In this document: one piece after another, positions 1 through 36,144 of the stretch | Position numbering within the stretch: the first letter of the stretch is position 1 | Layout of the letters: each line of letters starts with the position of its first letter | IMG/VR virus record: IMGVR_UViG_2728369608_000005 | Direction: 5' to 3' (one strand) | Origin: a virus | Lineage: Duplodnaviria > Heunggongvirae > Uroviricota > Caudoviricetes | Length of the DNA stretch: 36,144 bases | Program-made: the position numbers and the translations under genes | Notes under the pieces: generated by a model | Databases searched by the model: none | Told to the model about the DNA's origin: nothing | The model's input: the letters and a program-made list of their open reading frames with translations, nothing else

Positions 1-502
1 ATGGCAAACCTACCTGAAACCCCGCAGTGGGAAGAAGGCATCTACCAGATTGAGGTCTCTGACCCCGTTCTGGGCGGGCCTGACGGAATTTCTAACCGTC
101 AGGGTAAACAACTGGCCAGCCGCACGCTGTACCTGAAGCAACAGGTTGAAAAAGGCGGTTCTGACCTTGCGAAACATATCGCGGCAGCAGACCCGCATAC
201 CCAGTACGCACCGAAAGCCAGCCCGACATTCACCGGCACACCAACAGCGCCTACGCCTGCAAATAGCGATAACAGCAAGAAGCTGGCGACGACGGAGTTT
301 GTGGCCAAAGCACTTGCGGCGCTTGCAGGCAGCGCCCCTGAGACGCTGGATACGCTCAAAGAGCTGGCTGATGCCCTCGGCAACGATCCGAATTTTGCGA
401 CCACTGTGTTGAACAAGCTGGCGGAGAAGCTGGCCAAAGACCAGAACGGCGCTGATATTCCTGACCCGGCGCTCTTTGTCAAAAACCTTGGTTTGGGAGA
501 AG
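1..502. repeat. Left copy of a perfect >=502-bp inverted repeat (fibre constant region); outer limit cut by window edge
   Basis: Reverse complement of 1..502 equals 2423..2924; first mismatch at 503/2422. Confidence 0.9.
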
Positions 503-942
503 CGGCAAAACGGAATGTGGGCAACGGGGAAAACCAAATCCCTGATATGTCTTTCTGGACGGTTACTGGTGGCAATGGAAATTTTGTGATTCGTCAACCT
601 GACGGGCTAATCATTCAGATGGTTACTGTAAGTATAAGCGGTCCAGTGGCGATGAATGGAATGACTGATAATGCTTATGCCATTACAGGTTCTAATAAGT
701 CTTATATTGCCACAGCCACATTGCCCTTTGTATTTCCTAATAAGGTGCTGGGCGTTATCCCTCTGGTATCAACAACAGCTTATGGTGGTGTATCCAGTAA
801 TATTACAGGTTCATACGCGACGGCGGTTTGTTCTTTTGCCGCTGTCATGGGGAATAATACGATTGTGTTCAAAGTCGACAAACCACTGAATGCAGCCTTT
901 CCTTCAGATACCAGCGTCTCAGCGTTAATCATTGGACGGTAA
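1..942 (+). CDS. Tail fibre protein, variant A (alternative receptor-binding C-terminus)
   Basis: First 167 aa identical to the fibre at 1962..2924, then a different C-terminus encoded by visibly AT-rich DNA. Confidence 0.75.
   Translation: MANLPETPQWEEGIYQIEVSDPVLGGPDGISNRQGKQLASRTLYLKQQVEKGGSDLAKHIAAADPHTQYAPKASPTFTGTPTAPTPANSDNSKKLATTEFVAKALAALAGSAPETLDTLKELADALGNDPNFATTVLNKLAEKLAKDQNGADIPDPALFVKNLGLGEAAKRNVGNGENQIPDMSFWTVTGGNGNFVIRQPDGLIIQMVTVSISGPVAMNGMTDNAYAITGSNKSYIATATLPFVFPNKVLGVIPLVSTTAYGGVSSNITGSYATAVCSFAAVMGNNTIVFKVDKPLNAAFPSDTSVSALIIGR
476..501. promoter_or_regulatory. Candidate hix/gix-like invertase crossover site (left)
   Basis: TTGTCAAAAACC-TT-GGTTTGGGAGAA: two 12-bp half-sites around a 2-bp core, at the inner edge of the repeat. 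Confidence 0.6.
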
Positions 943-944
943 GA

Positions 945-1388
945 ATGAACTCAGTATTCTTTTCACCCGGAAGTAAAAGTTTTTATCTGCAAGAATTGTT
1001 TCCAGAATATGAGGATGCGGGAACGCTTCCTGATGATGTTATTGAAATTACCAGAGAAACATATGAGCAATTTCTTGGGCTGCATCCAGAAGGGAAAGAA
1101 ATTGGCGCTGACAGTTCAGGACGGCCAATATGGATTAATTCCCCGCCGCCTTCAAAAGAGGATGAGATGCTGGCGGCTGAAATGAAAAAGATATCTTTGG
1201 TTTCAGAAGTCAATACCTACATCAATACCAATCAGTGGCCTGGCAAAGCTGCTATTGGTCGTCTGAAAGGTTACGAGCTGGAACAATATAATTTATGGCT
1301 GGATTATCTGGACGCACTGGAACTGGTTGATACCTCCAGTGCTCCAGATATTGAATGGCCTACGCCTCCGGTAGTTCAGGCCAGATGA
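945..1388 (+). CDS. Tail fibre assembly chaperone (Tfa), cognate to variant A
   Basis: C-terminal Tfa signature LWLDYLDALELVDTSSAPDIEWPTPP; directly follows fibre A. Confidence 0.75.
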   Translation: MNSVFFSPGSKSFYLQELFPEYEDAGTLPDDVIEITRETYEQFLGLHPEGKEIGADSSGRPIWINSPPPSKEDEMLAAEMKKISLVSEVNTYINTNQWPGKAAIGRLKGYELEQYNLWLDYLDALELVDTSSAPDIEWPTPPVVQAR

Positions 1389-1965
1389 CATCCGGCGCGG
1401 TGCTGGTATCTGTTGCAGTCACCGCGTCAATGTAATCCAGCACAGCGTTAAGCCGGGTTGTTTCTGCCTGCGTCAGCTTCCGCCCGGCCTGCAATTTCAG
1501 CTGAATCAGACTAATGGAAGCCATAGCAGCATCAATCAGTGACTGGCGCCGTACTTCTGCCGCGTCTACTGCGGCGTTATGCTGTGCCTCAGTATCGGTC
1601 ACCCATTTCTCACCATCCCATTTATCGTATGACGTTAACGGGGCGATAGTGGTTGTATTTTCAGGGTAATCACCCGGAACTGTGATTTCTTTTGATTCTC
1701 CTGTTTCGGTGCTATAGACGATTTCACCGCGATGGTCTGGCACATATTCCCATGAGTTAAAATCTGCAGAACGGCAAATTGCATAACCAGCTTTATATGA
1801 GCCAGGAGCATCTAAACAGGAACATGCCGGGATACCGACACCCACAGCAAGATATTCAGTTGATGTGGAAATATATTCCCGTGTTTCACCATCATAATTA
1901 TAAACGGTAATGTCTCCGGCCTTTGTGGCGATGAGTTCATTATTTAATACAGCTTTACTTATCAT
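1360..1965 (-). CDS. Tail fibre assembly chaperone (Tfa), cognate to variant B
   Basis: C-terminal Tfa signature LDYIDAVTATDTSTAPDVIWPELP; overlaps the start of fibre B by 4 bp. Confidence 0.8.
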   Translation of the reverse strand: MISKAVLNNELIATKAGDITVYNYDGETREYISTSTEYLAVGVGIPACSCLDAPGSYKAGYAICRSADFNSWEYVPDHRGEIVYSTETGESKEITVPGDYPENTTTIAPLTSYDKWDGEKWVTDTEAQHNAAVDAAEVRRQSLIDAAMASISLIQLKLQAGRKLTQAETTRLNAVLDYIDAVTATDTSTAPDVIWPELPEA

Positions 1966-2924
1966 GCAGCCCTCACAATATAATTAAAGGCGATGTTACG
2001 GGAGCGGGTTTCAGATGCTGTGCGAACTGAGCGAGATGCGTCGAATGTCCAGTTATAAGCGCCATAACCCTCAATAATTTCGGCTTCCTTTAGACCTGTA
2101 GATAATACTTCTTGCCCATGTTGACTAAATGGCCCTGAACTAAGTACGCCTTTAAAAAGCTGGGTACGCCCAAAAGAACCAACAATATTCTGAATTGCAT
2201 CATTCTGTGCAGATAATAAGTTACGACCAGAGTCAATCCCGCGCCCATCATCCCAGCCACGAATAAATTCACCGCGTAAATCAGGCAATTTATTTGTCGG
2301 ATAAGCCTTTGCCAGTTCCGGGTATTCTTCAGCAGAAAAAGCCGCACCGTTGCATTTCAGCCAGCCTGTTGGCGGTGTGGCTGAAGGCCATGGAACAGGC
2401 ACACCAACAGGTAATGCAGAGCCTTCTCCCAAACCAAGGTTTTTGACAAAGAGCGCCGGGTCAGGAATATCAGCGCCGTTCTGGTCTTTGGCCAGCTTCT
2501 CCGCCAGCTTGTTCAACACAGTGGTCGCAAAATTCGGATCGTTGCCGAGGGCATCAGCCAGCTCTTTGAGCGTATCCAGCGTCTCAGGGGCGCTGCCTGC
2601 AAGCGCCGCAAGTGCTTTGGCCACAAACTCCGTCGTCGCCAGCTTCTTGCTGTTATCGCTATTTGCAGGCGTAGGCGCTGTTGGTGTGCCGGTGAATGTC
2701 GGGCTGGCTTTCGGTGCGTACTGGGTATGCGGGTCTGCTGCCGCGATATGTTTCGCAAGGTCAGAACCGCCTTTTTCAACCTGTTGCTTCAGGTACAGCG
2801 TGCGGCTGGCCAGTTGTTTACCCTGACGGTTAGAAATTCCGTCAGGCCCGCCCAGAACGGGGTCAGAGACCTCAATCTGGTAGATGCCTTCTTCCCACTG
2901 CGGGGTTTCAGGTAGGTTTGCCAT
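1962..2924 (-). CDS. Tail fibre protein, variant B (tail-collar-type C-terminus), currently joined to the late operon
   Basis: Lies directly downstream of the gpI-like gene; C-terminus has Mu S / P2 H-like collar motifs (WLKCNGAAFSAEEYPELAKAYP, LPDLRGEFIRGWDDGRG). Confidence 0.85.
   Translation of the reverse strand: MANLPETPQWEEGIYQIEVSDPVLGGPDGISNRQGKQLASRTLYLKQQVEKGGSDLAKHIAAADPHTQYAPKASPTFTGTPTAPTPANSDNSKKLATTEFVAKALAALAGSAPETLDTLKELADALGNDPNFATTVLNKLAEKLAKDQNGADIPDPALFVKNLGLGEGSALPVGVPVPWPSATPPTGWLKCNGAAFSAEEYPELAKAYPTNKLPDLRGEFIRGWDDGRGIDSGRNLLSAQNDAIQNIVGSFGRTQLFKGVLSSGPFSQHGQEVLSTGLKEAEIIEGYGAYNWTFDASRSVRTASETRSRNIAFNYIVRAA
2423..2924. repeat. Right copy of the inverted repeat
   Basis: Same comparison as the left copy; the N-terminal 167 aa of both fibres are identical. 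Confidence 0.9.
2424..2449. promoter_or_regulatory. Candidate hix/gix-like invertase crossover site (right)
   Basis: TTCTCCCAAACC-AA-GGTTTTTGACAA; closely resembles Salmonella hixL as I recall it (TTCTTGAAAACCAAGGTTTTTGATAA). Confidence 0.6.
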
Positions 2925-2926
2925 AA

Positions 2927-3505
2927 TTAACTGCTCCCGTGGTTATAGCTACCGTCATAGTTGACGGTGTTGTTGTAGCGAATGGCGACAGACTGATACT
3001 CAAGGCTCGCCAGATGGCAGCGGGCCGGAGCAAAGGCAGCGAGCGTCTGGCGTAACAGCGCCGCCTGATCGTTAGTAATGGGCTGCTGAAGGATGACGCG
3101 ATAGACCGCCCAGGCTTCTGCATCGCCATGGACGAAAAGCCCGTTGTACGTGTGTTTGCCGTCGTAGCCAATCTGGCCAGTGCCTTCAATCAGATCCACT
3201 TCGCCGAAGCCGAAACGGCGGATAATTTCCCGGATTGACCACGGCGTCCCTTTATAGCGGTGCAGCTCGATAGCAGATTTGATAAGCATGCGGCGTACAT
3301 CGTCCGATTCCGCCAGCTCCCAGCCATCGCCAAACAGCGAGAACTGCTCGCCCAGCCATGGCAGCGCGGAACTGTCGACGATATCGACGAGATAGACCAT
3401 CAGTACGCTCAGGTCGATGTTATCCAGCTGCCCGGCCAGTTTTCCCAGCGTTCTGAGGCTGATATCACCCTCAAGCGGCGGCGGGAGTTGTAGCGGCTCA
3501 GCCAT
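2927..3505 (-). CDS. Tail/baseplate protein (P2 gpI-like, Mu gp48-like)
   Basis: 192 aa; sits between baseplate J and the tail fibre; stop at 2927 abuts the fibre start. Confidence 0.6.
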   Translation of the reverse strand: MAEPLQLPPPLEGDISLRTLGKLAGQLDNIDLSVLMVYLVDIVDSSALPWLGEQFSLFGDGWELAESDDVRRMLIKSAIELHRYKGTPWSIREIIRRFGFGEVDLIEGTGQIGYDGKHTYNGLFVHGDAEAWAVYRVILQQPITNDQAALLRQTLAAFAPARCHLASLEYQSVAIRYNNTVNYDGSYNHGSS

Positions 3506-4601
3506 CGGACACCCCGGTCATGTTAAGAGTGATCGCCGTGCAGTTTGCCCATTCGTTTTCTGCCACCACCCGCAGTGGCGGTGTCACCAGTTCAACCTGG
3601 TACACCCCGGAGACGGACAACACACTGATAATCTGGCTGGGAACAATATCGCGCCCCAGCGTGGCGGTACGTGATGCCACCCAGTTCTGTATGGCGCTGT
3701 TGGCGTTGTCCTTTACCGAGTTGGCATCCTGGTCGCGGTAGATCGTGATATTGGCTTCAATGGTGTAATCCACCTGCAGAGGTGTTTTAGCCCGCACGGT
3801 ATCAGTAAGTGGCCTGACTTTTTCGTCAGAACAGAAACTCTCTACCAGCGTGAGGATGCTGTCGTCCGGCAGGCCGGTACTGAGCAGCGGATACAGCTCT
3901 ACGGTACCGGGGACCGGGGAAAGCACGGCAACATCGACAATGTTGGGATGGGCCTGCATGGCATGAAAGCGGTATGCCATACGGCTTCCGGCGTTGGTGA
4001 ATGACTCCGGGGCCAGTTTGATACGCTCGCGGAGCCTGTCATTGTCTTCCTGCTCAGAACCGCCAGAACTGGCCGCCATATTGGTCACCTGCAGGTCGAC
4101 GTTATCAATCTCATCGAGCAACTGACTGACCTGCGCAGGCTGCCAGCCGTTGCCTGCGGCTCCCGGCTCGGTACAGGTGGCCGTGGCATTGACAAGCAGC
4201 AATCCGGCTTTCAGCACTACGTCCGTATCGGTTGCAAAAATAATGCTGTCGGAAGCGCTGACGCGGGTACCTGCCGGAATCAGCACATCAATGGCCAGTT
4301 CCTCATCCACGGAGAACTGGAGCGTGGTGGTGGCAGGCTGCGCGGCCAGTCGGTATACACCAACCAGTTCACCGAGGTAATCAATCATCGGCTCACGGGC
4401 AAAGGCGACCAGATTCTGTTTGGCCGCTTCCTGCGCCGCCACCCTGACCAGCATTTCGCGGTATGCCCACAGGTCAATCAACAGGCGCTCAGCCTGAGCG
4501 GGGTATAGCGTCTTGCCAGTTGCGGCTTCGTACTGTGCAATCATTTCAGCCGTGATTTTGTCAGCATCACGTTCAATAAAATCGGGTTCTGTCAGCGCCA
4601 T
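3498..4601 (-). CDS. Baseplate protein J-like (Mu gp47-like)
   Basis: 367 aa in the conserved V-W-J-I order; overlaps neighbours by a few bases. Confidence 0.7.
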   Translation of the reverse strand: MALTEPDFIERDADKITAEMIAQYEAATGKTLYPAQAERLLIDLWAYREMLVRVAAQEAAKQNLVAFAREPMIDYLGELVGVYRLAAQPATTTLQFSVDEELAIDVLIPAGTRVSASDSIIFATDTDVVLKAGLLLVNATATCTEPGAAGNGWQPAQVSQLLDEIDNVDLQVTNMAASSGGSEQEDNDRLRERIKLAPESFTNAGSRMAYRFHAMQAHPNIVDVAVLSPVPGTVELYPLLSTGLPDDSILTLVESFCSDEKVRPLTDTVRAKTPLQVDYTIEANITIYRDQDANSVKDNANSAIQNWVASRTATLGRDIVPSQIISVLSVSGVYQVELVTPPLRVVAENEWANCTAITLNMTGVSDG

Positions 4602-4939
4602 AGCAACTCCTGAGTCCGGGGTTGTCCGTCAGAGCCTTTCCAGCTCACCCGGAGCGTAAGATGTTCGCCGTCGACGGCGGGTTTAACCGACATAAGCTGG
4701 CAGCGAGGCTCCCAGCGGCGAATGGCATCGACGGATTCGCGCACCACATGCGGAATAGCCCGGTCAATAGGCCAGTCGATATAAAGGTGCAGATTGCTGC
4801 CGAACTCCGGGCGATGCGGGTCGCTGCCGCGAGGAGTACGCAGGATGATTTGAATGGCCTGCCAGATATCATCCAGCCCCCGGACGATTTCGCCAGGGGC
4901 CTGCAGAGCCGGTTGCCAGAATACTGAGGTTGTTTTCAT
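4592..4939 (-). CDS. Baseplate protein GPW/gp25-like (Mu gp46-like)
   Basis: 115 aa, size and position typical of GPW. Confidence 0.7.
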   Translation of the reverse strand: MKTTSVFWQPALQAPGEIVRGLDDIWQAIQIILRTPRGSDPHRPEFGSNLHLYIDWPIDRAIPHVVRESVDAIRRWEPRCQLMSVKPAVDGEHLTLRVSWKGSDGQPRTQELLWR

Positions 4940-4993
4940 GGGGGCAGTATTGCCCCTGTGCGGGAACGCCGATATTAAAGGCGTTTAAGAAGG

Positions 4994-5506
4994 TCAGTGG
5001 GAATGGTGATTAGAGTTCGGGCCGTCAGAGAGCATGCTGCCTGTCGAGTGGGCATTGCCGTTGATTTCAAGGTTGCCGTTCACCGTGGTGGTGTCAGCGG
5101 TCAAATCAATGGTTTTCCCCTTCAGGCTGATACCCACTGCAACCTCGATCACCACATGCTCGATACCACCTTTGACTGTCAGCGTATGGGTCGCACGGTT
5201 ATAGCTGAACTCTGCGCCATCCGCGTATTTCGTGCCCCGGACATTTTTGTCGCTGAACGGCGGTTTATCGACTTCTGAGTACACCGCGCCCAGAATGACA
5301 CCATCCTCGCCGTTGGCATCGAGCAGCACCTCAACCTGCTCCCCCACGTCAGGGAGCCAGTAATCCTTGTTATCCTGGGTATTGCGCTGCAGCACGTTAA
5401 GCCAGTTAGTGCGCAGGTTATCGCATTCCGGCAGACGAACGCGGGCCTGAACCTTGTCGGCATCGACGGCGCTGACCGTACCGACCTGACGAGTGACGCC
5501 TGTCAT
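4994..5506 (-). CDS. Baseplate assembly protein V / spike (Mu gp45-like)
   Basis: 170 aa, gpV-like N-terminus; follows the gpD-like gene. Confidence 0.7.
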   Translation of the reverse strand: MTGVTRQVGTVSAVDADKVQARVRLPECDNLRTNWLNVLQRNTQDNKDYWLPDVGEQVEVLLDANGEDGVILGAVYSEVDKPPFSDKNVRGTKYADGAEFSYNRATHTLTVKGGIEHVVIEVAVGISLKGKTIDLTADTTTVNGNLEINGNAHSTGSMLSDGPNSNHHSH

Positions 5507-6675
5507 TATTTTTTCTCCTTTATTACCGTGGACGTGCTGCCGTCCGGTTTATAGACGGTCAGCGTCTGGGTTTTTCCGGTCTTTTTACCTTTCTTCGCTT
5601 TGCCCTGCGTAACCGGCCCTCGTGCCACTTCCAGTTCGGTGATGTAGCCGCTGTTACGGTCAAACGCATGGCGGGCAGTAGTTATCAGCCATGGCCCGGA
5701 TAACTGACCAAAACCCACCAGTTCAATTTTGTTGCCTGCAGTCAACTGAGGCGTCCCCATCAGCGTCAGCGAGCCGTTCTGCTGGTATTCGTTATGCCTG
5801 GCCAGCGCCGAATCTGCTTTAATCCGGGCGCTGTCCGGATCACTGACGCGGCTGTTGACCTTCAGTGAGTCGGCACTGGTGACCTTACCGCCTTTGGTTT
5901 GTTTGTCGCTTTCGCTGGTACCGCCATCAGCTTCATAAACGATCAGCTTTTTATCACTGCTCTTCTGGTGTTTTACCTTCGCGGATTTGTAGACGCGGTT
6001 GATGGTGTCACGCAGGGAAAAGCTGGCCACATCCTGCGGCTTTAACTGCCTGATCGGCTCCTGACCGCGTAACGTGGCAAGATGAGAAAAAACCAGCTGG
6101 TCGCTGACCACTTTCACGGCATAACCATACTCGCTGGCCAGTCGGCGCAGGAAGCCCACGTCCGTTTCAGCATACTGGGTCACCCGGTCAATTTTGATGG
6201 ACTCAATACTGCCAACCAGCTTCAGCTGATGCTTTTTGGCAATCCGTCCGGCGATGGCCGCCAGCGTGGTGCTCTCGAAACCACGACTGGATTTTGTCCG
6301 CAGGGCGTTGTTGACCGACGTGGCCACGCCCCGGATAGCGACAACGGACGCGGGCGAACTCACCTCGATCTCGTCTATAGAGAACGTACCGCAGGACAGC
6401 AGCTTCTCGCCCTGATAACCCATTTTCAGCGTCAGCGTGTCACCCTTGCCCGGATACCACTTATCCAGCCAGCGGCCATCGGTGTCGTCCAGTTCCACCT
6501 CAATGGTATCGGACTCGCTTTTGATGTTATCGCTGTAGGTGACGCGGGTGACATAGGGGGCGATATCGGTGGTGATGTTCTTCTGCAGATACCATAGCGT
6601 GAACACCGGACTCAGAACATCGCTGACGCCGGTTAACGCTGATGCGGCTTGTGCAGGGCTGTTTATCTCAGCCAT
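5506..6675 (-). CDS. Tail protein, P2 gpD-like / Mu P-like
   Basis: 389 aa, located after tape measure and N-like genes. Confidence 0.6.
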   Translation of the reverse strand: MAEINSPAQAASALTGVSDVLSPVFTLWYLQKNITTDIAPYVTRVTYSDNIKSESDTIEVELDDTDGRWLDKWYPGKGDTLTLKMGYQGEKLLSCGTFSIDEIEVSSPASVVAIRGVATSVNNALRTKSSRGFESTTLAAIAGRIAKKHQLKLVGSIESIKIDRVTQYAETDVGFLRRLASEYGYAVKVVSDQLVFSHLATLRGQEPIRQLKPQDVASFSLRDTINRVYKSAKVKHQKSSDKKLIVYEADGGTSESDKQTKGGKVTSADSLKVNSRVSDPDSARIKADSALARHNEYQQNGSLTLMGTPQLTAGNKIELVGFGQLSGPWLITTARHAFDRNSGYITELEVARGPVTQGKAKKGKKTGKTQTLTVYKPDGSTSTVIKEKK

Positions 6676-6878
6676 GGGGCAATATCCTCTTCTGTACTGG
6701 CTTCTTCAGCCTCGATAACCGGAATCAGTAACAACAGCCCGGAGGGCAGCACCGGCGTGATGGCCACGTGTGGATTGGCGGCAATTATCCGGGGATAGCC
6801 CAGCGGGTCGCCGTAGTACTGCCATGCGAGAGAGTCCCAGCGCTCTCCGTCACGGGTGACATGTTCAAGAAACATCAC
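6663..6878 (-). CDS. Tail protein X-like small protein
   Basis: 71 aa with gpX-like motif (GERWDSLAWQYYGD ... IAANPHV). Confidence 0.55.
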   Translation of the reverse strand: MMFLEHVTRDGERWDSLAWQYYGDPLGYPRIIAANPHVAITPVLPSGLLLLIPVIEAEEASTEEDIAPWLR

Positions 6879-7759
6879 ACACTCCTCGCCAGAATTTTGG
6901 CTGCCATGGTGCTTAACCCCGGCGACATACGGGTGAAGGTGGTGCTGGCGGAGTTAAGCTGCCCGGAAACGGCATCCAGCGCCGCTGCGATATTGCTGCC
7001 GTCCACGCCGCTCAGTGAAGACTGTGCCTGTTGTACATACGTGGCCGCATCACTGGTGGCTCTGGCCAGACTGATGGCATCAGGCATGGATTCAGAAAGC
7101 GCATTAAATGCCGGAACGCTTTGACCCAACGCCCCGGACACGTTGCCCAGCCCGCTCATCAACCCCGGTACGCGGGTCAGTGCAACGGCGGGGTTATCCT
7201 TCATTTTCTGCGCCACCCGAACGGCACTGATGGTGGTCTGGAGAACAGACTGCGCCTGTTTGGCGTAGTTGACGCCGTCGCGGACGTACTGCGCTACCCC
7301 GGAAGGTGAAGGAACGGCACCGGAGACCGCCCTGACGCCGGGAACCTGCGTGCGTATTGCGGGTGGCTGTAGCGGGTTTTTCGGGTCGCCGATGTACTCC
7401 CGGAGAGACGCGGTGGCATTGACGGCCAGCACGTTGCCGGTGCTGTCGGTCTGCTCGCTGGTCGCAGTAACATCGGTAATCACGAACCAGCCGCGATAGT
7501 CACCGTTGCCGAAGACCAGCGCCAGCGCTTGATGGGCCTTCATGGCCGTTCGCAGTCTCGCCAGCTCCACGTCGGGCACACAATAGTGCTGATGGAAGAC
7601 CAGGCTTATCTGGATTTCGTCCAGCTTATCGCCAACGAACTGCAGGCCGGGCTTACCCTCGATACGGGGATGCTCCGCATAATCGACGCCGAACGTGACC
7701 TCGAAGCCGTCCCAGTAGGTAATCAGTTCAAACTCAATATCACCCAATACTGCAAACAT
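6875..7759 (-). CDS. Mu N-like (DNA circularisation) tail protein
   Basis: 294 aa immediately downstream of the tape measure gene; assignment by position and N-terminal similarity. Confidence 0.5.
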   Translation of the reverse strand: MFAVLGDIEFELITYWDGFEVTFGVDYAEHPRIEGKPGLQFVGDKLDEIQISLVFHQHYCVPDVELARLRTAMKAHQALALVFGNGDYRGWFVITDVTATSEQTDSTGNVLAVNATASLREYIGDPKNPLQPPAIRTQVPGVRAVSGAVPSPSGVAQYVRDGVNYAKQAQSVLQTTISAVRVAQKMKDNPAVALTRVPGLMSGLGNVSGALGQSVPAFNALSESMPDAISLARATSDAATYVQQAQSSLSGVDGSNIAAALDAVSGQLNSASTTFTRMSPGLSTMAAKILARSV

Positions 7760-10224
7760 CAGCTGTACCTCCTGCGTTGTTGCTGAGCCAGCAGACGCTC
7801 CAGCATTTTCTCCAGCTCATGCAGGCTCATATTCAGTGCGCCGGTCAACCCGTCAGGCGCTGCGGTTTCTTTGCCATTGAGGAAAAACTGAGGATTAAAG
7901 CTGACCTGGATACCGCCAGATGTTCCGCTGCCAGTTGCAGCTGCGCCACGACCTGAATATCCCGCCGCCATGATTTCCGGCGACGGGATACGGGGAACAT
8001 CCGGTGTCATTTCAGTGGCCAGACGCTGCCCGGCCAGTGCAGCAAGTGGTGTGGTGCGCTGCAGGCCGATAGCGGCCCCCTGCGCAATGTTGTCACCAAA
8101 GCCTATAAACACACGGCTCGGCGAATGAATGCCCAGCTTTTCCTTAAACCAGCCGCCAACACTGTCGCCCATGTCTGTGACGGTAGTTTTGAGCGACTCC
8201 CATTTGTTTTTGATGCCGTTTATTAACCCGTCGATAAGATGGCCACCGAAGTCGGTGAACTTCGCTGGCAGATCAACACCGAGGTATTTCAGCGCAGCCG
8301 CAAAGGCTTTATAGAGCAGACCAACCGGCGACCAGTTAATCAGCAGCTTACCAATCCCCACGACACCGCCATTAAACGCCTCTTTAATGTCAGCCCAGCG
8401 CTGTTTAAACCAGCTACTGACTGCGCCCCAGTTGCGATAAATAAGGTAAGCTGCTGCCGCGACGGCGGTGATGGCGAGACCAATGGGATTCATCAGCAGC
8501 GCCCGGCCAATCCAGAGAACGGCCCGCCCGGCGATCATAATGCCGCGAACCAGCCCACCTGACAGCACACCACCCAGTGTTCTGGCTCCTCTGGCGACGG
8601 CGCTGAAGCCGGTCACCAGCCAGCGGAGCTTACCGCCTTCACCGAGTGCAAGCGACAGTCGAAGCCAGTTGGCCCGCAGTAAAACGGCATTTTTCCAGAC
8701 GTTAACAAAGGGGGAAATAAGGAGATTCAGCCCCAGCTTGAGACCGATAGTGGCCATCTTGAAAGCGAGTAATGCTCCTACAACCTTTATGGAGCCGCTG
8801 ACGATTTGCGGGTTTGCCGCTATCCATTTGCCGACACTGTCCATTAAAGGAATAAAAGTCTCACCCAGTTGGATCAAGGCCGGGCGTAGTGACTCACCAA
8901 TGCTGATGGCTGCCTCGTTAAAACCAATCTGAGTTCTGCGCCAACGACCTTCGAGCGTATTATTTTGTTTTGCAGCATCCTTATCCAGCGTAGACATTGC
9001 TGACGGGGTATTCATTTCCTGCTTGCTGGAAAGGTATTTATCCCAGCCCTGACGCATTGACAGTAAATGGTTAACGGTCTGAATATCAGTGAAGACTTCT
9101 GCCAGACCAAATGACTCCATTAGCTTCTGCTGGCCTTCCTGATCGCCTCTTGAGCCTGCTGCTTTCCATTGCTGTAAAAACGCCTTACCTTTACCGTCGA
9201 TAAAACGGTTGGCAATCATCAGTGAGGCTTCATACTGTGAGAAGCCCTGAGCGACGTAATTCTGCATTGACCCCTGGTAATCCACCCCGGCTTTAGCATA
9301 TTTCTGGATGGTATCTCCGCGCCCCATCGCCGCCAGCCAGTTTGACATATTGGTGACGGCCTCTTCCGCTGAGCCGCTGCCTTTACCAACTTCCAGACTG
9401 GCGACGATCTGGGTTATGGCATCTTTGCCGTAAATACCACGTGCAGCGAAGGCTTTGGCCATACCAGGTAACGCTTTCGCCATATCCTTCAGTTCAAACG
9501 AGCCTAGCTTAGCCCCGGTTGCCGCAATCCCAAACGCCTGCTCCAGCTCTTTCGCATCGGTAATTTTCAGCGCATCGCTAAAGGCGTAGGTCATTTTTGC
9601 GAGGTCAGTCATATCCGCTTTGGTGGCCGTGGCCGCTTTACCGAGCATCCCGGCAAATTTAGCTGCCTGCTCCGGGTTCATACCATCGGCAACTAACTGA
9701 CCAACACCCCCTAGCAGCGACTCCTGGAGCTGATTGACCTGAAGGGATGCCCGACGAATGGCAGTACCGATGGCCTGTTCCTGCCTTGAATCCAGATCAC
9801 CAGTGACACTGATATCCCGCAACTGCGATTCAAACGAGGCATATTGTTTGACTGAGGCCATGACCGGTGCACCCAGTGTTCTGACGATGGCATAGGTTTC
9901 TGCTCCCTGGCCATAGAGCGCCATGCGGTTAGCTTTCAGCGCGTCACTGGTGGTTGATACTGCTGACAAACGGCGCTGCTGGCGCTCAATTTGCTCCATT
10001 GTGCGGCTTACCCGCAGCAGGTCGCTGTTGAGGCGCTGCATCCGGGAAGAGCCTAACTGGCCATAACGTTCAGTTGCACGAGTTAAGGCATTCTGGCGTT
10101 CCTGCAGGCGGCGCGATGTATCGCCCAGGGAATCTAGGGCGCGTCGGGTGCCACTGACGGCTGAGCGGAAGCTGCTCCCGACAATGCCGCCAATAATGAC
10201 GCCGACTGAAAATTCACTGGCCAC
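7759..10224 (-). CDS. Tail tape measure protein
   Basis: 821 aa, Ala/Gly-rich with hydrophobic segments, after the chaperone genes. Confidence 0.85.
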   Translation of the reverse strand: MASEFSVGVIIGGIVGSSFRSAVSGTRRALDSLGDTSRRLQERQNALTRATERYGQLGSSRMQRLNSDLLRVSRTMEQIERQQRRLSAVSTTSDALKANRMALYGQGAETYAIVRTLGAPVMASVKQYASFESQLRDISVTGDLDSRQEQAIGTAIRRASLQVNQLQESLLGGVGQLVADGMNPEQAAKFAGMLGKAATATKADMTDLAKMTYAFSDALKITDAKELEQAFGIAATGAKLGSFELKDMAKALPGMAKAFAARGIYGKDAITQIVASLEVGKGSGSAEEAVTNMSNWLAAMGRGDTIQKYAKAGVDYQGSMQNYVAQGFSQYEASLMIANRFIDGKGKAFLQQWKAAGSRGDQEGQQKLMESFGLAEVFTDIQTVNHLLSMRQGWDKYLSSKQEMNTPSAMSTLDKDAAKQNNTLEGRWRRTQIGFNEAAISIGESLRPALIQLGETFIPLMDSVGKWIAANPQIVSGSIKVVGALLAFKMATIGLKLGLNLLISPFVNVWKNAVLLRANWLRLSLALGEGGKLRWLVTGFSAVARGARTLGGVLSGGLVRGIMIAGRAVLWIGRALLMNPIGLAITAVAAAAYLIYRNWGAVSSWFKQRWADIKEAFNGGVVGIGKLLINWSPVGLLYKAFAAALKYLGVDLPAKFTDFGGHLIDGLINGIKNKWESLKTTVTDMGDSVGGWFKEKLGIHSPSRVFIGFGDNIAQGAAIGLQRTTPLAALAGQRLATEMTPDVPRIPSPEIMAAGYSGRGAAATGSGTSGGIQVSFNPQFFLNGKETAAPDGLTGALNMSLHELEKMLERLLAQQQRRRYS

Positions 10225-10316
10225 GGTTGTTATCCTCTGAAAGCGGAAAAACGGAAGGAAAATGTCTGAGAGCCATGCAGAACAGCCGCGAGGGGCGGCT
10301 GTTAAGTGATGAGTCG

Positions 10317-10574
10317 TTACTGATTGTCGCCGAACTCGCTTTTGATTTGCTCTTCAGCCTGCTCCAGCCACATCTCCAGATCGTCAGTATCGAGGGCATC
10401 AATCTCCCCCGGCTGAAATCTAAACCACCTCGCCAGCAGCCCCTGCGCCTGCATCAGCGTTTTCGTCGCTCTTGCCCAGCCCAGTGACTTGCTGAAATCG
10501 TTTCTGCAGCTCCATGTAATCGGCAAGATCCATGTTATCGAGGTCTTCGGGGAGAATACCGGTGCTACGGGCAA
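10317..10574 (-). CDS. Possible frameshift extension (E-prime-like) of the tail chaperone
   Basis: Overlapping ORF in the +1 frame relative to the chaperone, filling the gap to the tape measure gene; its nominal start codon is TTG. Confidence 0.3.
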   Translation of the reverse strand: MPVAPVFSPKTSITWILPITWSCRNDFSKSLGWARATKTLMQAQGLLARWFRFQPGEIDALDTDDLEMWLEQAEEQIKSEFGDNQ

Positions 10575-10734
10575 TGAGCGGCTCGTCCCAGTCAGCCGGG
10601 TCTTTACTGATTTTGCGCACCTGCTTCAGGTCTTTGACCGTCAGGCGTTTCAGTTCAACCTGCTCAACTCTGGTGCCTGCTGCGGTGGTGAAGGGATAAG
10701 ACAGCTTAAAAGTATCGGATTGGGTCTGTGACAT
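10420..10734 (-). CDS. Tail assembly chaperone (P2 gpE-like)
   Basis: 104 aa, acidic C-terminus, directly upstream of the tape measure gene. Confidence 0.6.
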   Translation of the reverse strand: MSQTQSDTFKLSYPFTTAAGTRVEQVELKRLTVKDLKQVRKISKDPADWDEPLIARSTGILPEDLDNMDLADYMELQKRFQQVTGLGKSDENADAGAGAAGEVV

Positions 10735-10797
10735 GATCGTGCTCCTGTGTAAGTTCAGAGCAGTATGTCTGGAGGTGGACGTGACGGATATTAAAGG

Positions 10798-10825
10798 GGA
10801 TTAAGAAGAAAGGGGCCGAAGCCCC
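10798..10825 (-). terminator. Rho-independent terminator inside the late tail operon
   Basis: Minus strand reads GGGGC-UUCG-GCCCC then UUUCUUCUU; 8 bp after the stop of the 10833..11114 ORF. Confidence 0.55.
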
Positions 10826-10832
10826 TGTGATA

Positions 10833-11114
10833 TCAGTGAGTGCGAAAGCCTTTGCAGTTACGCAGGAAGGCGATAAGAAGCGCCTTTCCTTCAGATTTGC
10901 CGATGCCGGTGAACCAGTGGTCAGGTGGCTCCCATGCCTCAATCAGGTCAGCGAGCTTCCGTGCTTTAGAGCGGGTGCAGTCAATCGGGTCATTGGTTTT
11001 CTGGGTATTAAAAAGGTTTTCCACCCCCGGAATATCAAGGATGGTAAACCACGTACCATTTCCCATGCCAATCGAACCACAGTTCCCGCCTTTATCTTCA
11101 ATCTCGACGGTCAC
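10833..11114 (-). CDS. Hypothetical protein between tube and chaperone genes
   Basis: 93-aa ORF on the operon strand with a GTG start abutting the tube stop; no family recognised. Confidence 0.4.
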   Translation of the reverse strand: MTVEIEDKGGNCGSIGMGNGTWFTILDIPGVENLFNTQKTNDPIDCTRSKARKLADLIEAWEPPDHWFTGIGKSEGKALLIAFLRNCKGFRTH

Positions 11115-11116
11115 CG

Positions 11117-11638
11117 TCAGCCCCCGATATTGATGCGGTAGTCAGTCAACTGGTCAACGCCGCCGACTCGGAAGATGTTGGCCAGATAGTCCAGCTCCAG
11201 CAGCTCTTCACCATCCAGTACCTGCTTGATGTACGTGCAGGTGAAGCTGCTAGAGAACTCGGCGTTCTCGTGCTGTTTGAACGTCCCCAGCGGGTTCTTC
11301 TTGAACATGATCGTCAGGAATGTGACCAGCGGGATTTCGTCAATCAGCCCCTGCGAACTGTAGCGCTGGACGCTGGAACGGCACTGCAGCGCCAGCGACT
11401 TATACGGGTTCGCAGCAGACAGCATCGCGTCGCGGTAAAAGCTGTTCCACTTGATCTCACCCTCCAGCTTGTCGAAGCCTGCCGGGAGTTCCACTTTGCC
11501 CACCATCCCCAGCGCCTTATGCTCCTGCATGGTCATGGAGACGTCCGGGAGTTTGACCTCCTCGGCCCGGCCCAGCAGGTTAGCGCCATCCAGGTAGATG
11601 TTGGCATTCGTGATGCGGTTGATCTCAATCTTTGCCAT
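11117..11638 (-). CDS. Tail tube protein (Mu M / P2 FII-like)
   Basis: 173 aa directly downstream of the sheath gene. Confidence 0.75.
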   Translation of the reverse strand: MAKIEINRITNANIYLDGANLLGRAEEVKLPDVSMTMQEHKALGMVGKVELPAGFDKLEGEIKWNSFYRDAMLSAANPYKSLALQCRSSVQRYSSQGLIDEIPLVTFLTIMFKKNPLGTFKQHENAEFSSSFTCTYIKQVLDGEELLELDYLANIFRVGGVDQLTDYRINIGG

Positions 11639-13065
11639 CAGCTATTCCCCTTCAGGGTTAACAGATATTCCGAGGTGATCTCGGTCTCAAACGTCAGTCG
11701 CTCCAGCGGTGGTGGTGGCGTGTATTTGTAGCTCAGCAACAGGTGACCGGCGGCAAGCTCCGTCTCTTCGTTGCGGGCCGGATCAAACCAGCAGCTGAAG
11801 CCCAGCAGCGCACCGTCGCCAATCAGCTTGCGACCGTAGGCGTTGACCGACTCCGTCAGCGCATCAATCAGCGCCTGGGTAATCGGCATGTCGATGTACT
11901 GCTGGCTGAAGTAACGCAGGGACTCGTTGATCACATCACCGGTACGGCGAACGTTCTCAAAGTTGCGCATATGGGTGACCGTTGGCCATGCCGCCATACG
12001 GTTGCCCCACAGACGCAGGCCGCTGCCGTAGCTGCTGAAGACCGTGGTGATGCCCTGTTCGTTGAGCAGGTTCACCTCGCTCTGCGGGTCGTCAATCATT
12101 GCCGACAGCTGGCGCTCCACGCCGGTGATACCCAGAATTTCCTGGTTGGAGGACGACCACCAGTAGCCCTTGTCCAGGTCGACTTTGGCACGCAGACCTG
12201 CAGCACGCTGGCTCAGCGGCTCCAGCCGTTCGCTGTTGGTGGCCGCGTCGTACACCTTGACGTGCGGGTAGCACAGACGGACGCGGTCGGAGCTGGTGTT
12301 GAAGTTAATGGTGCCTTCCGGGCCACGCCCCGCCAGAGCCTGCGCAAAAGTGGTACCAATCGGCGCGTCGATGTAGGTCACCGCGCCCAGCTTCTCAGCC
12401 ATGGCGATAAGCTCAACCGAGACGCTGTTCTGGGTGCAGAAGACCGGGGCAATCAGTATTTTTGCGAAGTAGCCAAACAGGTTGAAGCTGTCGTTAAGCA
12501 GCTTCATGCCGGTACGGTTGCCCGCAGCGTTAACGGCACCGATGATATCAGCCGGGGTGACTTTAGTTGGATCAGCATAGTTATAGCTGGCCTTCACCGT
12601 TGCATCTGCGGCAATGCTCTTACCAAGGTTGGTAATCACTCCGGTCTGTGCATCAAGCGAGTAGTCCTGACCTTCCACATAAGGCTGGCCATCGCTGTCC
12701 GGTTTTAGTACCAGCTGCGCGACCACCGGATTAGCCAGCTGTGCCTTGCCCGTCGCCTTGTCGAACGTTACATCTTCATCGGCCACAGCGGTTTTATGCA
12801 CAGCCGGATCAAGCACGTTAATGACCAGAACGGTGCCTGCCCCATGGTCGTAGATCGCATCCAGCGCCTGCGGAATGGTAAAACCGGTGAGCTGGCTGCC
12901 AAACGCCGCTGCATCTTTCTCAGACAGGCACTGCACCAGCGTATTGACGTCCCCCATCGGGGCGGTACCAATCAGGCCAATGACGGCAGACTTCACCGTT
13001 TTTACCGGGCGGGCACCGTTTTCCACCTCAATGGTTTCGACGCCATGCAGATAGTTAGCTGCCAT
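11638..13065 (-). CDS. Tail sheath protein (Mu L / P2 FI-like)
   Basis: 475 aa, contractile-sheath size, followed by tube. Confidence 0.8.
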   Translation of the reverse strand: MAANYLHGVETIEVENGARPVKTVKSAVIGLIGTAPMGDVNTLVQCLSEKDAAAFGSQLTGFTIPQALDAIYDHGAGTVLVINVLDPAVHKTAVADEDVTFDKATGKAQLANPVVAQLVLKPDSDGQPYVEGQDYSLDAQTGVITNLGKSIAADATVKASYNYADPTKVTPADIIGAVNAAGNRTGMKLLNDSFNLFGYFAKILIAPVFCTQNSVSVELIAMAEKLGAVTYIDAPIGTTFAQALAGRGPEGTINFNTSSDRVRLCYPHVKVYDAATNSERLEPLSQRAAGLRAKVDLDKGYWWSSSNQEILGITGVERQLSAMIDDPQSEVNLLNEQGITTVFSSYGSGLRLWGNRMAAWPTVTHMRNFENVRRTGDVINESLRYFSQQYIDMPITQALIDALTESVNAYGRKLIGDGALLGFSCWFDPARNEETELAAGHLLLSYKYTPPPPLERLTFETEITSEYLLTLKGNS

Positions 13066-13309
13066 GGGAGTCCTCCGTTTTCACATCGTTGTCGCCGGCG
13101 TTCCTGCGCTTTGGTGACTGCACAACCGGTGTGCTGGCGGGTTTAGTCTCTTCAGATACCGGTGTCAGATGCTTCAGCGCCACCAGTACCTTCACATAGT
13201 CATGCTCCTCCGGCAGGGAAACATTCTTCCCCGGCCAGAGCAGGATTTCGGTTCCGTCCGACAGCGTGACGCCGCTGGCCGGGCCGGAATAGCGGTATTC
13301 TTTCATCAC
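13055..13309 (-). CDS. Hypothetical small late protein
   Basis: 84 aa, overlaps the sheath start by 11 bp. Confidence 0.5.
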   Translation of the reverse strand: MMKEYRYSGPASGVTLSDGTEILLWPGKNVSLPEEHDYVKVLVALKHLTPVSEETKPASTPVVQSPKRRNAGDNDVKTEDSHGS

Positions 13310-13770
13310 TCGCTTTCCTCATAGTTCACTTCGGTTAACAGCGGGCCGGACGGTAAATCGCTGTCTTCGATAAAGACGCTTTCAGTGGCAAAGTCGAGGG
13401 CGTACTGCCACAGCCCCTTGACCTCACCGATAAACACCTCGCGGGTCAGCCAGATGCGACGGCGGCAGTTCGGCGGGGTGTAGCCACCGAGGATGCGACG
13501 GACTGCATCCAGAACGTCAATCGCGCCTCTTTTACCGTTGAGCTGGCGGAAAACTACCGTGACGCAGAGCTGGATAGTCTGAGTCTGGAGCACCGCACCG
13601 ATATCATTCGGCTTATCGAAGCGCGACCCGGCATAGCTCACCAGCAGCGCCCCAACCGGATGATTCAGGCGATACTCAGCCGGTTTCTCCGGGAAGTACT
13701 CCACCTGCAGCTGCGGCAGCTTCTCCCGTAACCGGGTCAGTACTGCATCGAGGACGGGCAGAACGTTCAT
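13306..13770 (-). CDS. Mu gp37-like protein
   Basis: 154 aa in the conserved position between head and sheath genes. Confidence 0.55.
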   Translation of the reverse strand: MNVLPVLDAVLTRLREKLPQLQVEYFPEKPAEYRLNHPVGALLVSYAGSRFDKPNDIGAVLQTQTIQLCVTVVFRQLNGKRGAIDVLDAVRRILGGYTPPNCRRRIWLTREVFIGEVKGLWQYALDFATESVFIEDSDLPSGPLLTEVNYEESE

Positions 13771-14216
13771 CAGTATTTCTCCAGTAAGCCATCGCGCCCG
13801 CCAAAGGTGGGGCGACGTGCCCGCGCCCGGATTTCACCGGACTCAGGCACGTCTTTTTGAGTGGACTGCAGCCCCAGCGTCAGCTTGTTGTCACGCAACC
13901 CCTCCAGCTGTCGCCGGGCCTCTTTGTGGTCATCCTTCACGGTATCCGGGACAGCCCCTTCCGGGCGGCGGGTGTAGAGCCGGTAACGCACCAGCGTGAT
14001 GGCAATGTCCCGCAGAACGGTCGGTATCTCCGCCAGCGGCAGGGTATAGCGTCCGCGCAGATGGGCATCAATCAGTTCATCGGCATAGCGAATACAGCTG
14101 TCCACCACCTCAGTTTTCACCGTCGCGGGCGAGTCGAAGTCCAGCTCCTCATTGGTGAGCTGGATTAGCGTCCGCTCAGGAACCTGTTCAAGCAAATCCG
14201 CGAGGGTGCAGTACAT
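13770..14216 (-). CDS. Mu gp36-like protein
   Basis: ATG at 14216 gives 148 aa abutting the upstream stop; the longer 13770..14399 form would overlap that gene. Confidence 0.55.
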   Translation of the reverse strand: MYCTLADLLEQVPERTLIQLTNEELDFDSPATVKTEVVDSCIRYADELIDAHLRGRYTLPLAEIPTVLRDIAITLVRYRLYTRRPEGAVPDTVKDDHKEARRQLEGLRDNKLTLGLQSTQKDVPESGEIRARARRPTFGGRDGLLEKY

Positions 14217-14217
14217 A

Positions 14218-14574
14218 TCACACCCCGCGCAGGATACGGATAACGTCACCTTCGGCCAGCGCCTCATCCAGCGCAATCCCGGCAGAAATGCCCGCCGGGG
14301 TCTCGCCCGATGCGGCTGTCTGGGGAACGGCGCAGGCATTCTCATCCGACTGGACGTTCTGCCCTTTAGCAATCGCAGCACCAGCCTCGACGGCAACAAT
14401 ACCCAGTACGTTGACCGGCGTTACATCACCGGCAGCAGCATCCACCTCTGCCACACCGAGCGCCACGGCACCGGCCTGACAGGGGCCATTATCGGCACCG
14501 ACAAAGCGCTGTTGCGTCAGCGCCGCGCTGGCCGTCACGGTGGTGGTCAGAATGACCTGTTGAGTTGTACCCAT
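14218..14574 (-). CDS. Hypothetical Ala/Gly-rich head-associated protein
   Basis: 118 aa directly downstream of the major head gene. Confidence 0.5.
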   Translation of the reverse strand: MGTTQQVILTTTVTASAALTQQRFVGADNGPCQAGAVALGVAEVDAAAGDVTPVNVLGIVAVEAGAAIAKGQNVQSDENACAVPQTAASGETPAGISAGIALDEALAEGDVIRILRGV

Positions 14575-14584
14575 GACCGTCTCC

Positions 14585-15538
14585 TTATTTCACGATGTTG
14601 GTGACGAGATACCCGGCATCGCCACCGACCACGGCGACTTTGTAGATATCGGTATAACGGCAGTACTTCACTTTGCCGCCGACACCGTCGTATTTATCCG
14701 CCACCGGCATCCCTTTACGGCGCAGGGTGTAACCGAATGACGGCTCGTTTTCGTCGGCGCTGTCGGTGCCTGGTTGCGGTTTGCCAACGTAATGCAGCAT
14801 CAGGTTGTCACCCCAGATATCGGTCGGGACTTTGTCCTTGTTCTGCGCGTCTTTCATGGAGGCCATGGAGACCGGCTCGCCGATCGCCACATCTTCCAGT
14901 TGGAAAAGGTCTTTCAGAATTTCGATGGTGATACGCTTGCGCTCGTTGGCACCAATCGCGGCCTGAATCGCCGGGTGGAACTTCAGCAGCGACATCACGC
15001 TGGCCCCCATGGTCATCAGGTTCGGACGCAGGCCGGTGGCGTTACGCACCGCTTCGATCCCGCCTTCAATGATGCCAATCGGGTCACCCTTGCCACCGCC
15101 CCAGCGGTCAGCCGCAGCCAGCGCTTTGACGTTAGCTGCGCGATAGACGTTTTTGTCCTGGGCCAGACGGGCCGCATACAGTTCGCGCTTCAGGTTGACG
15201 CCGCTCGTCACACGGCGAATGGCTTTGGCCTCTTCGTTGAACATCGACTCCGCCTGCTCGCGATAGTCCACCGGCGCAGCCAGATCGTGCTCGTTGAGAA
15301 CCAGGTCCAGCTTGCCGGTTTTCTCGCGCACCAGAACGTTACTGTCAGCCCCCACGGCACGCTCGGTGTCGTACTCCACAAAAGCGGATTTACCGAAGGT
15401 CGGCACGGTCACACCTTCCTTATCGGTAAGGACAATGGGGAAGATGCGTTCGCCGATGAACGCGGCATTTTTATAACCGCGTGCGATGCTGGTCAGCACC
15501 GGGTCAACGACGCGCTTACCCTTTAAATAGTCAGACAT
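14585..15538 (-). CDS. Major head subunit (Mu T-like)
   Basis: 317 aa following the I protease/scaffold gene. Confidence 0.8.
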   Translation of the reverse strand: MSDYLKGKRVVDPVLTSIARGYKNAAFIGERIFPIVLTDKEGVTVPTFGKSAFVEYDTERAVGADSNVLVREKTGKLDLVLNEHDLAAPVDYREQAESMFNEEAKAIRRVTSGVNLKRELYAARLAQDKNVYRAANVKALAAADRWGGGKGDPIGIIEGGIEAVRNATGLRPNLMTMGASVMSLLKFHPAIQAAIGANERKRITIEILKDLFQLEDVAIGEPVSMASMKDAQNKDKVPTDIWGDNLMLHYVGKPQPGTDSADENEPSFGYTLRRKGMPVADKYDGVGGKVKYCRYTDIYKVAVVGGDAGYLVTNIVK

Positions 15539-15551
15539 GTTCTCTCCTTAA

Positions 15552-16649
15552 TTACAGGCAGCGGGAGACAGCAGCGTCGTAGCTGATGCCTTCTTTTTTC
15601 GACAGTTCCAGCGCTTTCTGATGCAGCGCCAGACGTTCCGGGTCGGCTTCAGCAAACTCCGCTGACGTCGTTTTGATATCCGTGTTCACGCGGTCTTTGG
15701 TCGCGTGCTCACTGAAATTCAGTACCGGATCAGTGCTGTCCAGCAGCGTCTTAAACGCCGTGGCCAGCGGGGTGCGGGTATCGCCTTCAGCAAACTCAAC
15801 CGGCTTGTCACCTGCAGAAACCGCGTCCAGGATGGCCACGACTACCGACTTCGCTTTGGGGGCCAGGCGGCCATCGCCAACCAGCTTCTCGGCAAAGGAG
15901 ACGTTCTCCGCGTGCAGTTTGTCCTGCTTGCTCTTCGCTTCCTGTTCTGCCCGCTGGGTGGCTTCCGCTTTCAGACGTGTGTTTTCCGCCTGAAGCGCTT
16001 TGATTTCTTCTTCAGTCATGGTGCTGTTCTCTTGTTGAGGGTTGGGATTGTGCTCACTGAAGTCCGGTTCAGACTTCCCGGTGTCGCGGTAAGCCTCTTC
16101 ACGCAGGGAGTCCACCTGCCATGAAGGAAGCACCTTATCGGTCTCGTCCAGCCCGAACTGAGCAATCAGAAAATCGCGCAGACGGCCCCATAAAGAGGCA
16201 TTGGTGATATCACTCCAGTCGGCAAACTCCACGACGCCTTCTTCTTTCTCACCAAACGAAACCTGCTTCAGCCCCTTAATGGAAGGTGGCTGCGCCCCCA
16301 GAAAGCCGACATGACGCAGGTAAAGCGTGCCGGGCTTCGGGTTGTTCGGTGAGTCAGGGAGATAGAACGAGGCGGAGACCTTCTTGAAGCGTCCGTTGCC
16401 CACCAGTTCGGCAAACTGCGGGTCGAGCTGGTCAGGCTCTGCCAGCAGATCGCCGCCGTTAAGCGACAGGGACTTCACCCAGCCCCACGCCGGGTCTTCC
16501 GTTTTTGGGTGGCCAATAACGAGTGGTGCTTCATGGACGGACGGGTCATAGGCTTTCACGCAGGCGGCAAGATCGCTTTGCGTGAACGGCAGTTTCGTGC
16601 CGTGCATATCGGTATGAGTACCGGCTTTAAAAATGTGAATGGCTGGCAT
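15552..16649 (-). CDS. Head maturation protease/scaffold (Mu I-like)
   Basis: 365 aa with a charged coiled-coil C-terminal half; upstream of the major head gene. Confidence 0.75.
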   Translation of the reverse strand: MPAIHIFKAGTHTDMHGTKLPFTQSDLAACVKAYDPSVHEAPLVIGHPKTEDPAWGWVKSLSLNGGDLLAEPDQLDPQFAELVGNGRFKKVSASFYLPDSPNNPKPGTLYLRHVGFLGAQPPSIKGLKQVSFGEKEEGVVEFADWSDITNASLWGRLRDFLIAQFGLDETDKVLPSWQVDSLREEAYRDTGKSEPDFSEHNPNPQQENSTMTEEEIKALQAENTRLKAEATQRAEQEAKSKQDKLHAENVSFAEKLVGDGRLAPKAKSVVVAILDAVSAGDKPVEFAEGDTRTPLATAFKTLLDSTDPVLNFSEHATKDRVNTDIKTTSAEFAEADPERLALHQKALELSKKEGISYDAAVSRCL

Positions 16650-16863
16650 TTTGCTGTCCCGCGTTACGTTGTCGGGGACAGTCTGTGGAAAAAGCGTCAG
16701 CGGCGCTTTTAATCTGCTTTAGAAAAAATCGGGGGTATCAGTACGGGGAATGTCACGCTGCAGGCGAATAGTGGTGCAAAGCGGGGGCTGTAAAGCCTTT
16801 ATAAAGGTAATACAGCCCCTCAGCGGCTGGCAATGATAAATCACCCGCCTGTAGAGACAAAAC

Positions 16864-17322
16864 TCAGCGACGGGCCGCTGCTTCAAGATGGCGGACAATC
16901 GTATCGAGGATGGGGACAACCACTTCAGGCTGCAGTTCACCGTCCCCCGTCAGCGGCAGGAAAGGACGGGCCGGAAGTTCGACGGACTCATTACGCCCCG
17001 TTTTACCCCCACACTGGTGAATAGCGCCGTAAACAACGTTAGTGCCGACAGCAGCCTGCCGGTCATCATGATCGGTTGATACTGACCCCATCAGACGCCC
17101 GGTATCCTGCAGTGTTTGCCCGTCGCGCTCCTGCGCTGCCAGCGAGGGAGTCCACCCCGGACGCCCCTCATCGAGAAAGTTAAACTGCGTTTCCGCCAGC
17201 AGGGTTCCGGCGATTTTGCGCATCGCGGGTTCCAGGTCTGTGGCAGCCAGATCCAGCGCACGGAGGCTCCGGCGCAGGGATTCATCGTTAATGGTGACAT
17301 TGACCAGGTTATCGGAAGCCAT
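16864..17322 (-). CDS. Virion morphogenesis protein (Mu G-like)
   Basis: Internal ATG at 17322 (MASDNLVNVTIN..., 152 aa) with GAGAGGA Shine-Dalgarno; the 241-aa track ORF overlaps F. Confidence 0.7.
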   Translation of the reverse strand: MASDNLVNVTINDESLRRSLRALDLAATDLEPAMRKIAGTLLAETQFNFLDEGRPGWTPSLAAQERDGQTLQDTGRLMGSVSTDHDDRQAAVGTNVVYGAIHQCGGKTGRNESVELPARPFLPLTGDGELQPEVVVPILDTIVRHLEAAARR

Positions 17323-17324
17323 CG

Positions 17325-18173
17325 TTATCCTCTCAGTTCCTGCTGTGCCAGCGGTTGAAGCGTACCCTGATAGCGGGCAAGGTCGGGACGGTATGCAGCC
17401 CCCGGCGCATAAGACCAGCCGACGTCGGTGGCCACCTTCGTGGTGCCGGTATTGAAGGTAGCGACATTCTGCATCTCGCCTGTTTTCTCTGAGACCAGCT
17501 TCAGCTCCCATCCCATGGCTGAGCCAGAACCTGACACCTTCAGGCCACGGGCACGCACATCCGCCGCGCTCAGGGCAATCACGCCACAACGGCAGCGCCA
17601 GCCGTTCGGCGGGTAGAACGCCTGCCAGAACGGGTCATCATAGCGCAGCACCAGACCATGCAGCGCCAGATGGCTCTTGCGGGTATGGCTGTCGTTGATG
17701 CCGGTATACATCCAGTACGGCCTGTCGTCGACGTTCTCCATCTGCTCGGCCCAGCGACCGGCGCTGTAGAGTACGGACATATTGGTGCGAAAGATGGTGT
17801 CGAGCCGCCACGGGCTGCCCTGCTGGATGGTGACCGGCTCGCCCGTTACCGGGTCGGTGGTATCACGTGGCCCCCACCATCCCTTGCGCTGCAGCTCCGG
17901 CTCCAGCTCCTGCCGGAACCAGCGGCCTGTTTTTCCTTCATCGACAGCCTGCTGCAGTGCCCCGCGAATATCTTCCAGGATATCAAGGCGGGTCACTTTG
18001 GCGACGGTAAAGGCGCGGGCATGGGCATCCTGCCACATCTCCTCCCAGTCCCACGTGAAGCTATACCCTTTGGACTTCAGGTAACTGATAGCCCGTTTGG
18101 GGGGCAGCGTCATGCAGTACGCCAGTTCAGCCGTTGTCACGCTCATGCAGACGCCCCCAGACAGTTGCAACAA
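17325..18173 (-). CDS. Head morphogenesis protein (Mu F / gp30-like)
   Basis: 282 aa following the portal gene. Confidence 0.75.
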   Translation of the reverse strand: MLQLSGGVCMSVTTAELAYCMTLPPKRAISYLKSKGYSFTWDWEEMWQDAHARAFTVAKVTRLDILEDIRGALQQAVDEGKTGRWFRQELEPELQRKGWWGPRDTTDPVTGEPVTIQQGSPWRLDTIFRTNMSVLYSAGRWAEQMENVDDRPYWMYTGINDSHTRKSHLALHGLVLRYDDPFWQAFYPPNGWRCRCGVIALSAADVRARGLKVSGSGSAMGWELKLVSEKTGEMQNVATFNTGTTKVATDVGWSYAPGAAYRPDLARYQGTLQPLAQQELRG

Positions 18174-19623
18174 ACATAATCCGTGCCAGCCGTTCCTGCA
18201 GGTCTTCAGCGTTCATCTGCGGGTACAGCTCGGCCAGTTCGCCCAGCAGCTCAGACGGATTGACGCCATCTTCAACCCGCTTAAACAGAGGAGCCAGTAC
18301 GGGTTCCAGCGTGCCATTTAACGCGCCTCCGTTCATCAGAATATCCAGCGCGTCGTCCAGGGCCTGCTGTGCCTGAATATCGGCATCAATCGCCTCGGCA
18401 AATGACAGCGGCAGCATGTTCTTCTGGCGTTCTGACGGTGGTGTCTCGTCAATATCACCGTCCTGCAGCTGGTACTCACGCTTGAAGTATTGCGGGGTGA
18501 AGACCACACCGGCACGGCTGAGTTTCTCGTCGCGGGTTGCCTGGGTATCGTCGACCGTTCCCTGTTCCCACATCTTCCAGACGGGGCTGGCCACATCGCC
18601 AAAGTTCATTGATACCGCCATCCTGATGGCCTGATTCACCGCGCTTTCCACGATATCAGCGTCAGCGTCACGGATATCATCGGTGACTTCCAGTCCGGCC
18701 TGCGCGGAGGCGCGGTTACTGTTGGCCTCGGTGGTCTGGTTCTGCCCCAGCAGGGCGATGGAGATTTCACTGCGGGCAAGCGTGATCAGGTTCTGATAAA
18801 TATCGCTGCTGTCGGCCTTGCCTGCGGCCTCCTTAATTTCAATGGAGGAATCGTCGGGGATAGCGGCCACCGCGTCTTCCACCATTGCCTCCATGGAATC
18901 CAGCAGCAGGTCAATCTCACCCTGAGCGGTACCGCGCGGATGCTTGCCGATAACCCACGGTGAGCCATATTTCTCGGCAAAGCGCACCCAGAACTTCATG
19001 CCGCCTTTTTTGAAGGTCACGGGCCAGAAGCACATCGACAGGTCAGGGAAGCCATACGGGTTATCGTAGGTCGCGTCCTGACGCGGTACCACAAACTTGT
19101 TCAGCGGTACCGGCTCGCCTTCCAGCCCGGCGTCCTTGGCGCGAAAGCGCAGCAGGTTGTCGTTGTCGAACTGGAACCACTCAGGGGGTTTACCTACGAT
19201 ATCGGCAATGGCCCAGGATTTAACAGAGCGTCCCCACATGATCTCACAGGGCTGATACCCGTAGAGAACGGCGTCGGTCATCTCGCCGATGATGCGGGAC
19301 AGATCCAGATCGTCGAGCATATCCCGGATGAAGCTGAATACCCGCGCCGGGGCATGACCACGTTCAAGACCGCGCTCCAGCGATTTGACCGCCGCCTTAC
19401 GCCTGCGGATGCAGCCACCGACCAGCGGGTCGGTACGCAGCTCGCGATAGATGCGGATATCCCGGCCCTGAGATTTCAGAATGGGGTCAGGGTTAGGCAG
19501 GTACATCCCCAGCCCGAAGAAGTCGATGGAACGGCTGCGCGAGGCGATCTGCTCCGTCAGTGTTTTATTAGGTTCGGCAAATTTGACGAACTCACTGGGT
19601 GAAACCCAGAGTCCACGGGCCAT
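18127..19623 (-). CDS. Portal protein (Mu gp29-like)
   Basis: 498 aa directly after large terminase. Confidence 0.8.
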   Translation of the reverse strand: MARGLWVSPSEFVKFAEPNKTLTEQIASRSRSIDFFGLGMYLPNPDPILKSQGRDIRIYRELRTDPLVGGCIRRRKAAVKSLERGLERGHAPARVFSFIRDMLDDLDLSRIIGEMTDAVLYGYQPCEIMWGRSVKSWAIADIVGKPPEWFQFDNDNLLRFRAKDAGLEGEPVPLNKFVVPRQDATYDNPYGFPDLSMCFWPVTFKKGGMKFWVRFAEKYGSPWVIGKHPRGTAQGEIDLLLDSMEAMVEDAVAAIPDDSSIEIKEAAGKADSSDIYQNLITLARSEISIALLGQNQTTEANSNRASAQAGLEVTDDIRDADADIVESAVNQAIRMAVSMNFGDVASPVWKMWEQGTVDDTQATRDEKLSRAGVVFTPQYFKREYQLQDGDIDETPPSERQKNMLPLSFAEAIDADIQAQQALDDALDILMNGGALNGTLEPVLAPLFKRVEDGVNPSELLGELAELYPQMNAEDLQERLARIMFVATVWGRLHERDNG

Positions 19624-21146
19624 CAGTAATCCTCCAGCATACGGGCCGCCTGACGACGACGGCGTGAGCTTGCCTTCACCGGCCCTTTGTTAATTTCACG
19701 ACTGGCGAAGTACGCCAGCGCCAGTGCGATGGCTGAATCCCCGTGACGCTTGCCACTGTCAGACTTCGCTTTTGAGCGCTGTTCCGGCACGCGGGGAACG
19801 CCGTTTACCACCTGAACGGCCCGCAGGTCATCCAGCGTATCTTCATCCTTCGGTAAATCCACCAGGTTGCCATCTTCCAGCGCAGCCTTGACCGGCGGCA
19901 TATGCTCGCGATACCAGTTTTCAGTTGGCATCACCTGCTTAACCCGGCTGGAGCCGTAGCGCTGCATGGCGTATTCGGCGAGGTAAGAGCCGTTACCACG
20001 GGCATCAAGCGCCGCGCCCATCAGGTTTGGCAGGCCGTCCATCAGGTACCAGGCGATTTGCTCCTGCTGTTTGAACGGCACGTTGCGCAGCTCCAGCACG
20101 AACGGCACGCGGCGAACCAGGTTCTTCTCCTGCAGCAGGGGATAGTCCACCGACAGGTCACCGCTGCGGCCAAAGTCGCGACCCAGGAAAGAACGTGCGT
20201 CAGCGGGGAGCGCCTCCAGCAACGGTTTCAGATGTGTATCAAGCCACTCCTGCGTCTCGCTCCAGCGGACATCATCGGGCTTCAGCTCGTAACCCTCCGG
20301 GCAGGTCAGACGCAACACCGGCGTGCCAGCCGACATACGGGACTCAATCAGGGCGCGGGACAGCCAGGCTCCGCCACCGTTGGCCGGAACACAGTCAAGC
20401 TCCTCCGATGCACCGGCACCGTAGAATTTGTACACCGATGCCATCCACGCCTGCTCGGATGCTTCCGACCATTCTTTCCCGGTACGCAGGCAGACGCGGT
20501 GGAACAGCCCTTGGGACACAGCCTCCTGAAAAGTAATGCGATGTACGCTGCCCCCCTGACGCCCGGCCCGGATATCACCGATAAGCGTATTGAACGGGTT
20601 ATCGTCACCGTCATGGGTGGAGATAACGCGCACTTTACCGCCCCAGATAAGCATCGCCAGCGCCGCCTTCAGCAGTTCGTCCAGTTGCTCATGGAACGCC
20701 GCTTCGTCGATAACGATGATGCCCTGACGGCCACGCAGGTTAGACGGACGGCTGGAGAGCGCGACAACGCGGAAGCCGGAGTCAGGGAATTTGATGGTGT
20801 AGGTCTTGATATGCTTGTCGTCTTCGTCCTCTTCCCAGAAACCCTCTTCGATTTCACTGGCGGCATAGTTGAATGCCCGCGCCCACATCGCACACGCCTG
20901 GATATATTCGACGGTCATGTCCTGGTTATAGGCGATGTAATACACGTTCATCCCACCCGCAGGGGCTGAAGAGGCTGCGGTCAGCACGTCATCGGACGCC
21001 TCAGCCCAGGTGATACCGGTTCGGCGGCTCTTCTCAATCACCTTGAGCGGAGACGTGTCAGCCACCCAGCGCTGCTGGTAGGGCATCAGAACGGCGGGGA
21101 TATCCAGCGCCGAGGTGTCAGGCAAAACAGGAGCAAGCTGGCTCAT
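19623..21146 (-). CDS. Terminase large subunit (Mu gp28-like)
   Basis: 507 aa with nuclease-like acidic motifs, upstream of portal. Confidence 0.8.
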   Translation of the reverse strand: MSQLAPVLPDTSALDIPAVLMPYQQRWVADTSPLKVIEKSRRTGITWAEASDDVLTAASSAPAGGMNVYYIAYNQDMTVEYIQACAMWARAFNYAASEIEEGFWEEDEDDKHIKTYTIKFPDSGFRVVALSSRPSNLRGRQGIIVIDEAAFHEQLDELLKAALAMLIWGGKVRVISTHDGDDNPFNTLIGDIRAGRQGGSVHRITFQEAVSQGLFHRVCLRTGKEWSEASEQAWMASVYKFYGAGASEELDCVPANGGGAWLSRALIESRMSAGTPVLRLTCPEGYELKPDDVRWSETQEWLDTHLKPLLEALPADARSFLGRDFGRSGDLSVDYPLLQEKNLVRRVPFVLELRNVPFKQQEQIAWYLMDGLPNLMGAALDARGNGSYLAEYAMQRYGSSRVKQVMPTENWYREHMPPVKAALEDGNLVDLPKDEDTLDDLRAVQVVNGVPRVPEQRSKAKSDSGKRHGDSAIALALAYFASREINKGPVKASSRRRRQAARMLEDY

Positions 21147-21691
21147 GAGGCAATCCCCAGAATTTCACGACGCAGCGCCTGTACCGCATCGGTTGACAGT
21201 CCACCCTTACGGGCAATTTTCTCGGCGTTGCTGGCCGCCTGCTGCGCTCTGGCCCGGACTTCAGACTGGAACTTCTTGAGGTTGACGGAAGCGCGGGACA
21301 GCGTGGCCACGTTCTTTGCCACCTTCGACAACAGCGCCACGCGCTCTTTGGGGTCGACTTCGCCTTCTTCCGCTTCCTGCAGCTGGACGATGCTCTCGAA
21401 CAGCTCGGTCTGAATCAGGGCGATCACCGCCTCCGAACGTGCATCCTGATCGTCAGCCGCACCTTCGGTCAGCATCCGGGCCGCTTCAGTGGCTGCACGG
21501 ATAGCGCCATAGCGGCGCTCAATCTTCTGGCCATAGCGATGGATAGCCGATTTGCTGATGACATAACCCTGCTCACGCAGCAGGGACTCCAGCTCGTTAT
21601 ACCCGCTGAAGCCGGATTCAGTCAGCGCCCGCTCAAGCCAGCGACGCACGTCTTCCGGCAGCTTTTCTATCGTGCTGCGTCTGGCCATCAT
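21143..21691 (-). CDS. Mu gp27-like protein (putative small terminase / DNA-binding)
   Basis: 182 aa, N-terminal motif EKLPEDVRRWLE...SKSAIHRY, directly upstream of large terminase. Confidence 0.65.
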   Translation of the reverse strand: MMARRSTIEKLPEDVRRWLERALTESGFSGYNELESLLREQGYVISKSAIHRYGQKIERRYGAIRAATEAARMLTEGAADDQDARSEAVIALIQTELFESIVQLQEAEEGEVDPKERVALLSKVAKNVATLSRASVNLKKFQSEVRARAQQAASNAEKIARKGGLSTDAVQALRREILGIAS

Positions 21692-21999
21692 TCACTCCAG
21701 TACTTTTCCGGGCGGGCGATGCCGGGGCCGCATTCCACGGTGTACTCAACCAGATCGACACCGAGGCGGGTCAGGTCGGCAAACCAGTCGCCGGAGGGTT
21801 TTTTCTCCAGATCAACCATTTTGCGATCAGCCAGATAATCCAGCTCACGGCGCAGTTCCAGCGGTGTGGTGTCCGGGTAGATGGCGCGGGACACGTCCAG
21901 CAGCAGCGTCTCGCTGGCGGTGTACGGGCGGGTTTTGTTCAGAGCAACCAGCAGACTCCAGCGCAGGGACTCCCGGCGCACGCGGGCGATATCAACCAT
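21688..21999 (-). CDS. Hypothetical late protein (gp26 position)
   Basis: 103 aa between the lysis cassette and the gp27-like gene. Confidence 0.5.
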   Translation of the reverse strand: MVDIARVRRESLRWSLLVALNKTRPYTASETLLLDVSRAIYPDTTPLELRRELDYLADRKMVDLEKKPSGDWFADLTRLGVDLVEYTVECGPGIARPEKYWSE

Positions 22000-22324
22000 T
22001 ACGACCTCCTGTATGGCGGTACTGCTGTACCAGTTCCAGTTTGTTGTAGAGCGCGTCCAGCTTGGCTTCGATGACCGTCTGGCCCCGGATATAATCCTCT
22101 CGGCGGACGTAGTTCAGCGGTAAATCCGCCTTAAACCGCATAAATTCTTTTTCCAGCTCGCCCCAGTTTGAGGCGGACTGCTGCAGCGACTGCTCAAGGG
22201 AGGCGAACCGCGCCGCCTGACGCTCTTCCGCTTTACTGAACAGCCATTTGGCTATGCCACCGACAAAGCTCATGAAGGTGATGAGGAAACCCACCACCGT
22301 CCAGAATTCAACCTGCAACGTCAT
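21992..22324 (-). CDS. Small membrane protein of the lysis cassette
   Basis: ATG at 22324 overlaps the upstream stop (ATGA); single N-terminal hydrophobic helix VVGFLITFMSFVGGIA. Confidence 0.5.
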   Translation of the reverse strand: MTLQVEFWTVVGFLITFMSFVGGIAKWLFSKAEERQAARFASLEQSLQQSASNWGELEKEFMRFKADLPLNYVRREDYIRGQTVIEAKLDALYNKLELVQQYRHTGGRNG

Positions 22325-22974
22325 TTCTGTAATCCTTCCCGTTCGTCCAGCAGACTGTTTATCTGGCTGCGCCAGCTGCGGCACTGCTTCGCGTTGTCGA
22401 TGATGTTGGCGAGGACGTCACGCTGAGAGATGCCTGAGTCGCGTAGCCAGGCGTCAGCGGTTTCAGGTCGCCCGGACGCTGCGCCAGTGCCGGTGCCAGC
22501 GGCGGCAGTTGCGTCTGAATGACCGGTGTCGACGGATGCGTTGTCATATCCGAGCGCGGCGTTGTACTGGCGCACGAAACCGCGAGTAAACACGCACTCA
22601 ATGGGATGGCTCTTACCTTTTTCATCAATCCAGCGCTGTGTGACATCGTTAATTTGCCCCTGTAGTTGTTTGTTCTGGCTCTCCAGTTGAGCAATCTGCT
22701 CAAGGTAACTGGCTTCAGCCTGCTGCCCGGCGGCTACCTGCTCCTGATACCGTTTTGCCCATGCTCGCAACGCAGCGTTCTCAAGCGTTGCCTGCTCCGT
22801 TTTGTATGTGTCGAATGCTGACTGCAACTCACTGATCGCCTTATCGCCGTCGCGCGTGGCGTTTTCATGCCCGCTTTTGTAGCCCAGGTAATAAAGTCCA
22901 ATCAGAAAAGCATTTATGAGCACTGCCAGCAGCAGACTGCGCCACGGCAGATTTTTTAGCAGGTTAGTCCACAC
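22321..22974 (-). CDS. i-spanin (Rz-like)
   Basis: 217 aa, N-terminal transmembrane helix then Q/A/E-rich coiled-coil region; downstream of endolysin. Confidence 0.6.
   Translation of the reverse strand: MWTNLLKNLPWRSLLLAVLINAFLIGLYYLGYKSGHENATRDGDKAISELQSAFDTYKTEQATLENAALRAWAKRYQEQVAAGQQAEASYLEQIAQLESQNKQLQGQINDVTQRWIDEKGKSHPIECVFTRGFVRQYNAALGYDNASVDTGHSDATAAAGTGTGAASGRPETADAWLRDSGISQRDVLANIIDNAKQCRSWRSQINSLLDEREGLQK
22359..22625 (-). CDS. Candidate embedded o-spanin (Rz1-like lipoprotein)
   Basis: ORF in a different frame inside the i-spanin gene: MKKVRAIPLSACLLAVSC lipobox-like signal followed by a Pro/Thr/Ser-rich tail. Confidence 0.4.
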   Translation of the reverse strand: MKKVRAIPLSACLLAVSCASTTPRSDMTTHPSTPVIQTQLPPLAPALAQRPGDLKPLTPGYATQASLSVTSSPTSSTTRSSAAAGAAR

Positions 22975-23692
22975 AGCTGCCGCCCCCCCATGTCAGATAA
23001 CGGGGGGCCAGTTCGTGCAGGATGCGCTGCGGATAATGACGGTTCTCCCGCCAGTTGGCAGTGCTGCGTCCGGCATTCACCGTGGCGACATGACCAAACC
23101 AGCGGGTGCTGTCCAGCCCCTGCTGCGAGGCCAGCCTCTTGTCCCGCTGTACCCAGCCCAGACCGCCGTTATAGCCCGACAGCGTCATGGCCATACGCTC
23201 GCAGCCGTTGGCGGCGCTGACGCGCTGCCACAGCCAGCGGTCATAACTGACCAGCGCCCGGATGGCCCATGCCGGATTAAACGGCTCACGGCTGTTAAGC
23301 CCCGGCATCAGCTGGCTTATCCAGTCGGCGGTGGCGGGCATAAACTGGGCCAGCCCCTGAGCGCCAGCCGGCGAGACCGCATCAGGTCGCCAGCCGCTTT
23401 CCTGATGCAGTTGCGCGGCGAAATCGGCCACTGGCGCAGACAGTCCCCATTCAAGCCGGGCATTACGGATCACATCATCGCGATACTGCAGCGCAGCCTG
23501 CGGAGGCTGCGCTGCGCGGGCCTGACTGAAGAAGCCGCCACACCAGAGCAGCCAGACAATCACCAGGTTGCCAGCAAGCTGCCACCAGAAGCTGTATTTA
23601 TCGTTACGTGGTTCTCCGTGTCTGATGGCGGTTACGCCCAGACCAAAGGCAAGCAGGATGATGAGGGTGATTTGAGGCCAGTTCATGGTCAC
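22964..23692 (-). CDS. Endolysin, lytic-transglycosylase (SLT) type with N-terminal hydrophobic segments
   Basis: SLT motif ESGWRPDAVSPAGAQGLAQFMP; two N-terminal hydrophobic stretches. Confidence 0.75.
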   Translation of the reverse strand: MTMNWPQITLIILLAFGLGVTAIRHGEPRNDKYSFWWQLAGNLVIVWLLWCGGFFSQARAAQPPQAALQYRDDVIRNARLEWGLSAPVADFAAQLHQESGWRPDAVSPAGAQGLAQFMPATADWISQLMPGLNSREPFNPAWAIRALVSYDRWLWQRVSAANGCERMAMTLSGYNGGLGWVQRDKRLASQQGLDSTRWFGHVATVNAGRSTANWRENRHYPQRILHELAPRYLTWGGGSCVD

Positions 23693-24039
23693 AGTCCTGT
23701 TGCCACAGCCAGACAGACCGCTGCAACAATCAGTGCACGGCGGATTAACGCAGCAGAAAATACAAGGTGAAGGCCGGTCTGCACAGGGAAGCGACCATCA
23801 GCCATCAGCCTGTCATCATGCTTCAGGTACTGACCGGGACGGGCTTTGGGGAAAAGCGAACGGTCAAGCCAGTAGCCCAATACTGCCGCCAGCGTGATGA
23901 GTGACAGCTTGTAGACAACCACCGGCAGCTGCTGGGGCGATACCAGACCGATGGTGCCGAGCAGCAGCACTGAGGTCAGCAGCCAGCCGCTGAGACGTGG
24001 CTTTTTAACAGGGGGAATGAATTTTTTCAGGTTTTTCAT
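23689..24039 (-). CDS. Holin-like membrane protein
   Basis: 116 aa with 2-3 predicted transmembrane helices, first gene of the late arm; AAGGAG Shine-Dalgarno 5 nt upstream. Confidence 0.6.
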   Translation of the reverse strand: MKNLKKFIPPVKKPRLSGWLLTSVLLLGTIGLVSPQQLPVVVYKLSLITLAAVLGYWLDRSLFPKARPGQYLKHDDRLMADGRFPVQTGLHLVFSAALIRRALIVAAVCLAVATGL

Positions 24040-24170
24040 GGGTGTCTCCTTGTTGTGTGGGAGACAGCATCACAAATGTGGCGGGATACGGATTTTAAAG
24101 CGCGTTATAAGTGTTCGCAGAGGGAAGCGGCCAGAATGGTGGCACACAAAACACAGGGGAGGCAAGCACG

Positions 24171-24494
24171 ATGACTGAACCGAAACAGACCGGTCTTAAA
24201 AAAGGGTTCCTCTTTGGGATCAGAACCGGAGAGCAGAATAAAACTTACACGCTAAGCGTGGATGCCAGTTGCCCAACCGAGGCGATTGCAGAACTGAGAA
24301 ACGCGCTGACGGCGCTTGAAACGCGAAGCAGCCATTTCGCCAGCGGAGAAAACAACGTCATGATGATTGGCAATGTGGCGGCGACATCACGATATAAAGC
24401 CGTACCTAATCCTACTACTCAGTTATCCGGCGACCAACGAAGACTGGAAGCGGAATCAGCAGTTCCCAGAACGGTTCTTCCTCACCAGTCTTAA
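24171..24494 (+). CDS. Hypothetical small protein (108 aa)
   Basis: ATG preceded by GGGGAGG at 8-nt spacing; divergent from the holin; last 80 bp overlap the 188-aa gene. Confidence 0.3.
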   Translation: MTEPKQTGLKKGFLFGIRTGEQNKTYTLSVDASCPTEAIAELRNALTALETRSSHFASGENNVMMIGNVAATSRYKAVPNPTTQLSGDQRRLEAESAVPRTVLPHQS

Positions 24495-24981
24495 CCGGGG
24501 CCGCTTCTCCCGCCCAGTAAAGCCAGGCCCGGTGATATAATTCCAGCACCGGGCAATCACTGTTCAATAACCTCATATCTCCGCGATGCACCGGCTCATC
24601 TGTGATTACTTCATATATCGGTGCCGTTCTGATTTCGTCTTCGCCTCTCTCATCGGCCAGTAATGCCCGGAACTTCCTGACTTCACTCAGATGCTGACAG
24701 GCAAACAGTGACTGATAGCGGGAAGGTTTGTCAGGAAAATGGCTACGGCGAACTAACTCAAACACCAGACCGACCAGCAGACTTCTGCTGACTCCACTGT
24801 CATCTTCCATTTTAGGGCCGGGGTTATAGAGATAGTTATGACCGTGCTTGGAAAGACCATCGGGATACATCTGATGAAGGAAAGCGGCCAGCTCCGGCGC
24901 TTCAGGTTCGTATTTTCCGGTAATTACATGGCAAGGCGAAGGCAGACGATTAGCGGAATCAAGTGTGTAATACGTTCCCAT
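24415..24981 (-). CDS. Hypothetical protein (188 aa), unknown function
   Basis: ATG-initiated ORF immediately upstream of the lysis/late arm; no family recognised. Confidence 0.55.
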   Translation of the reverse strand: MGTYYTLDSANRLPSPCHVITGKYEPEAPELAAFLHQMYPDGLSKHGHNYLYNPGPKMEDDSGVSRSLLVGLVFELVRRSHFPDKPSRYQSLFACQHLSEVRKFRALLADERGEDEIRTAPIYEVITDEPVHRGDMRLLNSDCPVLELYHRAWLYWAGEAAPVKTGEEEPFWELLIPLPVFVGRRITE

Positions 24982-25224
24982 TCAGAAAACAATCCTTATC
25001 GAACAAACACTGCACGTAGGTAACACATCCAGTAAATCGCGTTAATAGAAAACAGTTATCCATAAGCCTCATCCTGACAATGAAAGAACGACCAGCCCGG
25101 TGCGGTAACACCAGGCTGGTCATCAACCCACAGGTATGCACTGTGAGCCGACCAGGGTTCAGTCAGTCTCGCGAGACCAGACTAGCCTGCCATATTTTCA
25201 CTGATTGCAAAAGGCTTACGGATA

Positions 25225-25995
25225 ATGAAAGAACAATCTTTACCCATCGTTCCATGGATTGGCGGCAAACGTCGTCTGGCTAAGCATATTCTGCCGCTGT
25301 TCCCGGCCCATACCTGCTATGTGGAGCCGTTCTGTGGGGCCGCTGCGCTCTATTTTCTTAAGACACCCAGCAAGACCGAAGTCATTAACGATATCAACGG
25401 GGAACTGGTGAACCTCTATCGGGTGGTCAAGCATCATCTGGAAGAATTTGTTCGCCAGTTCAAATGGGCGCTGGTCAGCCGTCAGATTTACAAATGGTTG
25501 CAGGATACGCCGGAAGAAACTCTCACCGACATTCAGCGGGCGGCCCGGTTCTACTACCTGCAGAAACAGGCGTTTGGCGGCAAGGTGGCCGATCACTCGT
25601 TCGGAACCTCCACCACAAGTGCGCCGCGCTTTAACCTCCTGCGCATCGAAGAAGAACTGTCGATGGCACACCTGCGCCTGTCGAGAACGCTGATAGAGCA
25701 TCTGGACTGGCACCAGTGCATAGAGCGATATGATCGCCCGCATACGCTGTTCTACTGTGACCCACCATACTGGGGAACAGAGGGCTATGGTGTGGAGTTC
25801 GGGCTGGAAAACTATGATCACATGGCAGATTTAGCGCGAAGGATCAAAGGGAAGATGATTATATCAGTGAACGATATCCCGGAAATGCGGCAGGTATTCA
25901 ACGGTCTGAACATGCAGTCGGTTGATATCAGCTACAACCTTAAGGTAACAGGTAAACCCAGCCCGAAGAAAGAGCTGGTAATTTGTAATTTTTGA
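25225..25995 (+). CDS. DNA adenine methyltransferase, Dam family, no adjacent restriction gene
   Basis: N-terminal PWIGGKRRL and FCGAAALYF motifs and catalytic DPPY (FYCDPPYWGT). Confidence 0.85.
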   Translation: MKEQSLPIVPWIGGKRRLAKHILPLFPAHTCYVEPFCGAAALYFLKTPSKTEVINDINGELVNLYRVVKHHLEEFVRQFKWALVSRQIYKWLQDTPEETLTDIQRAARFYYLQKQAFGGKVADHSFGTSTTSAPRFNLLRIEEELSMAHLRLSRTLIEHLDWHQCIERYDRPHTLFYCDPPYWGTEGYGVEFGLENYDHMADLARRIKGKMIISVNDIPEMRQVFNGLNMQSVDISYNLKVTGKPSPKKELVICNF

Positions 25996-26008
25996 AAGAG
26001 GTAGTTAA

Positions 26009-26036
26009 AGGTGGTGGTGCATCTGCAGCACCACCT
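26009..26036. terminator. Hairpin between convergent Dam and lipoprotein genes (possible bidirectional terminator)
   Basis: AGGTGGTGGTGCA / TGCAGCACCACCT, 13-bp stem with one mismatch; weak T-tracts on both sides. Confidence 0.4.
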
Positions 26037-26042
26037 AAACAT

Positions 26043-26576
26043 TTAATCCTGCCTTGGACAAGTCCAATAATCATTATCTGGCTCTGGTGAATAAGCTTTC
26101 AAACAACCTGCTCGCGGGGTCTTACCATCATCTGTCATAGGAACTTTTTCCTTATCAAGTTTCACGGTCAGGTCTCCACCAGGAACATCCGTTTTATCGA
26201 AAAAAACAGCCTGACATGCTGATTTAGATATTTTCACTTCGTGGGCATTATTTGATATGAACAAATAACAATTATGACCAGAGGCTATGTAGTCACTTGG
26301 AATATTATTTTCGTCTTTAATATGAAACTGCACCGTTGTCACCGGGCGTTCGCTATCCTCGGATACTTCGACTTTTTCAAAACTGTCCGCGTACTTATCC
26401 AGGCCGGGGAGTTGTTGGCGAATAAACGGTAATTCGCGATTTACAACCGGATTATCTGTTTCAACGCTAAAAACCGCGTGCTCCTTAGCTGTGGTGGACG
26501 TATCAGCAGGATCGGTATTATCTCCACACCCAGATAAAACAAATATCAACGGTAAAAATAATTTGCGCATAGTCAT
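26043..26576 (-). CDS. Lipoprotein moron (candidate lysogenic-conversion / superinfection-exclusion protein)
   Basis: Signal peptide with lipobox LSGC; gene visibly AT-rich versus surrounding phage DNA; 35 bp downstream of the repressor on the same strand. Second ATG at 26570 has better Shine-Dalgarno spacing. Confidence 0.75.
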   Translation of the reverse strand: MTMRKLFLPLIFVLSGCGDNTDPADTSTTAKEHAVFSVETDNPVVNRELPFIRQQLPGLDKYADSFEKVEVSEDSERPVTTVQFHIKDENNIPSDYIASGHNCYLFISNNAHEVKISKSACQAVFFDKTDVPGGDLTVKLDKEKVPMTDDGKTPRAGCLKAYSPEPDNDYWTCPRQD

Positions 26577-26611
26577 GTCCTTATACCTCTAATGTTCTTA
26601 ATAGGAACAGA

Positions 26612-27022
26612 TTAACCCGTATTTTTTAATCTTTCGAACGCTGCGGACAGCTCCTTAAGCTGTTTTTCCATATCAATCATTCGCTGTTTTTCCTCAGCGC
26701 CTCGCAGCAACTCTTTTCGCACCTCTGGCTCCAGTTGGTTGAGCAGCTCCAATAACTTCAGATCAGACTGGTTGAAATGCTGCTCCTGATTAGCTGGCTG
26801 TGCTTTCTCTACCCCAACAGCTTCCCCTTTACCAGTAAGTAGCCAATCTATTGATATGTTCAAATGGGTGCTTAGCGCAACAAGAGCCTCTGCATTAGGT
26901 TCTCTCTCTCCACGCAGATAGTTTTGAAGTGAGCGATATGGAATTTTTGACAAGTCTGACAATGCCTTAATTGTCAGACCCTTAGCATCCATCGCTTCGC
27001 GCAATCTCTCTTTTATACTCAT
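26612..27022 (-). CDS. Phage repressor, XRE-family HTH
   Basis: Internal ATG at 27022 (MSIKERLREAMDAKGLTIKALSDLSKIPYRSLQNYLRGER, 136 aa); divergent from the early operon. Confidence 0.75.
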   Translation of the reverse strand: MSIKERLREAMDAKGLTIKALSDLSKIPYRSLQNYLRGEREPNAEALVALSTHLNISIDWLLTGKGEAVGVEKAQPANQEQHFNQSDLKLLELLNQLEPEVRKELLRGAEEKQRMIDMEKQLKELSAAFERLKNTG

Positions 27023-27038
27023 TTGAACATATCTCAAT

Positions 27039-27066
27039 TTGACATACCCGTTTGGGTGCGTACAAT
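27039..27066 (+). promoter_or_regulatory. Candidate early promoter (sigma-70 type) for the ner-A-B operon
   Basis: TTGACA (27039..27044), 16-bp spacer, TACAAT (27061..27066); AGGAA Shine-Dalgarno 10 nt before the ATG at 27111. Confidence 0.5.
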
Positions 27067-27110
27067 AGACCCAATAGAGTACATCATAACCCAACAGGAA
27101 CACGGTGCAT

Positions 27111-27335
27111 ATGAACAAACAACAAGTTCGGGCACGGCTGGTTGAAAGAGGCAGTAGCTTGCGCCAGTTCGCGCTTAACGCGGGCTATGAGCCACGAACA
27201 GTCACCCAGGCTGTCAGCCGCTGGGCAGGCAAAAGCGAACTTCCACGCGGTCGTTTGACTTATCGGATTTTGCGAGACCTTTCGGTCGCAATAGGCAAAG
27301 AAGTTACCCCCGGCATCCTCAAGGAGGCGTCATGA
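27111..27335 (+). CDS. ner: Ner-like DNA-binding protein
   Basis: 74 aa; LRQFALNAGYEPRTVTQAV pattern resembles Mu Ner; first gene of the early operon. Confidence 0.65.
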   Translation: MNKQQVRARLVERGSSLRQFALNAGYEPRTVTQAVSRWAGKSELPRGRLTYRILRDLSVAIGKEVTPGILKEAS

Positions 27336-27637
27336 GTAAACCAAATACATCAAGCTCAGGTACCCGTATTTTGCGTGTCCTTAAGGCTTTACGCGGTCAC
27401 GCTCTGAACGGTGTTTCTAACGGCGAGCTGGCGTCAGCTCTGGGCGAGTCCCCGGCGAATATCAATCGGGCGCTCAATACCCTTATCGAAGAAGGACTGG
27501 CCCTGAAACTGGATAACGGGCGTTTTGCCCCAGGAGTCCAGCTCTTACAAATCGCCATGGCGCACAGTACCGAAATGGCGCGGGCGCAGGATCGTATCAA
27601 TGAAATTAACCAGCGTGTTATGGCTGGTAGTCGCTAA
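27332..27637 (+). CDS. Winged-HTH DNA-binding protein (IclR-N-like, no effector domain)
   Basis: 101 aa; RILRVLKAL...GVSNGELASALGESPANINRALNTLIEEGLA; ATGA overlap with ner. Confidence 0.55.
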   Translation: MSKPNTSSSGTRILRVLKALRGHALNGVSNGELASALGESPANINRALNTLIEEGLALKLDNGRFAPGVQLLQIAMAHSTEMARAQDRINEINQRVMAGSR

Positions 27638-27646
27638 GGAGTTGAA

Positions 27647-28555
27647 ATGGGACGCACAAAATCACAACCAGTTGAACTAGTGGAAGATGCACCGCTGACC
27701 GATGGTCTCAGTGTCAGTCTTAATGCTATGTCCGAACATCGCCTCGAAATCATGCAGCAGTTTGGTGATGGCCTGCCGTATGAACGTGATCGTATTGTCC
27801 ATGAAACACGTTTTTATATGGCTCAGAGTGCTGAAGCCATGCTGGAGGCGGGTAAACGACTGGTAATTCTCAAAGAAAATGAACCACATGGTGACTTCAT
27901 CGACATCGTTGAGTCTCAGTTGTCCCTATCCAAACGTACCGCGCAGGTGATGATGCAAGCATCCCTCAAATATTTGTCTCCCAAGCTTGAACCAAAAGCG
28001 CAAGCGCTTGCGCTTTTGGGTAAAACAAAGCTGTTTGAGTTGATGACGGAAGATGACGAAGACCTCGTCGAATTAGCCGATGGCGGCACGATTGCTGGTA
28101 TGAGCCTCGATGATATTGATCGCATGACAAGCCGCGAACTGAAAGCGGCCCTACGCGAAGCGCGTGAAACCAACGCAGCACAACAGCGCGTGCTTGCCGA
28201 CAAAAACGAAAAAATCGACTCGCTTTCCACAAAACTGGAGAAGAAATCCCGTATCCAGCCGCCCAAGCCTGACGAAGAGGTGAAGAAGCTGCGTGCGGAA
28301 GTTACAGCGTTAGCGGTTGAGGCGGAATCTGCCATCGCCGTTCGACTGTCCAGCGCCTTTGAGACCCTGTGCGCATACTGTGCTGAAAATATGATTGATA
28401 CCCCCAGAGACTTTATGGCCGGTCTGGTCTGCCAGTTGGAAAGCACCGCGCGTAGCCTGCGCTCCACATTTGACCTGCCGGACGAGCCGACAGGCAACGC
28501 CGCCCCTTCATGGCTGACTGACCCGACGCCAGAGATTAACGGGCAGGAGGCATAA
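27647..28555 (+). CDS. Conserved Mu-like early protein upstream of transposase (possibly DUF3102-like)
   Basis: 302 aa with a charged coiled-coil centre; family name recalled, not verified. Confidence 0.5.
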   Translation: MGRTKSQPVELVEDAPLTDGLSVSLNAMSEHRLEIMQQFGDGLPYERDRIVHETRFYMAQSAEAMLEAGKRLVILKENEPHGDFIDIVESQLSLSKRTAQVMMQASLKYLSPKLEPKAQALALLGKTKLFELMTEDDEDLVELADGGTIAGMSLDDIDRMTSRELKAALREARETNAAQQRVLADKNEKIDSLSTKLEKKSRIQPPKPDEEVKKLRAEVTALAVEAESAIAVRLSSAFETLCAYCAENMIDTPRDFMAGLVCQLESTARSLRSTFDLPDEPTGNAAPSWLTDPTPEINGQEA

Positions 28556-28558
28556 CCC

Positions 28559-30328
28559 ATGAGTGCCGCCCTGACTGAACGACTGGTTTATGTTGCCCGC
28601 GCGGCACGTGACGCGGGGCATGGTAAGCGTGGTGCGATATATGATGCCGCCTGCGCCGAACTGGGCATTTCCCGCGCCACCCTGCTGCGCAAGCTGAAGG
28701 AGGTATCAGTGACTGACAAACGTAAAAAACGCGCCGATGCCGGGCGCAGTGCCCTGAGCCGCGACGAAGCCGCGCTGATATCTGCCACGCTGCGCGAGGC
28801 CACCCGTAAGAACGGTAAGCGCCTGTATTCCATCGCGGATGCGGTGGAGACCCTGCGGTCAAACGGCTTTATCACTGCTGGCAGAACGGACGAGGCCACA
28901 GGCGAGTTTTTCCCGCTGTCCGAGGACACCATCAGCCGCGCCCTGCGGAACTATGGTCTGCACCCGGAACAGCTTGACGCACCGGCCCCGTCGTCCGAGA
29001 TGGCCAGCCTGCATCCCAATCACGTCTGGGAGATTGATGCCTCACTTTGTACGCTTTACTACCTGAGCAACGGCCATAAAGGGTTGCAGGTGATGGACAG
29101 CTCGAAGTTCTACAAGAACAAGCCTGCCAACATCGCCCGCATCGCCAGTGACCGCGTGTGGAGTTACGAGATTACCGACCATACCAGCGGCTGGATTTAC
29201 GTTGAGTACGTGATGGGTGCGGAATCTGGTGAGAACCTCTGTTCTGTGCTTATCAACGCCATGCAGGAGCGCGGCGGCGCGGACGTGCTGCACGGCGTGC
29301 CGAAAATACTCTACCTTGATCCCGGTTCGGCGAACACCGCTGGCATGACGAAAAACATGTGCCGCTCGCTGGGCATCAATCTGATAGCGCACAAGCCGCA
29401 TAACGCCCGCGCCACCGGGCAGGTGGAAAAGGCCCGTGACATTATCGAACGTAAACTGGAGCCGGGTCTCAAATTCCAGCCGGTTCATAGCCTGGACGAA
29501 CTGAACGCGCTGGCGGTGAAATGGCGCAGCCACTTTAACGCCACGGCGGTCCACAGCCGCCACGGTAAAACCCGCACGGATATCTGGCTGAAGATTACTG
29601 CTGGCCAGCTGAAAAAAGCGCCATCCGTTGAGGTTTGCCGCGAACTGGCGGTGGCCGCACCGGAACTCCGTAAGGTCACACCAAAACTGCGCGTCTCGTT
29701 CCGGGGCAATGAGTTTGACGTTTCGACGGTACCGGGCGTACTGGTCGGCGAAAAACTGATGATTACCCGTAACCCGTGGCGCAGCGATGTGGCGCAGGTG
29801 GTGCTGACCGGTGAGGACGGTCACGAGACGTTCTTCCTAGTCGAGGAGGTCAGAAAGAACGAGTTCGGCTTTGCCGAAAGCGCGGCGGTATTTGGCGAAA
29901 ACTACAAAGCCCTGCCGGAGACCCCGGCGCAGACGGCGGCAAAAGAAATCGAAGAGCTGGTTACGGGCACCGATAACGCCACCGATGCAGCTGCTGCACG
30001 CAAGGCGAAGGCGCTGCCGTTCGGCGGGCGACTTGACCCGTACAAACATATCGACGACACCACGCTTCCGGCCTATATGCCGAAGCGCGGTCAGGCTTCA
30101 GACGTGCGCGGGCCGCGTATTGAGCAGCGTCCGCTGACCCATGTGGAGGCGGCGAAAGCCCTGCGCGAGAAGTTTGGCGCTAACGGCCATATCTGGACGC
30201 CGGAACATTACCGCCAGTTAACGGCACAGTACCCGGACGGCGTACCGGAAGCCGCTCTGGATGAGGTCATGGTCACCCTGACCACTCCGGCCCGCAACAG
30301 CGTTATCAGCATCGTTAACGGTAACTGA
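28559..30328 (+). CDS. DDE transposase (Mu A-like function)
   Basis: 589 aa; candidate DDE residues in HVWEIDAS, LYLDPGSANT and a downstream Glu; followed by the B-like ATPase. Confidence 0.8.
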   Translation: MSAALTERLVYVARAARDAGHGKRGAIYDAACAELGISRATLLRKLKEVSVTDKRKKRADAGRSALSRDEAALISATLREATRKNGKRLYSIADAVETLRSNGFITAGRTDEATGEFFPLSEDTISRALRNYGLHPEQLDAPAPSSEMASLHPNHVWEIDASLCTLYYLSNGHKGLQVMDSSKFYKNKPANIARIASDRVWSYEITDHTSGWIYVEYVMGAESGENLCSVLINAMQERGGADVLHGVPKILYLDPGSANTAGMTKNMCRSLGINLIAHKPHNARATGQVEKARDIIERKLEPGLKFQPVHSLDELNALAVKWRSHFNATAVHSRHGKTRTDIWLKITAGQLKKAPSVEVCRELAVAAPELRKVTPKLRVSFRGNEFDVSTVPGVLVGEKLMITRNPWRSDVAQVVLTGEDGHETFFLVEEVRKNEFGFAESAAVFGENYKALPETPAQTAAKEIEELVTGTDNATDAAAARKAKALPFGGRLDPYKHIDDTTLPAYMPKRGQASDVRGPRIEQRPLTHVEAAKALREKFGANGHIWTPEHYRQLTAQYPDGVPEAALDEVMVTLTTPARNSVISIVNGN

Positions 30329-30338
30329 GGAGGAAGGC

Positions 30339-31505
30339 ATGCTGGTACTGAAGCAACAACTGAAAGAGGCCCGCATCCCGCAGGCGGCGGTGGCAAGAGC
30401 CGTCGCCGTTTCCGAGGCCACGCTGGCCCAGATTGTGAACCATAACGAGTGGCCCCGCACCAGCCCCGAAGAGGTACGCCAGCGTCTGGCGTTGTATCTG
30501 GAAAGTAAGGGGATTGATACAGCGAAAAGTTTTGATGCTGCACAGGGCGCTGTCACACCCCGTACAGCGGGTACTACCGATAAAACCAACCTCAGTGAGG
30601 AAGAGAACATGTTACTCAAAAAGCAGGTGTTATTTCCAGCAACCAAAAAAGCGTTTGGTCTTTTCCGTGACCCGTTCGCCGATGAAGCCATGCAGGGCGC
30701 GGACGATGTGTTCACCACGCCGGATATCCGCTACGTGCGTGAGGCGCTGTTCCAGACCGCCCGCCACGGTGGCTTTCTGGCGGTTATCGGCGAGTCCGGT
30801 GCGGGTAAATCCACGCTGCGCCGCGACCTGATTGAACGCGTCAACCGCGAGAACGCGCCGGTGATTGTTATCGAGCCATACATCATCGCCATGGAAGACA
30901 ACGACGTGAAGGGCAAAACCCTGAAGGCGGCAGCTATCGCCGAGGCCATCATCAGCACCATCGCGCCGCTGGAGAGTATCAAACGCAGCCAGGACGCCCG
31001 TTTCCGCCAGTTGCACCGCGTCCTGAAGGACAGCAGTCAGGCGGGTTTTAGCCACGTTCTGGTGATTGAGGAGGCCCACAGTCTGCCCATTCCGACGCTG
31101 AAGCACCTCAAACGCTTCTTTGAGCTGGAATCCGGCTTCAAAAAACTGCTGTCCATCGTGCTGATTGGCCAGCCTGAGCTGGCGGACAAACTGTCCGAAC
31201 GCAACATGGAAGTCCGTGAGGTCGTCCAGCGCTGCGAGGTGGTTGAACTGCTGCCGCTGGACAACAGCCTCGAAGAGTTTCTGACGTTCAAACTGCAACG
31301 CGCCGGTAAGCAGCTGTCTGACATCATGGACGCCAGCGCAGTGGAAGCCGTCCGCGCCCGTCTGAGCAATCTGGGCAGCAACCGTAAAAGCATGGTCAGC
31401 CTGCTGTATCCGCTGGCCGTCAGTAACCTGGTGATAGCCGCCATGAATCTGGCTGCTGAAATCGGGGTTCCGCAGGTCAACGCCGACGTCGTCAAAGGAG
31501 TTTAA
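30339..31505 (+). CDS. Transposition ATPase (Mu B-like, AAA+)
   Basis: 388 aa; N-terminal HTH-like region; Walker A GESGAGKST; Walker B-like VLVIEEAH. Confidence 0.8.
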   Translation: MLVLKQQLKEARIPQAAVARAVAVSEATLAQIVNHNEWPRTSPEEVRQRLALYLESKGIDTAKSFDAAQGAVTPRTAGTTDKTNLSEEENMLLKKQVLFPATKKAFGLFRDPFADEAMQGADDVFTTPDIRYVREALFQTARHGGFLAVIGESGAGKSTLRRDLIERVNRENAPVIVIEPYIIAMEDNDVKGKTLKAAAIAEAIISTIAPLESIKRSQDARFRQLHRVLKDSSQAGFSHVLVIEEAHSLPIPTLKHLKRFFELESGFKKLLSIVLIGQPELADKLSERNMEVREVVQRCEVVELLPLDNSLEEFLTFKLQRAGKQLSDIMDASAVEAVRARLSNLGSNRKSMVSLLYPLAVSNLVIAAMNLAAEIGVPQVNADVVKGV

Positions 31506-31507
31506 TC

Positions 31508-31777
31508 ATGAAATCCATCGCCGATATCAACCAGCAGATGAACAAGGTGCAGTCCGCCATTATGGCGCTCAACGCCATGAACACTACCGTGCAGAGCGTC
31601 ATGATTGCTGGCAGTAAGCCGGTTATCCGTATCGCCCGCAACGGGCACTGTGCCCGCCTGCTGGAGCAGGGCAAAGCGAGTTATACCCATGTTGGCCATG
31701 ACGGCTCAGGGCGCTTCCGTCAGGGCGTCTTTGAGTTGCATGGCTGCCGTATTACCTGGTCAGAGTCGTTACATTAA
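31508..31777 (+). CDS. Hypothetical early protein
   Basis: 89 aa, starts 3 bp after the B-like stop. Confidence 0.5.
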   Translation: MKSIADINQQMNKVQSAIMALNAMNTTVQSVMIAGSKPVIRIARNGHCARLLEQGKASYTHVGHDGSGRFRQGVFELHGCRITWSESLH

Positions 31778-31794
31778 CCATAAGGTGAACAGAG

Positions 31795-32406
31795 ATGAGC
31801 GAAGTAAATAAAGAAAACTACATGAAAGACCGCAAGGGGCGTCTGGTGCCGGTTGACCAGGTGTCTGACTATGACCTTGCGATGGACTCTTTCGTTAAAG
31901 AACAGGTTGCCGCCGCGAAGGTTAAACGCGATGAACTCAGCGACTTCAAGCGTCGTGCCTTTGACGAGTGCTATGCCTGGCTTGACCTTGTGGCCGAGAA
32001 GTACGGCAGAACACGCGGCGGTGCCAAAGGCAACGTGACCTTCAGCAGCTTCGACGGTGCTCAGCAGATCACCATCCGCGTGCAGGAAACCCTGACCTTC
32101 GGGCCAGAGCTGCAGATTGCCAAAGACCTGATAGACGAGTGCGTCACCGAGTGGTCGGAAGGCGCGAACGCCAACCTGCGGGCCATCATCAGCGATGCTT
32201 TTCAGGTGGACAAAGAGGGCCAGCTTAATACCGGACGTATTCTTTCCCTGCGCCGCGTCAAGATTCAGGACGAGCGCTGGAACCGGGCAATGGAGGCTAT
32301 ATCGGAATCACTGCAAGTGGCAATGTCCAAAACCTATATTAATTTCCGGGAGAAAGATAAACACGGGAAGCTAATTAATATCCCGTTAGATATCGCTGCC
32401 ATTTAA
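31795..32406 (+). CDS. Conserved Mu-like early protein (possibly DUF3164-like)
   Basis: 203 aa; family name recalled, not verified. Confidence 0.5.
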   Translation: MSEVNKENYMKDRKGRLVPVDQVSDYDLAMDSFVKEQVAAAKVKRDELSDFKRRAFDECYAWLDLVAEKYGRTRGGAKGNVTFSSFDGAQQITIRVQETLTFGPELQIAKDLIDECVTEWSEGANANLRAIISDAFQVDKEGQLNTGRILSLRRVKIQDERWNRAMEAISESLQVAMSKTYINFREKDKHGKLINIPLDIAAI

Positions 32407-32484
32407 TTTTAATTCAATTTCTTTTTATTTCGGCGTCAGCGCTGTGGGTTTCTGCACGCCGAAAACAGCATTAAGGAATAAAAC

Positions 32485-32673
32485 ATGTCCATCAAATGTA
32501 CCAACTGCCAGAAAGGTATCACCACCCTGAAGTTCAGCGACGCCAGCGTCATTACCTCCGGTAAGTACCGTGTGCCAGCCGTCCTCATCACGCTGGTATG
32601 CCCTCACTGCAGCCAGCATTACTACACCGAAGTTCCGGCCATGGAGTTCATCCCCTGCGAGGCAAAAAAATGA
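32485..32673 (+). CDS. Small zinc-ribbon protein
   Basis: 62 aa with CxxC (CTNC) ... CxxC (CPHC). Confidence 0.55.
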   Translation: MSIKCTNCQKGITTLKFSDASVITSGKYRVPAVLITLVCPHCSQHYYTEVPAMEFIPCEAKK

Positions 32674-32966
32674 AAGGCATGAAATTATATAACCGCTCCA
32701 CTATATACAATCTGGCCCTGAAAACCTTTGGCCCTGAAGCACAGGCGCTGAAGCTGATGGAAGAAGCCGCCGAGCTGGCCGCTGCTGCCGCCCGCAACAT
32801 GAACGGACTGGGCAGTGAAGTTGATCTGGCTGGCGAACTGGCTGACGTTGAAATCATGATTGAACAGTTCCGCCTCAACGGGATGGGCCTGATGATTGAT
32901 TTTCATAAGCAGAAAAAGCTGGAACGCCTTGCCGAACGCCTGGGGGTGACTTATGCCGCAGAATAA
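32670..32966 (+). CDS. MazG-like nucleotide pyrophosphohydrolase (small all-alpha type)
   Basis: 98 aa from the ATG at 32670 (ATGA overlap); EEAAEL and ELADVEIM metal-binding-like motifs. Confidence 0.55.
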   Translation: MKGMKLYNRSTIYNLALKTFGPEAQALKLMEEAAELAAAAARNMNGLGSEVDLAGELADVEIMIEQFRLNGMGLMIDFHKQKKLERLAERLGVTYAAE

Positions 32967-33642
32967 TGAAAAGCTGCTGGAGAAGTTAAAAAAGCTGCTG
33001 GCGCTGGCTAAATCTGACAACCCCCATGAAGCTGCACTGGCCCTACAACGCGCCCAGAAGCTGATGCAGGCCTATAACATCACCCAGGCTGACCTCGCAC
33101 TCAGCGATATTGATGAAAGCGTCAGTCACTACTGGGCAGCAGGTAGCGTTAACCCACCGCGATACATGCTGGGTCTGCTGGATATTATCCAGGTGGCATT
33201 TGGCGTTAAGTCTATTATTCACTCCGGCTTTAAACCCAGCGTTGGTTTTTACGGTAATAAAGACCGGGTTGAACTGGCCTCATATACATGGGAGGTACTG
33301 GCCAGACAATTAATCGTGGCCCGTAAAAACTATATTCGACAGCAGAATAAAAGAATCAAAAACACGACCAAGACCAGTCGTGGTGACAAGTTTGCCGAAG
33401 GCTGGGTTCTGGCCGTGCGCAGCGAGGTTCATTTATTTGCTATGTCCCGCGAAGAACGGGAGCTGGCAAGCCTCTGGCTTGAACAAAAATACCCTGACTC
33501 AGGCACAACTACGGGCCGTGGGGCCGGGAAGTCACGTGACGCAGACATGTCCCGCCACATCGGTTACAGAGAAGGGGAAAACGTCCGCCTGCATCAGCCC
33601 GTTGGCGGGCAGGAGCAGCATAAACTGAGGGCTGAAAGATGA
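32953..33642 (+). CDS. Conserved early protein with DUF2786-like N-terminus
   Basis: 229 aa; N-terminal LLEKLKKLLALAKSDNPHEAALALQRAQKLMQAYNI. Confidence 0.5.
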   Translation: MPQNNEKLLEKLKKLLALAKSDNPHEAALALQRAQKLMQAYNITQADLALSDIDESVSHYWAAGSVNPPRYMLGLLDIIQVAFGVKSIIHSGFKPSVGFYGNKDRVELASYTWEVLARQLIVARKNYIRQQNKRIKNTTKTSRGDKFAEGWVLAVRSEVHLFAMSREERELASLWLEQKYPDSGTTTGRGAGKSRDADMSRHIGYREGENVRLHQPVGGQEQHKLRAER

Positions 33643-33866
33643 TGTTATCGCGTAAGAAGAAAGCACCGAACCCTTGTCGTACAGCTGCTAAATATCTTTT
33701 TGCTCGCGCCTTTTTTAAGAACGTAAGGCCCGGCATTCAAATTGGCATTATTGCTGGACGAGAGCAGGTTAAAAATTACATGTCAGGTGCATGGTGGAAT
33801 AACGATCCGGTTACTACAGCCCGTAACATTCATATTAACTGGGGTGGGATTCATTATGATGGCTGA
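33639..33866 (+). CDS. Hypothetical small basic protein
   Basis: 75 aa, ATGA-coupled to the upstream gene. Confidence 0.4.
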   Translation: MMLSRKKKAPNPCRTAAKYLFARAFFKNVRPGIQIGIIAGREQVKNYMSGAWWNNDPVTTARNIHINWGGIHYDG

Positions 33867-34071
33867 ATCAATTGTATGTGCCCTGTTCTGGTATGGTCTC
33901 GTGGGGTGGTGTACTGCTGAACTGCACCGCCGCTCAGGTTTTTACTCACGTTACAGCGGTGCCGGACACTGGATCAGTTGGGCCGTTATGTTCATGTGCT
34001 GGCCTGTTGCGCTTCCTTTATATGTCGATTATATCGGTGGCGCAGGTAAAAGGAGCGACGATGATGACTAA
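33856..34071 (+). CDS. Small membrane protein
   Basis: ATG at 33856; hydrophobic Trp-rich segments (ALFWYGLVGW, WAVMFMCWPVALPLYV). Confidence 0.45.
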   Translation: MMAESIVCALFWYGLVGWCTAELHRRSGFYSRYSGAGHWISWAVMFMCWPVALPLYVDYIGGAGKRSDDDD

Positions 34072-34489
34072 GCAGCGTCTTATTCAACTCATCCATATTG
34101 CCCGCAATGACCTCCAGATGGATGAGGACACCTACCGCCAGATGCTACAGGGGCTGACCGGCAAAGCCTCAACCAAAGGGATGGATACCCCACAGCTAAA
34201 CCGCGTGCTGGAATCCATGAAAAATAAAGGCTTTCGCATTAAGCCTGCCGGGAAAGCCAAGTCCGGCTTACCGCTGGATAGTCATCCGCAGTCAAAGAAA
34301 ATCCGTGCGCTATGGCTTGAAATGGCTGCCGCAGGCATCGTCCGAGACAGTTCAGAGCAGGCGCTGGCGCTGTGGGTTAAACGGGAAACAGGCATCAGCG
34401 CGTTACGCTGGCTCAGCAATGAGCAGGCAAGTAGCGTGATTGAGAAACTGAAGAAGTGGCAGCGCAGAGCTGCGGGAGTGAAGCAATGA
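34061..34489 (+). CDS. gemA: GemA-like regulatory protein (Mu gp16-like)
   Basis: ATG at 34061 after AGGAG; RLIQLIHIARNDLQMDEDTYRQML ... KKIRALW ... ALRWLSNEQASSVIEKLKKWQ. Confidence 0.75.
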   Translation: MMTKQRLIQLIHIARNDLQMDEDTYRQMLQGLTGKASTKGMDTPQLNRVLESMKNKGFRIKPAGKAKSGLPLDSHPQSKKIRALWLEMAAAGIVRDSSEQALALWVKRETGISALRWLSNEQASSVIEKLKKWQRRAAGVKQ

Positions 34490-34875
34490 GTGACCTGAAT
34501 CAGTTTCGTAGTAAAGGGCCGGAACTGTTGGTAGAACTGGCACAGCATACCTCTGAGACCGTCCGCGAGATTATTGATATCGAACCCGCAGTTGCCGACC
34601 AGATTGGTCAGGCCGTCGCGAACCGCATGATGCAGGTCTGGGGTGGGCAAAACGTCTATTTTCCGATGGGCATGGTCTGGAAGGTCAGTCAGCGCGACCG
34701 GGAAATCTTCCTGGAGTTTGACGGACGCAACCATCACGAACTGGCCCGCAAATTCGGTGTTTCACTACAGTGGGTTTACAGCGTGGTGAAGCGGGTCAGA
34801 AAAGAAGAATTGGATCGGATGCAGGGCAAACTGTTTGATGGTGACTCTGATTCAGAGAAGGTGGAAAATAGCTAA
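34486..34875 (+). CDS. mor: Mor/C-family transcriptional activator
   Basis: 129 aa from the ATG at 34486; GGQNVYFP ... REIFLEFDGRNHHELARKFGVSLQWVYSVVKRVR. Confidence 0.75.
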   Translation: MSDLNQFRSKGPELLVELAQHTSETVREIIDIEPAVADQIGQAVANRMMQVWGGQNVYFPMGMVWKVSQRDREIFLEFDGRNHHELARKFGVSLQWVYSVVKRVRKEELDRMQGKLFDGDSDSEKVENS

Positions 34876-34894
34876 GCTATTTATAGGAGGACAG

Positions 34895-35224
34895 ATGGCC
34901 AGACCAAGCAATATTGATAAACTGCCAGAGGATGTTCGTGCCGAGCTTCATAGCGAATTATCGCGCACAAACTTCACCGGTTATGAATGGCTCTCGCTCT
35001 GGTTAGCCGATAAAGGTTACAGCGTATCGAAGTCAGCCATTCAGCGTTATGCTGTCGCGAATAAAAATGAAATTCTGGGCCTACAGCAAGAGAGTCGATT
35101 CCATCAGGCACAGCTTCGACTTAATGCGCTTGGTGTAGCGGCAACAATTTCACCAGGAAAAGACCTTGGAAGTTTGAAGAATGATGCAGATGCACTACTA
35201 AAATGGGCGTTGTTTGGTTACTGA
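34895..35224 (+). CDS. gp27-N-terminal-like paralog (DNA-binding?), last gene before the prophage end
   Basis: ATG at 34895 after AGGAGG; N-terminus IDKLPEDVRAELHSEL...SKSAIQRY parallels the gp27-like protein at 21143..21691. Confidence 0.55.
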   Translation: MARPSNIDKLPEDVRAELHSELSRTNFTGYEWLSLWLADKGYSVSKSAIQRYAVANKNEILGLQQESRFHQAQLRLNALGVAATISPGKDLGSLKNDADALLKWALFGY

Positions 35225-35230
35225 ATGAGT

Positions 35231-35256
35231 GGGGGGCATCGTCCCCCTTAATTTTC
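35231..35256 (+). terminator. Rho-independent terminator at the end of the early operon
   Basis: GGGGGG-catcgt-CCCCC hairpin followed by TTAATTTT, directly after the stop at 35224. Confidence 0.5.
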
Positions 35257-35320
35257 ATATACTGTAAATGAATTACATAACCTTTTGTTTGTCTCTTCCC
35301 ATCACGTACCATAAAGTCCC

Positions 35321-35356
35321 ATTTATCTTACGGTACCCCCTATATTTATCTCACGT
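35321..35356. repeat. Terminal direct repeats, candidate transposase-binding sites
   Basis: ATTTATCTTACGG (35321..35333) and ATTTATCTCACGT (35344..35356); element ends ...TCTAATCA at 35363. Confidence 0.5.
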
Positions 35357-35363
35357 CTAATCA

Positions 35364-36144
35364 GGCGGCGAAAGTGGGCGGCATTGTTGCCAACAACACC
35401 TATCCGGCAGATTTCATCTACCAGAACATGATGATTGAGAGCAACATCATTCACGCCGCGCATCAGAACGACGTGAACAAACTGCTGTTTCTCGGATCGT
35501 CCTGTATCTACCCGAAACTGGCAAAACAGCCGATGGCAGAAAGCGAGTTATTGCAGGGTACGCTGGAGCCGACTAACGAGCCTTATGCTATTGCCAAAAT
35601 CGCCGGGATCAAACTGTGCGAATCTTACAACCGCCAGTATGGACGCGATTATCGCTCGGTCATGCCGACCAACCTGTATGGCCCGCATGACAACTTCCAC
35701 CCGAGTAATTCGCATGTGATCCCTGCATTGCTGCGTCGCTTCCACGAGGCGACGGCACAGAATGCACCGGACGTGGTGGTGTGGGGCAGCGGTACACCGA
35801 TGCGCGAATTTCTGCACGTCGATGATATGGCGGCGGCGAGCATTCATGTGATGGAGCTGGCGCACGAAGTCTGGCTGGAGAACACCCAACCGATGCTGTC
35901 GCACATTAACGTCGGCACGGGCGTTGACTGCACTATCCGCGAGCTGGCGCAAACCATCGCCAAAGTGGTGGGTTACAAAGGTCGGGTGGTTTTTGATGCC
36001 AGTAAACCGGATGGTACACCGCGCAAACTGCTGGATGTGACACGCCTGCATCAGCTTGGCTGGTATCACGAAATCTCACTGGAAGCGGGGCTCGCCAGCA
36101 CTTACCAGTGGTTCCTTGAGAATCAAGACCGCTTTCGGGGGTAA
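35364..36144 (+). pseudogene. fcl: GDP-L-fucose synthase gene, 5'-truncated by the prophage insertion
   Basis: Reading frame from 35365 encodes [26 protein letters not shown]... to the C-terminus ...[11 protein letters not shown]; the N-terminal ~62 codons are absent from the window. Confidence 0.85.

What the first reader, a model, noticed from the sequence alone, without database searches (positions are those of the whole stretch)
1..2924. Invertible tail-fibre host-range switch with hix/gix-like sites and two complete constant regions
Two convergent fibre-plus-chaperone cassettes share a perfect >=502-bp inverted repeat that encodes the N-terminal 167 aa of both fibres. A 26-bp site resembling Hin/Gin/Cin crossover sites sits at the inner edge of each repeat copy (476..501 and 2424..2449), so recombination would invert ~489..2436 and swap the receptor-binding domains. 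Unlike the Mu G segment, both copies carry their own start codon, so either both fibres are expressible or the left copy reflects an assembly path through a mixed-orientation population. The variant A cassette is visibly AT-rich, suggesting a horizontally acquired module. No invertase gene is in the window.
Basis: partly seen in the sequence, partly recalled or inferred. Interest (0 to 1): 0.65.

Follow-up and report, generated by a model that had tools for sequence, protein, structure and literature searches.

The report
Ordinary tail-fibre switch, duplicated by assembly
This is a well-known kind of phage DNA switch that flips a segment to swap the tip of the tail fibre, and its one odd feature, a second copy of the fibre gene's front half, is almost certainly an assembly artefact at the very end of a draft contig.

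Summary
A perfect 502-nt inverted repeat (1-502 / 2423-2924) flanks two convergent fibre-tip plus chaperone cassettes. A 26-bp site lies at the inner edge of each arm (476-501, 2424-2449). It matches published pixL/pixR at 23/26 and hixL at 22/26.

The switch is real but already known. The cassette is about 98% identical to the segment next to pinE in e14-like E. coli prophages. One such element occurs in both orientations in different assemblies, with breakpoints inside the sites.

The "two complete constant regions" are not a genomic feature:
- The window starts 36 bases from the end of its source contig (ATLY01000025.1). The repeat runs through those 36 bases to the contig end (538 nt), crossing the start codon into the upstream baseplate gene.
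- All 14 related loci examined have a Hin-type serine invertase gene at that position, and only one full-length fibre gene.
- In three relatives of the same prophage whose sites I read, the invertase-side site has a different outer half. The window's left site has the constant-region type, so it is the junction produced by inversion.

The contig most likely threads reads of both orientations. Interest is low.

The parts
1..475 (+). Left 'constant region' copy (fibre codons 1 to about 158). It is an exact reverse complement of 2450-2924 and is judged an assembly artefact at the contig end.
   Evidence: Part of the 502-nt perfect inverted repeat. The repeat continues 36 nt further to the physical end of contig ATLY01000025.1, into the 3' end of the gpI-like gene. 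Relatives have the phage terminus and an invertase gene at this position.
476..501 (+). Left 26-bp crossover site, TTGTCAAAAACC TT GGTTTGGGAGAA, with the central dinucleotide at 488-489. Its outer half is the constant-region (Sc) type, so this is the junction expected after inversion (the 'A-on' state, Sc fused to Av).
   Evidence: In L001, L003 and L004 the invertase-side outer half is TTTCCAAAAACC.
502..942 (+). Variable 3' part A of the fibre gene (Av, codons 168-313), the alternative receptor-binding tip.
   Evidence: ORF. Weak, sub-threshold Pfam Gp53-like_C match. Low G+C. In relatives it is a truncated ORF next to the invertase.
945..1388 (+). Tail-fibre assembly chaperone A (TfaA, 147 aa), cognate to Av.
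   Evidence: Pfam Caudo_TAP, E = 5e-27. The identical protein is indexed in 420 blocks of the public collection. The 10 places shown span e14-like, P2-like and BcepMu-like prophage backbones plus one I could not classify.
1360..1965 (-). Tail-fibre assembly chaperone B (TfaB, 201 aa), cognate to Bv. Its 3' end overlaps that of TfaA by 29 nt.
   Evidence: Pfam Caudo_TAP, E = 6e-32. ORF.
1962..2423 (-). Variable 3' part B of the fibre gene (Bv, codons 168-320), with a tail-collar domain.
   Evidence: Pfam Collar, E = 3e-15, residues 174-221. ORF.
2424..2449 (-). Right 26-bp crossover site, identical to the left one, with the central dinucleotide at 2436-2437. This is the genuine junction between the constant region and the segment (the 'B-on' state).
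2450..2924 (-). Genuine constant 5' part of the fibre gene (Sc), lying outside the invertible segment and directly downstream of the gpI-like baseplate gene.
   Evidence: ORF. 99.8% identical to the single Sc of E. coli G5, which is followed by a cassette and a recombinase gene.
2927..3505 (-). gpI-like baseplate gene, shown as context for the late tail operon. Its last 34 nt are also duplicated at the contig end.
   Evidence: Pfam Tail_P2_I, E = 1.5e-24..
35244..35363 (+). Right terminus of the transposable prophage, ending ...CGTCTAATCA and carrying GATAAAT repeats. The host fcl gene starts at 35364.
   Evidence: fcl is 100% identical to E. coli from window 35364 onward. The terminus mirrors the left terminus of relatives L001 and L003.

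Best explanation
Window 476-2449 is a canonical invertible tail-fibre cassette of the Pin/Hin/Gin/Cin type. It sits in a BcepMu-like transposable prophage of E. coli.

How the switch works:
- The fibre gene's constant 5' part (Sc, 2450-2924, minus strand) lies outside the segment, at the end of the late tail operon.
- A serine DNA invertase, encoded just beyond the other site, exchanges strands at the central AA/TT of the two inverted 26-bp sites.
- Inversion flips about 1.95 kb. Sc is then fused in frame either to Bv followed by TfaB, or to Av followed by TfaA. This swaps the receptor-binding tip and its chaperone.

Why the left 'second constant region' (1-475) is not in the genome:
- The draft contig runs Sc, Bv ... 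Av, and then back into the reverse complement of Sc, ending 538 nt later at the contig end.
- So the contig contains both recombinant junctions (Sc-Bv and Sc-Av), but not the real left flank of about 720 bp, which should hold the invertase gene and the phage terminus.
- The most likely cause is that the sequenced culture held both orientations and the assembler threaded reads of both.

What is shown and what is inferred:
- Shown: the anatomy, the sites, the repeat reaching the contig end, the canonical layout in relatives, and inversion of a near-identical cassette in an e14-like element between assemblies.
- Inferred: that this strain's invertase lies on another contig, that the culture was mixed, and that Fis and an enhancer are needed (established for Hin, Gin and Cin from my own knowledge, not tested here).
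For: 1. The repeat is perfect. It extends past the ATG into the gpI-like gene and stops only at the physical end of contig ATLY01000025.1.

2. Four records of the same prophage all read: phage end, recombinase gene, site, truncated variable ORF, tfa, tfa, one full-length fibre, gpI, gpJ. They are L001 (its baseplate-side DNA 98.5% identical), L003, L004 (a phage record 97.4% identical over 24.9 kb) and L017 (Sc 99.8% identical).

3. All 10 places carrying the identical TfaA have a Resolvase+HTH_7 gene flanking the cassette and only one full-length fibre gene.

4. Half-site logic: in L001, L003 and L004 the invertase-side outer half is TTTCCAAAAACC and the Sc-side outer half is TTGTCAAAAACC. 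The window has the Sc type on both sides. This is what results from joining the two alternative Sc junctions.

5. The site matches published sites (PMC3241671, Table 3). The inner half is 12/12 identical to pixL and pixR, the core is AA, and the outer half is 11/12 identical to hix. Overall it matches pixL and pixR at 23/26 and hixL at 22/26.

6. L006 and L008 are the same e14-like element. Their flanks are 99.98% identical and collinear, and the central 1,957 bp is inverted with breakpoints in the sites.

7. The relatives' recombinase has Resolvase and HTH_7 domains and is about 84% identical to clusters that sources name Hin.

8. The prophage's right end is intact inside host fcl. In L001 and L003 the matching left terminus lies about 720 bp outside the left site. 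That stretch is missing from the contig.

9. Precedents: e14 switches within cultures grown from single colonies (PMC4272514). In the EC958 genome, tail-fibre switching produced spurious alternative contigs, and the authors warn of artefactual duplications (PMC4134206).
Against: - No reads were available, so the artefact is inferred and not shown.
- I could not retrieve the other contig of GCA_001466755.1 that should carry the fcl 5' part, the phage end and the invertase.
- A genuine inverted repeat longer than the reads would also tend to end a contig, so the contig-end position alone does not exclude a real duplication.
- The exact Sc-Av fusion protein is on record only in this contig. No finished E. 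coli genome covers 80% or more of that gene. The A-on state of this particular prophage is therefore attested only by this contig.
Confidence: 0.88

Rival explanations
1. The left copy is still an artefact, but the culture was not mixed. The assembler mis-joined across the short repeat shared by the two genuine sites, from a culture in a single orientation.
For: In relatives the invertase-side and Sc-side sites share a perfect stretch of 22-23 nt, CAAAAACCTTGGTTTGGGAGAA(G). A de Bruijn assembler using k of 23 or less would collapse it and could take the wrong exit.
Against: Assemblers usually run with larger k or need longer overlaps. In-culture switching of such cassettes is well documented. 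The assembly method is unknown to me.
Confidence: 0.08
2. The strain really carries an inverted duplication of the fibre constant region, 538 bp or longer, in place of the invertase. Both fibre genes would then be complete and could be expressed together, or flipped by homologous recombination.
For: Both ORFs are intact and in frame. A long perfect repeat would itself break a short-read assembly at about this point.
Against: - The duplicated stretch carries no promoter region of its own. It is just the reverse complement of the gpI-like 3' end.
- None of the 14 related loci has this layout.
- 22 of the 30 best finished genomes have only one place matching 1-942.
- The prophage would lack its left terminus although its right terminus is intact.
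- I can see no simple recombination event that would give this product.
Confidence: 0.04

Closest known systems
e14 prophage P segment and the Pin invertase (pinE) of E. coli K-12
   Same: - The cassette at 475-2450 is about 98% identical to the segment next to pinE in many finished E. coli genomes.
- The inner half-sites are 12/12 identical to published pixL and pixR, with the same AA core.
- The layout is the same: two variable fibre parts with their chaperones, convergent.
- Both orientations of that element are seen among assemblies.
   Different: - The backbone is a BcepMu-like transposable prophage with a P2-type baseplate, not the e14 element.
- The constant region is different.
- The outer half-site differs (GGTTTTTGACAA, closer to hix).
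- The likely invertase, judged from relatives, is a 193-aa protein, against the 184-aa recombinase next to the e14-type cassette.
Phage Mu G segment and Gin (Sc / Sv-U / U'-S'v)
   Same: The logic is the same: a constant 5' fibre part outside the segment, alternative 3' parts plus chaperones inside, 26-bp sites in inverted orientation, and the invertase gene just beyond the distal site at the phage end. The Mu details are from my own knowledge. The gix sequences are from PMC3241671.
   Different: - The site matches gix at only 19/26, and the core is AA rather than GA.
- The fibres are much shorter (313 and 320 aa).
- The apparent second Sc, which Mu lacks, is judged an artefact.
Tail-fibre allele switching in E. 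coli EC958 prophages Phi1, Phi2 and Phi4, with the spurious contigs it caused (PMC4134206)
   Same: - Collar-domain variable parts, 26-bp crossover sites and 2-3 kb invertible segments.
- Switching during culture left both orientations in the assembly.
- The authors explicitly warn of artefactual duplications in phage regions.
   Different: - There the alternative allele came out as separate PacBio contigs. Here it appears fused onto the end of the main contig.
- As I read Table 3 of that paper, the long imperfect inverted repeats run from the site into the segment. Here the long perfect repeat runs outward from the sites.
Salmonella Hin and hix (flagellar phase variation)
   Same: The relatives' invertase is about 84% identical to clusters that sources name Hin. 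The outer half-site matches hix at 11/12, and the whole site matches hixL at 22/26.
   Different: Hin flips a promoter. This system swaps the 3' coding parts of a structural gene.

Membership tests
Invertible tail-fibre segments driven by Hin/Gin/Cin/Pin-type (Din-family) serine invertases | Two 26-bp crossover sites in inverted orientation, with imperfectly dyad-symmetric 12-bp half-sites and an identical central dinucleotide | tested here: met
   Sites at 476-501 and 2424-2449, found twice against 0 expected. The core is AA/TT. The site matches pixL and pixR at 23/26 and hixL at 22/26. The two half-sites are symmetric at 9/12.
Invertible tail-fibre segments driven by Hin/Gin/Cin/Pin-type (Din-family) serine invertases | A serine DNA invertase gene (Resolvase plus HTH_7 domains) adjacent to the segment | tested here: inconclusive
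   None in the window, and the source contig ends 512 nt outside the left site. The place where it is expected is therefore not in the data. All 14 related loci have one exactly there. Domains were checked and the similarity to Hin.
Invertible tail-fibre segments driven by Hin/Gin/Cin/Pin-type (Din-family) serine invertases | A constant 5' gene part outside the segment, with alternative 3' parts and cognate chaperones inside in opposite orientations, in frame in both states | tested here: met
   Sc-Bv is a 320-aa ORF and Sc-Av is a 313-aa ORF. They are identical for 167 aa and diverge right after the site. Each is followed by a Caudo_TAP gene.
Invertible tail-fibre segments driven by Hin/Gin/Cin/Pin-type (Din-family) serine invertases | Both orientations actually occur | tested here: met
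   Direct for the near-identical cassette in the e14-like element, comparing L006 with L008. Indirect for this prophage: both Sc junctions are present in the one contig. Reads were not available.
Invertible tail-fibre segments driven by Hin/Gin/Cin/Pin-type (Din-family) serine invertases | A Fis-dependent recombinational enhancer within the invertase gene | not tested
   The invertase region is absent from the contig. I did not analyse the relatives' genes for Fis sites.
e14 P-segment type cassette | Sequence identity of the segment and of its inner half-sites to the e14/pinE-linked segment | tested here: met
   98.3% identity over 479-2450 to the pinE-linked segment of E. coli ES5 and many others. 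The inner half TTCTCCCAAACC equals that of pixL and pixR.
BcepMu-like transposable (Mu-like) prophage | A DDE transposase with an ATPase partner, TG...CA termini, and insertion at varied sites inside host genes | tested here: met
   - An rve-domain protein at 28559-30328, scoring just below Pfam's cut-off (31.4 against 32.6 bits), and an AAA_22 protein at 30339-31505.
- The terminus ends ...ATCA at 35363 inside fcl.
- Relatives are inserted in gadC (L001), in a formate acetyltransferase gene (L003) and next to yjfY (L017).
- About 75% nucleotide identity to BcepMu in the tail sheath and tube region.
- The left terminus and the target-site duplication are not in the contig.

The most novel reading that the evidence does not exclude
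The E. coli strain truly carries an inverted duplication of the fibre constant region, 538 bp or longer, that has replaced the invertase end of the prophage. The prophage would then encode two complete fibre genes with different tips at once. It could make dual-specificity particles, or switch by RecA-dependent recombination between long perfect repeats instead of by a site-specific invertase.
Probability: 0.04. Interest if true: 0.5.

Novelty: already known. Interest (0 to 1): 0.1.

Why it matters
It matters little as biology. Invertible tail-fibre cassettes have been textbook material since Mu, P1 and e14, and this cassette is about 98% identical to one found in many E. coli genomes.

Its practical value is as a warning. 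Programmed inversions can leave chimeric, hairpin-like duplications at the ends of draft contigs, and these then look like novel gene arrangements with two complete fibre genes.

As a by-product, having both recombinant junctions in one contig hints that the switch was active in the sequenced culture.

Tried and rejected
1. I tried to find the invertase-bearing contig of the same assembly.
- A search with a relative's invertase returned only cluster representatives at 95% identity or less. It gave no sequence I could tie to GCA_001466755.1.
- Exact look-ups of fibre A and fibre B found only the source contig.
- The TfaA look-up returned other strains only. Only 24 of 420 index blocks were read.

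2. I looked for a finished E. coli genome holding this exact Sc-Av fusion. There is none at 80% coverage or more, so the A-on state of this prophage is not independently attested.

3. I considered that the window starting exactly on an ATG meant a self-contained gene. I rejected this. The window is cut at gene boundaries: it also ends on the fcl stop codon. The source contig shows the repeat continuing upstream of the ATG.

4. I considered that the repeat might resemble the long inverted repeats known in P1 (from my own knowledge) and in EC958 Phi1. I rejected this. As I read the EC958 table, those are imperfect and run inward from the sites. This one is perfect and runs outward to a contig end.

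5. I considered replicative-transposition products of a Mu-like phage as the source of an inverted duplication. I rejected this because the junction lies at the crossover site and not at a phage terminus.
Full report
**1. Observation**

- Arms 1-502 and 2423-2924 form a 502-nt, 100% complementary inverted repeat.
- Four ORFs lie between and across the arms: fibre A (1-942, +, 313 aa), chaperone A (945-1388, +), chaperone B (1360-1965, -) and fibre B (1962-2924, -, 320 aa).
- The two fibres share exactly 167 N-terminal residues and diverge right after ...FVKNLGLGE.
- The 26-mer TTGTCAAAAACCTTGGTTTGGGAGAA occurs exactly twice, at 476-501 (+) and 2424-2449 (-). With up to 3 mismatches allowed, 100 shuffles gave none.
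- No invertase gene is in the window.

**2. What the sites are**

I compared the site with the published table of target sites for this invertase family (PMC3241671, Table 3).
- Read from the inside outward, the site is TTCTCCCAAACC AA GGTTTTTGACAA.
- The inner half is 12/12 identical to pixL and pixR, and the core is AA.
- The outer half is 11/12 identical to hixL and hixR.
- Overall it matches pixL and pixR at 23/26, hixL at 22/26 and gix at 19/26.

**3. The cassette is a known, widely shared module**

- Matches in finished E. coli genomes start at about 475-485 and end at about 2440-2450, which is at the sites. Identity is about 98%, typically next to a gene annotated pinE in an e14-like element.
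- The identical TfaA protein is indexed in 420 blocks of the public collection. The 10 places shown span e14-like (Mu-type baseplate), P2-like and BcepMu-like prophage backbones, plus one I could not classify.
- In all 10 places a Resolvase+HTH_7 gene flanks the cassette on the side away from the baseplate genes. The ORF next to it is a truncated variable part. Only one full-length fibre gene is present.
- L006 and L008 are the same e14-like element in two assemblies. Their flanks are 99.98% identical and collinear, while the central 1,957 bp is inverted. The breakpoints are inside the 26-bp sites. Outer half-sites stay with the flanks and inner half-sites travel with the segment.
- This is comparative evidence that the cassette inverts at these sites. 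In-culture switching of e14 is published (PMC4272514).

**4. The prophage**

- The tail genes are P2-like: Tail_P2_I, and Baseplate_J, GPW_gp25, Phage_base_V, Phage_GPD, Phage_tail_X and Phage_P2_GpU.
- The other arm encodes an rve-domain protein (just below Pfam's cut-off) and an AAA_22 ATPase.
- The window is 97.4% identical over 24.9 kb to the record 'Klebsiella phage KP12 clone KP12_2', 86% to Escherichia phage PhiKM, and about 75% to BcepMu in the sheath and tube region.
- Its right terminus ends ...CGTCTAATCA at 35363. From 35364 the sequence is 100% identical to E. coli fcl.
- The host is therefore E. coli, and the phage is a transposable phage inserted in a gene that, from my own knowledge, belongs to the colanic acid pathway.
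- Relatives are inserted in other places: in gadC, in a formate acetyltransferase gene, and next to yjfY.

**5. The 'second constant region'**

The exact fibre A protein is on record in a single contig: NCBI GCA_001466755.1, ATLY01000025.1, 60,861 bp. Window base 1 is contig base 37. Five observations argue that the left copy is not a genomic feature.

a. The 36 bases to the left of the window are the exact reverse complement of window 2925-2960. The perfect repeat is therefore 538 nt. It crosses the start codon into the 3' end of the gpI-like gene and stops only because the contig stops. The left copy has no upstream region of its own.

b. Four records of the same prophage all have one Sc. 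Beyond the distal site they have a 582-bp recombinase gene and then the phage end. These are L001, L003, L004 and L017, the last with Sc 99.8% identical. That recombinase has Resolvase and HTH_7 domains and is about 84% identical to clusters that sources name Hin.

c. In L001, L003 and L004 the invertase-side site has the outer half TTTCCAAAAACC, and the Sc-side site has TTGTCAAAAACC. The window has the Sc type at both sites. Its left junction is therefore the recombinant Sc-Av junction of the flipped state, not the resident invertase-Av junction.

d. In L001 and L003 the left phage terminus (TGATGCGCC...GATAAAT...) mirrors the window's right terminus and lies about 720 bp outside the left site. 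That terminus and the invertase are what the contig lacks, although the right terminus is intact.

e. 22 of the 30 best finished genomes have only one place matching any part of 1-942.

**6. Interpretation**

The contig contains both alternative junctions of one constant region. It runs Sc-Bv ... Av-Sc(reverse complement) and then ends.

The simplest cause is a culture containing both orientations, with the assembler following A-on reads out of the segment. The EC958 genome paper reports the same phenomenon as spurious alternative contigs and warns of artefactual duplications in phage regions (PMC4134206).

A minor variant is a mis-join through the 22-23 nt that the two genuine sites share.

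A true inverted duplication cannot be excluded without reads, but nothing supports it.

**7. Mechanism**

- Sc is transcribed with the late tail operon on the minus strand.
- A Hin-type serine invertase, encoded beyond the distal site, cleaves at the central AA/TT of the two inverted sites and inverts about 1.95 kb (about 489-2436).
- This fuses Sc in frame to Bv (tail-collar domain) followed by TfaB, or to Av (weak Gp53-like_C match) followed by TfaA. The receptor-binding tip changes as a result.
- A requirement for Fis and an enhancer is inferred from what is established for Hin, Gin and Cin. It was not tested.

**8.

The low G+C covers almost the whole segment between the sites (about 42-45% against about 57%), not cassette A alone. 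The stretch at 1300-1600, holding the chaperone 3' ends, is the exception at about 55%. Together with the 98% identity to cassettes in unrelated backbones, this supports horizontal exchange of the whole module. I recall that such exchange was already described in the tail-fibre literature (the Sandmeier 1994 review, which PMC4134206 cites for tail-fibre switching).

**9. Verdict**

The switch is real and already known. The striking feature, two complete constant regions, is almost certainly an assembly artefact at a contig end. Interest is low.

Noticed in passing
window 35244-36144: The prophage is a BcepMu-like transposable phage inserted inside the host GDP-L-fucose synthase gene fcl. The junction is at 35363/35364. 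Only the 3' part of fcl (35374-36144) is present, so the gene is disrupted in this strain. From my own knowledge fcl belongs to the colanic acid pathway, so that pathway may be affected.
   Followed up: partly
window 35244-35363; L001 3281-3330: The phage termini start with TGAT and carry two copies of a GATAAAT(G) motif about 20-25 nt apart, at both ends in inverted orientation. These are plausible transposase-binding repeats.
   Followed up: partly
window 1 and 36144: The window begins exactly on a start codon and ends exactly on a stop codon, so it was cut at gene boundaries. The source contig extends 36 nt to the left and about 24.7 kb to the right.
   Followed up: yes
window 1300-1600: The two chaperone genes converge and overlap by 29 nt (1360-1388). 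Their 3' ends form a G+C-rich island (about 55%) inside the otherwise low-G+C segment, with an 18-nt imperfect inverted repeat at 1298-1315 / 1424-1441. One possible reason is that both encode a similar C-terminal chaperone domain.
   Followed up: no
L004 (OM835952.1, 'Klebsiella phage KP12 clone KP12_2'): This record is filed under Vequintavirinae with a Klebsiella host. It is nevertheless 97.4% identical over 24.9 kb to this E. coli transposable prophage, and it starts 23 nt before the invertase gene. It looks like a co-assembled prophage rather than part of a Vequintavirinae phage.
   Followed up: no
L006-L015: The identical TfaA, with a cassette bounded by the same inner half-sites, sits in e14-like, P2-like and BcepMu-like backbones and in one I could not classify. 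The constant regions differ greatly, giving full-length fibres of 246 to 528 aa. Module exchange appears to break exactly at the crossover sites.
   Followed up: partly
window 2927-3505: The gpI-like baseplate protein gives a short, sub-threshold Pfam match to NarE (25.1 bits against a cut-off of 27, residues 112-136). It is probably spurious.
   Followed up: no

Follow-up and report, generated by a model that had tools for sequence, protein, structure and literature searches.

Classification and features

The window, the whole stretch of 36,144 nucleotides that was analysed, very probably (at about 0.85) contains an almost whole prophage of a BcepMu-like transposable myovirus of an E. coli/Klebsiella lineage, inserted in the host gene fcl, with a two-arm layout that is normal and conserved and with a Mor activator that would serve a set of late promoters. 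The two-arm layout is already known, and the phage is an ordinary member of the described BcepMu group. An earlier note on this DNA had described divergent arms, early genes rightward and late genes leftward, with the repressor and accessory genes in the middle, and the strand layout confirms this (Table 1). The late arm has about 30 genes, every credible gene there being on the minus strand, and encodes the lysis cassette, the head, a P2-type tail, the fibre and fibre assembly. The early arm has 15 genes on the plus strand, and between the arms lie the repressor, dam and two accessory genes.

The right phage end is established exactly at 35363, where several closed E. coli genomes stop matching and the flanking genes differ. 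The phage sequence terminates in ...CACGTCTAATCA and is followed by the truncated host fcl, which is interrupted by the prophage. The direct repeats at this end are presumed to be transposase-binding sites. A prophage in a closed genome (L005) has this end motif, inverted, at its opposite end, together with TG...CA termini and a 6-bp target duplication, TCATGA. The true left phage end lies outside the window; in related prophages an invertase gene and the second end are found beyond the fibre segment.

Table 1. Features of the window and of the prophage that it carries (promoters and their boxes are predicted)
Feature	Coordinates	Strand	Evidence or remarks
Crossover site, Hin/Gin/Cin type	477..502		TTGTCAAAAACCTTGGTTTGGGAGAA; second copy inverted at 2423-2448
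Alternative fibre C-terminal part	503-942	+	Invertible segment
Alternative fibre-assembly gene	945-1388	+	Invertible segment
Late arm	1360..24039	-	Colinear blastp matches to BcepMu gp21-gp52; annotations of near-identical prophages
Fibre assembly	1360-1965	-	
Fibre	1962-2924	-	
P_W	4946..4989	-	5' of baseplate gene W; box CTTAAACGCCTTTAAT, 22 nt, AATACT, 6 nt, ATG
P_E	10762..10805	-	5' of gpE-like tail chaperone; box CTTAATCCCCTTTAAT, 22 nt, CATACT
P_I	16680..16723	-	5' of protease/scaffold gene; box TCTAAAGCAGATTAAA, 22 nt, CAGACT
Holin	23689-24039	-	First in late-arm order
Late genes after holin, in order		-	Endolysin, spanin-like, TerS, TerL, portal, MuF, MuG, protease
Late genes after protease, in order		-	Capsid, sheath, tube, tape measure, baseplate, fibre, fibre assembly
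P_holin	24066..24109	-	Box TATAACGCGCTTTAAA (24109-24094), 22 nt, -10-like GATGCT (24071-24066)
Middle block	24415..27022	mixed	Pfam profile matches; annotations of near-identical prophages
DUF2441 gene	24415-24981	-	Pfam DUF2441 1.1e-06
Dam methylase	25225-25995	+	Pfam MethyltransfD12 1.5e-27
Hypothetical gene	26043-26576	-	
cI-type HTH repressor	26612-27022	-	Pfam HTH_3 3e-12, Phage_CI_repr 2e-06
Divergent switch region, repressor/first early gene	27023..27110		
Early sigma-70 promoter	27039-27066	+	Near-consensus TTGACA-16-TACAAT, 11/12 matches
Early arm	27111..35224	+	blastp to BcepMu, Pfam, annotations of near-identical prophages
Small HTH proteins	27111-27637	+	
DUF3102 gene	27647-28555	+	
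rve/DDE transposase	28559-30328	+	Pfam rve 31.4 bits, just below the 32.6 cut-off
AAA+ B-like protein	30339-31505	+	Pfam AAA_22 3.4e-20
Further early-arm genes		+	DUF3164, DUF2786
GemA	34062-34489	+	
Mor, 129 aa	34486..34875	+	Pfam Mor (PF08765) 1e-42, full-length profile 1-107
Gp27-like gene	34895-35224	+	Paralogue of Gp27 N-terminal domain; last early gene, after Mor
Terminator-like hairpin with T-rich tail	35231..35247	+	GGGGGGCATCGTCCCCC; just past last early gene
Early-side phage end	35290..35363		Two direct repeats CATTTATCT(T/C)ACG; terminal dinucleotide CA
Host flank: fcl (GDP-L-fucose synthase) lacking about the first 64 codons	35364..36144	+	NCBIfam GDPFucSynFcl 7.7e-137, profile 65-307 of 308

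Genome comparison

Mu is colinear and BcepMu-like phages are divergent, as the earlier note said; the Mu genome (NC_000929) bears out the former, and the BcepMu genome and its published description (PMC2771037) the latter. The whole-prophage comparison proposed there was run against Mu and BcepMu-like genomes, and the arrangement matches the latter and not Mu. Homologues in BcepMu (NC_005882) were detected for 40 of the 51 phage ORFs tested, in the same order and relative orientation and at 30-79% identity (blastp, E up to 0.01). BcepMu genes 1-13 are encoded by the bottom strand, those numbered 17-52 by the top strand, and lysogeny is controlled where the two groups adjoin (Lavigne et al. 2009, PMC2771037). 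Together with phiE255, also of the genus Bcepmuvirus, BcepMu shares with the window the two divergent clusters, between which lie the repressor and the early switch, a Tn552/IS1604-type rve (DDE) transposase with an ExeA-like AAA+ partner instead of MuA, an early arm whose outer end carries GemA and Mor, and a late arm in which the lysis cassette is followed by a Mu-type head and a P2-type tail. Phages of this group have TG...CA termini, make a short target duplication and insert at many sites; TG...CA ends would be a further likeness, CA being the one terminus that lies in the window. By blastp, BcepMu gp09 shares 68% identity with the transposase and gp08 60% with its AAA+ partner. The tail genes are colinear matches of BcepMu gp39-52, annotated as equivalents of P2 FI, FII, T, U, X, D, V, W, J, I and H; blastp matches of the late arm in Mu are to gp27-31 and gp36, and the window thus joins a Mu-type head/packaging module to a P2-type tail module. 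BcepMu differs in its central accessory genes (a membrane protein, gp19 and gp20, versus dam and the DUF2441 gene), in carrying an acyltransferase gene that is absent here, and in having no Gp27-like gene after Mor. In the enterobacterial lineage an invertible fibre segment is flipped by an invertase, whereas BcepMu was reported to be without such a segment (PMC2771037, PMC2628397).

By megablast approximately 6% of the window could be aligned to BcepMu, at about 75% identity and in the sheath and tube genes only. Genus-level nucleotide similarity is judged by an ICTV-style threshold, which this megablast comparison with BcepMu does not reach. The phage is BcepMu-like in architecture but probably a separate genus-level lineage. 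Escherichia phage PhiKM, about 85% identical to the window, is filed in GenBank under Bcepmuvirus.

Mu resembles the window in being transposable, with insertion that is random in Mu and presumably so here, in homologous TerS, TerL, portal, F, G, gp36, GemA and Mor, and, for the lineage of the window, in an invertible fibre segment with the invertase at the far end. However, Mu is colinear with c alone pointing leftward, has its own tail genes in place of P2-type ones, and transposes with MuA/MuB, to which no window ORF gave a blastp match. The colinear early-middle-late order, MuA/MuB and the pair of Mor plus C that mark the muviruses (Mu, D108, SfMu) are not found in the window.

Three relatives are essentially the same phage with identical gene order: the prophage of the closed E. 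coli CFSAN051542 chromosome (NZ_CP020835, 1705126-1740629, 99.8% nucleotide identity), clone KP12_2 of the Klebsiella phage KP12 (OM835952, 96-98%) and PhiKM (PQ738613, ~85%). They differ from the window in their fibre C-terminal and assembly cassettes, and the window is without the invertase end and has a flipped fibre duplicate. The CFSAN051542 prophage is inserted between napH and napB instead of in fcl, and KP12 has a deletion of about 300 bp in the DUF2786 gene.

Invertible fibre segment and integrity of the layout

Bases 1-502 repeat the constant 5' region of the fibre gene in inverted orientation (2423-2924; 502 nt, 100% identity), with 169 of 174 N-terminal amino acids identical between the two fibre copies, and they match the fibre gene of L005 in the orientation opposite to the rest of the window. 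The late operon had been taken to run toward the other phage end; position 1, however, is the edge of the window and not an end of the phage. The inverted 26-bp crossover sites lie in the fibre gene and flank opposed alternative fibre and assembly genes, as in the Gin/Hin/Cin systems; the site at 477-502 resembles the hix/gix consensus. The plus-strand orientation of the genes at 1-942 and 945-1388 is explained by their being the invertible segment's alternative genes for the fibre and its assembly; the annotation of L005 likewise shows two opposed tail fibre assembly genes. Mu Gin/G, P1 Cin/C and Salmonella Hin are alike in these opposed pairs and 26-bp sites, and also in an adjacent invertase gene, which is seen in the related prophages of the window (KP12, 24-605; L005, 36474-37055) in a region that corresponds to sequence outside the window. 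The module at 475-2450 is common to many E. coli prophages, at 98% identity.

The left edge probably joins both states of the invertible fibre segment in one sequence. That the 502-nt repeat is instead a real feature of the source genome is a possible but distinctly less favoured explanation: the C segment of P1 is flanked by long (0.6 kb) inverted repeats, and the repeat in the window is clean and stops exactly at the crossover site. Against this, closed genomes with near-identical prophages, L005 among them, have only the site of ~26 bp, adjoining the invertase gene, beside the alternative fibre part; the arrangement of positions 1-3600 was found in one place in none of 5426 closed E. coli genomes; and the window carries both the Sc-Sv and the Sc-Sv' junction, which normally belong to alternative states. 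This left anomaly does indicate some orientation heterogeneity or an assembly problem, and it is the one point in favour of regarding the two-arm arrangement as a recent inversion or assembly error of this sequence alone, the outcome that was to overturn the divergent layout in the earlier note. It is limited to the invertible fibre segment, however, and positions 2239-35363 form one colinear block of 33,125 bp that is 99.78% identical to the CFSAN051542 prophage in its closed chromosome, which excludes both recent inversion and misassembly as the origin of the arms. KP12, PhiKM, BcepMu and phiE255 likewise have this order and relative orientation, which the literature also describes (PMC2771037), and an artefact of the arms is given next to no credence.

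Mor and the predicted late promoters

The product of 34486-34875 has the profile of the Mor/C family (a small protein with a C-terminal HTH) and is 53% identical to BcepMu gp01 but only 30% to Mu Mor. It is the single Mor/C gene: with BcepMu gp01 and the Mor and C proteins of Mu as tblastn queries, no second member of the family was detected in the window, L005, PhiKM or BcepMu. Residues 113-117, near the C-terminus, read QGKLF and resemble the clamp-binding motif reported for the family (PMC12867686). Proteins of this family are diffusible, soluble dimers; each target promoter has a 16-bp dyad, centred at -43.5, to which they bind (PMC4390567, PMC2582627).

At four intergenic sites of the late arm a 16-bp dyad, nnTAA-N6-TTAAn, lies exactly 22 bp upstream of a weak -10. 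The promoters, their start sites and the assignment of the boxes to Mor are predictions from sequence, and as candidate targets the four sites would fit the family format of a dyad near -43.5 and a -10 hexamer with no -35 hexamer. The +1 of P_holin is predicted near 24058; among 25 distinct upstream sequences, drawn from 69 related loci, 24 have its box at the same spacing, and the 22-nt spacer itself varies. Of 26 representative loci, with protease identities of 49-100%, 25 match the strict pattern of P_I and the remaining one has the variant CTTAATGGGGGTTAAC. P_E is preceded by a terminator-like hairpin (10826-10811), and P_W, whose mRNA is predicted to be leaderless, has an arrangement shared with BcepMu and phiE255. 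A scan of the window gave six matches to the pattern versus 0.15 expected, four of them the minus-strand intergenic sites; the dyad was spotted by eye and then tested, which makes this enrichment post hoc. With the same pattern, BcepMu and phiE255 have three matches each, all on the late strand and upstream of holin, protease and gpW; a fourth BcepMu site, upstream of gp41, is degenerate. The four window sites rank top (18.9-20.3 bits; next independent site 14.6) with a weight matrix trained on the sites of relatives, close ones among them. The A/T-rich right half-site (TTTAAAAT, TTTAATAT) could serve as a -10 element.

In the Mor site of Mu Pm, centred at -43.5, inverted repeats of 5 bp flank a 6-bp GC-rich spacer (PMC4390567), and Pm reads AGTAAAGCCGGTTAAT, 22 nt, TATCCT in a register that reproduces the published -57G and -54A; its format and spacing match those of the late-promoter boxes. 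Several activator-dependent late promoters, one in the G-I gap, are common to Mu and, as predicted here, to the window. However, Mu relies on C in addition to Mor, the two activators acting in turn, and has C-type TTAT-N5-6-ATAA sites; neither feature is seen in the window, where no TTAT-N6-ATAA site was found anywhere.

From the boxes and the family, Mor most likely binds next to the four late promoters. It had been argued that Mor must act at a distance to drive the late genes, its gene being far from the promoter upstream of the holin. This is unsupported: the gene is 10.4 kb from P_holin and 10 to 30 kb from the four late promoters, but no action at a distance is needed, because Mor is diffusible, acts in trans, so that its gene's position is no guide to its site of action, and is predicted to bind beside the late promoters, where Mor-type boxes occur at all four and not at the holin alone. 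Mu C, for its part, activates four promoters that span about 25 kb (at 10.4, 18, 27.6 and 35.7 kb on the Mu map). For action in cis, such as a DNA loop between the holin promoter and a site close to the Mor gene, no supporting point was found; pattern and weight-matrix scans gave no Mor-type box near the Mor gene or elsewhere in the early arm, and the family binds as soluble dimers at each promoter, so that such a mechanism is very unlikely. A somewhat less remote but still improbable explanation is that the late-arm motif is a self-sufficient promoter with TTAAAAT or TTAATAT as its -10, the late genes then being expressed with no direct binding of Mor there, or with Mor acting elsewhere. TAAAAT and TAATAT are good -10 hexamers, and at P_W and BcepMu P_I no more than 6-7 nt separate the alternative -10 from the ATG, so that the mRNAs would have to be leaderless. 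Good -10s with no activator requirement would, however, leave the lysis genes constitutive in lysogens. In addition, the left half-site and the exact 22-nt distance from box to nAnnnT hexamer are kept down to 49% protein identity although the spacer diverges, and format, half-sites and spacing agree with the mapped Mor site of Mu Pm. Direct binding of Mor beside the late promoters is preferred.

Proposed regulation

In comparison with Mu, the whole early block (the repressor and early promoter, transposase A, the B-like ATPase, GemA and Mor) is inverted as a unit, so that the early operon reads outward to one end. The repressor gene is co-directional with the lysis, head and tail genes, which run to the opposite end. 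On derepression, the sigma-70 promoter at 27039-27066, the sole strong plus-strand promoter match in the early arm, would alone drive the 8-kb early operon as far as the terminator at 35231, with Mor as its second-to-last product. A Mor dimer would then bind the nnTAA, GC-rich N6, TTAAn dyads at about -43.5 of P_holin, P_I, P_E and P_W and may recruit host RNA polymerase to these late promoters, which have a weak -10 and no -35 hexamer. The phage would thus be regulated by a two-tier cascade (early to late), versus the three tiers (early to Mor to C) of Mu.

Gene organization and relatives

An ORF map and blastp against the BcepMu and Mu protein sets place the genes of the window in two opposed arms, with the gene assignments in agreement with a Pfam profile search (see table). 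The divergent layout described in the earlier note is therefore correct. Its statement that BcepMu-like phages are organized in this way while Mu is colinear is borne out by the records of BcepMu, phiE255 and Mu. Both BcepMu and phiE255 have two gene clusters as in the window, whereas Mu does not; the two-cluster organization of BcepMu was described by Lavigne et al. (PMC2771037). In megablast, Klebsiella phage KP12 clone KP12_2 (OM835952) is 96-98% identical across nearly all of the element, and Escherichia phage PhiKM, filed in GenBank under Bcepmuvirus, is about 85% identical; the annotated gene orders of both are that of the window. The closed chromosome of E. coli CFSAN051542 (NZ_CP020835) carries a prophage between napH and napB that aligns to window positions 2239-35363 as a single 33,125-bp block with 99.78% identity. 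Near-identical prophages are already in public records. Since the relatives share the gene order and the closed genome is colinear over 33 kb, a recent inversion or misassembly of the arms, which the earlier note had named as the finding that would overturn its view, is ruled out. The two-arm layout is the known architecture of a known phage lineage and a published hallmark of BcepMu-like phages.

Two of the database records deserve comment. OM835952 is filed under Vequintavirinae but contains the genome of a BcepMu-like transposable prophage. Most likely this was a prophage of the propagation host that was assembled along with the phage, rather than a piece of a Vequintavirus. The closed assembly of E. 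coli JCH8249 contains a separate 40,540-bp replicon-level record (NZ_CP132021.1) with the early end of the phage at 99.9% identity, which may be excised or packaged phage DNA that formed a contig of its own in the assembly.

Features of the window, with predicted late promoters and leader hairpins
Feature	Position	Strand	Details
Fibre-assembly gene	1360-1965	-	Late arm, far end
Fibre gene	1962-2924	-	Late arm, far end
Tail genes		-	Late arm: sheath, tube, gpE-like chaperone, tape measure, P2-type U, X, D, V, W, J, I
Head and packaging genes		-	Late arm: TerS, TerL, portal, MuF, MuG, protease/scaffold, major capsid, four head-tail genes
Holin	23689-24039	-	Late arm, lysis; then SLT endolysin, spanin-like lipoprotein, two small genes
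DUF2441 gene	24415-24981	-	Middle block
Dam methylase	25225-25995	+	Middle block
Hypothetical gene	26043-26576	-	Middle block
cI-type repressor	26612-27022	-	Middle block
Early arm	27111-35224	+	Starts with two small HTH proteins, DUF3102
rve/DDE transposase	28559-30328	+	Early arm
AAA+ ExeA-like protein	30339-31505	+	Early arm; then DUF3164, DUF2786, several small ORFs
Mor	34486-34875	+	Early arm end, with GemA before and Gp27-like gene after
P_W (before baseplate gene W)	4989-4946	-	Box CTTAAACGCCTTTAAT; -10-like AATACT
P_E (before gpE-like chaperone)	10805-10762	-	Box CTTAATCCCCTTTAAT; -10-like CATACT
P_I (before protease/scaffold)	16723-16680	-	Box TCTAAAGCAGATTAAA; -10-like CAGACT
P_holin (before holin)	24109-24066	-	Box TATAACGCGCTTTAAA; -10-like GATGCT
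Inverted repeat, P_E	10734-10769	-	With left arm -11.0 kcal/mol, z -2.0; from predicted +1 -1.4 kcal/mol
Inverted repeat, P_I	16649-16687	-	With left arm -13.1 kcal/mol, z -2.3; from predicted +1 -4.8 kcal/mol
Inverted repeat, P_holin	24039-24073	-	With left arm -10.8 kcal/mol, z -2.5; from predicted +1 -1.4 kcal/mol

The last gene of the early arm (34895-35224, +), which adjoins the phage end, encodes a 109-aa paralogue of the small-terminase N-terminal domain (Pfam Phage_Mu_Gp27, 9.3e-15; 54% identity to BcepMu gp27 over 52 aa). BcepMu differs in having no equivalent annotated at its end. The protein might conceivably function at the end used for packaging or transposition. An unannotated ORF at 24171-24494 (+; alternative start 24111) could encode 107 aa behind a strong GGAGG ribosome-binding site; it is divergent from the holin promoter, overlaps the 3' end of the DUF2441 gene and has no family match in Pfam or NCBIfam. 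At this position the divergent gene of PhiKM is a different one.

Prophage ends and invertible fibre segment

Matches to several E. coli genomes end at position 35363, beyond which the flanking genes differ among them. The sequence up to this point finishes with ...CATTTATCTCACGTCTAATCA and is followed by host DNA (35364-36144), in which the ORF 35374-36144 is fcl (GDP-L-fucose synthase) lacking about 64 N-terminal codons; the prophage disrupts this host gene. The GDP-fucose pathway of fcl serves colanic acid or O-antigen synthesis. The CFSAN051542 element has TG...CA termini, a 6-bp TCATGA duplication and a CGTGAGATAAAT-type repeat in inverted copies at both ends. The second phage end and the invertase gene are absent from the window; in relatives, the fibre segment is followed by the invertase gene and a further 80 bp or so. 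The element is a transposable prophage of complete appearance and is probably active.

At the left edge, positions 1-502 are a 100% identical inverted copy of 2423-2924, the constant 5' part of the fibre gene. The repeat ends at TTGTCAAAAACCTTGGTTTGGGAGAA (copies at 477-502 and 2423-2448), which we take to be a Hin/Gin-type crossover site from its likeness to the hix/gix consensus. Positions 1-502 align to the fibre gene of CFSAN051542 in the orientation opposite to the remaining window, and in that closed genome only the crossover site of about 26 bp and the invertase gene come before the alternative fibre part. The repeat and this comparison indicate that both alternative junctions of the invertible segment are present in the window. 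The arrangement of positions 1-3600 was found in none of the closed E. coli genomes searched. Long inverted repeats flank the invertible segment of P1, and the 502-nt repeat could be a genuine structure of that kind; this is the less likely reading, and the two states of the segment were probably merged into one sequence as a mixed-state assembly chimera. Inversion or misassembly applies solely to the left edge and did not create the two arms. Annotators should treat positions 1-502 as real genome structure only with long-read support.

Predicted late promoters

A motif recurs in the intergenic gaps of the late arm: a 16-bp dyad, nnTAA-N6-TTAAn, whose spacer is GC-rich, and, exactly 22 nt after it, a weak -10-like hexamer in which positions 2 and 6 are A and T, respectively; none of the late-arm sites has a -35 hexamer. 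The degenerate pattern matches six times in the window against 0.15 expected, a statistic calculated post hoc. BcepMu and phiE255 each have exactly three matches, all on the late strand, before the holin, protease and gpW genes. Two IMG/VR scans, one for the protease gene and one for the endolysin gene, yielded 80 loci each. The strict pattern precedes the protease gene in 25 of 26 representative loci (49-100% protein identity), the 26th having the variant box CTTAATGGGGGTTAAC. Before the holin gene the box occurs in 24 of 25 distinct sequences, drawn from 69 loci, with nATGCT at a distance of 22 nt in every case. The 22-nt spacer varies freely in both sets. With a weight matrix built from the sites of the relatives, the four window sites rank top (18.9-20.3 bits), and the next independent site scores 14.6. 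The match at 10697-10712 (+) is antisense within the gpE-like gene and was set aside as probably due to chance or coding constraint.

A weaker Mor-type box, AGTAAATCGCGTTAAT (25031-25046, +), closely resembling Mu Pm, lies before dam. It scores 13.2 bits, with the pattern match at 25033-25048 (+) and a -10-like CATCCT 23 nt downstream (region 25031-25075); a hairpin with a 17-bp stem (25087-25124) lies between CATCCT and the gene. The box is conserved in close relatives only and is a weak candidate for a fifth Mor site. Expression of the methylase may be late, which would recall Mu mom.

Mu Pm reads AGTAAAGCCGGTTAAT, 22 nt, TATCCT, as reconstructed from the Mu sequence and from positions given in PMC4390567; searches of PMC4287176 and one bioRxiv preprint for the Pm sequence did not turn it up. 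When the element is set at -51 to -36, the published positions -57G and -54A are recovered. So placed, it fits the Mor site as published (PMC4390567): a 16-bp element centred at -43.5, in which a GC-rich hexanucleotide separates two 5-bp inverted repeats. Format, half-sites and spacing are the same at the four window sites. The sites of Mu C are of the type TTAT-N5-6-ATAA (PMC12867686); a search for TTAT-N6-ATAA found none in the window.

Predicted leaders of the late transcripts

Three of the predicted promoters, P_holin, P_I and P_E, have an inverted repeat whose left, anti-Shine-Dalgarno arm extends from the final bases of the -10 hexamer to the predicted +1. The Shine-Dalgarno sequence lies in the right arm. 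Relatives keep the pairing with other arm sequences, e.g. GTGAC/GTCAC and CTCCGG/CCGGAG. No consensus structure emerged when RNAalifold was run on 13 diverse P_I leaders aligned with MAFFT, because the leaders vary in length and register and align poorly; the hairpins are supported by single-sequence folds and manual inspection. Read-through RNA would sequester the ribosome-binding site, while RNA initiated under Mor control would stay translatable. In IS10, fold-back inhibition leaves read-through transcripts untranslated. Fold-back may shield the late promoters, because the inverted layout aims the repressor transcript at the lysis genes. An IS10-like protection against read-through translation is offered here as a hypothesis only; if true, it would be useful where the repressor operon points at lysis genes.

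At P_W and at BcepMu P_I the ATG lies 6-7 nt past the -10-like hexamer (window 4939-4951; BcepMu, NC_005882, about 30811-30825 and 18849-18864), and leaderless mRNAs are predicted for both. The annotated start of BcepMu gp32 (18850) overlaps the predicted -10, and the third ATG (18862) fits the conserved MNA... N-terminus.

The G-I intergenic gap holds a unique perfect palindrome, CCTTTATAAAGG (16796-16807), inside a larger hairpin. It is kept in this gap in all relatives examined, BcepMu included. Mu has a strong gyrase site between G and I, and the palindrome gap of the window is likewise near the prophage centre.

Activator and proposed transcription cascade

By tblastn, the window, BcepMu, PhiKM and the closed-genome prophage have only one Mor/C-family gene each. 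A second one, as in the three-tier cascade of Mu, was sought with four family members, and Mor alone was found. In the early arm there is a single near-consensus promoter (27039-27066) and, after the last gene, one terminator-like hairpin (35231-35247), the only such site found on the plus strand; the Mor gene would therefore come late in a transcript of 8 kb. From the single Mor/C gene, the Pm-like boxes and the lack of C-type sites we infer direct activation by Mor in trans. The single homologue would activate the four late promoters, the cascade would be two-tier (early, then late), and the gap of 10-30 kb between the Mor gene and its targets would be irrelevant; Mu C serves its promoters across about 25 kb. 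The distance action that the earlier note had demanded of Mor, were it to drive the late genes, is unneeded, as Mor-type boxes sit at the late promoters themselves. Ho and Harshey reported a clamp-binding motif for the Mor/C family (PMC12867686). It is resembled by QGKLF near the C-terminus of the window Mor and by QRDLF in BcepMu gp01, which suggests that late transcription may be coupled to replication.

Taken jointly, a two-tier cascade with one Mor acting on four (perhaps five) late promoters, IS10-like fold-back and leaderless mRNAs from P_W and BcepMu P_I is given a probability of about 0.3. The promoter map, with four boxes of Pm geometry, a single activator and no C-type sites, provides a testable model. 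It could reveal how BcepMu-type phages run their simpler cascade and how the Mor/C pair of Mu may have arisen by duplication.

What the first reader, a model, noticed from the sequence alone, without database searches (positions are those of the whole stretch)
10798..11114. Strong terminator and an unassigned 93-aa gene inside the late tail operon
A GGGGC-UUCG-GCCCC hairpin with a following U-tract sits on the operon strand 8 bp after a 93-aa ORF, between the tube gene and the chaperone and tape measure genes. This could attenuate transcription so sheath and tube are made in excess, or it could mark the 93-aa gene as an inserted moron with its own terminator.
Basis: seen in the sequence. Interest (0 to 1): 0.4.

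Follow-up and report, generated by a model that had tools for sequence, protein, structure and literature searches.

The report
Terminator and passenger gene after tail tube
In this Mu-type (BcepMu-like) prophage, a conserved transcription stop signal, followed directly by a probable late promoter, separates the high-copy sheath and tube genes from the low-copy tail genes, and a small mobile gene of unknown function has been inserted just upstream of that stop signal; both are ordinary kinds of phage feature.

Summary
On the minus (operon) strand, a 93-codon ORF (10833-11114) starts 2 nt after the tail-tube stop codon. Seven nt after its own stop lies AGGGGC-UUCG-GCCCCU (10826-10811), followed by UUCUUCUU.

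The hairpin does not belong to the ORF. BcepMu, phiE255, a Ralstonia phage and seven close relatives lack the ORF but keep a hairpin plus U-tract at the same place, with different stem sequences. Across 76 distinct tube-to-chaperone gaps, terminator-like hairpins are about 19-fold enriched, on the operon strand only.

Directly 3' of the U-tract lies TTAA-N6-TTAA-N23-CATACT. This motif occurs four times in the window, each time upstream of a late gene block (holin, protease/scaffold, chaperone, gpW). A Mor-family activator is encoded at 34456-34875. I read the region as the end of the capsid/sheath/tube transcription unit followed by re-initiation at a Mu-type late promoter. No transcript data support this yet.

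The ORF is a real gene (phrog_1239; dN/dS 0.03-0.16) and a dispensable, mobile one. It is variably present, often decayed, has lower GC3, and has homologues in the early "ea" regions of lambdoid phages. The same slot holds other cargo elsewhere (CdiA-CT/CdiI, HEPN, Fer2-like, PAAR). Its function is unknown; a confident structure model has no informative match.

Overall this is a new member of known kinds and of modest interest.

The parts
11638..13065 (-). Tail sheath gene (475 aa)
   Evidence: PF04984 and PF17482; phrog_23 at E 1e-139.
11117..11638 (-). Tail tube gene (173 aa, P2 FII type)
   Evidence: PF04985 at E 1e-54. 68% identical to BcepMu gp40.
10833..11114 (-). 93-codon accessory gene (ORF93, phrog_1239). 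GTG start lies 2 nt after the tube stop.
   Evidence: phrog_1239 at E 1.5e-45, full length. dN/dS is 0.03-0.16 over 55 alleles. The structure model has pLDDT 91.7. Absent from BcepMu, phiE255 and 7 close relatives.
10811..10826 (-). Hairpin AGGGGC-UUCG-GCCCCU, the stem-loop of an intrinsic terminator
   Evidence: dG -11.8. The structure is conserved with different stems in relatives. Enrichment is 2.03/kb against 0.109/kb.
10803..10810 (-). U-rich tail (UUCUUCUU) of the terminator. Its last two U are the start of the distal TTAA half-site.
   Evidence: A T-rich tail follows the hairpin in most of the lineages examined.
10791..10804 (-). TTAA-N6-TTAA dyad, candidate binding site of the Mor/C-family activator (about -49 to -36)
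   Evidence: Conserved in 51 of 76 distinct gaps against 0.02/kb in flanks. The geometry matches the Mu C site centred at -43.5 (PMC2582627).
10762..10767 (-). -10-like hexamer CATACT. No -35 hexamer is present.
   Evidence: The boxes and spacing are invariant while the 19-nt spacer varies freely among relatives.
10420..10734 (-). Tail assembly chaperone (gpE type)
   Evidence: PF10109 at E 7e-23.
7759..10224 (-). Tape measure protein
   Evidence: PF10145; phrog_28.
16680..16722 (-). Second copy of the late-promoter-like motif, upstream of the protease/scaffold-position gene 15552-16649. Probable start of the unit that ends at the hairpin.
   Evidence: The BcepMu counterpart lies upstream of gp32, the Mu I equivalent.
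24066..24108 (-). Third copy of the motif, upstream of the holin gene 23689-24039
4946..4988 (-). Fourth copy of the motif, upstream of the gpW/gp25 baseplate gene 4592-4939. No hairpin lies upstream of it.
34456..34875 (+). Mor-family transcription activator, candidate activator of the four sites
   Evidence: PF08765 at E 1.3e-42.

Best explanation
The window is a BcepMu-like (Bcepmuvirus) transposable prophage whose late genes lie on the minus strand.

(1) The hairpin plus U-tract at 10826-10803 is an intrinsic terminator. It closes the late transcription unit that carries the high-copy structural genes: protease/scaffold, major capsid, sheath and tube. That unit probably starts at the promoter-like site at 16680-16722.

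(2) Fused to the U-tract is a Mu-type, activator-dependent late promoter. It consists of a TTAA-N6-TTAA dyad centred near -42.5 and a -10 hexamer CATACT, with no -35. It restarts transcription for the low-copy genes (chaperone, tape measure and onward). The two sets of genes can therefore be expressed at different levels. The hairpin may also protect the 3' end of the upstream mRNA.

(3) The 93-codon gene is not part of the tail machinery. It is a horizontally mobile accessory gene (phrog_1239) inserted between the tube stop codon and the pre-existing terminator. It has no promoter of its own. It rides the late transcript and is probably translated by coupling to the tube gene, so it would be made late and abundantly. 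The most likely role is action on the host or on competing elements, not tail assembly.

Shown here: the sequence anatomy, the conservation, the variable presence, purifying selection, and the presence of a Mor-family gene. Inferred: termination, promoter activity, activator identity, coupling, and the role of the protein.
For: Identity and anatomy.
- The window is 99.8% identical to Klebsiella phage KP12. At least 80% of the 1.4-kb segment is present in 632 of 5426 complete E. coli genomes.
- Pfam assigns sheath, tube, chaperone and tape measure.

The terminator is ancestral.
- BcepMu and phiE255 have no ORF, but carry GGCCCGC-UUCG-GCGGGCC-UUUUUU in the tube-to-chaperone gap.
- Ralstonia YO107_2 has GCCCAC-UUCG-GUGGGC followed by AUUUUUCGUUU.
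- Close relatives without the ORF keep hairpins with other stems: GGGGCC/GGCCCC, GGGAGC/GCUCCC and GGGGGCC/GGCUCCC.
- 79 of 80 IMG/VR relatives have the hairpin.
- In 76 distinct gaps from 80 genomes, 52 have a strict terminator-like hit. The density is 2.03/kb, against 0.109/kb in flanks on the same strand and 0.07/kb on the opposite strand of the gap.

The promoter-like element.
- CTTTAWWAWC-N20-ATRCT occurs 3 times in the window against 0.02 expected. The generalised motif occurs 4 times against 0.00 expected. All copies are on the minus strand, intergenic, and upstream of holin, protease/scaffold, chaperone or gpW.
- The boxes and spacing are fixed while the spacer varies.
- The motif is found in 51 of 76 gaps, against 0.02/kb in flanks.
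- BcepMu has the same geometry before gp21, gp32, gp41 and gp49.
- A Mor-family gene is encoded in the window.
- Mu late promoters have a -10, lack a -35, and carry a C-binding dyad centred at -43.5 (PMC2582627).

ORF93.
- It matches phrog_1239 at E 1.5e-45.
- dN/dS is 0.03-0.16. The gene is intact in 80 of 96 loci that carry a homologue.
- Among the 80 IMG/VR relatives, 7 have no ORF, 1 has a deleted ORF, 61 have the ORF, and 11 have the ORF plus a Phage_gp49_66 gene.
- GC3 is 57%, against 82% for the tube gene and 71% for the sheath gene.
- Homologues sit in the early-left 'ea' regions of Sf6, HK75, CUS-3, EPP-1 and others, next to Ead/Ea22-like genes.
- Other cargo occupies the same slot elsewhere: CdiA-CT RNase plus CdiI, DUF4145 plus HEPN, a Fer2-like gene, a PAAR cluster, and an IS element.

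Precedent. Leaky terminators that balance phage gene expression are documented (PMC9163698).
Against: - There are no transcript 3' or 5' ends, no reporter data and no binding data for this phage or any relative. Every functional step is inferred.
- The stem is short (5-6 bp, dG -11.8, z -1.9) and the U-tract is interrupted, so termination may be weak.
- Some relatives lack the hairpin or have no gap at all: L086, L141, L151 and Pseudomonas phage Bise (5-nt gap). The element is therefore not indispensable.
- P2 has the same gene order annotated as a single F operon. Its post-FII hairpin has no U-run.
- The generalised promoter pattern was refined after the sites had been seen, so its '0.00 expected' overstates independence.
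- Only one Mor/C-family gene was found. Whether it acts on these sites is unknown.
- A homologue in Yersinia phage fHe-Yen8-01 is annotated 'particle associated protein'. That would fit a virion role rather than a non-structural one.
Confidence: 0.65

Rival explanations
1. Classical moron. ORF93 arrived as a self-contained cassette with its own terminator (and promoter), and is expressed from the repressed prophage independently of the late genes.
For: - The gene is variably present between otherwise syntenic genomes.
- Its GC3 is lower than its neighbours'.
- Homologues occur in unrelated phage types.
- Cargo in some other lineages lies after the hairpin, in a true moron position (L130, L156, L168).
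Against: - The hairpin is present at the same place in genomes that lack the ORF, including BcepMu. It did not come with the gene.
- The start codon lies 2 nt after the tube stop. No sigma-70-like site was found upstream of it.
- In the two-cargo variant, the gp49_66-family ORF starts 2 nt after the tube stop and the ORF93 start overlaps the end of that ORF.
Confidence: 0.1
2. The hairpin acts mainly as a 3'-end mRNA stabiliser or a processing site, not as a terminator. Transcription reads through, and differential expression arises from mRNA decay.
For: - The P2 FII-E gap has a stable hairpin without a U-run, inside what is annotated as one operon.
- The stem here is short and the U-tract imperfect.
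Against: - A T-rich tail follows the hairpin in most lineages despite complete turnover of the stems. A pure stabiliser would not need this.
- A promoter-like element is kept immediately downstream. That would be redundant if read-through were the rule.
Confidence: 0.15
3. ORF93 is a tail or virion component, or an assembly factor. It is co-expressed with sheath and tube because it is needed with them.
For: - It sits inside the tail gene block and looks translationally coupled to the tube gene.
- The fHe-Yen8-01 homologue is annotated 'particle associated protein'.
Against: - It is absent from BcepMu, phiE255 and relatives whose tube proteins are 97-100% identical.
- It is disrupted in 16 of 96 loci.
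- Homologues lie in the early, non-structural regions of podoviruses and siphoviruses.
Confidence: 0.1
4. The hairpin is a chance inverted repeat with no function.
For: Taken alone it is weakly significant: z = -1.9, and 22 terminator-like sites were found in 15 kb against 13.5 expected.
Against: - Terminator-like hairpins are about 19-fold enriched in the gap, on the operon strand only.
- At least a dozen unrelated stem sequences occupy the same position across two proteobacterial classes.
Confidence: 0.02

Closest known systems
Intrinsic (Rho-independent) terminators used inside phage late regions to balance expression, such as T7 T-phi after the major capsid gene and the leaky terminators mapped by ONT-cappable-seq (PMC9163698)
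   Same: A GC-rich stem-loop plus U-tract on the coding strand, directly after the last high-copy structural gene. The expected outcome is more transcript upstream than downstream.
   Different: Here the terminator is fused to a same-class late promoter 4-11 nt downstream. Its activity and efficiency have not been measured.
[quoted passage not shown]
   Same: - Four sites that precede late gene blocks.
- A -10 hexamer without a -35.
- A dyad overlapping the -35 region, centred at about -42.5 (Mu: -43.5; PMC2582627).
- A Mor-family activator encoded at the end of the early operon.
   Different: - The operator sequence is TTAA-N6-TTAA, not the Mu C site.
- One promoter sits between the tube and chaperone genes. 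To my recollection Mu has none there; this was not checked here.
- Only one Mor/C paralogue was detected.
- Nothing has been tested experimentally.
Phage P2 F operon (FI-FII-E-E'-T-U-D)
   Same: The gene order is the same and the tube and chaperone proteins are homologous. A stable hairpin lies in the FII-E gap.
   Different: P2 is annotated as one Ogr-dependent operon that ends after ogr. Its hairpin has no U-run, and no promoter-like element follows it.
Morons of lambdoid phages (Hendrix/Juhala definition, as summarised in PMC2920897)
   Same: An extra gene between two conserved genes. It is variably present, compositionally distinct, and found in several phage types.
   Different: It has no promoter and no terminator of its own. 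It uses the host operon's transcript, and probably translational coupling.
Anti-CRISPR loci inside the head-gene block of Mu-like Pseudomonas phages (JBD30 group; from my own knowledge, not tested here)
   Same: Small, variable accessory genes parked inside the structural-gene region of a transposable phage.
   Different: Those loci have their own promoter and an Aca regulator. There is no sequence or structural similarity to ORF93, and no anti-defence activity has been shown here.
phrog_1239 / Pfam DUF7739
   Same: A full-length match to phrog_1239. The family is about 93 aa long with conserved MTVE..NGTWF..TNDP..W-PP-W..FF--C-GF motifs.
   Different: The DUF7739 match is below Pfam's cut-off (18.7 bits against 27). 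Neither family has a known function.

Membership tests
Intrinsic terminator | GC-rich stem-loop on the transcribed strand | tested here: met
   AGGGGC-UUCG-GCCCCU has 5 GC pairs plus one A-U pair, with dG -11.8.
Intrinsic terminator | U-rich tract immediately 3' of the stem | tested here: met
   UUUCUUCUU has 7 U in 9, and the first three are U. Relatives have UUUUUU, UUUCUUCUUU, UUUUCAUUUG and similar.
Intrinsic terminator | Intergenic position downstream of a stop codon, with orientation specificity | tested here: met
   It lies 7 nt after the ORF93 stop. Hits in the gap are 2.03/kb on the operon strand and 0.07/kb on the opposite strand.
Intrinsic terminator | Transcripts actually end there | not testable with these tools
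   This needs Term-seq, 3'-RACE or in vitro transcription.
Moron | Present or absent between conserved flanking genes in related phages | tested here: met
   Among the 80 IMG/VR relatives, 7 lack it, 1 carries a deleted copy, 61 have it, and 11 have it plus a second gene. It is absent from BcepMu and phiE255.
Moron | Own promoter | tested here: not met
   The start codon lies 2 nt after the tube stop. No sigma-70-like hit lies upstream of it on the minus strand. The scan is crude.
Moron | Own terminator | tested here: not met
   A hairpin sits at the equivalent position (homologous flanks) in genomes without the ORF.
Moron | Atypical composition, and homologues in other phage types | tested here: met
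   GC3 is 57%, against 82% and 71% for the neighbours. Homologues occur in Sf6, HK75, CUS-3, EPP-1 and fHe-Yen8-01.
Mor/C-dependent late promoter (Mu type) | -10 hexamer present, -35 absent | tested here: met
   The -10-like hexamers at the four sites are CATACT, AATACT, GATGCT and CAGACT. No TTGACA-like hexamer lies 17 nt upstream.
Mor/C-dependent late promoter (Mu type) | Dyad-symmetric activator site overlapping the -35 region, centred near -43.5 | tested here: met
   The TTAA-N6-TTAA dyad is centred at about -42.5, assuming +1 lies 7 nt after the -10 (PMC2582627). The transcription start has not been mapped.
Mor/C-dependent late promoter (Mu type) | The phage encodes a Mor/C-family activator | tested here: met
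   PF08765 matches at E 1.3e-42 at 34456-34875. BcepMu gp01 is annotated as Mu C/Mor.
Mor/C-dependent late promoter (Mu type) | The motif recurs upstream of the late transcription units | tested here: met
   Four copies, all on the minus strand and intergenic, lie upstream of holin, protease/scaffold, chaperone and gpW. The same geometry is seen at four BcepMu sites.
Mor/C-dependent late promoter (Mu type) | Activator-dependent transcription initiation | not testable with these tools
   This needs promoter fusions with and without the activator, footprinting, and 5' mapping.
phrog_1239 | Significant full-length profile match | tested here: met
   E 1.5e-45, residues 1-93 aligned to profile positions 1-96 of 96.
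Pfam DUF7739 (PF24881) | Score at or above the gathering threshold (27 bits) | tested here: not met
   The window protein scores 18.7 bits and E. coli homologue P0012 scores 24.9 bits. Some homologues carry a precomputed PF24881.2 label.

The most novel reading that the evidence does not exclude
The tube/chaperone junction of BcepMu-like transposable phages is a previously undescribed cargo hotspot, built around a composite terminator-promoter joint. Different lineages load toxin/immunity, HEPN, PAAR and other genes there. ORF93 (phrog_1239) is a new late-expressed, or virion-delivered, counter-defence or exclusion protein with a fold that matches no characterised structure.
Probability: 0.25. 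Interest if true: 0.55.

Novelty: new member of a known kind. Interest (0 to 1): 0.35.

Why it matters
If the model holds, it gives a simple picture of how BcepMu-like phages set protein stoichiometry. These phages are resident in about 12% of complete E. coli genomes, including O25b:H4 strains. High-copy capsid, sheath and tube genes sit in one unit closed by a terminator. Low-copy tail genes restart from their own activator-dependent promoter.

It also flags one intergenic joint as a place where these phages collect cargo, including toxin/immunity and defence-like genes. That is useful for prophage annotation and for mining accessory functions.

ORF93 is a small, well-folded and widespread protein with no known function, so it is a reasonable candidate for anti-defence or exclusion screens. 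None of this overturns current understanding.

Tried and rejected
- **Rfam.** No family matched in the window at the gathering threshold, and none matched in 10650-11200 at E<=1.
- **Consensus fold.** MAFFT plus RNAalifold on 23 hairpin variants gave no consensus structure, because stems differ in length and sequence and the alignment is not structure-aware. I used an enrichment test and direct inspection instead. No formal covariation statistic is claimed.
- **ORF93 function.** The PDB sequence profile gave 0 hits. Foldseek against PDB gave a best E of 0.16 (DapD N-terminal domain), with the DNA mimic DMP12 at 0.47, so nothing significant. BFVD returned only uncharacterised proteins. PADLOC gave 0 hits and NCBIfam gave 0. 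All source names read 'hypothetical protein'.
- **DNA-mimic idea.** Rejected. The pI is 6.06 here, and it ranges from 4 to 9.7 across the family.
- **Literature.** Searches for DUF7739, phrog_1239 and fHe-Yen8-01 returned nothing. The BcepMu/KS10/Burkholderia prophage papers do not discuss this junction. A search on tail tube plus terminator mostly returned papers on 'tail terminator protein'.
- **Tail-assembly role for ORF93.** Rejected on distribution.
- **Own promoter for ORF93.** The sigma-70 scan found none.

Full report
**What is there.** All features lie on the minus strand. The tail sheath gene is at 11638-13065. The tail tube gene is at 11117-11638. A 93-codon ORF at 10833-11114 has its GTG start 2 nt after the tube stop codon. 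A hairpin AGGGGC-UUCG-GCCCCU lies at 10826-10811, followed by the tail UUCUUCUUAAUC. The gpE-type tail chaperone is at 10420-10734 and the tape measure gene at 7759-10224. Pfam and PHROGs assign sheath, tube, chaperone and tape measure. The GGGGC stem starts 7 nt after the stop, not 8. 'Strong' is not established: dG is -11.8 kcal/mol, z is -1.9, 8 of 200 shuffles fold at least as well, and the U-tract is interrupted.

**Where the window comes from.** The segment is 99.8% identical to Klebsiella phage KP12 and 99.9% identical to a prophage of E. coli CFSAN051542. At least 80% of it is present in 632 of 5426 complete E. coli genomes, mostly at about 88% identity. The tube gene, but nothing downstream of it, aligns to Burkholderia phages BcepMu and phiE255. 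With an rve-type transposase, an AAA ATPase, a Mor-family activator and Mu-type virion genes, this is a BcepMu-like transposable prophage.

**The hairpin is older than the ORF.** BcepMu and phiE255 have no gene between the tube gene and the chaperone gene. Their 121-nt gap still carries GGCCCGC-UUCG-GCGGGCC-UUUUUUAAUC. Ralstonia phage YO107_2 has GCCCAC-UUCG-GUGGGC followed by AUUUUUCGUUU.

I examined 80 IMG/VR relatives whose tube proteins are at least 93% identical. The tube-to-chaperone gap falls into four classes:
- 87-129 nt with no ORF: 7 loci;
- 262 nt with an internally deleted ORF: 1 locus;
- 369-405 nt with ORF93: 61 loci;
- 664-669 nt with ORF93 preceded by a Phage_gp49_66-family gene: 11 loci.

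The ORF-less relatives keep a hairpin plus T-tract with different stems: GGGGCC-UGGU-GGCCCC, GGGAGC-CUUACC-GCUCCC and GGGGGCC-GCAA-GGCUCCC. Only L086 has none.

A second set of 80 loci came from one genome per species, with tube identity of 69-100%, spanning Enterobacterales and Betaproteobacteria. It shows many further unrelated stems at the same position, in Photorhabdus, Xenorhabdus, Pectobacterium, Brenneria, Lonsdalea, Dechloromonas, Chromobacterium, Undibacterium, Jeongeupia and Iodobacter. With strict criteria, 52 of 76 distinct gaps contain a terminator-like hairpin on the operon strand. The density is 2.03/kb, against 0.109/kb in the flanks on the same strand and 0.07/kb on the opposite strand of the gap. 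A structure-blind MAFFT/RNAalifold run could not align these stems, so I claim positional and structural conservation, not a formal covariation statistic. Exceptions exist: L086, L141, L151 and Pseudomonas phage Bise, which has a 5-nt gap.

**A promoter-like element follows the hairpin.** Directly 3' of the hairpin lies CTTTAATATC-N20-ATACT. Among relatives the two boxes and their spacing are invariant, while the spacer changes freely.
- The pattern CTTTAWWAWC-N20-ATRCT occurs three times in the window against 0.02 expected.
- After comparison with BcepMu, the generalised form HTAA-N6-TTAA-N23-VAKRCT occurs four times against 0.00 expected.
- All four copies are on the minus strand and intergenic. 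They precede the holin gene (24066-24108), the protease/scaffold-position gene (16680-16722), the chaperone gene (10762-10804) and the gpW baseplate gene (4946-4988).
- The generalised pattern was refined after the sites had been seen, so that statistic is not independent. An independent check is that the motif is present in 51 of 76 distinct gaps of other genomes, against 0.02/kb in their flanks.
- BcepMu has the same geometry before gp21 (holin), gp32 (Mu I equivalent), gp41 (chaperone) and gp49 (gpW).

If +1 is taken as 7 nt after the -10-like hexamer CATACT (10767-10762), the TTAA-N6-TTAA dyad spans about -49 to -36 and is centred near -42.5. Mu late promoters have a -10, lack a -35, and bind the activator C at a dyad centred at -43.5 (PMC2582627). 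The window encodes a Mor-family protein at 34456-34875 (E 1.3e-42). BcepMu gp01 is annotated as Mu C/Mor.

The distal half-site begins inside the U-tract. In most lineages the 3' end of the hairpin lies only 4-11 nt from that half-site. Only this one of the four sites in the window has such a hairpin fused directly to it.

**Proposed mechanism (inferred).** The unit that starts at the 16.7-kb site carries the genes needed in the highest copy number: protease/scaffold, major capsid, sheath and tube. It ends at the terminator. The chaperone, tape measure and following genes restart from their own activator-dependent promoter. This decouples the expression levels of the two sets. The hairpin may also protect the upstream mRNA's 3' end. 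Leaky terminators that balance expression are documented in phages (PMC9163698). P2 has the same gene order but is annotated as a single Ogr-dependent F operon. Its post-FII hairpin lacks a U-run.

**The 93-codon gene.**
- It is a real gene. It matches phrog_1239 over its full length (E 1.5e-45). The N-terminal MTVE motif is conserved, which supports the GTG start. dN/dS against the window allele is 0.03-0.16 over 55 alleles.
- It is dispensable. It is absent from BcepMu, phiE255 and relatives with 97-100% identical tube proteins. It is disrupted by stops, deletions or truncation in 16 of 96 loci that carry a homologue.
- It looks foreign. GC3 is 57%, against 82% for the tube gene and 71% for the sheath gene.
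- The family is small: 61 representative clusters among 1.84 billion proteins.
- Outside BcepMu-like phages, homologues lie in early-left accessory regions of lambdoid and P22-like phages (Sf6 gene 22, HK75, CUS-3, Edwardsiella EPP-1, an Enterobacter phage). In the three lambdoid contexts inspected they lie next to Ead/Ea22-like genes. A homologue also occurs in Yersinia phage fHe-Yen8-01, whose Sf6-gene-22 relatives are annotated as similar to a pHCM2 plasmid gene; there it is annotated 'particle associated protein'.
- The gene has no promoter of its own and uses the pre-existing terminator. It therefore fails two defining features of a classical moron, while meeting the variable-presence and composition features.
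- The AlphaFold2 model is confident (pLDDT 91.7, pTM 0.83, a small alpha/beta fold), but it has no significant PDB match, and BFVD matches are all uncharacterised. PADLOC and NCBIfam gave nothing. The DUF7739 match is below Pfam's threshold.

My best guess is that this protein acts on the host or on competing elements rather than in tail assembly. Confidence in that guess is low.

**The junction is a cargo slot.** In other lineages the same joint holds:
- a Fer2-like 110-aa gene (Pectobacterium);
- a CdiA-CT RNase A toxin with its CdiI immunity protein (a Neisseriaceae genome);
- DUF4145 plus HEPN proteins (Iodobacter);
- a PAAR cluster on the opposite strand (Chromobacterium);
- a DDE transposase (IS) gene alongside ORF93 (Pantoea stewartii);
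- a 66-aa ORF.

In several of these lineages the cargo lies after the hairpin, which is a true moron position. In the E. coli lineage ORF93 lies before it.

**Verdict.** The attenuator reading is supported by comparative evidence only, and is better described as a unit boundary followed by re-initiation. The reading of a moron with its own terminator is not supported as stated, although the gene is a mobile accessory gene. Both features are new members of known kinds. Interest is modest (0.35). It comes from the composite terminator-promoter joint, the cargo hotspot, and a well-folded protein family with no known function.

Noticed in passing
window 1-502 and 2423-2924: A 502-nt perfectly complementary inverted repeat. 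The arms are the identical N-terminal parts of two convergent tail-fibre genes (1-942 on +, 1962-2924 on -). Each is followed by a Caudo_TAP fibre-assembly gene (945-1388 on +, 1360-1965 on -). This could be a Mu G-segment-like alternative fibre cassette or an end-of-assembly artefact.
   Followed up: partly
window 16650-16880 (minus strand): A 214-nt intergenic region between the virion-morphogenesis gene (16864-17589) and the protease/scaffold-position gene (15552-16649). It contains terminator-like hairpins (16880-16865; GGGGCUGUA...UACAGCCCC around 16820-16784), a sigma-70-like TTGTCT-16-TATCAT, and a fourth late-promoter-like site at 16680-16722. BcepMu has a similar hairpin plus motif upstream of gp32.
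   Followed up: partly
window 35374-36144 (+): A NAD-dependent epimerase/dehydratase gene running off the window end, just beyond the Mor-family and Mu gp27-like genes. It is either the host flank or cargo at the prophage end.
   Followed up: no
window 24111-26576: An accessory block between the late operon and the repressor: a D12-class adenine methyltransferase (25225-25995, +), a DUF2441 protein (24415-24981, -), and unassigned ORFs.
   Followed up: no
L010, L015, L018, L022, L027, L031, L032, L037, L039, L045, L087; also L093, L094, L096, L104: A second passenger gene (about 97 aa, Pfam Phage_gp49_66, E 4.6e-12) sits between the tube gene and ORF93. It starts 2 nt after the tube stop, and its end overlaps the ORF93 start.
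   Followed up: yes
L156 (Neisseriaceae), L168 (Iodobacter), L152 (Chromobacterium), L130-L139 (Pectobacterium), L100 (Pantoea stewartii): Other cargo at the same tube/chaperone joint: CdiA-CT RNase A plus CdiI; DUF4145 plus HEPN; a PAAR-protein cluster on the opposite strand; a Fer2-like 110-aa gene; and a DDE transposase (IS) gene alongside ORF93.
   Followed up: partly
L092 2875-2930 (phage P2 FII-E gap): P2 has a stable hairpin CCGGUCAGC-CUG-GCUGGCCGG followed by UUAACCC (no U-run), at the position equivalent to the terminator studied here.
   Followed up: partly
L005, L006, L008 (Edwardsiella EPP-1, Enterobacter vB_Ecl_MII_001, Shigella Sf6): In these three lambdoid phages the ORF93 homologue is directly adjacent to an Ead/Ea22-like gene in the early-left region.
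   Followed up: partly

What the first reader, a model, noticed from the sequence alone, without database searches (positions are those of the whole stretch)
21992..24039. Lysis cassette with membrane-anchored transglycosylase endolysin and a candidate embedded o-spanin
The cassette order is holin, SLT-type endolysin, i-spanin, small membrane protein. The endolysin carries N-terminal hydrophobic segments, so it may be a signal-anchor-release or membrane-tethered enzyme. A Pro-rich lipoprotein ORF lies in another frame inside the i-spanin gene, the embedded Rz/Rz1 architecture.
Basis: partly seen in the sequence, partly recalled or inferred. Interest (0 to 1): 0.4.

Follow-up and report, generated by a model that had tools for sequence, protein, structure and literature searches.

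The report
BcepMu-type phage lysis cassette
This is the ordinary, already described cell-bursting gene set of a Mu-like prophage common in E. coli (holin, wall-cutting enzyme, nested spanin pair); its one less-described feature is a two-helix membrane leader on the enzyme that looks cleavable rather than a permanent anchor.

Summary
On the minus strand lie a holin (24039-23689), an SLT lytic-transglycosylase endolysin (23686-22964), an i-spanin (22974-22321), a +1-frame embedded lipoprotein o-spanin (22625-22359) and a 110-aa single-TMD protein (22324-21992). The gp26 homologue and the terminase genes follow.

The window is a BcepMu-like transposable prophage. It is 99.9% identical to deposited records, and the region matches 638 of 5426 complete E. 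coli genomes. BcepMu's GenBank record already annotates the same order, including "Rz1, out of frame, embedded".

The embedded ORF has a lipobox (LAVS|C). It is conserved in 76 of 85 related loci and shares a motif with BcepMu gp24 and B3 Rz1.

The SAR or membrane-tether reading is not favoured. The endolysin has two hydrophobic helices (predicted N-out/C-out). They are followed by an A-x-A|A junction whose Ala positions are about 92-98% conserved while x varies, which is a signal-peptidase-I signature. Close relatives carry a plain signal peptide or a lipobox instead, and 48 Pseudomonas phages encode the hairpin as a separate 52-aa gene.

The small membrane protein sits where Mu's releasin gp25 sits and has the same topology. 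Homology to DUF2730 was tested and not found.

Overall it is a known kind, of low to moderate interest.

The parts
23689..24039 (-). Holin, 116 aa, BcepMu gp21 family. It has a basic N-terminus and three hydrophobic stretches.
   Evidence: PF13272 Holin_2-3 E=6.9e-41; phrog_1528 E=1.2e-53; SD AAGGAG upstream; hydropathy. Function is inferred from family membership and was not tested.
22964..23686 (-). SLT-type lytic transglycosylase endolysin, 240 aa. An alternative GTG start at 23692 overlaps the holin stop.
   Evidence: PF01464 E=4.3e-15; phrog_669 E=1.9e-70. E. coli Slt70 (1sly) E=1.2e-6, with the E-S motif of Slt70 (ARQES) aligned to HQES, E96. 56% and 52% identity to BcepMu gp22 and B3 ORF25.
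23513..23686 (-). Endolysin leader, residues 1-58. It consists of TMD1 (about 3-21), a basic loop (22-32), TMD2 (about 33-53, WLLWCGGFF) and the junction A56-R57-A58|A59.
   Evidence: Hydropathy. Residues 3-56 hit phrog_5479, E=1.4e-13. Junction statistics and charge bias. AF2 helices 3-24 and 30-49, with pLDDT<50 at 56-60, from a low-confidence model. The same module is a separate 52-aa ORF in Fc02 and 47 other Pseudomonas phage records.
22321..22974 (-). i-spanin (Rz equivalent), 217 aa: N-terminal TMD, helical periplasmic domain, two Cys.
   Evidence: phrog_1403 Rz-like spanin E=8.8e-87; TMD SLLLAVLINAFLIGLYYLG; positional homologue of BcepMu gp23 'Rz'. It is mislabelled 'lipoprotein' in RefSeq and KP12.
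22359..22625 (-). o-spanin (Rz1 equivalent), 88-aa precursor, in the +1 frame and wholly inside the i-spanin gene. Signal MKKVRAIPLSACLLAVS|C (Cys18 codon at 22574-22572). Mature part 71 aa, 14% Pro, Ala at +2, no further Cys.
   Evidence: Lipobox by the PROSITE-type pattern. The shared motif PPL..L..RP....PL.PGY is present in BcepMu gp24 (annotated 'Rz1, out of frame, embedded proline-rich protein'), B3 and Fc02. Conserved in 76 of 85 loci. Not annotated in KP12 or RefSeq.
21992..22324 (-). gp25-like membrane protein, 110 aa: one N-terminal TMD (predicted N-out/C-in), then a helical cytoplasmic domain with the motif ADLPxxYVRREDYIRGQTVIEAKLDAL. It has no Cys, so it is not a lipoprotein.
   Evidence: phrog_462 E=1.1e-34; BcepMu gp25 'putative inner membrane protein'; family of 1069 50%-identity clusters; alignments; AF2 gives a single helix 7-104. 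It is not DUF2730 by Pfam or hhalign.
21688..21999 (-). Mu gp26 homologue (context marker for synteny).
   Evidence: phrog_436 E=1e-41, the same family as Mu gp26 (7.3e-43) and Fc02_27 (1.1e-38).
21143..21691 (-). Terminase small subunit, Mu gp27 family (context).
   Evidence: PF11985 E=3e-56; phrog_426.

Best explanation
This is the lysis module at the head of the late (morphogenesis) genes of a BcepMu-like transposable prophage of Enterobacteriaceae.

Proposed mechanism:
1. The PF13272 holin accumulates in the inner membrane and sets the timing (inferred from family membership).
2. The SLT lytic transglycosylase does not wait in the cytoplasm. It is exported by the Sec system through its own N-terminal leader. 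Here the leader is a two-helix hairpin (N-terminus out, basic loop in the cytoplasm, C-terminus out).
3. The second helix of the hairpin ends in a signal-peptidase-I type A-x-A|A site. The most likely course is cleavage between A58 and A59. That would release a free periplasmic enzyme starting AQPPQAALQYR and leave a 58-residue hairpin peptide in the membrane (inferred from comparative sequence evidence, not shown).
4. The exported enzyme stays harmless until the holin collapses the membrane potential. This is by analogy with secreted endolysins such as Lys44 of phage fOg44, and is an inference.
5. The i-spanin and the embedded outer-membrane lipoprotein o-spanin then disrupt the outer membrane, as lambda Rz/Rz1 do.
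6. The 110-aa protein is the BcepMu gp25 family member. It occupies exactly the slot of the Mu releasin gp25 (between the spanins and gp26/TerS) with the same topology. It may therefore be a functional analogue, but that is only positional evidence.
For: Identity of the element:
- 99.9% identity to OM835952 and to E. coli prophages; 68% identity to BcepMu and B3 over the cassette.
- The rest of the window encodes a CI-type repressor, an rve transposase, a MuB-like AAA protein, DUF3164 and GemA.
- The same gene order is annotated in BcepMu as gp21 holin, gp22 SLT, gp23 Rz, gp24 embedded Rz1 and gp25 inner membrane protein.

The catalytic E-S motif aligns with Slt70.

o-spanin:
- Lipobox, +1 frame, and a motif shared with BcepMu gp24 and B3.
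- Conserved in 76 of 85 loci, as 59 distinct sequences.
- BcepMu/phiE255 and B3/JBD families are listed as embedded two-component spanins in PMC6139136.

Export and cleavage:
- All 120 homologues and 77 viral loci whose N-terminus could be read carry some N-terminal export signal, unless visibly truncated.
- Junction conservation is A 90/98, x variable (N43, R20, H17, A7, S4, D4), A 96/98, A 95/98.
- The N-tail charge is about 0 and the loop has a mean K+R of 2.6.
- Relatives with the same holin have plain signal peptides ending S-D-A|A-Q or V-A-A|Q, with no separate hairpin gene.
- Independently diverged B3 keeps A-K-A|D at the same junction.
- A SignalP-predicted signal peptide was already reported for the related KS10 lysin (PMC2628397).

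gp25 slot:
- Mu, Fc02 and B23 have DUF2730/phrog_736 there. The window, BcepMu and B3 have phrog_462. In every case the phrog_436 gp26 homologue comes next.
Against: - Nothing here has been tested experimentally.
- The h-region of helix 2 is about 21 residues, which is long for a cleavable signal. It contains Gly, Asn and Cys, as SAR domains do, so a non-cleaved anchor is possible.
- SignalP, LipoP and TMHMM-class predictors were not available. Topology rests on hydropathy and the positive-inside rule.
- The AF2 model of the endolysin is of low confidence (pLDDT 57.6).
- Chamblee et al. (PMC9239132) classify the related Pseudomonas SLT endolysins as SAR endolysins.
- The o-spanin has a weak SD, only 14% Pro and no periplasmic Cys, unlike BcepMu, B3 and lambda Rz1.
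- The gp25-like family reaches Gram-positive Mu-like phages, which have no spanins. That argues its role may not be lysis-specific.
Confidence: 0.8

Rival explanations
1. First reader's reading. The endolysin is not cleaved. Its hydrophobic N-terminus holds it in the inner membrane, either as a SAR-type anchor released on depolarisation or as a permanent two-helix tether, until the holin fires.
For: - Helix 2 is only moderately hydrophobic (KD 1.43) and is rich in Gly, Trp, Asn and Cys.
- Its h-region is about 21 residues, long for a cleaved signal.
- PMC9239132 treats the SLT endolysins of Pseudomonas Mu-like siphophages as SAR endolysins paired with DUF2730.
- The cassette carries a gp25-like protein in the releasin position.
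Against: - There are two helices with a charged loop (R, E, R, D, K). Release of the hairpin to the periplasm would require moving that loop across the membrane.
- The conserved A-x-A|A junction has a variable -2 position.
- Close homologues have textbook cleavable signals or a lipobox at the same junction.
- Cys49 in helix 2 is replaced by Ser or Ala in many homologues, so a P1 Lyz-type disulfide cage is unlikely.
Confidence: 0.3
2. Two-in-one precursor. The 58-residue hairpin is a lysis protein in its own right, for example an antiholin or holin partner. The fused gene is a polyprotein that signal peptidase splits into the hairpin peptide and the free enzyme.
For: - Residues 3-56 hit phrog_5479.
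- In Fc02 and 47 other Pseudomonas B3-like phage records the same module is a free-standing 52-aa ORF between the holin and an endolysin that has its own lipobox signal.
- B3 and the enteric phages have it fused in frame, with an A-x-A junction.
- Some records annotate the small ORF as 'holin' or 'phage lysis protein'.
Against: - The hairpin is dispensable in the lineage. BcepMu, the Ralstonia phage and the Brenneria/Pectobacterium-type prophages have the same holin and enzyme without it.
- TMD1 is poorly conserved and in the PhiKM clade carries charged residues.
- No function is known for phrog_5479.
- It could simply be a variant export leader.
Confidence: 0.25
3. The embedded ORF is a chance open frame in a GC-rich gene and is not expressed. 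Outer-membrane disruption would then rely on something else.
For: - Long alternative-frame open stretches are common: >=114 codons in 35% of synonymous resamplings.
- No Pfam, PHROG or NCBIfam hit.
- Weak SD.
- Not annotated in KP12 or RefSeq.
Against: - A lipoprotein-like signal arises in only 4.9% of resamplings.
- The start, the basic n-region, the lipobox Cys and the PPL..RP..L.PGY motif are kept in 59 distinct sequences across 76 of 85 loci.
- They are also kept in BcepMu gp24, B3 and Fc02 at about 68% DNA identity or less.
- These families are curated embedded spanins.
Confidence: 0.03
4. The 110-aa gp25-like protein is not a lysis protein. It is a membrane-associated factor of head morphogenesis or DNA packaging that is common to Mu-like phages.
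For: - It is always followed by the gp26 homologue and the terminase genes.
- Its conserved C-terminal motif is found in the Gram-positive Mu-like phages BalMu-1 and FP_Mushu (E=2e-4 and 2e-3).
- No homology to the releasin family was detectable.
- PMC9239132 notes that DUF2730 also occurs with cytoplasmic endolysins.
Against: - It has the same size, the same predicted N-out/C-in topology and the same slot as the Mu releasin.
- Within B3-like phages the slot holds either DUF2730 (Fc02) or phrog_462 (B3, JD18, JBD67), which suggests interchangeable function.
Confidence: 0.4

Closest known systems
Burkholderia phage BcepMu lysis cassette gp21-gp25 (AY539836) and its enteric relatives
   Same: Same gene order and homologous proteins: PF13272 holin, SLT endolysin (56% identity), Rz, an embedded +1 Rz1 with the shared PPL..RP..PL.PGY motif, and the gp25 inner-membrane protein (about 46-49% identity). 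These are followed by gp26, TerS and TerL.
   Different: BcepMu gp22 has a single classical signal peptide (MRVLIAFVVALLGAAAPVAA|Q), whereas the window enzyme has an extra N-terminal helix and loop. BcepMu Rz1 has a second periplasmic Cys and 25% Pro, against no second Cys and 14% Pro here.
Phage lambda Rz/Rz1 embedded two-component spanin
   Same: The i-spanin has an N-terminal TMD and a helical periplasmic domain. The o-spanin is a small Pro-containing OM lipoprotein encoded in the +1 frame wholly inside the i-spanin gene. It starts near 0.5 L and ends near 0.9 L, the typical range given in PMC6139136.
   Different: There is no detectable sequence homology to lambda Rz/Rz1. The mature o-spanin is longer (71 aa against 40) and lacks the periplasmic Cys that lambda uses for intermolecular disulfides. 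The i-spanin does have two Cys.
Phage Mu gp22 (SAR endolysin) and gp25 (releasin, DUF2730) system, PMC9239132
   Same: Both are transposable phages. The order is endolysin, spanins, a small N-out/C-in single-TMD protein, then the gp26 homologue (phrog_436) and gp27 TerS.
   Different: Mu has no holin and its endolysin is a muramidase with one SAR helix. Here there is a holin and an SLT enzyme with a two-helix leader and an A-x-A site. The small protein is phrog_462, not DUF2730: 0 of 25 and 2 of 86 sub-threshold Pfam hits, and hhalign probability 3-4%.
Pseudomonas B3-like phages (B3, Fc02, JBD/JD18)
   Same: Homologous holin, SLT enzyme (52% identity), embedded or overlapped Rz/Rz1, and the phrog_5479 hairpin module. 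B3 has the hairpin fused in frame with an A-K-A|D junction, as in the window.
   Different: In Fc02-type phages the hairpin is a separate 52-aa gene and the endolysin has its own signal with a perfect lipobox (LLSA|C). Fc02 carries DUF2730 where B3 and the window carry phrog_462.
Secreted endolysins with cleavable signal peptides (Lys44 of Oenococcus phage fOg44; predicted for Burkholderia phage KS10)
   Same: The endolysin carries its own Sec signal with a predicted signal-peptidase site, and the holin is needed for activation rather than transport. Lys44 is cited from my own knowledge and from PMC2628397.
   Different: Lys44 is from a Gram-positive system and belongs to another enzyme class. 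In the window the leader has an additional upstream helix. Cleavage has not been demonstrated.

Membership tests
Two-component spanin, embedded architecture (Rz/Rz1 type) | [quoted passage not shown] | tested here: met
   One TMD at residues about 12-30; phrog_1403 Rz-like spanin E=8.8e-87; the gene overlaps the endolysin stop.
Two-component spanin, embedded architecture (Rz/Rz1 type) | o-spanin: small protein with a lipoprotein signal (lipobox Cys) and no Asp at +2 | tested here: met
   MKKVRAIPLSACLLAVS|CAS fits the PROSITE-type lipobox pattern, with Ala at +2. A dedicated predictor (LipoP or SignalP) was not available. Cys12 (LSA|C) is a less likely alternative.
Two-component spanin, embedded architecture (Rz/Rz1 type) | o-spanin gene lies out of frame and wholly inside the i-spanin gene | tested here: met
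   +1 frame, 22625-22359 inside 22974-22321, spanning 0.53-0.94 L. The same arrangement was found in 65 or more related loci.
Two-component spanin, embedded architecture (Rz/Rz1 type) | Periplasmic Cys residues for intermolecular disulfides | tested here: inconclusive
   The i-spanin has two Cys. The mature o-spanin of this clade has none, whereas BcepMu, B3 and several enteric relatives have one.
Two-component spanin, embedded architecture (Rz/Rz1 type) | Required for outer-membrane disruption (spherical-cell phenotype when knocked out) | not testable with these tools
   This needs genetics.
SAR (signal-anchor-release) endolysin | A single N-terminal, weakly hydrophobic, N-in/C-out TMD | tested here: not met
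   There are two hydrophobic helices. The first is strongly hydrophobic (KD 1.87). The predicted topology is N-out/C-out, with a basic cytoplasmic loop.
SAR (signal-anchor-release) endolysin | No signal-peptidase cleavage site; the anchor is retained and released without proteolysis | tested here: not met
   Sequence-level test only. There is a conserved A-x-A|A junction, and homologues have classical signal peptides or lipobox signals at the same point. Actual processing was not tested.
Family 1 lytic transglycosylase (SLT domain) | PF01464 match above threshold and the catalytic Glu in the E-S motif | tested here: met
   55.8 bits against a cut-off of 21.3. HQES (E96) aligns with RQES of Slt70 and is invariant in 34 homologues.
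Holin (PF13272, BcepMu gp21 type) | Small membrane protein with at least one TMD, family match, encoded next to the endolysin | tested here: met
   139.2 bits against a cut-off of 27; three hydrophobic stretches; immediately upstream of the endolysin. Hole formation was not tested for this family here.
Releasin / DUF2730 (Mu gp25) | Sequence membership in PF10805 | tested here: not met
   No hit for the window protein, BcepMu gp25 or B3 ORF28. 0 of 25 and 2 of 86 family members hit, both sub-threshold (best E=0.025). hhalign against the Mu gp25 family gave probability 4.3% and 2.8%. Two UniRef names call close relatives 'DUF2730', but neither hit PF10805 in the Pfam scan of alignment A2, which includes both, and NCBIfam found no family for them.
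Releasin / DUF2730 (Mu gp25) | [quoted passage not shown] | tested here: met
   TMD at residues 7-29, an acidic N-tail and basic residues after the TMD. AF2 gives a single helix 7-104. The gene is the third after the endolysin and lies directly upstream of the gp26 homologue.
Releasin / DUF2730 (Mu gp25) | Required for release or activation of the endolysin | not testable with these tools
   This needs genetics.

The most novel reading that the evidence does not exclude
The endolysin gene may encode a precursor that host signal peptidase splits into two working parts. One part is a free periplasmic lytic transglycosylase. The other is a 58-residue two-helix membrane peptide equivalent to the free-standing phrog_5479 protein of Pseudomonas B3-like phages, acting as a regulator of holin triggering. 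In parallel, the phrog_462 protein would be a non-homologous replacement for the DUF2730 releasin. Together these would describe a lysis-control scheme not yet described for Mu-like phages.
Probability: 0.2. Interest if true: 0.55.

Novelty: new member of a known kind. Interest (0 to 1): 0.25.

Why it matters
Mostly it matters for annotation. This prophage family matches about 12% of complete E. coli genomes (638 of 5426). In the records examined (one RefSeq E. coli genome and KP12), the real outer-membrane lipoprotein (the o-spanin) is unannotated while the i-spanin is labelled 'lipoprotein'.

Biologically, the family offers a natural series of export signals on one conserved SLT enzyme with one conserved holin: a plain signal peptide, a lipobox signal, a fused two-helix leader, and a separate hairpin gene. 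That series is a convenient system for asking how an already-exported endolysin is kept harmless until the holin fires. It could also test whether the gp25 slot of Mu-like phages holds interchangeable 'releasin-like' proteins.

Tried and rejected
1. Homology of the 110-aa protein to the Mu releasin. I ran Pfam on the protein, on BcepMu gp25 and B3 ORF28, and on 25 and 86 family members. I also ran NCBIfam, hhalign against a 17-sequence Mu gp25 alignment, and a local hmmsearch of that profile against 147 representatives (best E=0.0024 in that tiny set). All were negative or sub-threshold. It was rerun as A4.

2. AlphaFold of the 110-aa protein gave one long helix. That is unsuitable for fold search, so no Foldseek run was made.

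3. AlphaFold of the endolysin gave mean pLDDT 57.6. It is too weak for fold search and was used only for helix boundaries.

4. ORF length as evidence for the o-spanin was rejected after resampling showed that long alternative-frame ORFs are common.

5. A first heuristic for picking the i-spanin frame in related loci misassigned about 20 loci. It was replaced by a motif-based scan.

6. The sigma-70 promoter and terminator scan of 21500-25300 found nothing above shuffle expectation near the cassette. Late promoters of Mu-like phages are activator-dependent, so this is uninformative.

7. The bioRxiv paper 10.64898/2026.09.09.750462 and PMC13522114 turned out not to concern this endolysin family.

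8. A P1 Lyz-type disulfide-caging role for Cys49 was rejected because Ser or Ala replaces it in many homologues.

Full report
WHAT IS THERE

All genes of the finding are on the minus strand. In transcription order they are as follows.

- Holin, 24039-23689, 116 aa. It has a strong SD, aaggagacacccATG. It hits PF13272 Holin_2-3 at E=6.9e-41 and phrog_1528 'holin' at E=1.2e-53.
- SLT endolysin, 23686-22964, 240 aa. The first-listed GTG at 23692 overlaps the holin stop, but GenBank and RefSeq use the ATG. It hits PF01464 at E=4.3e-15 and phrog_669 at E=1.9e-70. Its HQES motif aligns with the E-S motif of E. coli Slt70 (1sly, E=1.2e-6). E96 is invariant in 34 homologues.
- i-spanin, 22974-22321, 217 aa. 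It has one N-terminal TMD and hits phrog_1403 'Rz-like spanin' at E=8.8e-87.
- Embedded ORF in the +1 frame. Its plausible start is the ATG at 22625 and its stop is at 22359 (88 aa).
- A 110-aa protein, 22324-21992. Its ATG overlaps the i-spanin stop as ATGA. The 130-aa GTG ORF that defines the finding's lower boundary is an over-extension.
- Downstream come a Mu gp26 homologue (phrog_436), TerS (PF11985, Mu gp27) and TerL.

WHERE IT COMES FROM

The 3-kb region is 99.9% identical to 'Klebsiella phage KP12 clone KP12_2' and to E. coli prophages. It matches 638 of 5426 complete E. coli genomes, mostly at 80-90% identity. It is 68% identical to Burkholderia phage BcepMu and Pseudomonas phage B3.

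The rest of the window carries a CI-type repressor, an rve transposase, a MuB-like AAA protein, DUF3164 and GemA. It is therefore a Mu-like transposable prophage of the BcepMu type.

The BcepMu GenBank record annotates the same cassette: gp21 holin, gp22 'putative soluble lytic murein transglycosylase', gp23 Rz, gp24 'Rz1, out of frame, embedded proline-rich protein' and gp25 'putative inner membrane protein'. The BcepMu/phiE255 and B3/JBD spanins are listed as embedded two-component families in the spanin survey PMC6139136.

THE EMBEDDED o-SPANIN

The precursor reads MKKVRAIPLSACLLAVS|CASTTPRSD... It has a basic n-region, an 11-residue h-region, a lipobox that fits the PROSITE-type pattern, and Ala at +2. 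That is compatible with outer-membrane sorting by the E. coli +2 rule, which is established knowledge. The mature part is 71 aa with 14% Pro. It spans 0.53-0.94 of the i-spanin length, the typical range for embedded spanins (PMC6139136).

ORF length by itself is not evidence. Synonymous resampling of the i-spanin gives alternative-frame open stretches of >=114 codons in 35% of trials. A lipoprotein-like signal arises in only 4.9% of trials.

The decisive evidence is conservation. The same +1-frame lipoprotein, with the motif PPL..L..RP....PL.PGY, is present in BcepMu gp24, B3, Fc02, PhiKM and E. coli S12. It is also present in 76 of 85 related loci, as 59 distinct sequences. Most of the remaining loci carry a divergent lipoprotein ORF in the same place.

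This clade lacks the second, periplasmic Cys that BcepMu, B3 and several other relatives have. The i-spanin has two Cys. The o-spanin is unannotated in KP12 and in the RefSeq genome examined, while the i-spanin is labelled 'lipoprotein' although it has no lipobox.

THE ENDOLYSIN N-TERMINUS

There are two of them:
- residues about 3-21 (WPQITLIILLAFGLGVTAI, KD 1.87);
- residues about 33-53 (FWWQLAGNLVIVWLLWCGGFF, KD 1.43).

They are separated by the loop RHGEPRNDKYS. Across 88 two-segment homologues the N-tail has net charge about 0 and the loop carries on average 2.6 Lys+Arg. The positive-inside rule therefore predicts N-out, loop-in, C-out, which places the SLT domain in the periplasm.

Immediately after helix 2 the junction reads S-Q-A-x-A-A-[Q/E]-P-P. 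The Ala positions are at 90/98, 96/98 and 95/98, while x is N, R, H, A, S, D and others. This is the -3/-1 pattern of signal peptidase I substrates, with cleavage predicted between A58 and A59.

The comparative series is telling.
- BcepMu (MRVLIAFVVALLGAAAPVAA|QVP), a Ralstonia phage (…CQAAVA|QVP) and Brenneria/Pectobacterium-type prophages (…LLLVGTFDSDA|AQPP) have a single classical signal peptide joined to the same mature N-terminus. They have the same holin and no extra small ORF.
- One homologue has a lipobox signal (…LLSG|C).
- Short forms look like deletions that fuse helix 1 to the end of helix 2.
- In Pseudomonas phage Fc02 and 47 other B3-like phage records the hairpin is a separate 52-aa gene (MGAPQIIWIV…VWWGGFFG*, phrog_5479 E=2.4e-31). 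It lies between the holin and an endolysin with its own signal MKRLLTLGLLGLLSA|C.
- B3 itself has the hairpin fused in frame with an A-K-A|D junction.

Every variant thus carries a processing motif directly upstream of the conserved mature domain. From this I infer that the enzyme family is Sec-exported and processed, and is not a SAR endolysin. I also infer that the window's leader is either a variant export signal or a fusion with a small membrane protein.

This is inference. No cleavage has been shown, and dedicated predictors were not available. The long h-region and the Gly/Asn/Cys content leave room for a non-cleaved anchor. PMC9239132 classifies the related Pseudomonas enzymes as SAR endolysins. 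A SignalP-predicted signal peptide on the related KS10 lysin was reported earlier (PMC2628397).

THE SMALL MEMBRANE PROTEIN

This protein belongs to a large family: 731 hits in the word-based search and 1069 clusters at 50% identity in the exhaustive search. The family has an N-terminal TMD and a very conserved C-terminal motif, ADLPxxYVRREDYIRGQTVIEAKLDAL. The window protein contains no Cys, so the PHROG label 'lipoprotein' is wrong.

It occupies the slot of the Mu releasin gp25. In Mu, Fc02 and Alteromonadaceae phage B23 the gene directly upstream of the gp26 homologue (phrog_436) is DUF2730/phrog_736. In the window, BcepMu and B3 it is phrog_462. Size and predicted N-out/C-in topology match.

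Homology, however, was tested and not found.
- There were no PF10805 hits for the window protein, BcepMu gp25 or B3 ORF28.
- 0 of 25 family members, and 2 of 86 (both sub-threshold), hit PF10805.
- hhalign probability against a Mu gp25 family profile was 4.3% and 2.8%.

Two UniRef names call close relatives 'DUF2730'. Neither hit PF10805 in the Pfam scan of alignment A2, which includes both, and NCBIfam found no family for them.

The C-terminal motif also turns up in the Gram-positive Mu-like phages BalMu-1 and FP_Mushu. That cautions against a strictly lysis-specific role. I therefore describe the protein as a positional and architectural analogue of the releasin. It is not a member of DUF2730.

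MECHANISM

Steps marked 'shown' are supported directly by sequence. Steps marked 'inferred' are not.
- Shown: gene identities, order, frames, signals, conservation and homology to the BcepMu and B3 cassettes.
- Inferred from family knowledge: the holin times lysis by permeabilising or depolarising the inner membrane.
- Inferred from family knowledge: the spanin complex disrupts the outer membrane.
- Inferred from comparative sequence: the SLT enzyme is exported by Sec and probably cleaved at A58|A59. It would wait in the periplasm until holin triggering, as described for secreted endolysins such as Lys44 of fOg44 (own knowledge; cited in PMC2628397).
- Speculative: the released hairpin peptide and the gp25-like protein modulate timing or activation.

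VERDICT

It is the known BcepMu-type lysis cassette in a very common enterobacterial prophage.

The one interpretive claim that went beyond the known, a SAR or membrane-tethered endolysin, is the part the evidence does not favour.

Three features are modestly new:
- the fused, separate or absent hairpin module with a conserved signal-peptidase junction;
- the replacement of DUF2730 by phrog_462 in the releasin slot;
- the systematic mis-annotation of the spanin pair.

Interest is 0.25. Novelty: new member of a known kind.

Noticed in passing
window 22321-22974 and 22359-22625 (also OM835952 KP12_278 and RefSeq WP_032438838.1): Public records label the i-spanin 'lipoprotein' or 'putative lipoprotein' although it has no lipobox. 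The true lipoprotein, the embedded o-spanin, is not annotated at all. PHROG phrog_462 ('lipoprotein') is likewise a Cys-free TMD protein in this window.
   Followed up: yes
window 24171-24494, + strand: There is a 107-aa ORF (MTEPKQTGLKKGFLFGIRTGEQNKTY...) with a good SD (GGGGAGG, 8 nt upstream). It lies in the 375-bp gap upstream of the holin, on the opposite strand, and overlaps the 3' end of the DUF2441 gene by about 80 nt. It has no Pfam hit and is not annotated in KP12 or RefSeq. The RefSeq locus-tag series skips one number here (RS08850).
   Followed up: partly
window about 24000-27500: G+C drops to 0.43-0.51, against about 0.59 in the structural genes. The region holds a DUF2441 protein (24415-24981, minus strand), a DNA adenine methylase (25225-25995, plus strand), a 177-aa ORF with no family (26043-26576, minus strand) and the CI-type repressor (26612-27118, minus strand). 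It is probably a moron or accessory region between the lysis and early modules. It differs between relatives: E. coli S12 and PhiKM have other genes here.
   Followed up: partly
OM835952.1 (locus L001): The record that is 99.9% identical to the window is deposited as 'Klebsiella phage KP12 clone KP12_2', with taxonomy Vequintavirinae. It is in fact a BcepMu-like transposable prophage that is also found nearly identical in E. coli chromosomes. It is probably a co-induced prophage contig with a misassigned lineage.
   Followed up: partly
L009 2770-3399 (Pseudomonas phage Fc02 endolysin): PMC9239132 groups the SLT endolysins of Pseudomonas Mu-like siphophages as SAR endolysins. The Fc02 enzyme starts MKRLLTLGLLGLLSACQPAFATD, which contains a textbook lipobox (LLSA|C) and also an A-F-A|T site. 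It may be a lipoprotein or a cleaved secreted enzyme rather than a SAR endolysin.
   Followed up: partly
Bacillus phage BalMu-1 (NC_030945, 11904-12047) and Faecalibacterium phage FP_Mushu (NC_047913, 12355-12462): The conserved C-terminal motif of the gp25-like family (YVRREDY...IEAKLD) is detectable by tblastn in Gram-positive Mu-like phages (E=2e-4 and 2e-3, 48-56% identity over 36-45 residues). This hints that the family's role is common to Mu-like phages and is not tied to the Gram-negative envelope.
   Followed up: no
window 25087-25124, minus strand: There is a 17-bp-stem (9 G-C pairs) terminator-like hairpin followed by a T-rich tail. It lies between the divergently arranged DUF2441 and methylase genes.
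   Followed up: no

Follow-up and report, generated by a model that had tools for sequence, protein, structure and literature searches.

Proteins of the DUF2441 family are members of the Pfam ADP-ribosyltransferase (ART) clan (PMC7955679). The prototype, BC2332 of Bacillus cereus, has the structure 2AUA in the PDB, on which both DUF2441 and the SCOP ADP-ribosylation family 'BC2332-like' (PMC3000352) were founded. A reverse-template method matched the pocket of 2AUA to catalytic sites in three toxins (diphtheria toxin, exotoxin A, cholix toxin), and an enterotoxin role for BC2332 was suggested by the structural-genomics authors (PMC3024214). No biochemical function of DUF2441 was found in the searched literature, where its name occurs in only three papers, all without functional work; searches on ART, prophages and abortive infection, like a 2026 defence-discovery paper, gave no mention of the family. 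Both the DUF2441/BC2332 family and ART toxin/antidote modules are kinds that are already known.

The locus considered here consists of a gene for a 188-aa DUF2441 protein and a small partner gene that face each other tail to tail. It lies in a phage sequence of 36,144 nucleotides (IMG/VR record IMGVR_UViG_2728369608_000005), the whole of which is referred to as the window. The 188-aa protein is 22% identical to BC2332, which has a lysine where the clade of the window has E124 and for which a small partner of this kind is not known. The cassette formed by the two genes has no DarT or RES Pfam match and no PADLOC match that would place it with DarT-DarG, ParT-ParS and MbcT-MbcA (RES), or CmdTAC. 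In particular, DarTG systems combine a DUF4433 toxin with the macrodomain protein DarG, whereas the 188-aa protein has no DarT match and its partner is not a macrodomain. In comparison with ParT-ParS, MbcT-MbcA and CmdTAC, the partner is neither an Xre/COG5642 protein nor a chaperone-dependent antitoxin and, in contrast to these three systems and DarT-DarG, the two genes are convergent rather than organized in an operon. The anti-CRISPR ADP-ribosyltransferase AcrIF11 shows 10% identity, belongs to a different family and occurs in another genomic setting; the cassette carries no aca regulator.

Tail-to-tail genes with 3'-overlapping transcripts are found in the type I loci of Bacillus prophages (txpA/RatA, bsrG/SR4) and in convergent restriction-modification pairs. 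With txpA/RatA and bsrG/SR4 the cassette shares the tail-to-tail arrangement and the carriage on prophages, and from its gene geometry its transcripts are predicted to overlap at the 3' ends as well. However, the antisense partner in those loci is a non-coding RNA, whereas here it is a conserved protein under purifying selection with no Rfam match, and their toxin is a small membrane peptide, whereas the candidate here is an enzyme-like protein of 188 aa. Like the cassette, BstA/aba and the morons between Q and the holin gene of lambdoid phages are accessory cargo, and they occupy the same hot spots of prophages. The likeness to BstA/aba is architectural only: in lambdoid loci one element of the pair appears placed so that the late transcription of its own prophage would switch it on. 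However, aba is a DNA element, and BstA is unrelated in sequence to the proteins of the window.

The phage backbone and its variable slot

The phage is a BcepMu-like transposable prophage with divergent arms, and its gene order is not that of Mu. Prophages in three complete E. coli genomes share a stretch of 3.1 kb (23600-26700) at 100% identity, and the record 'Klebsiella phage KP12' does so at 99.9%; the relative PhiKM is classified in Bcepmuvirus. Lysis and late genes, including an SLT endolysin, run leftward from the holin gene. Rightward of dam, a 177-aa gene and the repressor gene occupy the minus strand, followed by the early arm with a Ner-like regulator, DUF3102, the transposase (28559-30328), an AAA+ B-like protein, DUF3164, GemA, Mor and gp27. 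The Mor/C-family activator thus belongs to the distal end of the early arm rather than to the start of the late arm. A host-type epimerase gene is present at 35374, beyond the last phage-family gene. The features discussed below are as follows.

23689-24039, minus strand: holin gene (Pfam Holin_2-3, 6.9e-41), first gene of the lysis/late arm
24096-24111, plus strand: left direct repeat TAAAnCGCGTTAwwAG (imperfect, 16 nt), bracketing the cassette
24114-25080, no strand: accessory cassette of 967 bp, delimited by BLAST against the empty site of E. coli CFS3292 and against the S12 cargo
24156-24162, plus strand: Shine-Dalgarno sequence GGGGAGG, 8 nt before the partner ATG, read from the sequence
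24171-24494, plus strand: partner gene, 107 aa, new small-protein family (ATG at 24171, stop at 24494)
24415-24494, no strand: convergent overlap of both coding regions, 80 bp, from the ORF coordinates
24415-24981, minus strand: 188-aa gene, DUF2441 (BC2332-like), putative effector (ATG start, Pfam and PHROG matches)
25033-25048, plus strand: right copy of the bracketing repeat TAAAnCGCGTTAwwAG
25087-25124, minus strand: strong terminator-like hairpin with a 17-bp stem, conserved backbone between cassette and dam
25225-25995, plus strand: Dam-type DNA adenine methylase (Pfam MethyltransfD12, PADLOC MTase_II), backbone neighbour outside the cassette
34456-34875, plus strand: Mor/C-family late-gene activator of the phage (Pfam Mor, 1.3e-42)

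The boundaries of the cassette are defined by a natural empty site. In a prophage of E. coli CFS3292 that is otherwise 91-96% identical, 30 bp stand in place of window positions 24114-25080. The same slot carries a different 182-aa protein in E. coli S12, with a weak match to a 2TM defence-effector model, and a P-loop-like 242-aa protein together with a 71-aa protein in PhiKM. The slot between holin and Dam is therefore variable, being either empty or filled with other cargo in related prophages. The cassette lies upstream of the holin gene, with 74 bp from its edge to the holin start, and is bracketed by the imperfect direct repeat, whose core GCGTTAWWAG occurs only twice in the window (0.11 occurrences expected by chance) and in a single copy at the empty site. 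Its GC content is 50.8%, vs 56.8% in the late arm, and its GC3 is about 0.5, vs 0.6-0.7 in the neighbouring genes. Matches to the 3.1-kb backbone query occur in 636 of 5426 complete E. coli genomes, and the cassette is carried by 33 of the 5426. The hairpin at 25087-25124 belongs to the backbone, is kept in the empty-site, S12 and B7A prophages and, judging by its form, may act as a terminator. The pair is a mobile two-gene accessory cassette (a 'moron') in temperate-phage slots.

The link to Dam proposed in the first-pass annotation fails on the distribution of the cassette. It is present without Dam in the BcepMu-like prophage of E. coli B7A, the prophage inspected from a class of 27 genomes at 91.8% identity, and it also occurs in lambdoid and Mu-like prophages beside Q, Mor or cI.

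The DUF2441 protein and its small convergent partner

The 188-aa protein had been described as belonging to no recognisable family. It matches Pfam DUF2441 (PF10386) over residues 71-158, scoring 29.1 bits where 25 is the gathering cut-off, and phrog_5663 at 1.7e-63; the PHROG families with DUF2441 carry no annotated function. PF10386 is found in every close homologue. A search returns 25 close cluster matches, and a large library contains 1724 representatives at 50% identity, most of which are stand-alone proteins 170-190 aa long. The protein has the three-dimensional fold of 2AUA and the split beta-sheet of ART enzymes; that is, the effector has an ADP-ribosyltransferase fold. Its top fold match outside its own family is the pertussis-like ArtA, and a fold search of DUF2441 against viral structures returned uncharacterised family members only. 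Neither the 188-aa protein nor its partner has a match in PADLOC v2 (E up to 1) or NCBIfam.

In an alignment of 34 members with a mean column identity of about 34%, residues E75, R78, R88, Y155, W156 and E173 are invariant. H46 is present in 30 of the 34 and G47 in 33, while position 93 is aromatic and position 173 is a glutamate in all of them; H46 and E124 are not invariant across the DUF2441 family. From this conservation, H46-G47, R88, F93 and E173 are candidate active-site residues. The spacing of H46, F/Y93 and E173 resembles that of an H-Y-E triad, and the protein may be enzymatically competent.

Members of the family come from phages and plasmids of soil actinomycetes as well as from insect symbionts and plant pathogens, and some are found on chromosomes. 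In a collection of 50,697 phage records, DUF2441 occurs only in KP12, a near-identical copy of the prophage in the window, and in Gordonia and Streptococcus records, where the gene adjoins an integrase or repressor gene. These distant genes are located in the lysogeny/integration modules of temperate phages, one of them beside RelBE. One DUF2441 member is fused to a CHAT caspase-like domain, and CHAT domains are typical of conflict systems.

The plus-strand ORF with a Shine-Dalgarno sequence, noted in the first-pass annotation, is present as 107 aa plus a stop codon, with GGGGAGG 8 nt before the ATG; a mechanical ORF list begins it at an upstream GTG (24111). In the upstream regions printed for other loci, a purine-rich, Shine-Dalgarno-like stretch precedes the aligned ATG, as judged by eye. 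Relatives of the partner fall into 28 clusters by single-sequence search and 92 by profile search; all are labelled 'hypothetical' and measure about 64-110 aa. Over the 81 codons outside the overlap, dN/dS is 0.13-0.23 among orthologues at 55-60% amino acid identity, whose synonymous sites are saturated. The partner is a genuine gene under purifying selection. Since both ORFs have cluster matches and the partner is constrained in this way, neither is fortuitous; a lack of conservation was among the outcomes that the earlier annotation had named as speaking against its proposal.

No match to the partner was found in Pfam, PHROG, NCBIfam or PADLOC, no DNA-binding domain is matched, and its structure is unlike any known antitoxin. 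A scan of 23600-25400 against Rfam gave sub-threshold chance matches only. The conserved core measures about 66-77 aa (residues 1-77, encoded by 24171-24401) and is composed of an N-terminal LFG-type motif, a YTLSV/FVLEV strand, an AIxxLxxAL helix and two more strands. Residues 78-107 form a tail that is encoded antisense into the DUF2441 gene. Because many orthologues end at about residue 77-80, this tail is a lineage-specific read-through and not a conserved feature. Some partner variants have swapped C-terminal halves.

The two families are strictly linked. HMMs of both were run on all ORFs of 67 fetched loci, and the partner was detected next to DUF2441 in 49 loci, tail to tail in every one, across BcepMu-like, Mu-like and lambdoid prophages. 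Conversely, each partner protein that was looked up (in Pseudomonas, Serratia and Yersinia) faces a DUF2441 gene. Identity between loci varies in parallel in the two proteins (Mantel r = 0.81 for their identity matrices, a value reached by 0 of 2000 permutations), and paired DUF2441 proteins extend down to about 33-38% identity with that of the window. No similar partner was found in the distant DUF2441 clades of Gordonia and Streptococcus temperate phages and viral contigs (L055-L067). In the window, the 80-bp convergent overlap described earlier is exact. Across loci the distance from stop to stop varies from a 20-nt gap to a 107-nt overlap, and so the tail-to-tail layout is conserved while the 80-bp overlap itself is not. 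Decay affects the two genes differently: DUF2441 is broken beside an intact partner in three loci (L007, L013, L016), whereas in one locus, from Pantoea stewartii (L011), DUF2441 looks intact and the N-terminal half of the partner is deleted. The partner family, the invariant convergent pairing and the cassette structure were not found in the searched family libraries and literature.

Genomic settings and orientation of the pair

The pair occurs in four prophage contexts: next to Q/tR', Mor, cI or holin. It directly follows the Mor gene in Arsenophonus, Pantoea-like and Plautia symbionts; in lambdoid prophages it lies between Q and holin, beside HicAB or a superinfection-immunity gene; and in Pseudomonas prophages it is found downstream of cI, near a putative AbiC. 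Its neighbours thus include other conflict cargo (HicAB, Imm_superinfect, putAbiC), and the slots it occupies are classic moron slots.

The orientation of the pair differs between these contexts. In lambdoid loci, a canonical terminator-like hairpin with a U-run lies downstream of Q, and the small gene begins 20-45 nt behind it; DUF2441 is there antisense to late transcription. In one such locus (L023) the hairpin follows a pR'-like promoter, as far as sequence patterns tell, and the first late ORF behind tR' appears to be the small gene. In Mu-like loci, the small gene lies within about 50 nt downstream of Mor and on the same strand, while in Pseudomonas prophages it is co-directional with cI. 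The window has the opposite orientation to the lambdoid and Mu-like loci, with DUF2441 reading into the holin operon and the partner gene directed towards dam. A sigma-70 promoter scan of the cassette gave nothing above shuffled expectation for either gene. Because the genes abut or overlap tail to tail, their geometry predicts that the transcripts overlap, each ending inside or beyond the opposite gene.

Possible roles of the pair

We consider that the pair is a self-contained two-gene conflict cassette, composed of an ART-fold effector and a cognate small antidote or regulator, a reading to which we give about an even chance. DUF2441, a cytoplasmic ART-fold protein, would act as an NAD+-using effector or toxin, and the small alpha/beta protein would be its cognate antidote or regulator. 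As the layout predicts transcript overlap, we propose a combined mode of control, probably protein-level neutralisation together with convergent (antisense) transcription. The most likely role would be in phage-host or phage-phage conflict, where the lysogen might be shielded from superinfecting phages via abortive infection or exclusion; alternatively, the cassette may stabilise itself in the manner of a toxin-antitoxin module. This reading is favoured because of the ART fold, the strict pairing and co-variation of the two proteins, the mobility of the cassette and its placement among defence and toxin-antitoxin cargo, as well as the distant relatives in lysogeny modules of unrelated temperate phages and the CHAT fusion. 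The asymmetry of decay, with DUF2441 broken in three loci and the partner in one, points weakly in the same direction. The first-pass annotation had offered a toxin/antitoxin-like pair or defence cargo among its options, and of these the linked mobile cassette in prophage moron slots fits best. Observed are two real genes, an ART fold in the effector, a strict pairing and a mobile cassette in moron slots; what we infer is that the effector may be enzymatically active and toxic, that the partner may neutralise it and that the cassette may serve in defence. As in type II toxin-antitoxin systems, the genes are adjacent and co-inherited (49 of 49 loci, Mantel r = 0.81). However, those systems are co-directional operons with an autoregulating antitoxin, whereas this pair is always convergent and its partner lacks a DNA-binding domain. 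The convergent layout, a partner without a known antitoxin fold and the Pantoea stewartii locus together disfavour a simple toxin-antitoxin system, the last of these speaking against an obligate relation of lethal toxin and antidote. Also counting against the proposed reading are the lack of PADLOC and NCBIfam matches for both proteins, the variability of H46 and E124, the missing partner in more distant DUF2441 clades and the negative sigma-70 promoter scan of the window.

Other roles can be weighed against the same observations. The 188-aa protein could be an ART of the lytic cycle that modifies a host protein or defence component, like T4 Alt/ModA/ModB or AcrIF11, with the small protein as regulator or cofactor. 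The orientation in the window agrees with this, but in lambdoid and Mu-like prophages the orientation is reversed and DUF2441 is antisense to lytic transcription, which sits poorly with an enzyme made late by the phage; moreover, apart from KP12, the copies in the phage collection sit beside integrase or repressor genes, the family also resides on plasmids and chromosomes, and no Aca-type HTH regulator accompanies it. We regard a lytic-cycle enzyme as fairly unlikely. The lambdoid and Mu-like arrangements would better suit self-immunity, in which DUF2441 is a constitutive anti-phage effector harmless to the host and the partner is made mainly at the lytic switch of its own prophage, sparing the growth of that phage, as a protein counterpart of BstA/aba. 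The spacing of 20-45 nt behind the hairpin, downstream of Q and a pR'-like promoter, leaves no room for a promoter of the small gene's own, the Mu-like small gene is likewise within 50 nt of Mor on the same strand, and L011, which keeps DUF2441 but has no intact partner, would agree with an effector harmless to its host. Against this, the BcepMu-like cassette of the window is inverted relative to the late operon, the Pseudomonas small gene follows the direction of cI, and the promoter and terminator assignments are sequence patterns only; we hold self-immunity to be about as unlikely as a lytic-cycle enzyme. The pair would then be a prophage immunity module of an undescribed kind, with the effector on in the lysogen and a partner behind the tR'/Mor switch that is made only once the resident phage turns lytic and both neutralises and antisense-silences the effector, giving discrimination of self (the resident phage) from non-self (superinfecting phages); this, too, is a rather improbable design.

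A toxin for lysogenic conversion is less probable still. An ART exotoxin acting on eukaryotic cells and released on lysis, like Stx in the Q-holin slot, would accord with the enterotoxin proposal for BC2332 (PMC3024214). The best fold match outside the family, ArtA, is of the pertussis type. The position between Q and holin is also that occupied by stx. Yet, on inspection, the sequence lacks a signal peptide as well as any B subunit and translocation domain, the range of the family takes in phages and plasmids of soil actinomycetes, symbionts of insects and pathogens of plants, and the strictly linked intracellular partner would be left unexplained; an exotoxin is thus very unlikely. The first-pass annotation had also placed the 188-aa gene where Mu carries its late activator C. 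Scarcely credible, in our estimate, is that the pair forms a Mu C-like late-gene regulator or that the small ORF merely lies by chance next to a gene with which it has no connection. A regulator is favoured by nothing but the location at the head of the late arm, whereas neither ORF matches Mor (PF08765), C or an HTH domain, the real Mor-family activator of the phage is encoded at 34456-34875 on the plus strand, and most related prophages lack the cassette yet keep their late genes. A Mor/C-type late regulator is accordingly rejected. A chance ORF, for its part, is at odds with the conservation of the small gene, the purifying selection acting on it and its constant pairing with DUF2441.

The two-gene conflict cassette, if it is one, bears on a large family: DUF2441 comprises some 1700 clusters at 50% identity, and a crystal structure was released in 2005. 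In prophages of enterobacteria and Pseudomonas, it now gains a strictly linked partner, missed by most annotation pipelines, together with a defined mobile cassette and natural 'empty-site' controls, which make it directly testable as a new ADP-ribosyltransferase-based conflict system. If the cassette is inert, it is merely another moron. The convergent, spacer-less layout is unusual for toxin/antidote pairs, as is the position of the small gene right behind the lambdoid late-gene switch, and either oddity might point to a new means by which a prophage escapes its own weapon.

The holin-Dam cargo slot and hairpins around the cassette

In BcepMu-like prophages, the intergenic region between holin and dam is a variable cargo slot. 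Comparison of this region in the window (24040-25224) with four fetched loci (L003, L004, L026 and L030) showed distinct contents: the window has the convergent pair of DUF2441 and its small partner, strain S12 a 182-aa protein with a weak match to 2TM effectors, and phage PhiKM two proteins, one P-loop-like (242 aa) and one of 71 aa. The slot of E. coli CFS3292 holds no cargo. Copies of a repeat containing GCGTTAwwAG flank the slot cargoes and a single copy is present in the empty site. One structural element lies between the slot and dam and is kept in all related prophages:

25087-25124, minus strand: GC-rich hairpin with a 17-bp stem, followed by a T-rich tract

This hairpin could insulate the late operon against leftward transcription from the repressor region. 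Lambdoid prophages carrying the pair (L014, L015, L016, L021, L023, L048) have a terminator-like hairpin with a U-run 20-45 nt before the start of the small gene. L015 and L021 have a further, related hairpin beyond the promoter side of DUF2441, so that the entire cassette is bracketed by terminator-like hairpins facing the direction of late transcription.

Decay and annotation of the cassette

The cassette is decayed in host-restricted bacteria (L007, L011, L013, L016). DUF2441 is interrupted by an IS in Erwinia tracheiphila, frameshifted in the Plautia symbiont and broken by a stop codon in Sodalis, the partner being intact in all three. In Pantoea stewartii (L011, 6582-6737), it is the N-terminal half of the partner that is gone, and DUF2441 is apparently intact.

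Annotation of the small partner is inconsistent across records. The gene is unannotated in KP12 (OM835952.1) and in CFSAN051542 (NZ_CP020835.1), where the locus-tag numbering jumps over RS08850 at its position. For E. coli 730V1 and an Enterobacter kobei plasmid (H36, H52), a 'hypothetical protein' is listed beside DUF2441 under the match and may correspond to the small ORF. The KP12 record is labelled Vequintavirinae, yet its gene content is that of a Mu-like temperate phage.

Other genes and the probable right end of the prophage

Further features of the window are as follows:

1-942 and 945-1388, plus strand: tail-fibre and tail-fibre-assembly genes
1360-1965 and 1962-2924, minus strand: further ORFs, opposed to the tail-fibre genes
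26043-26576, minus strand: ORF of 177 aa, immediately downstream of the repressor gene
34456-34875, plus strand: activator of the Mor family (late-gene activators), located towards the right-hand end of the early arm

The layout of 1-2924 recalls the invertible G segment of Mu, with its alternative fibre ends. At the other side (35225-35374), phage-family genes end ahead of about 35374, the position at which a gene for a host-type NAD-dependent epimerase starts; the right end of the prophage is therefore probably within the window. The 177-aa ORF has a lipoprotein-type N-terminus, in which an LSGC lipobox was recognised by eye. Pfam gave no match for it, and PHROG 10002 a partial one. The ORF may encode a lysogeny-phase membrane protein co-transcribed with the repressor, such as an exclusion factor.

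DUF2441 in other contexts

A Yersinia lambdoid prophage carrying the pair (L024) contains, downstream of the lysis genes, the start of a ribosome-inactivating-protein gene (RIP, Shiga-toxin-A-like; 8135-8207), seen in one such prophage. Among representative proteins, the family member P0153 (572 aa) joins two domains in one chain: CHAT (caspase-like) at the N-terminus (residues 51-323, 1.7e-28) and DUF2441 at the C-terminus (residues 390-571). This fusion hints that DUF2441 is usable as an effector module within larger conflict proteins.

What the first reader, a model, noticed from the sequence alone, without database searches (positions are those of the whole stretch)
25225..25995. Orphan Dam-type adenine methyltransferase between the two arms
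A clear Dam-family enzyme (DPPY motif) has no adjacent restriction endonuclease. Phage-borne orphan methyltransferases commonly protect phage DNA from host restriction or modulate gene expression.
Basis: partly seen in the sequence, partly recalled or inferred. Interest (0 to 1): 0.4.

Follow-up and report, generated by a model that had tools for sequence, protein, structure and literature searches.

The report
Prophage DNA methylase with RNA switch
The gene is a real, solitary DNA methyltransferase carried by a Mu-like (BcepMu-type) prophage, ordinary in itself, but its target sequence is probably not proven to be the classical Dam site and it is preceded by a conserved, previously uncatalogued RNA leader that appears to hide or expose its ribosome-binding site.

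Summary
Observation confirmed: 25225..25995 (+) is an intact 256-aa D12-class (alpha-group, DPPY) DNA methyltransferase lying between the leftward late arm and the rightward early arm of a BcepMu-like transposable prophage, with no restriction enzyme anywhere in the window. It is under strong purifying selection (dN/dS 0.04-0.09) and occupies the same slot in Bcepmuvirus prophages of at least ten enterobacterial genera. 'Dam-type' holds only for the fold. The EcoDam residues that read GATC are not conserved, the recognition hairpin is shorter, and a D12 structural relative (M.CbeI) is an N4-cytosine enzyme. The 85%-identical M.EcoMIV of E. coli ST131 is reported as barely transcribed in the lysogen, with no motif assigned. 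New here: about 100 nt upstream form a conserved structured leader, absent from Rfam 15. In it, CUGUG pairs either with CACAG (hairpin H2) or, as CUGUGAGCC, with GGCUUACGG at the Shine-Dalgarno. Both helices covary, including three-way changes. The leader accompanies this methylase in 37 of 78 sources searched; in 16 other loci a Mu Com-like zinc-ribbon ORF sits there instead. Best reading: a lytic-phase, translationally gated anti-restriction methylase working on mom-like logic. The enzyme is ordinary; the leader is a candidate new regulatory RNA.

The parts
25225..25995 (+). Solitary alpha-class D12 DNA methyltransferase, 256 aa. The AdoMet motif EPFCGAAA is residues 34-41, DPPY is residues 179-182, and the short recognition hairpin is about residues 117-135.
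25119..25230 (+). Structured 5' leader of the methylase mRNA (covariance model R1 match, 121 bits). It holds H2, H3, H4 and the Shine-Dalgarno-sequestering helix.
   Evidence: no Rfam family
25129..25145 (+). Hairpin H2: CACAG (25129-25133), a 7-nt loop, CTGTG (25141-25145). This is the 'anti-sequestor'. Its 3' arm is shared with the sequestering helix.
   Evidence: 97.9% of cells paired, 3 of 5 pairs with changes on both sides; per-pair counts
25141..25149 (+). 5' strand of the sequestering helix (CTGTGAGCC). It pairs with 25213-25221.
   Evidence: 93.9% paired against 20-47% when partners are slid; 5 pairs with changes on both sides against 0-1; paired 93.7% on the + strand against 81.5% on the minus strand
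25213..25221 (+). 3' strand of the sequestering helix (GGCTTACGG). It includes the GG of the Shine-Dalgarno AAAAGG (25209-25214) and ends 3 nt before the ATG at 25225.
25155..25188 (+). Hairpin H3 (arms 25155-25169 and 25174-25188). Its length varies and it covaries strongly.
25195..25211 (+). Hairpin H4 (TTTTCA and TGCAAA) immediately 5' of the Shine-Dalgarno. It is weak in the window itself, with one mismatch.
25090..25121 (-). Hairpin H1, a 13-bp GC-rich stem (25090-25102 and 25109-25121). It pairs better on the minus strand and is followed there by UUCUUU. It is a probable leftward intrinsic terminator upstream of the late promoter.
   Evidence: terminator scan; 10 of 13 pairs with changes on both sides; minus strand more stable in 21 of 28 leaders; 92.6% against 87.2% paired
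25030..25048 (+). Second, degenerate copy of the late-promoter-region motif (TAAATCGCGTTAATAG, 25033-25048). It forms the right border of the cargo insertion and may hold the -10 region of the methylase transcript (inference).
24090..24111 (+). Late-promoter-region motif GGATTTTAAAGCGCGTTATAAG upstream of the holin gene. In prophages without cargo, a single copy separates the divergent holin and methylase genes.
24415..24981 (-). DUF2441 cargo gene. It is a variable insert, absent from most related prophages that keep the methylase, and is not a recognisable nuclease.
26043..26576 (-). Lipoprotein-like cargo gene downstream of the repressor (signal peptide with LSGC lipobox, low G+C). It is convergent with the methylase.
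26013..26035 (.). GC-rich hairpin (GGTGGTGC..GCACCACC) between the convergent stop codons of the methylase and the lipoprotein gene. It looks like a terminator for both.
26612..27118 (-). HTH_3/CI-type immunity repressor, transcribed leftward toward the methylase and the late genes.
23689..24039 (-). Holin, the first gene of the leftward lysis and late arm.
34486..34875 (+). Mor-family transcription activator, the candidate activator of the late promoter region (inference).

Best explanation
The gene encodes a functional, solitary alpha-class D12 DNA methyltransferase that is a conserved fixture of enterobacterial BcepMu-type transposable prophages. Its target sequence is not established, and GATC should not be assumed. 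It is probably kept off in the lysogen and made during lytic growth, when it would modify replicating phage DNA before packaging so that the DNA survives restriction in the next host. Control is at least partly translational. The mRNA leader can adopt two nearly isoenergetic folds. In one, CUGUGAGCC pairs with GGCUUACGG and buries the Shine-Dalgarno (off). In the other, the same CUGUG is held in hairpin H2 with CACAG, which frees the ribosome-binding site (on). This is the logic of phage Mu's com-mom module. Related prophages carry a Com-like zinc-ribbon gene in front of the same methylase instead of this leader. Shown here: the gene, fold, selection, synteny, solitary status, the leader's structure and covariation, and its exclusive alternation with Com. 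Inferred: the timing of expression, the anti-restriction role, which state is 'on', and what flips the switch.
For: Enzyme: family and fold assignments. dN/dS is 0.04-0.09 with synonymous sites saturated. The gene sits in the same holin-to-repressor slot in all 17 Bcepmu-type loci from Pantoea, Mixta, Buttiauxella, Trabulsiella, Serratia, Photorhabdus, Xenorhabdus, Brenneria, Klebsiella, Symbiopectobacterium and Oxalobacter, and in E. coli ST131 Phi2 and phage PhiKM. There the methylase is about as conserved as the terminase (84-88%), while the transposase is 58%. Solitary status. Silence in the lysogen: the 85%-identical M.EcoMIV is reported as transcribed far below dam, with no motif assigned, and no convincing sigma-70 promoter was found. 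Leader: 91% of cells paired against 33-47% when partners are slid, and 17 pairs changed on both sides against 2-8. On the wider alignment H2/H3/H4 are 90.6% paired against 27-46%, with 19 such pairs against 3-9. The sequestering helix was not in the model used to align the sequences; it is 93.9% paired against 20-47%, with 5 such pairs against 0-1. Position 25144 changes T to C in five sequences (L021, L025, L029, L032, L074). The segments printed show CTGCA together with GCAG in the H2 5' arm and TTGCAG in the SD box in those same sequences, and U.G intermediates occur in others. G.U pairs favour the + strand, 45 against 6 A.C. The two states differ by a median of 1.1 kcal/mol. The leader lies directly upstream of the methylase in 37 of 78 sources searched, and in none of the 16 loci that carry a Com ORF.
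Against: No expression or methylation data exist for this element itself. The lysogen data come from an 85%-identical homolog in one growth condition, and GATC methylation by it would be masked by host Dam. No Com-like protein is encoded in the window; the only zinc-ribbon ORF (32485..32673) has no significant Com match, so the trigger is unknown. H1 and, weakly, H2 and H3 fold as well or better on the minus strand, so part of the conserved block may serve leftward termination rather than the mRNA. The structure was derived from the same sequences on which it was counted, and the sequences are phylogenetically related, which inflates the shuffle statistics. In 13 of 37 leaders the H2 state is computed to be the more stable. 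An anti-restriction role is inferred by analogy only.
Confidence: 0.55

Rival explanations
1. It is a canonical GATC-specific Dam, as annotated. The phage would use it to top up GATC methylation during rapid lytic replication, for example to avoid MutH nicking or to license a phage process, as in P1, T4 and T1.
For: TIGR00571 'dam' is passed (116.6 against 114.85). The closest solved structures are the GATC enzymes EcoDam and DpnM. Public annotation calls it a Dam family methylase. A conserved basic residue (K/R120) in the hairpin could substitute for EcoDam R124 in a different register (inference).
Against: EcoDam K9, L122, R124 and P134 are not conserved, and the NVP(F/Y)GRY signature of GATC enzymes is absent from the whole family. 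The Dam equivalog model fails. The family profile scores M.CbeI, which the cited paper describes as an N4-cytosine enzyme (its GGCC site is from my memory), almost as high as DpnM (127.8 against 132.6 bits). The ST131 paper says REBASE lists the homolog as a putative asymmetric-site enzyme with no known site. GATC is depleted to 0.41 of expectation across the phage, although the same paper reports GATC depletion in ST131 prophages generally. The family is equally common in hosts I recall as lacking Dam (Burkholderia, other Betaproteobacteria, Deltaproteobacteria, Acinetobacter).
Confidence: 0.3
2. It is a lysogeny-phase epigenetic regulator. It would be expressed from the prophage to reprogram host or prophage gene expression, or to maintain lysogeny.
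For: Precedents exist. A Burkholderia prophage methylase (gp51 of phage H111-1) is reported as required to keep the phage lysogenic. The gene lies next to the immunity region.
Against: The close homolog M.EcoMIV is reported as poorly transcribed, with no new motif, in the lysogen. The leader can occlude the ribosome-binding site. The gene is divergent from, and shares a promoter region with, the late lysis operon in cargo-free prophages. Leftward repressor-operon transcription would run antisense to it (inference from gene order).
Confidence: 0.1
3. The conserved hairpins upstream are not an mRNA switch. They would be a stack of leftward terminators or insulators, or DNA-level inverted repeats bound by proteins, protecting the lysis operon from read-through from the repressor operon.
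For: H1 is terminator-like only on the minus strand. It pairs better there (92.6% against 87.2%) and is more stable there in 21 of 28 leaders. The whole region also folds well on the minus strand (z = -5.3 and -6.0). The centre of H3 is a perfect DNA palindrome in many loci.
Against: The H2-H3-H4-SD block also occurs in front of the methylase in 23 prophages of other types that lack the Bcepmu holin and repressor arrangement. It always ends at the methylase start and is never found with Com. The long-range helix spans 70 nt, includes the Shine-Dalgarno, and is 93.7% paired on the + strand against 81.5% on the minus strand, with 45 G.U against 6 A.C. H4 shows 18 G.U against 4 A.C. Indels and bulges in H3 argue against a dyad protein site. 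Both readings can hold at once: H1 as a terminator and the rest as an mRNA leader.
Confidence: 0.15
4. The methylase is half of a cryptic restriction-modification or defence pair with the adjacent DUF2441 protein or the lipoprotein.
For: The best PADLOC model is labelled as a Type II system methylase. DUF2441 has no known function.
Against: DUF2441 is absent from most prophages that keep the methylase and sits in a cargo slot bracketed by a duplicated motif. Neither neighbour matches any defence or nuclease model. The 122 nearest neighbours in 63 other loci are phage structural genes, Com and miscellaneous genes, with no endonuclease family among the 25 commonest shown.
Confidence: 0.03

Closest known systems
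M.EcoMIV (EC958_1101 / P423_04965), orphan D12 methylase on prophage Phi2 of E. coli ST131
   Same: 85% amino-acid identity. Same slot between the holin and the repressor in a Bcepmuvirus prophage. Same leader upstream (L003). Described in PMC4659465 as a prophage-borne Dam homolog.
   Different: The flanking cargo differs: IS66 and other small genes instead of DUF2441 and the lipoprotein. Its recognition site is also unknown, and it was reported as poorly transcribed in the lysogen.
E. coli Dam, DpnM and T4 Dam (GATC-specific alpha-class D12 methylases)
   Same: Same fold (TM 0.79, 0.79 and 0.70). Same motif order, with AdoMet motif I before DPPY. An aromatic residue (F117) lies at the position of the intercalating Y119.
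   Different: Only 22-24% identity to EcoDam and DpnM and 14-17% to T4 Dam in the structural alignments. The recognition hairpin is about 9 residues shorter and lacks EcoDam K9, L122, R124 and P134 and the NVP(F/Y)GRY signature. The Dam equivalog model is not met.
Phage Mu com-mom module
   Same: A DNA-modification gene of a transposable phage whose ribosome-binding site is masked by an RNA helix that must be opened. That account of Mu rests on established knowledge (Wulczyn and Kahmann 1991; Hattman 1999), recalled from memory. A Com-family zinc-ribbon ORF (PF10122) directly precedes this same methylase family in 16 of 83 loci.
   Different: The enzyme is a methyltransferase, not Mom. The gene lies in the middle of the genome, not at the right end. 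No com gene is present in the window or in any Bcepmu-type locus. Here the competing hairpin H2 is built into the leader.
Hin1523, Hia5 and Nme1821: non-specific adenine methylases of Mu-like prophages (Drozdz et al. 2012, PMC3299994)
   Same: DPPY and FxGxG methylases carried by Mu-like prophages, Dam-like by fold recognition with a divergent recognition domain, which give broad protection from restriction.
   Different: Those enzymes are much more remote from Dam: MboIA was reached only in a third PSI-BLAST iteration at 15% identity. This protein matches DpnM and EcoDam directly (E about 1e-16 and 1e-14). They replace mom at the prophage end.
Burkholderia phage phiE125 gp27 and phi1026b methylase; Vibrio VP882 and Halomonas phiHAP-1 methylases
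   Same: 63-66% identity over the full length; the closest homologs in named phages.
   Different: They sit in lambda-like siphoviruses and telomere phages, not transposable phages. From memory, Woods et al. 2002 showed N6-adenine methylation by gp27 in E. coli; the paper (PMC135171) was not held, so this is unverified.
M.CbeI (PDB 7M6B), alpha-class D12-like N4-cytosine methylase
   Same: Similar fold (TM 0.76). It is scored by the family profile almost as well as DpnM, and it has a similarly short recognition hairpin.
   Different: 21-22% identity in the structural alignment. It comes from a thermophilic Firmicute, where methylation by it is required for DNA transformation; its belonging to a restriction-modification system is from my memory. 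Its base and sequence specificity cannot be transferred.
'D12-methyl' RNA motif (Weinberg et al. 2017), recalled from memory
   Same: As I recall, a candidate cis-regulatory RNA upstream of D12-class methylase genes.
   Different: It could not be verified: the term is not in the main text held and no supplements are held. No Rfam 15 family matches the leader in the window or in five divergent loci, even at permissive thresholds, so the leader is not a detectable member of any curated family.

Membership tests
D12-class (alpha-group) DNA methyltransferases, Pfam PF02086 | Match to PF02086 above the gathering score | tested here: met
   97.4 bits against a cutoff of 22, residues 11-232
D12-class (alpha-group) DNA methyltransferases, Pfam PF02086 | AdoMet-binding motif I N-terminal to catalytic motif IV (DPPY), with the recognition region between them | tested here: met
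   EPFCGAAA at residues 34-41, DPPY at 179-182, hairpin at about 117-135; invariant G38, D179, P180, P181 and Y182 in 52 family members
D12-class (alpha-group) DNA methyltransferases, Pfam PF02086 | Dam/DpnM-like three-dimensional fold | tested here: met
   pLDDT 91.2; Foldseek TM 0.79 to EcoDam and DpnM
D12-class (alpha-group) DNA methyltransferases, Pfam PF02086 | Transfers methyl to N6 of adenine in DNA | not testable with these tools
   Needs biochemistry or methylome sequencing. M.CbeI shows that a D12/DPPY enzyme can be an N4-cytosine methylase.
Dam orthologs (GATC-specific; TIGR00571 / NF008152) | Score above the curated cutoff of the Dam subfamily model TIGR00571 | tested here: met
   116.6 against 114.85 bits, a marginal pass
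Dam orthologs (GATC-specific; TIGR00571 / NF008152) | Score above the cutoff of the Dam equivalog model NF008152 | tested here: not met
   70.4 against 441 bits
Dam orthologs (GATC-specific; TIGR00571 / NF008152) | Conservation of the residues that read GATC in EcoDam (K9, L122, R124, P134; Horton et al. 2006, from memory) and of the NVP(F/Y)GRY hairpin signature | tested here: not met
   They align to P10, K120, A122 and S132. The family consensus is FGG(K/R)V..(S)(F/Y)G, about 9 residues shorter. Caveat: these are sequence alignments only, and the hairpin is the least confident part of the model.
Dam orthologs (GATC-specific; TIGR00571 / NF008152) | Methylates GATC | not testable with these tools
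   No methylome data for this enzyme. None is assigned for homologs above 65% identity, according to PMC4659465.
Type II restriction-modification system | Cognate restriction endonuclease encoded adjacent to the methylase | tested here: not met
   No endonuclease model hit in 43 window ORFs. The neighbours have no nuclease relatives. No endonuclease family is among the 25 commonest neighbour families in 63 other loci.
Mu com-mom type translational control | Com zinc-ribbon protein (PF10122) encoded immediately upstream of the modification gene | tested here: not met
   Absent from the window and from all Bcepmu-type loci; present in 16 of 83 other loci of the same methylase family
Mu com-mom type translational control | RNA helix that sequesters the translation start region of the modification gene | tested here: met
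   A 9-bp helix, 25141-25149 with 25213-25221, covers the Shine-Dalgarno GG. It is 93.9% paired with 5 covarying pairs. This is computational support only.
Mu com-mom type translational control | The modification enzyme is Mom (acetamido-adenine) | tested here: not met
   The enzyme is a D12 methyltransferase
Non-specific adenine methylases of Mu-like prophages (Hia5 / Hin1523 family) | Sequence membership in the Hia5 family | not tested
Indirectly unlikely: that family reaches Dam-type enzymes only by iterated search, whereas this protein hits DpnM at E=3.6e-16 directly.
Any curated RNA family (Rfam 15) | Covariance-model match of the leader | tested here: not met
   No hit at gathering thresholds in the window. 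No relevant hit at E<=10 in 24000-27300 or at E<=1 in five divergent leader-bearing loci.

The most novel reading that the evidence does not exclude
The roughly 100-nt leader is a new family of bistable cis-regulatory RNA. It would gate translation of a widespread phage-borne methylase family in Gamma-, Beta- and Deltaproteobacteria, and be flipped by a so far unidentified trans factor (a phage protein functionally replacing Com) or a small molecule. The methylase it controls would have a non-GATC or relaxed specificity that gives broad anti-restriction protection. The same gating would explain why prophage methylases such as M.EcoMIV look 'silent' in methylome surveys.
Probability: 0.3. Interest if true: 0.7.

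Novelty: new variant of a known kind. Interest (0 to 1): 0.5.

Why it matters
The methylase is routine and already annotated in thousands of genomes. Two points go beyond that. First, the 'Dam' label, and hence the implied GATC specificity, is applied to this whole phage family without support from the recognition residues. Methylome and restriction-barrier predictions that rely on it may therefore be wrong. Second, the conserved two-state leader, and its strict alternation with a Com-like gene in front of the same enzyme, gives a concrete and testable mechanism for a recurring observation: prophage-encoded orphan methylases are intact and under selection, yet silent in lysogens. It also extends the com-mom logic of phage Mu to a protein-free, or differently triggered, RNA switch across many temperate phages. 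If confirmed, it would add an RNA family to the catalogue and offer a handle for switching phage self-methylation on or off, which matters for phage host range and phage engineering.

Tried and rejected
1) The other 256-aa ORF (35374..36144) as a second methylase: no similarity. By comparison with E. coli CFSAN051542 it lies in host flank antisense to napH.

2) CACAG, the H2 arm, as the enzyme's own target, based on a recalled Burkholderia m6A motif. In Burkholderia, CACAG is written by a Type III system unrelated to D12 enzymes, so this was rejected as evidence.

3) Membership of the non-specific Hia5/Hin1523 family. That family is far more distant from Dam than this protein. It is not excluded functionally, but nothing supports it.

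4) A Com-like protein elsewhere in the window. The only CxxC..CxxC ORF (32485..32673) scores E=0.014 with a home-made Com HMM, has no Pfam Com hit, and belongs to phrog_3401 of unknown function.

5) DUF2441 or the lipoprotein as a hidden endonuclease: no support.

6) Known RNA families: none match. The mir-374 hit is just the H1 hairpin scoring below threshold.

7) The shared motif TTTTAAAnnGCGTTAwwAG as a repeated late-promoter element. It occurs only at the holin promoter and beside the leader.

8) A conserved upstream ORF in the leader. The ATG at 25080 is absent from most orthologous leaders, and indels are not multiples of three.

9) Literature that could not be obtained: Woods 2002 on phiE125 gp27, Murphy 2013 review, and the supplement describing the D12-methyl motif.

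10) The first viral-contig pattern scan was too degenerate. About 17 of its 120 stretches held a close methylase homolog.

11) My first window coordinates for H2 and the sequestering helix were off by 2 nt. They were corrected.
Full report
**1. What is at the coordinates**

The ORF 25225..25995 (+) is intact: ATG to TGA, 256 aa, with FYCDPPYWG at residues 176-184.
- Family matches: Pfam PF02086 (D12-class N6-adenine DNA methyltransferase) at 97.4 bits, phrog_56 at E=6e-100, and a PADLOC Type II methylase model at 376 bits.
- Structure: an AlphaFold model built on 52 diverse homologs is confident (pLDDT 91.2, pTM 0.89). It superposes on EcoDam and DpnM (TM 0.79), M.CbeI (0.76) and T4 Dam (0.70).
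- Selection: dN/dS against seven orthologs is 0.04-0.09 where computable, with synonymous sites saturated.

**2. Context**

The window is a BcepMu-type transposable prophage.
- It is 100% identical over 24000-27200 to the record 'Klebsiella phage KP12 clone KP12_2' and to prophages in three complete E. coli genomes.
- The lysis, head and tail genes run leftward from the holin gene (23689..24039).
- The early genes run rightward from about 27105: a BcepMu gp16-like protein, an IclR-type HTH protein, DUF3102, a DDE transposase at 28559..30328, an ExeA-like ATPase, GemA and Mor.
- Between the arms lie DUF2441 (24415..24981, minus), the methylase (plus), a lipoprotein-like gene (26043..26576, minus) and the CI-type repressor (26612..27118, minus).
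- This middle stretch has lower G+C (0.43-0.51) than the arms (0.55-0.62).

**3. Is it orphan?**

Yes, as far as sequence can show.
- No restriction-endonuclease model matches any of 43 ORFs of the window.
- The two neighbours have no defence, nuclease or informative structural relatives.
- DUF2441 is missing from most related prophages that keep the methylase.
- In 17 Bcepmu-type loci, from Pantoea, Mixta, Buttiauxella, Trabulsiella, Serratia, Photorhabdus, Xenorhabdus, Brenneria, Klebsiella, Symbiopectobacterium and Oxalobacter, the methylase sits between the lysis/late arm and the immunity/early region, with the holin gene detected next to it in most. The same holds in E. coli ST131 prophage Phi2 and in phage PhiKM.
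- In Photorhabdus and Xenorhabdus the methylase is 84-86% identical to the window's. That is comparable to the terminase, while the transposase is 58% and the transglycosylase 61%.
- In 63 further loci from Beta-, Delta- and Gammaproteobacteria the gene sits in other prophage types. The 25 commonest families among its neighbours include phage structural proteins and several unrelated genes, but no endonuclease family.

**4. Is it 'Dam'?**

Only by fold.
- The Dam subfamily model TIGR00571 is passed by under 2 bits, and the Dam equivalog model fails (70 against 441 bits).
- In direct and profile alignments, the EcoDam residues that contact GATC (K9, L122, R124, P134; from my knowledge of Horton et al. 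2006) correspond to P10, K120, A122 and S132.
- The family-wide hairpin consensus, FGG(K/R)V..(S)(F/Y)G, is about nine residues shorter than YNGLCRYNLRGEFNVPFGRY of EcoDam. This hairpin is also the least confident part of the model.
- The family profile scores M.CbeI (7M6B) almost as high as DpnM (127.8 against 132.6 bits). M.CbeI is an alpha-class DPPY enzyme that methylates N4 of cytosine. D12 plus DPPY therefore does not fix the base, let alone the sequence.
- The closest studied relative is M.EcoMIV of E. coli ST131. The 82% nucleotide match in JJ1886, at the position of P423_04965, translates to 85% protein identity. The ST131 methylome paper reports that no homolog above 65% identity has a known site, that REBASE lists it as a putative asymmetric-site enzyme, that it is transcribed far below dam in the lysogen, and that no motif could be assigned to it.
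- GATC is depleted to 0.41 of expectation throughout the phage (68 observed, 164 expected). The same paper reports GATC depletion in ST131 prophages generally, so this is weak evidence.

I put GATC specificity at roughly 0.3, another defined motif at 0.5, and relaxed specificity at 0.2. These are judgements, not measurements.

**5. An unexpected conserved leader**

Aligning the region upstream of the methylase across Bcepmu-type prophages showed about 150 conserved nucleotides with compensatory substitutions, even though synonymous sites in the gene are saturated. The elements, in corrected window coordinates, are:
- H1: 25090-25102 with 25109-25121.
- H2: CACAG 25129-25133 with CTGTG 25141-25145.
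- H3: 25155-25169 with 25174-25188.
- H4: 25195-25200 with 25206-25211.
- A long-range helix: CTGTGAGCC 25141-25149 with GGCTTACGG 25213-25221. Its 3' strand includes the GG of the Shine-Dalgarno AAAAGG and ends 3 nt before the ATG.

Independent single-sequence folds from five genera recover this long-range helix. On 27 distinct leaders the full structure is 91.0% paired, against 33-47% when the partners are slid. Seventeen pairs change on both sides, against 2-8 in the slid controls.

**6. Wider distribution and a cleaner test**

I built a covariance model on H2, H3 and H4 only.
- It finds the element directly upstream of the methylase start, on the methylase strand, in 14 Bcepmu-type sources and in 23 prophages of other types, out of 78 sources searched.
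- On that alignment H2/H3/H4 are 90.6% paired against 27-46% slid, with 19 pairs changed on both sides against 3-9.
- The long-range helix was not part of the model. It is 93.9% paired against 20-47%, with 5 such pairs against 0-1.

The shared strand shows coordinated three-way change.
- Position 25144 pairs with 25130 in H2 (A-U in 32 sequences, G-C in 5) and with 25218 in the long-range helix (U-A 27, U-G 5, C-G 5).
- The five sequences with C at 25144 (L021, L025, L029, L032, L074) show CTGCA together with GCAG in the H2 5' arm and TTGCAG in the SD box in the segments printed.
- Deltaproteobacterial versions carry CACUG/CAGUG together with GGCUCAC.

The wobble pairs fix the strand. The long-range helix has 45 G.U against 6 A.C, so it is 93.7% paired on the + strand and 81.5% on the minus strand; H4 behaves the same way.

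The two mutually exclusive states are nearly isoenergetic. The median E(sequestered) minus E(H2) is -1.1 kcal/mol, and the sequestered state is lower in 24 of 37 leaders.

No Rfam 15 family matches the element in the window or in five divergent loci.

**7. H1 is different**

H1 covaries strongly: 10 of 13 pairs change on both sides. But it pairs better on the minus strand (92.6% against 87.2%; 38 A.C against 19 G.U). It is more stable there in 21 of 28 leaders, and on that strand it is followed by UUCUUU. I read it as a leftward intrinsic terminator. It would stop transcripts coming from the repressor operon, which run antisense through the methylase gene, before they reach the late promoter and the holin gene. 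This is inference from gene order.

**8. Link to Mu com-mom**

Among the nearest neighbours of this methylase in prophages that are not Bcepmuviruses, the commonest Pfam family is Zn_ribbon_Com (PF10122). A Com-like ORF (IRCGxCxRKLAEAxYxRLxIKCPRCGTLN) ends within 38 nt of, or overlaps, the methylase start in 16 of 83 loci. None of these 16 has the leader, and none of the leader-bearing loci has Com.

In phage Mu, Com binds mom mRNA and opens a translation-inhibition structure over the mom start. This is established knowledge that I am citing from memory. Mu-like prophages of Haemophilus and Neisseria carry DPPY methylases in place of mom. The leader therefore looks like an alternative solution to the same control problem. 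What flips it is unknown. The window encodes no Com homolog, and the one zinc-ribbon ORF (32485..32673) is only a weak candidate.

**9. Transcription**

No convincing sigma-70 promoter precedes the gene. In cargo-free prophages a single conserved motif, GGATTTTAAAnnGCGTTAAnAG, separates the divergent holin and methylase genes. In the window the DUF2441 cargo is bracketed by two copies, TAAAGCGCGTTATAAG at 24096 and TAAATCGCGTTAATAG at 25033. It is plausible, though untested, that the methylase is co-activated with the late operon by the Mor-family activator (34486..34875).

**10. Verdict**

The enzyme is an ordinary, already annotated, solitary phage methylase. Three points should be corrected or added:
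- GATC specificity is not supported by the recognition residues.
- A role in the lysogen is unlikely, given the silent close homolog and the built-in translational gate.
- The gene carries a conserved bistable leader, absent from Rfam, that alternates with a Com gene across phages.

The most likely mechanism is lytic-phase, translationally gated self-methylation of phage DNA for restriction evasion (confidence about 0.55). The structural existence of the leader is well supported (my estimate about 0.85). Its action as a translational switch is probable (about 0.6). Its trigger is unknown.

Noticed in passing
window 1-502 and 2423-2924: A perfect 502-bp inverted repeat encloses 1920 bp. The two arms encode identical N-terminal parts of two tail-fibre genes (1..942 + and 1962..2924 -) whose C-termini differ, with tail-fibre-assembly-like ORFs between them. 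It resembles a Mu G-segment-type invertible host-range region. The window starts exactly at the edge of the repeat, so an assembly or contig-end artefact is possible. The near-identical KP12 record has a DNA invertase at this end instead.
   Followed up: partly
window 24090-25048: The DUF2441 cargo is bracketed by two copies of a 16-nt motif: TAAAGCGCGTTATAAG at 24096 and TAAATCGCGTTAATAG at 25033. Trabulsiella has the same two copies around different cargo, and cargo-free prophages have one copy. This looks like a recurrent cargo insertion point inside the divergent late and methylase promoter region.
   Followed up: partly
window, whole; GATC sites listed: GATC is depleted to 0.41 of the Markov expectation (68 against 164) in all three parts of the prophage. 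CTAG is at 0.37. Four of the 68 GATC sites lie inside the methylase gene itself.
   Followed up: partly
window 25076-25089 and 25221-25234: The 14 nt around the methylase start codon (GATAATGAAAGAAC) are repeated at the 5' edge of the leader just before H1 (GACAATGAAAGAAC). The significance is unknown.
   Followed up: no
window 32485-32673 (+): A 62-aa early-region ORF with a CTNC...CPHC zinc ribbon (phrog_3401, function unknown). It has no significant Com match, but it is the only zinc-ribbon protein in the phage and so a candidate trans factor for the leader.
   Followed up: partly
window 26043-26576 (-) and 26013-26035: A low-G+C lipoprotein-like gene (lipobox LSGC) lies directly downstream of the repressor. 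It is probably co-transcribed with it in the lysogen and may be a superinfection-exclusion type cargo gene. A GC-rich hairpin sits between its stop codon and the methylase stop codon.
   Followed up: no
L001 (OM835952.1, 'Klebsiella phage KP12 clone KP12_2'): This public record is filed under Vequintavirinae, yet it is a BcepMu-like transposable phage 100% identical to E. coli prophages over the region compared. It is probably a co-purified induced prophage that was mislabelled.
   Followed up: no
proteins P0123, P0139, P0146, P0150, P0151, P0172, P0243: Very large proteins (about 800-2500 aa) contain two to four stretches matching this methylase. These are multi-domain methylase fusions of the kind seen on conjugative elements. 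They were not examined.
   Followed up: no
L020, L026, L030, L034, L048, L050-L053, L061, L062, L065, L072, L073, L077, L080: Com-like zinc-ribbon ORFs directly precede or overlap the start of the same methylase family in prophages, mostly betaproteobacterial to judge by the record titles. I did not test whether their mRNAs also contain a start-site-sequestering helix.
   Followed up: partly
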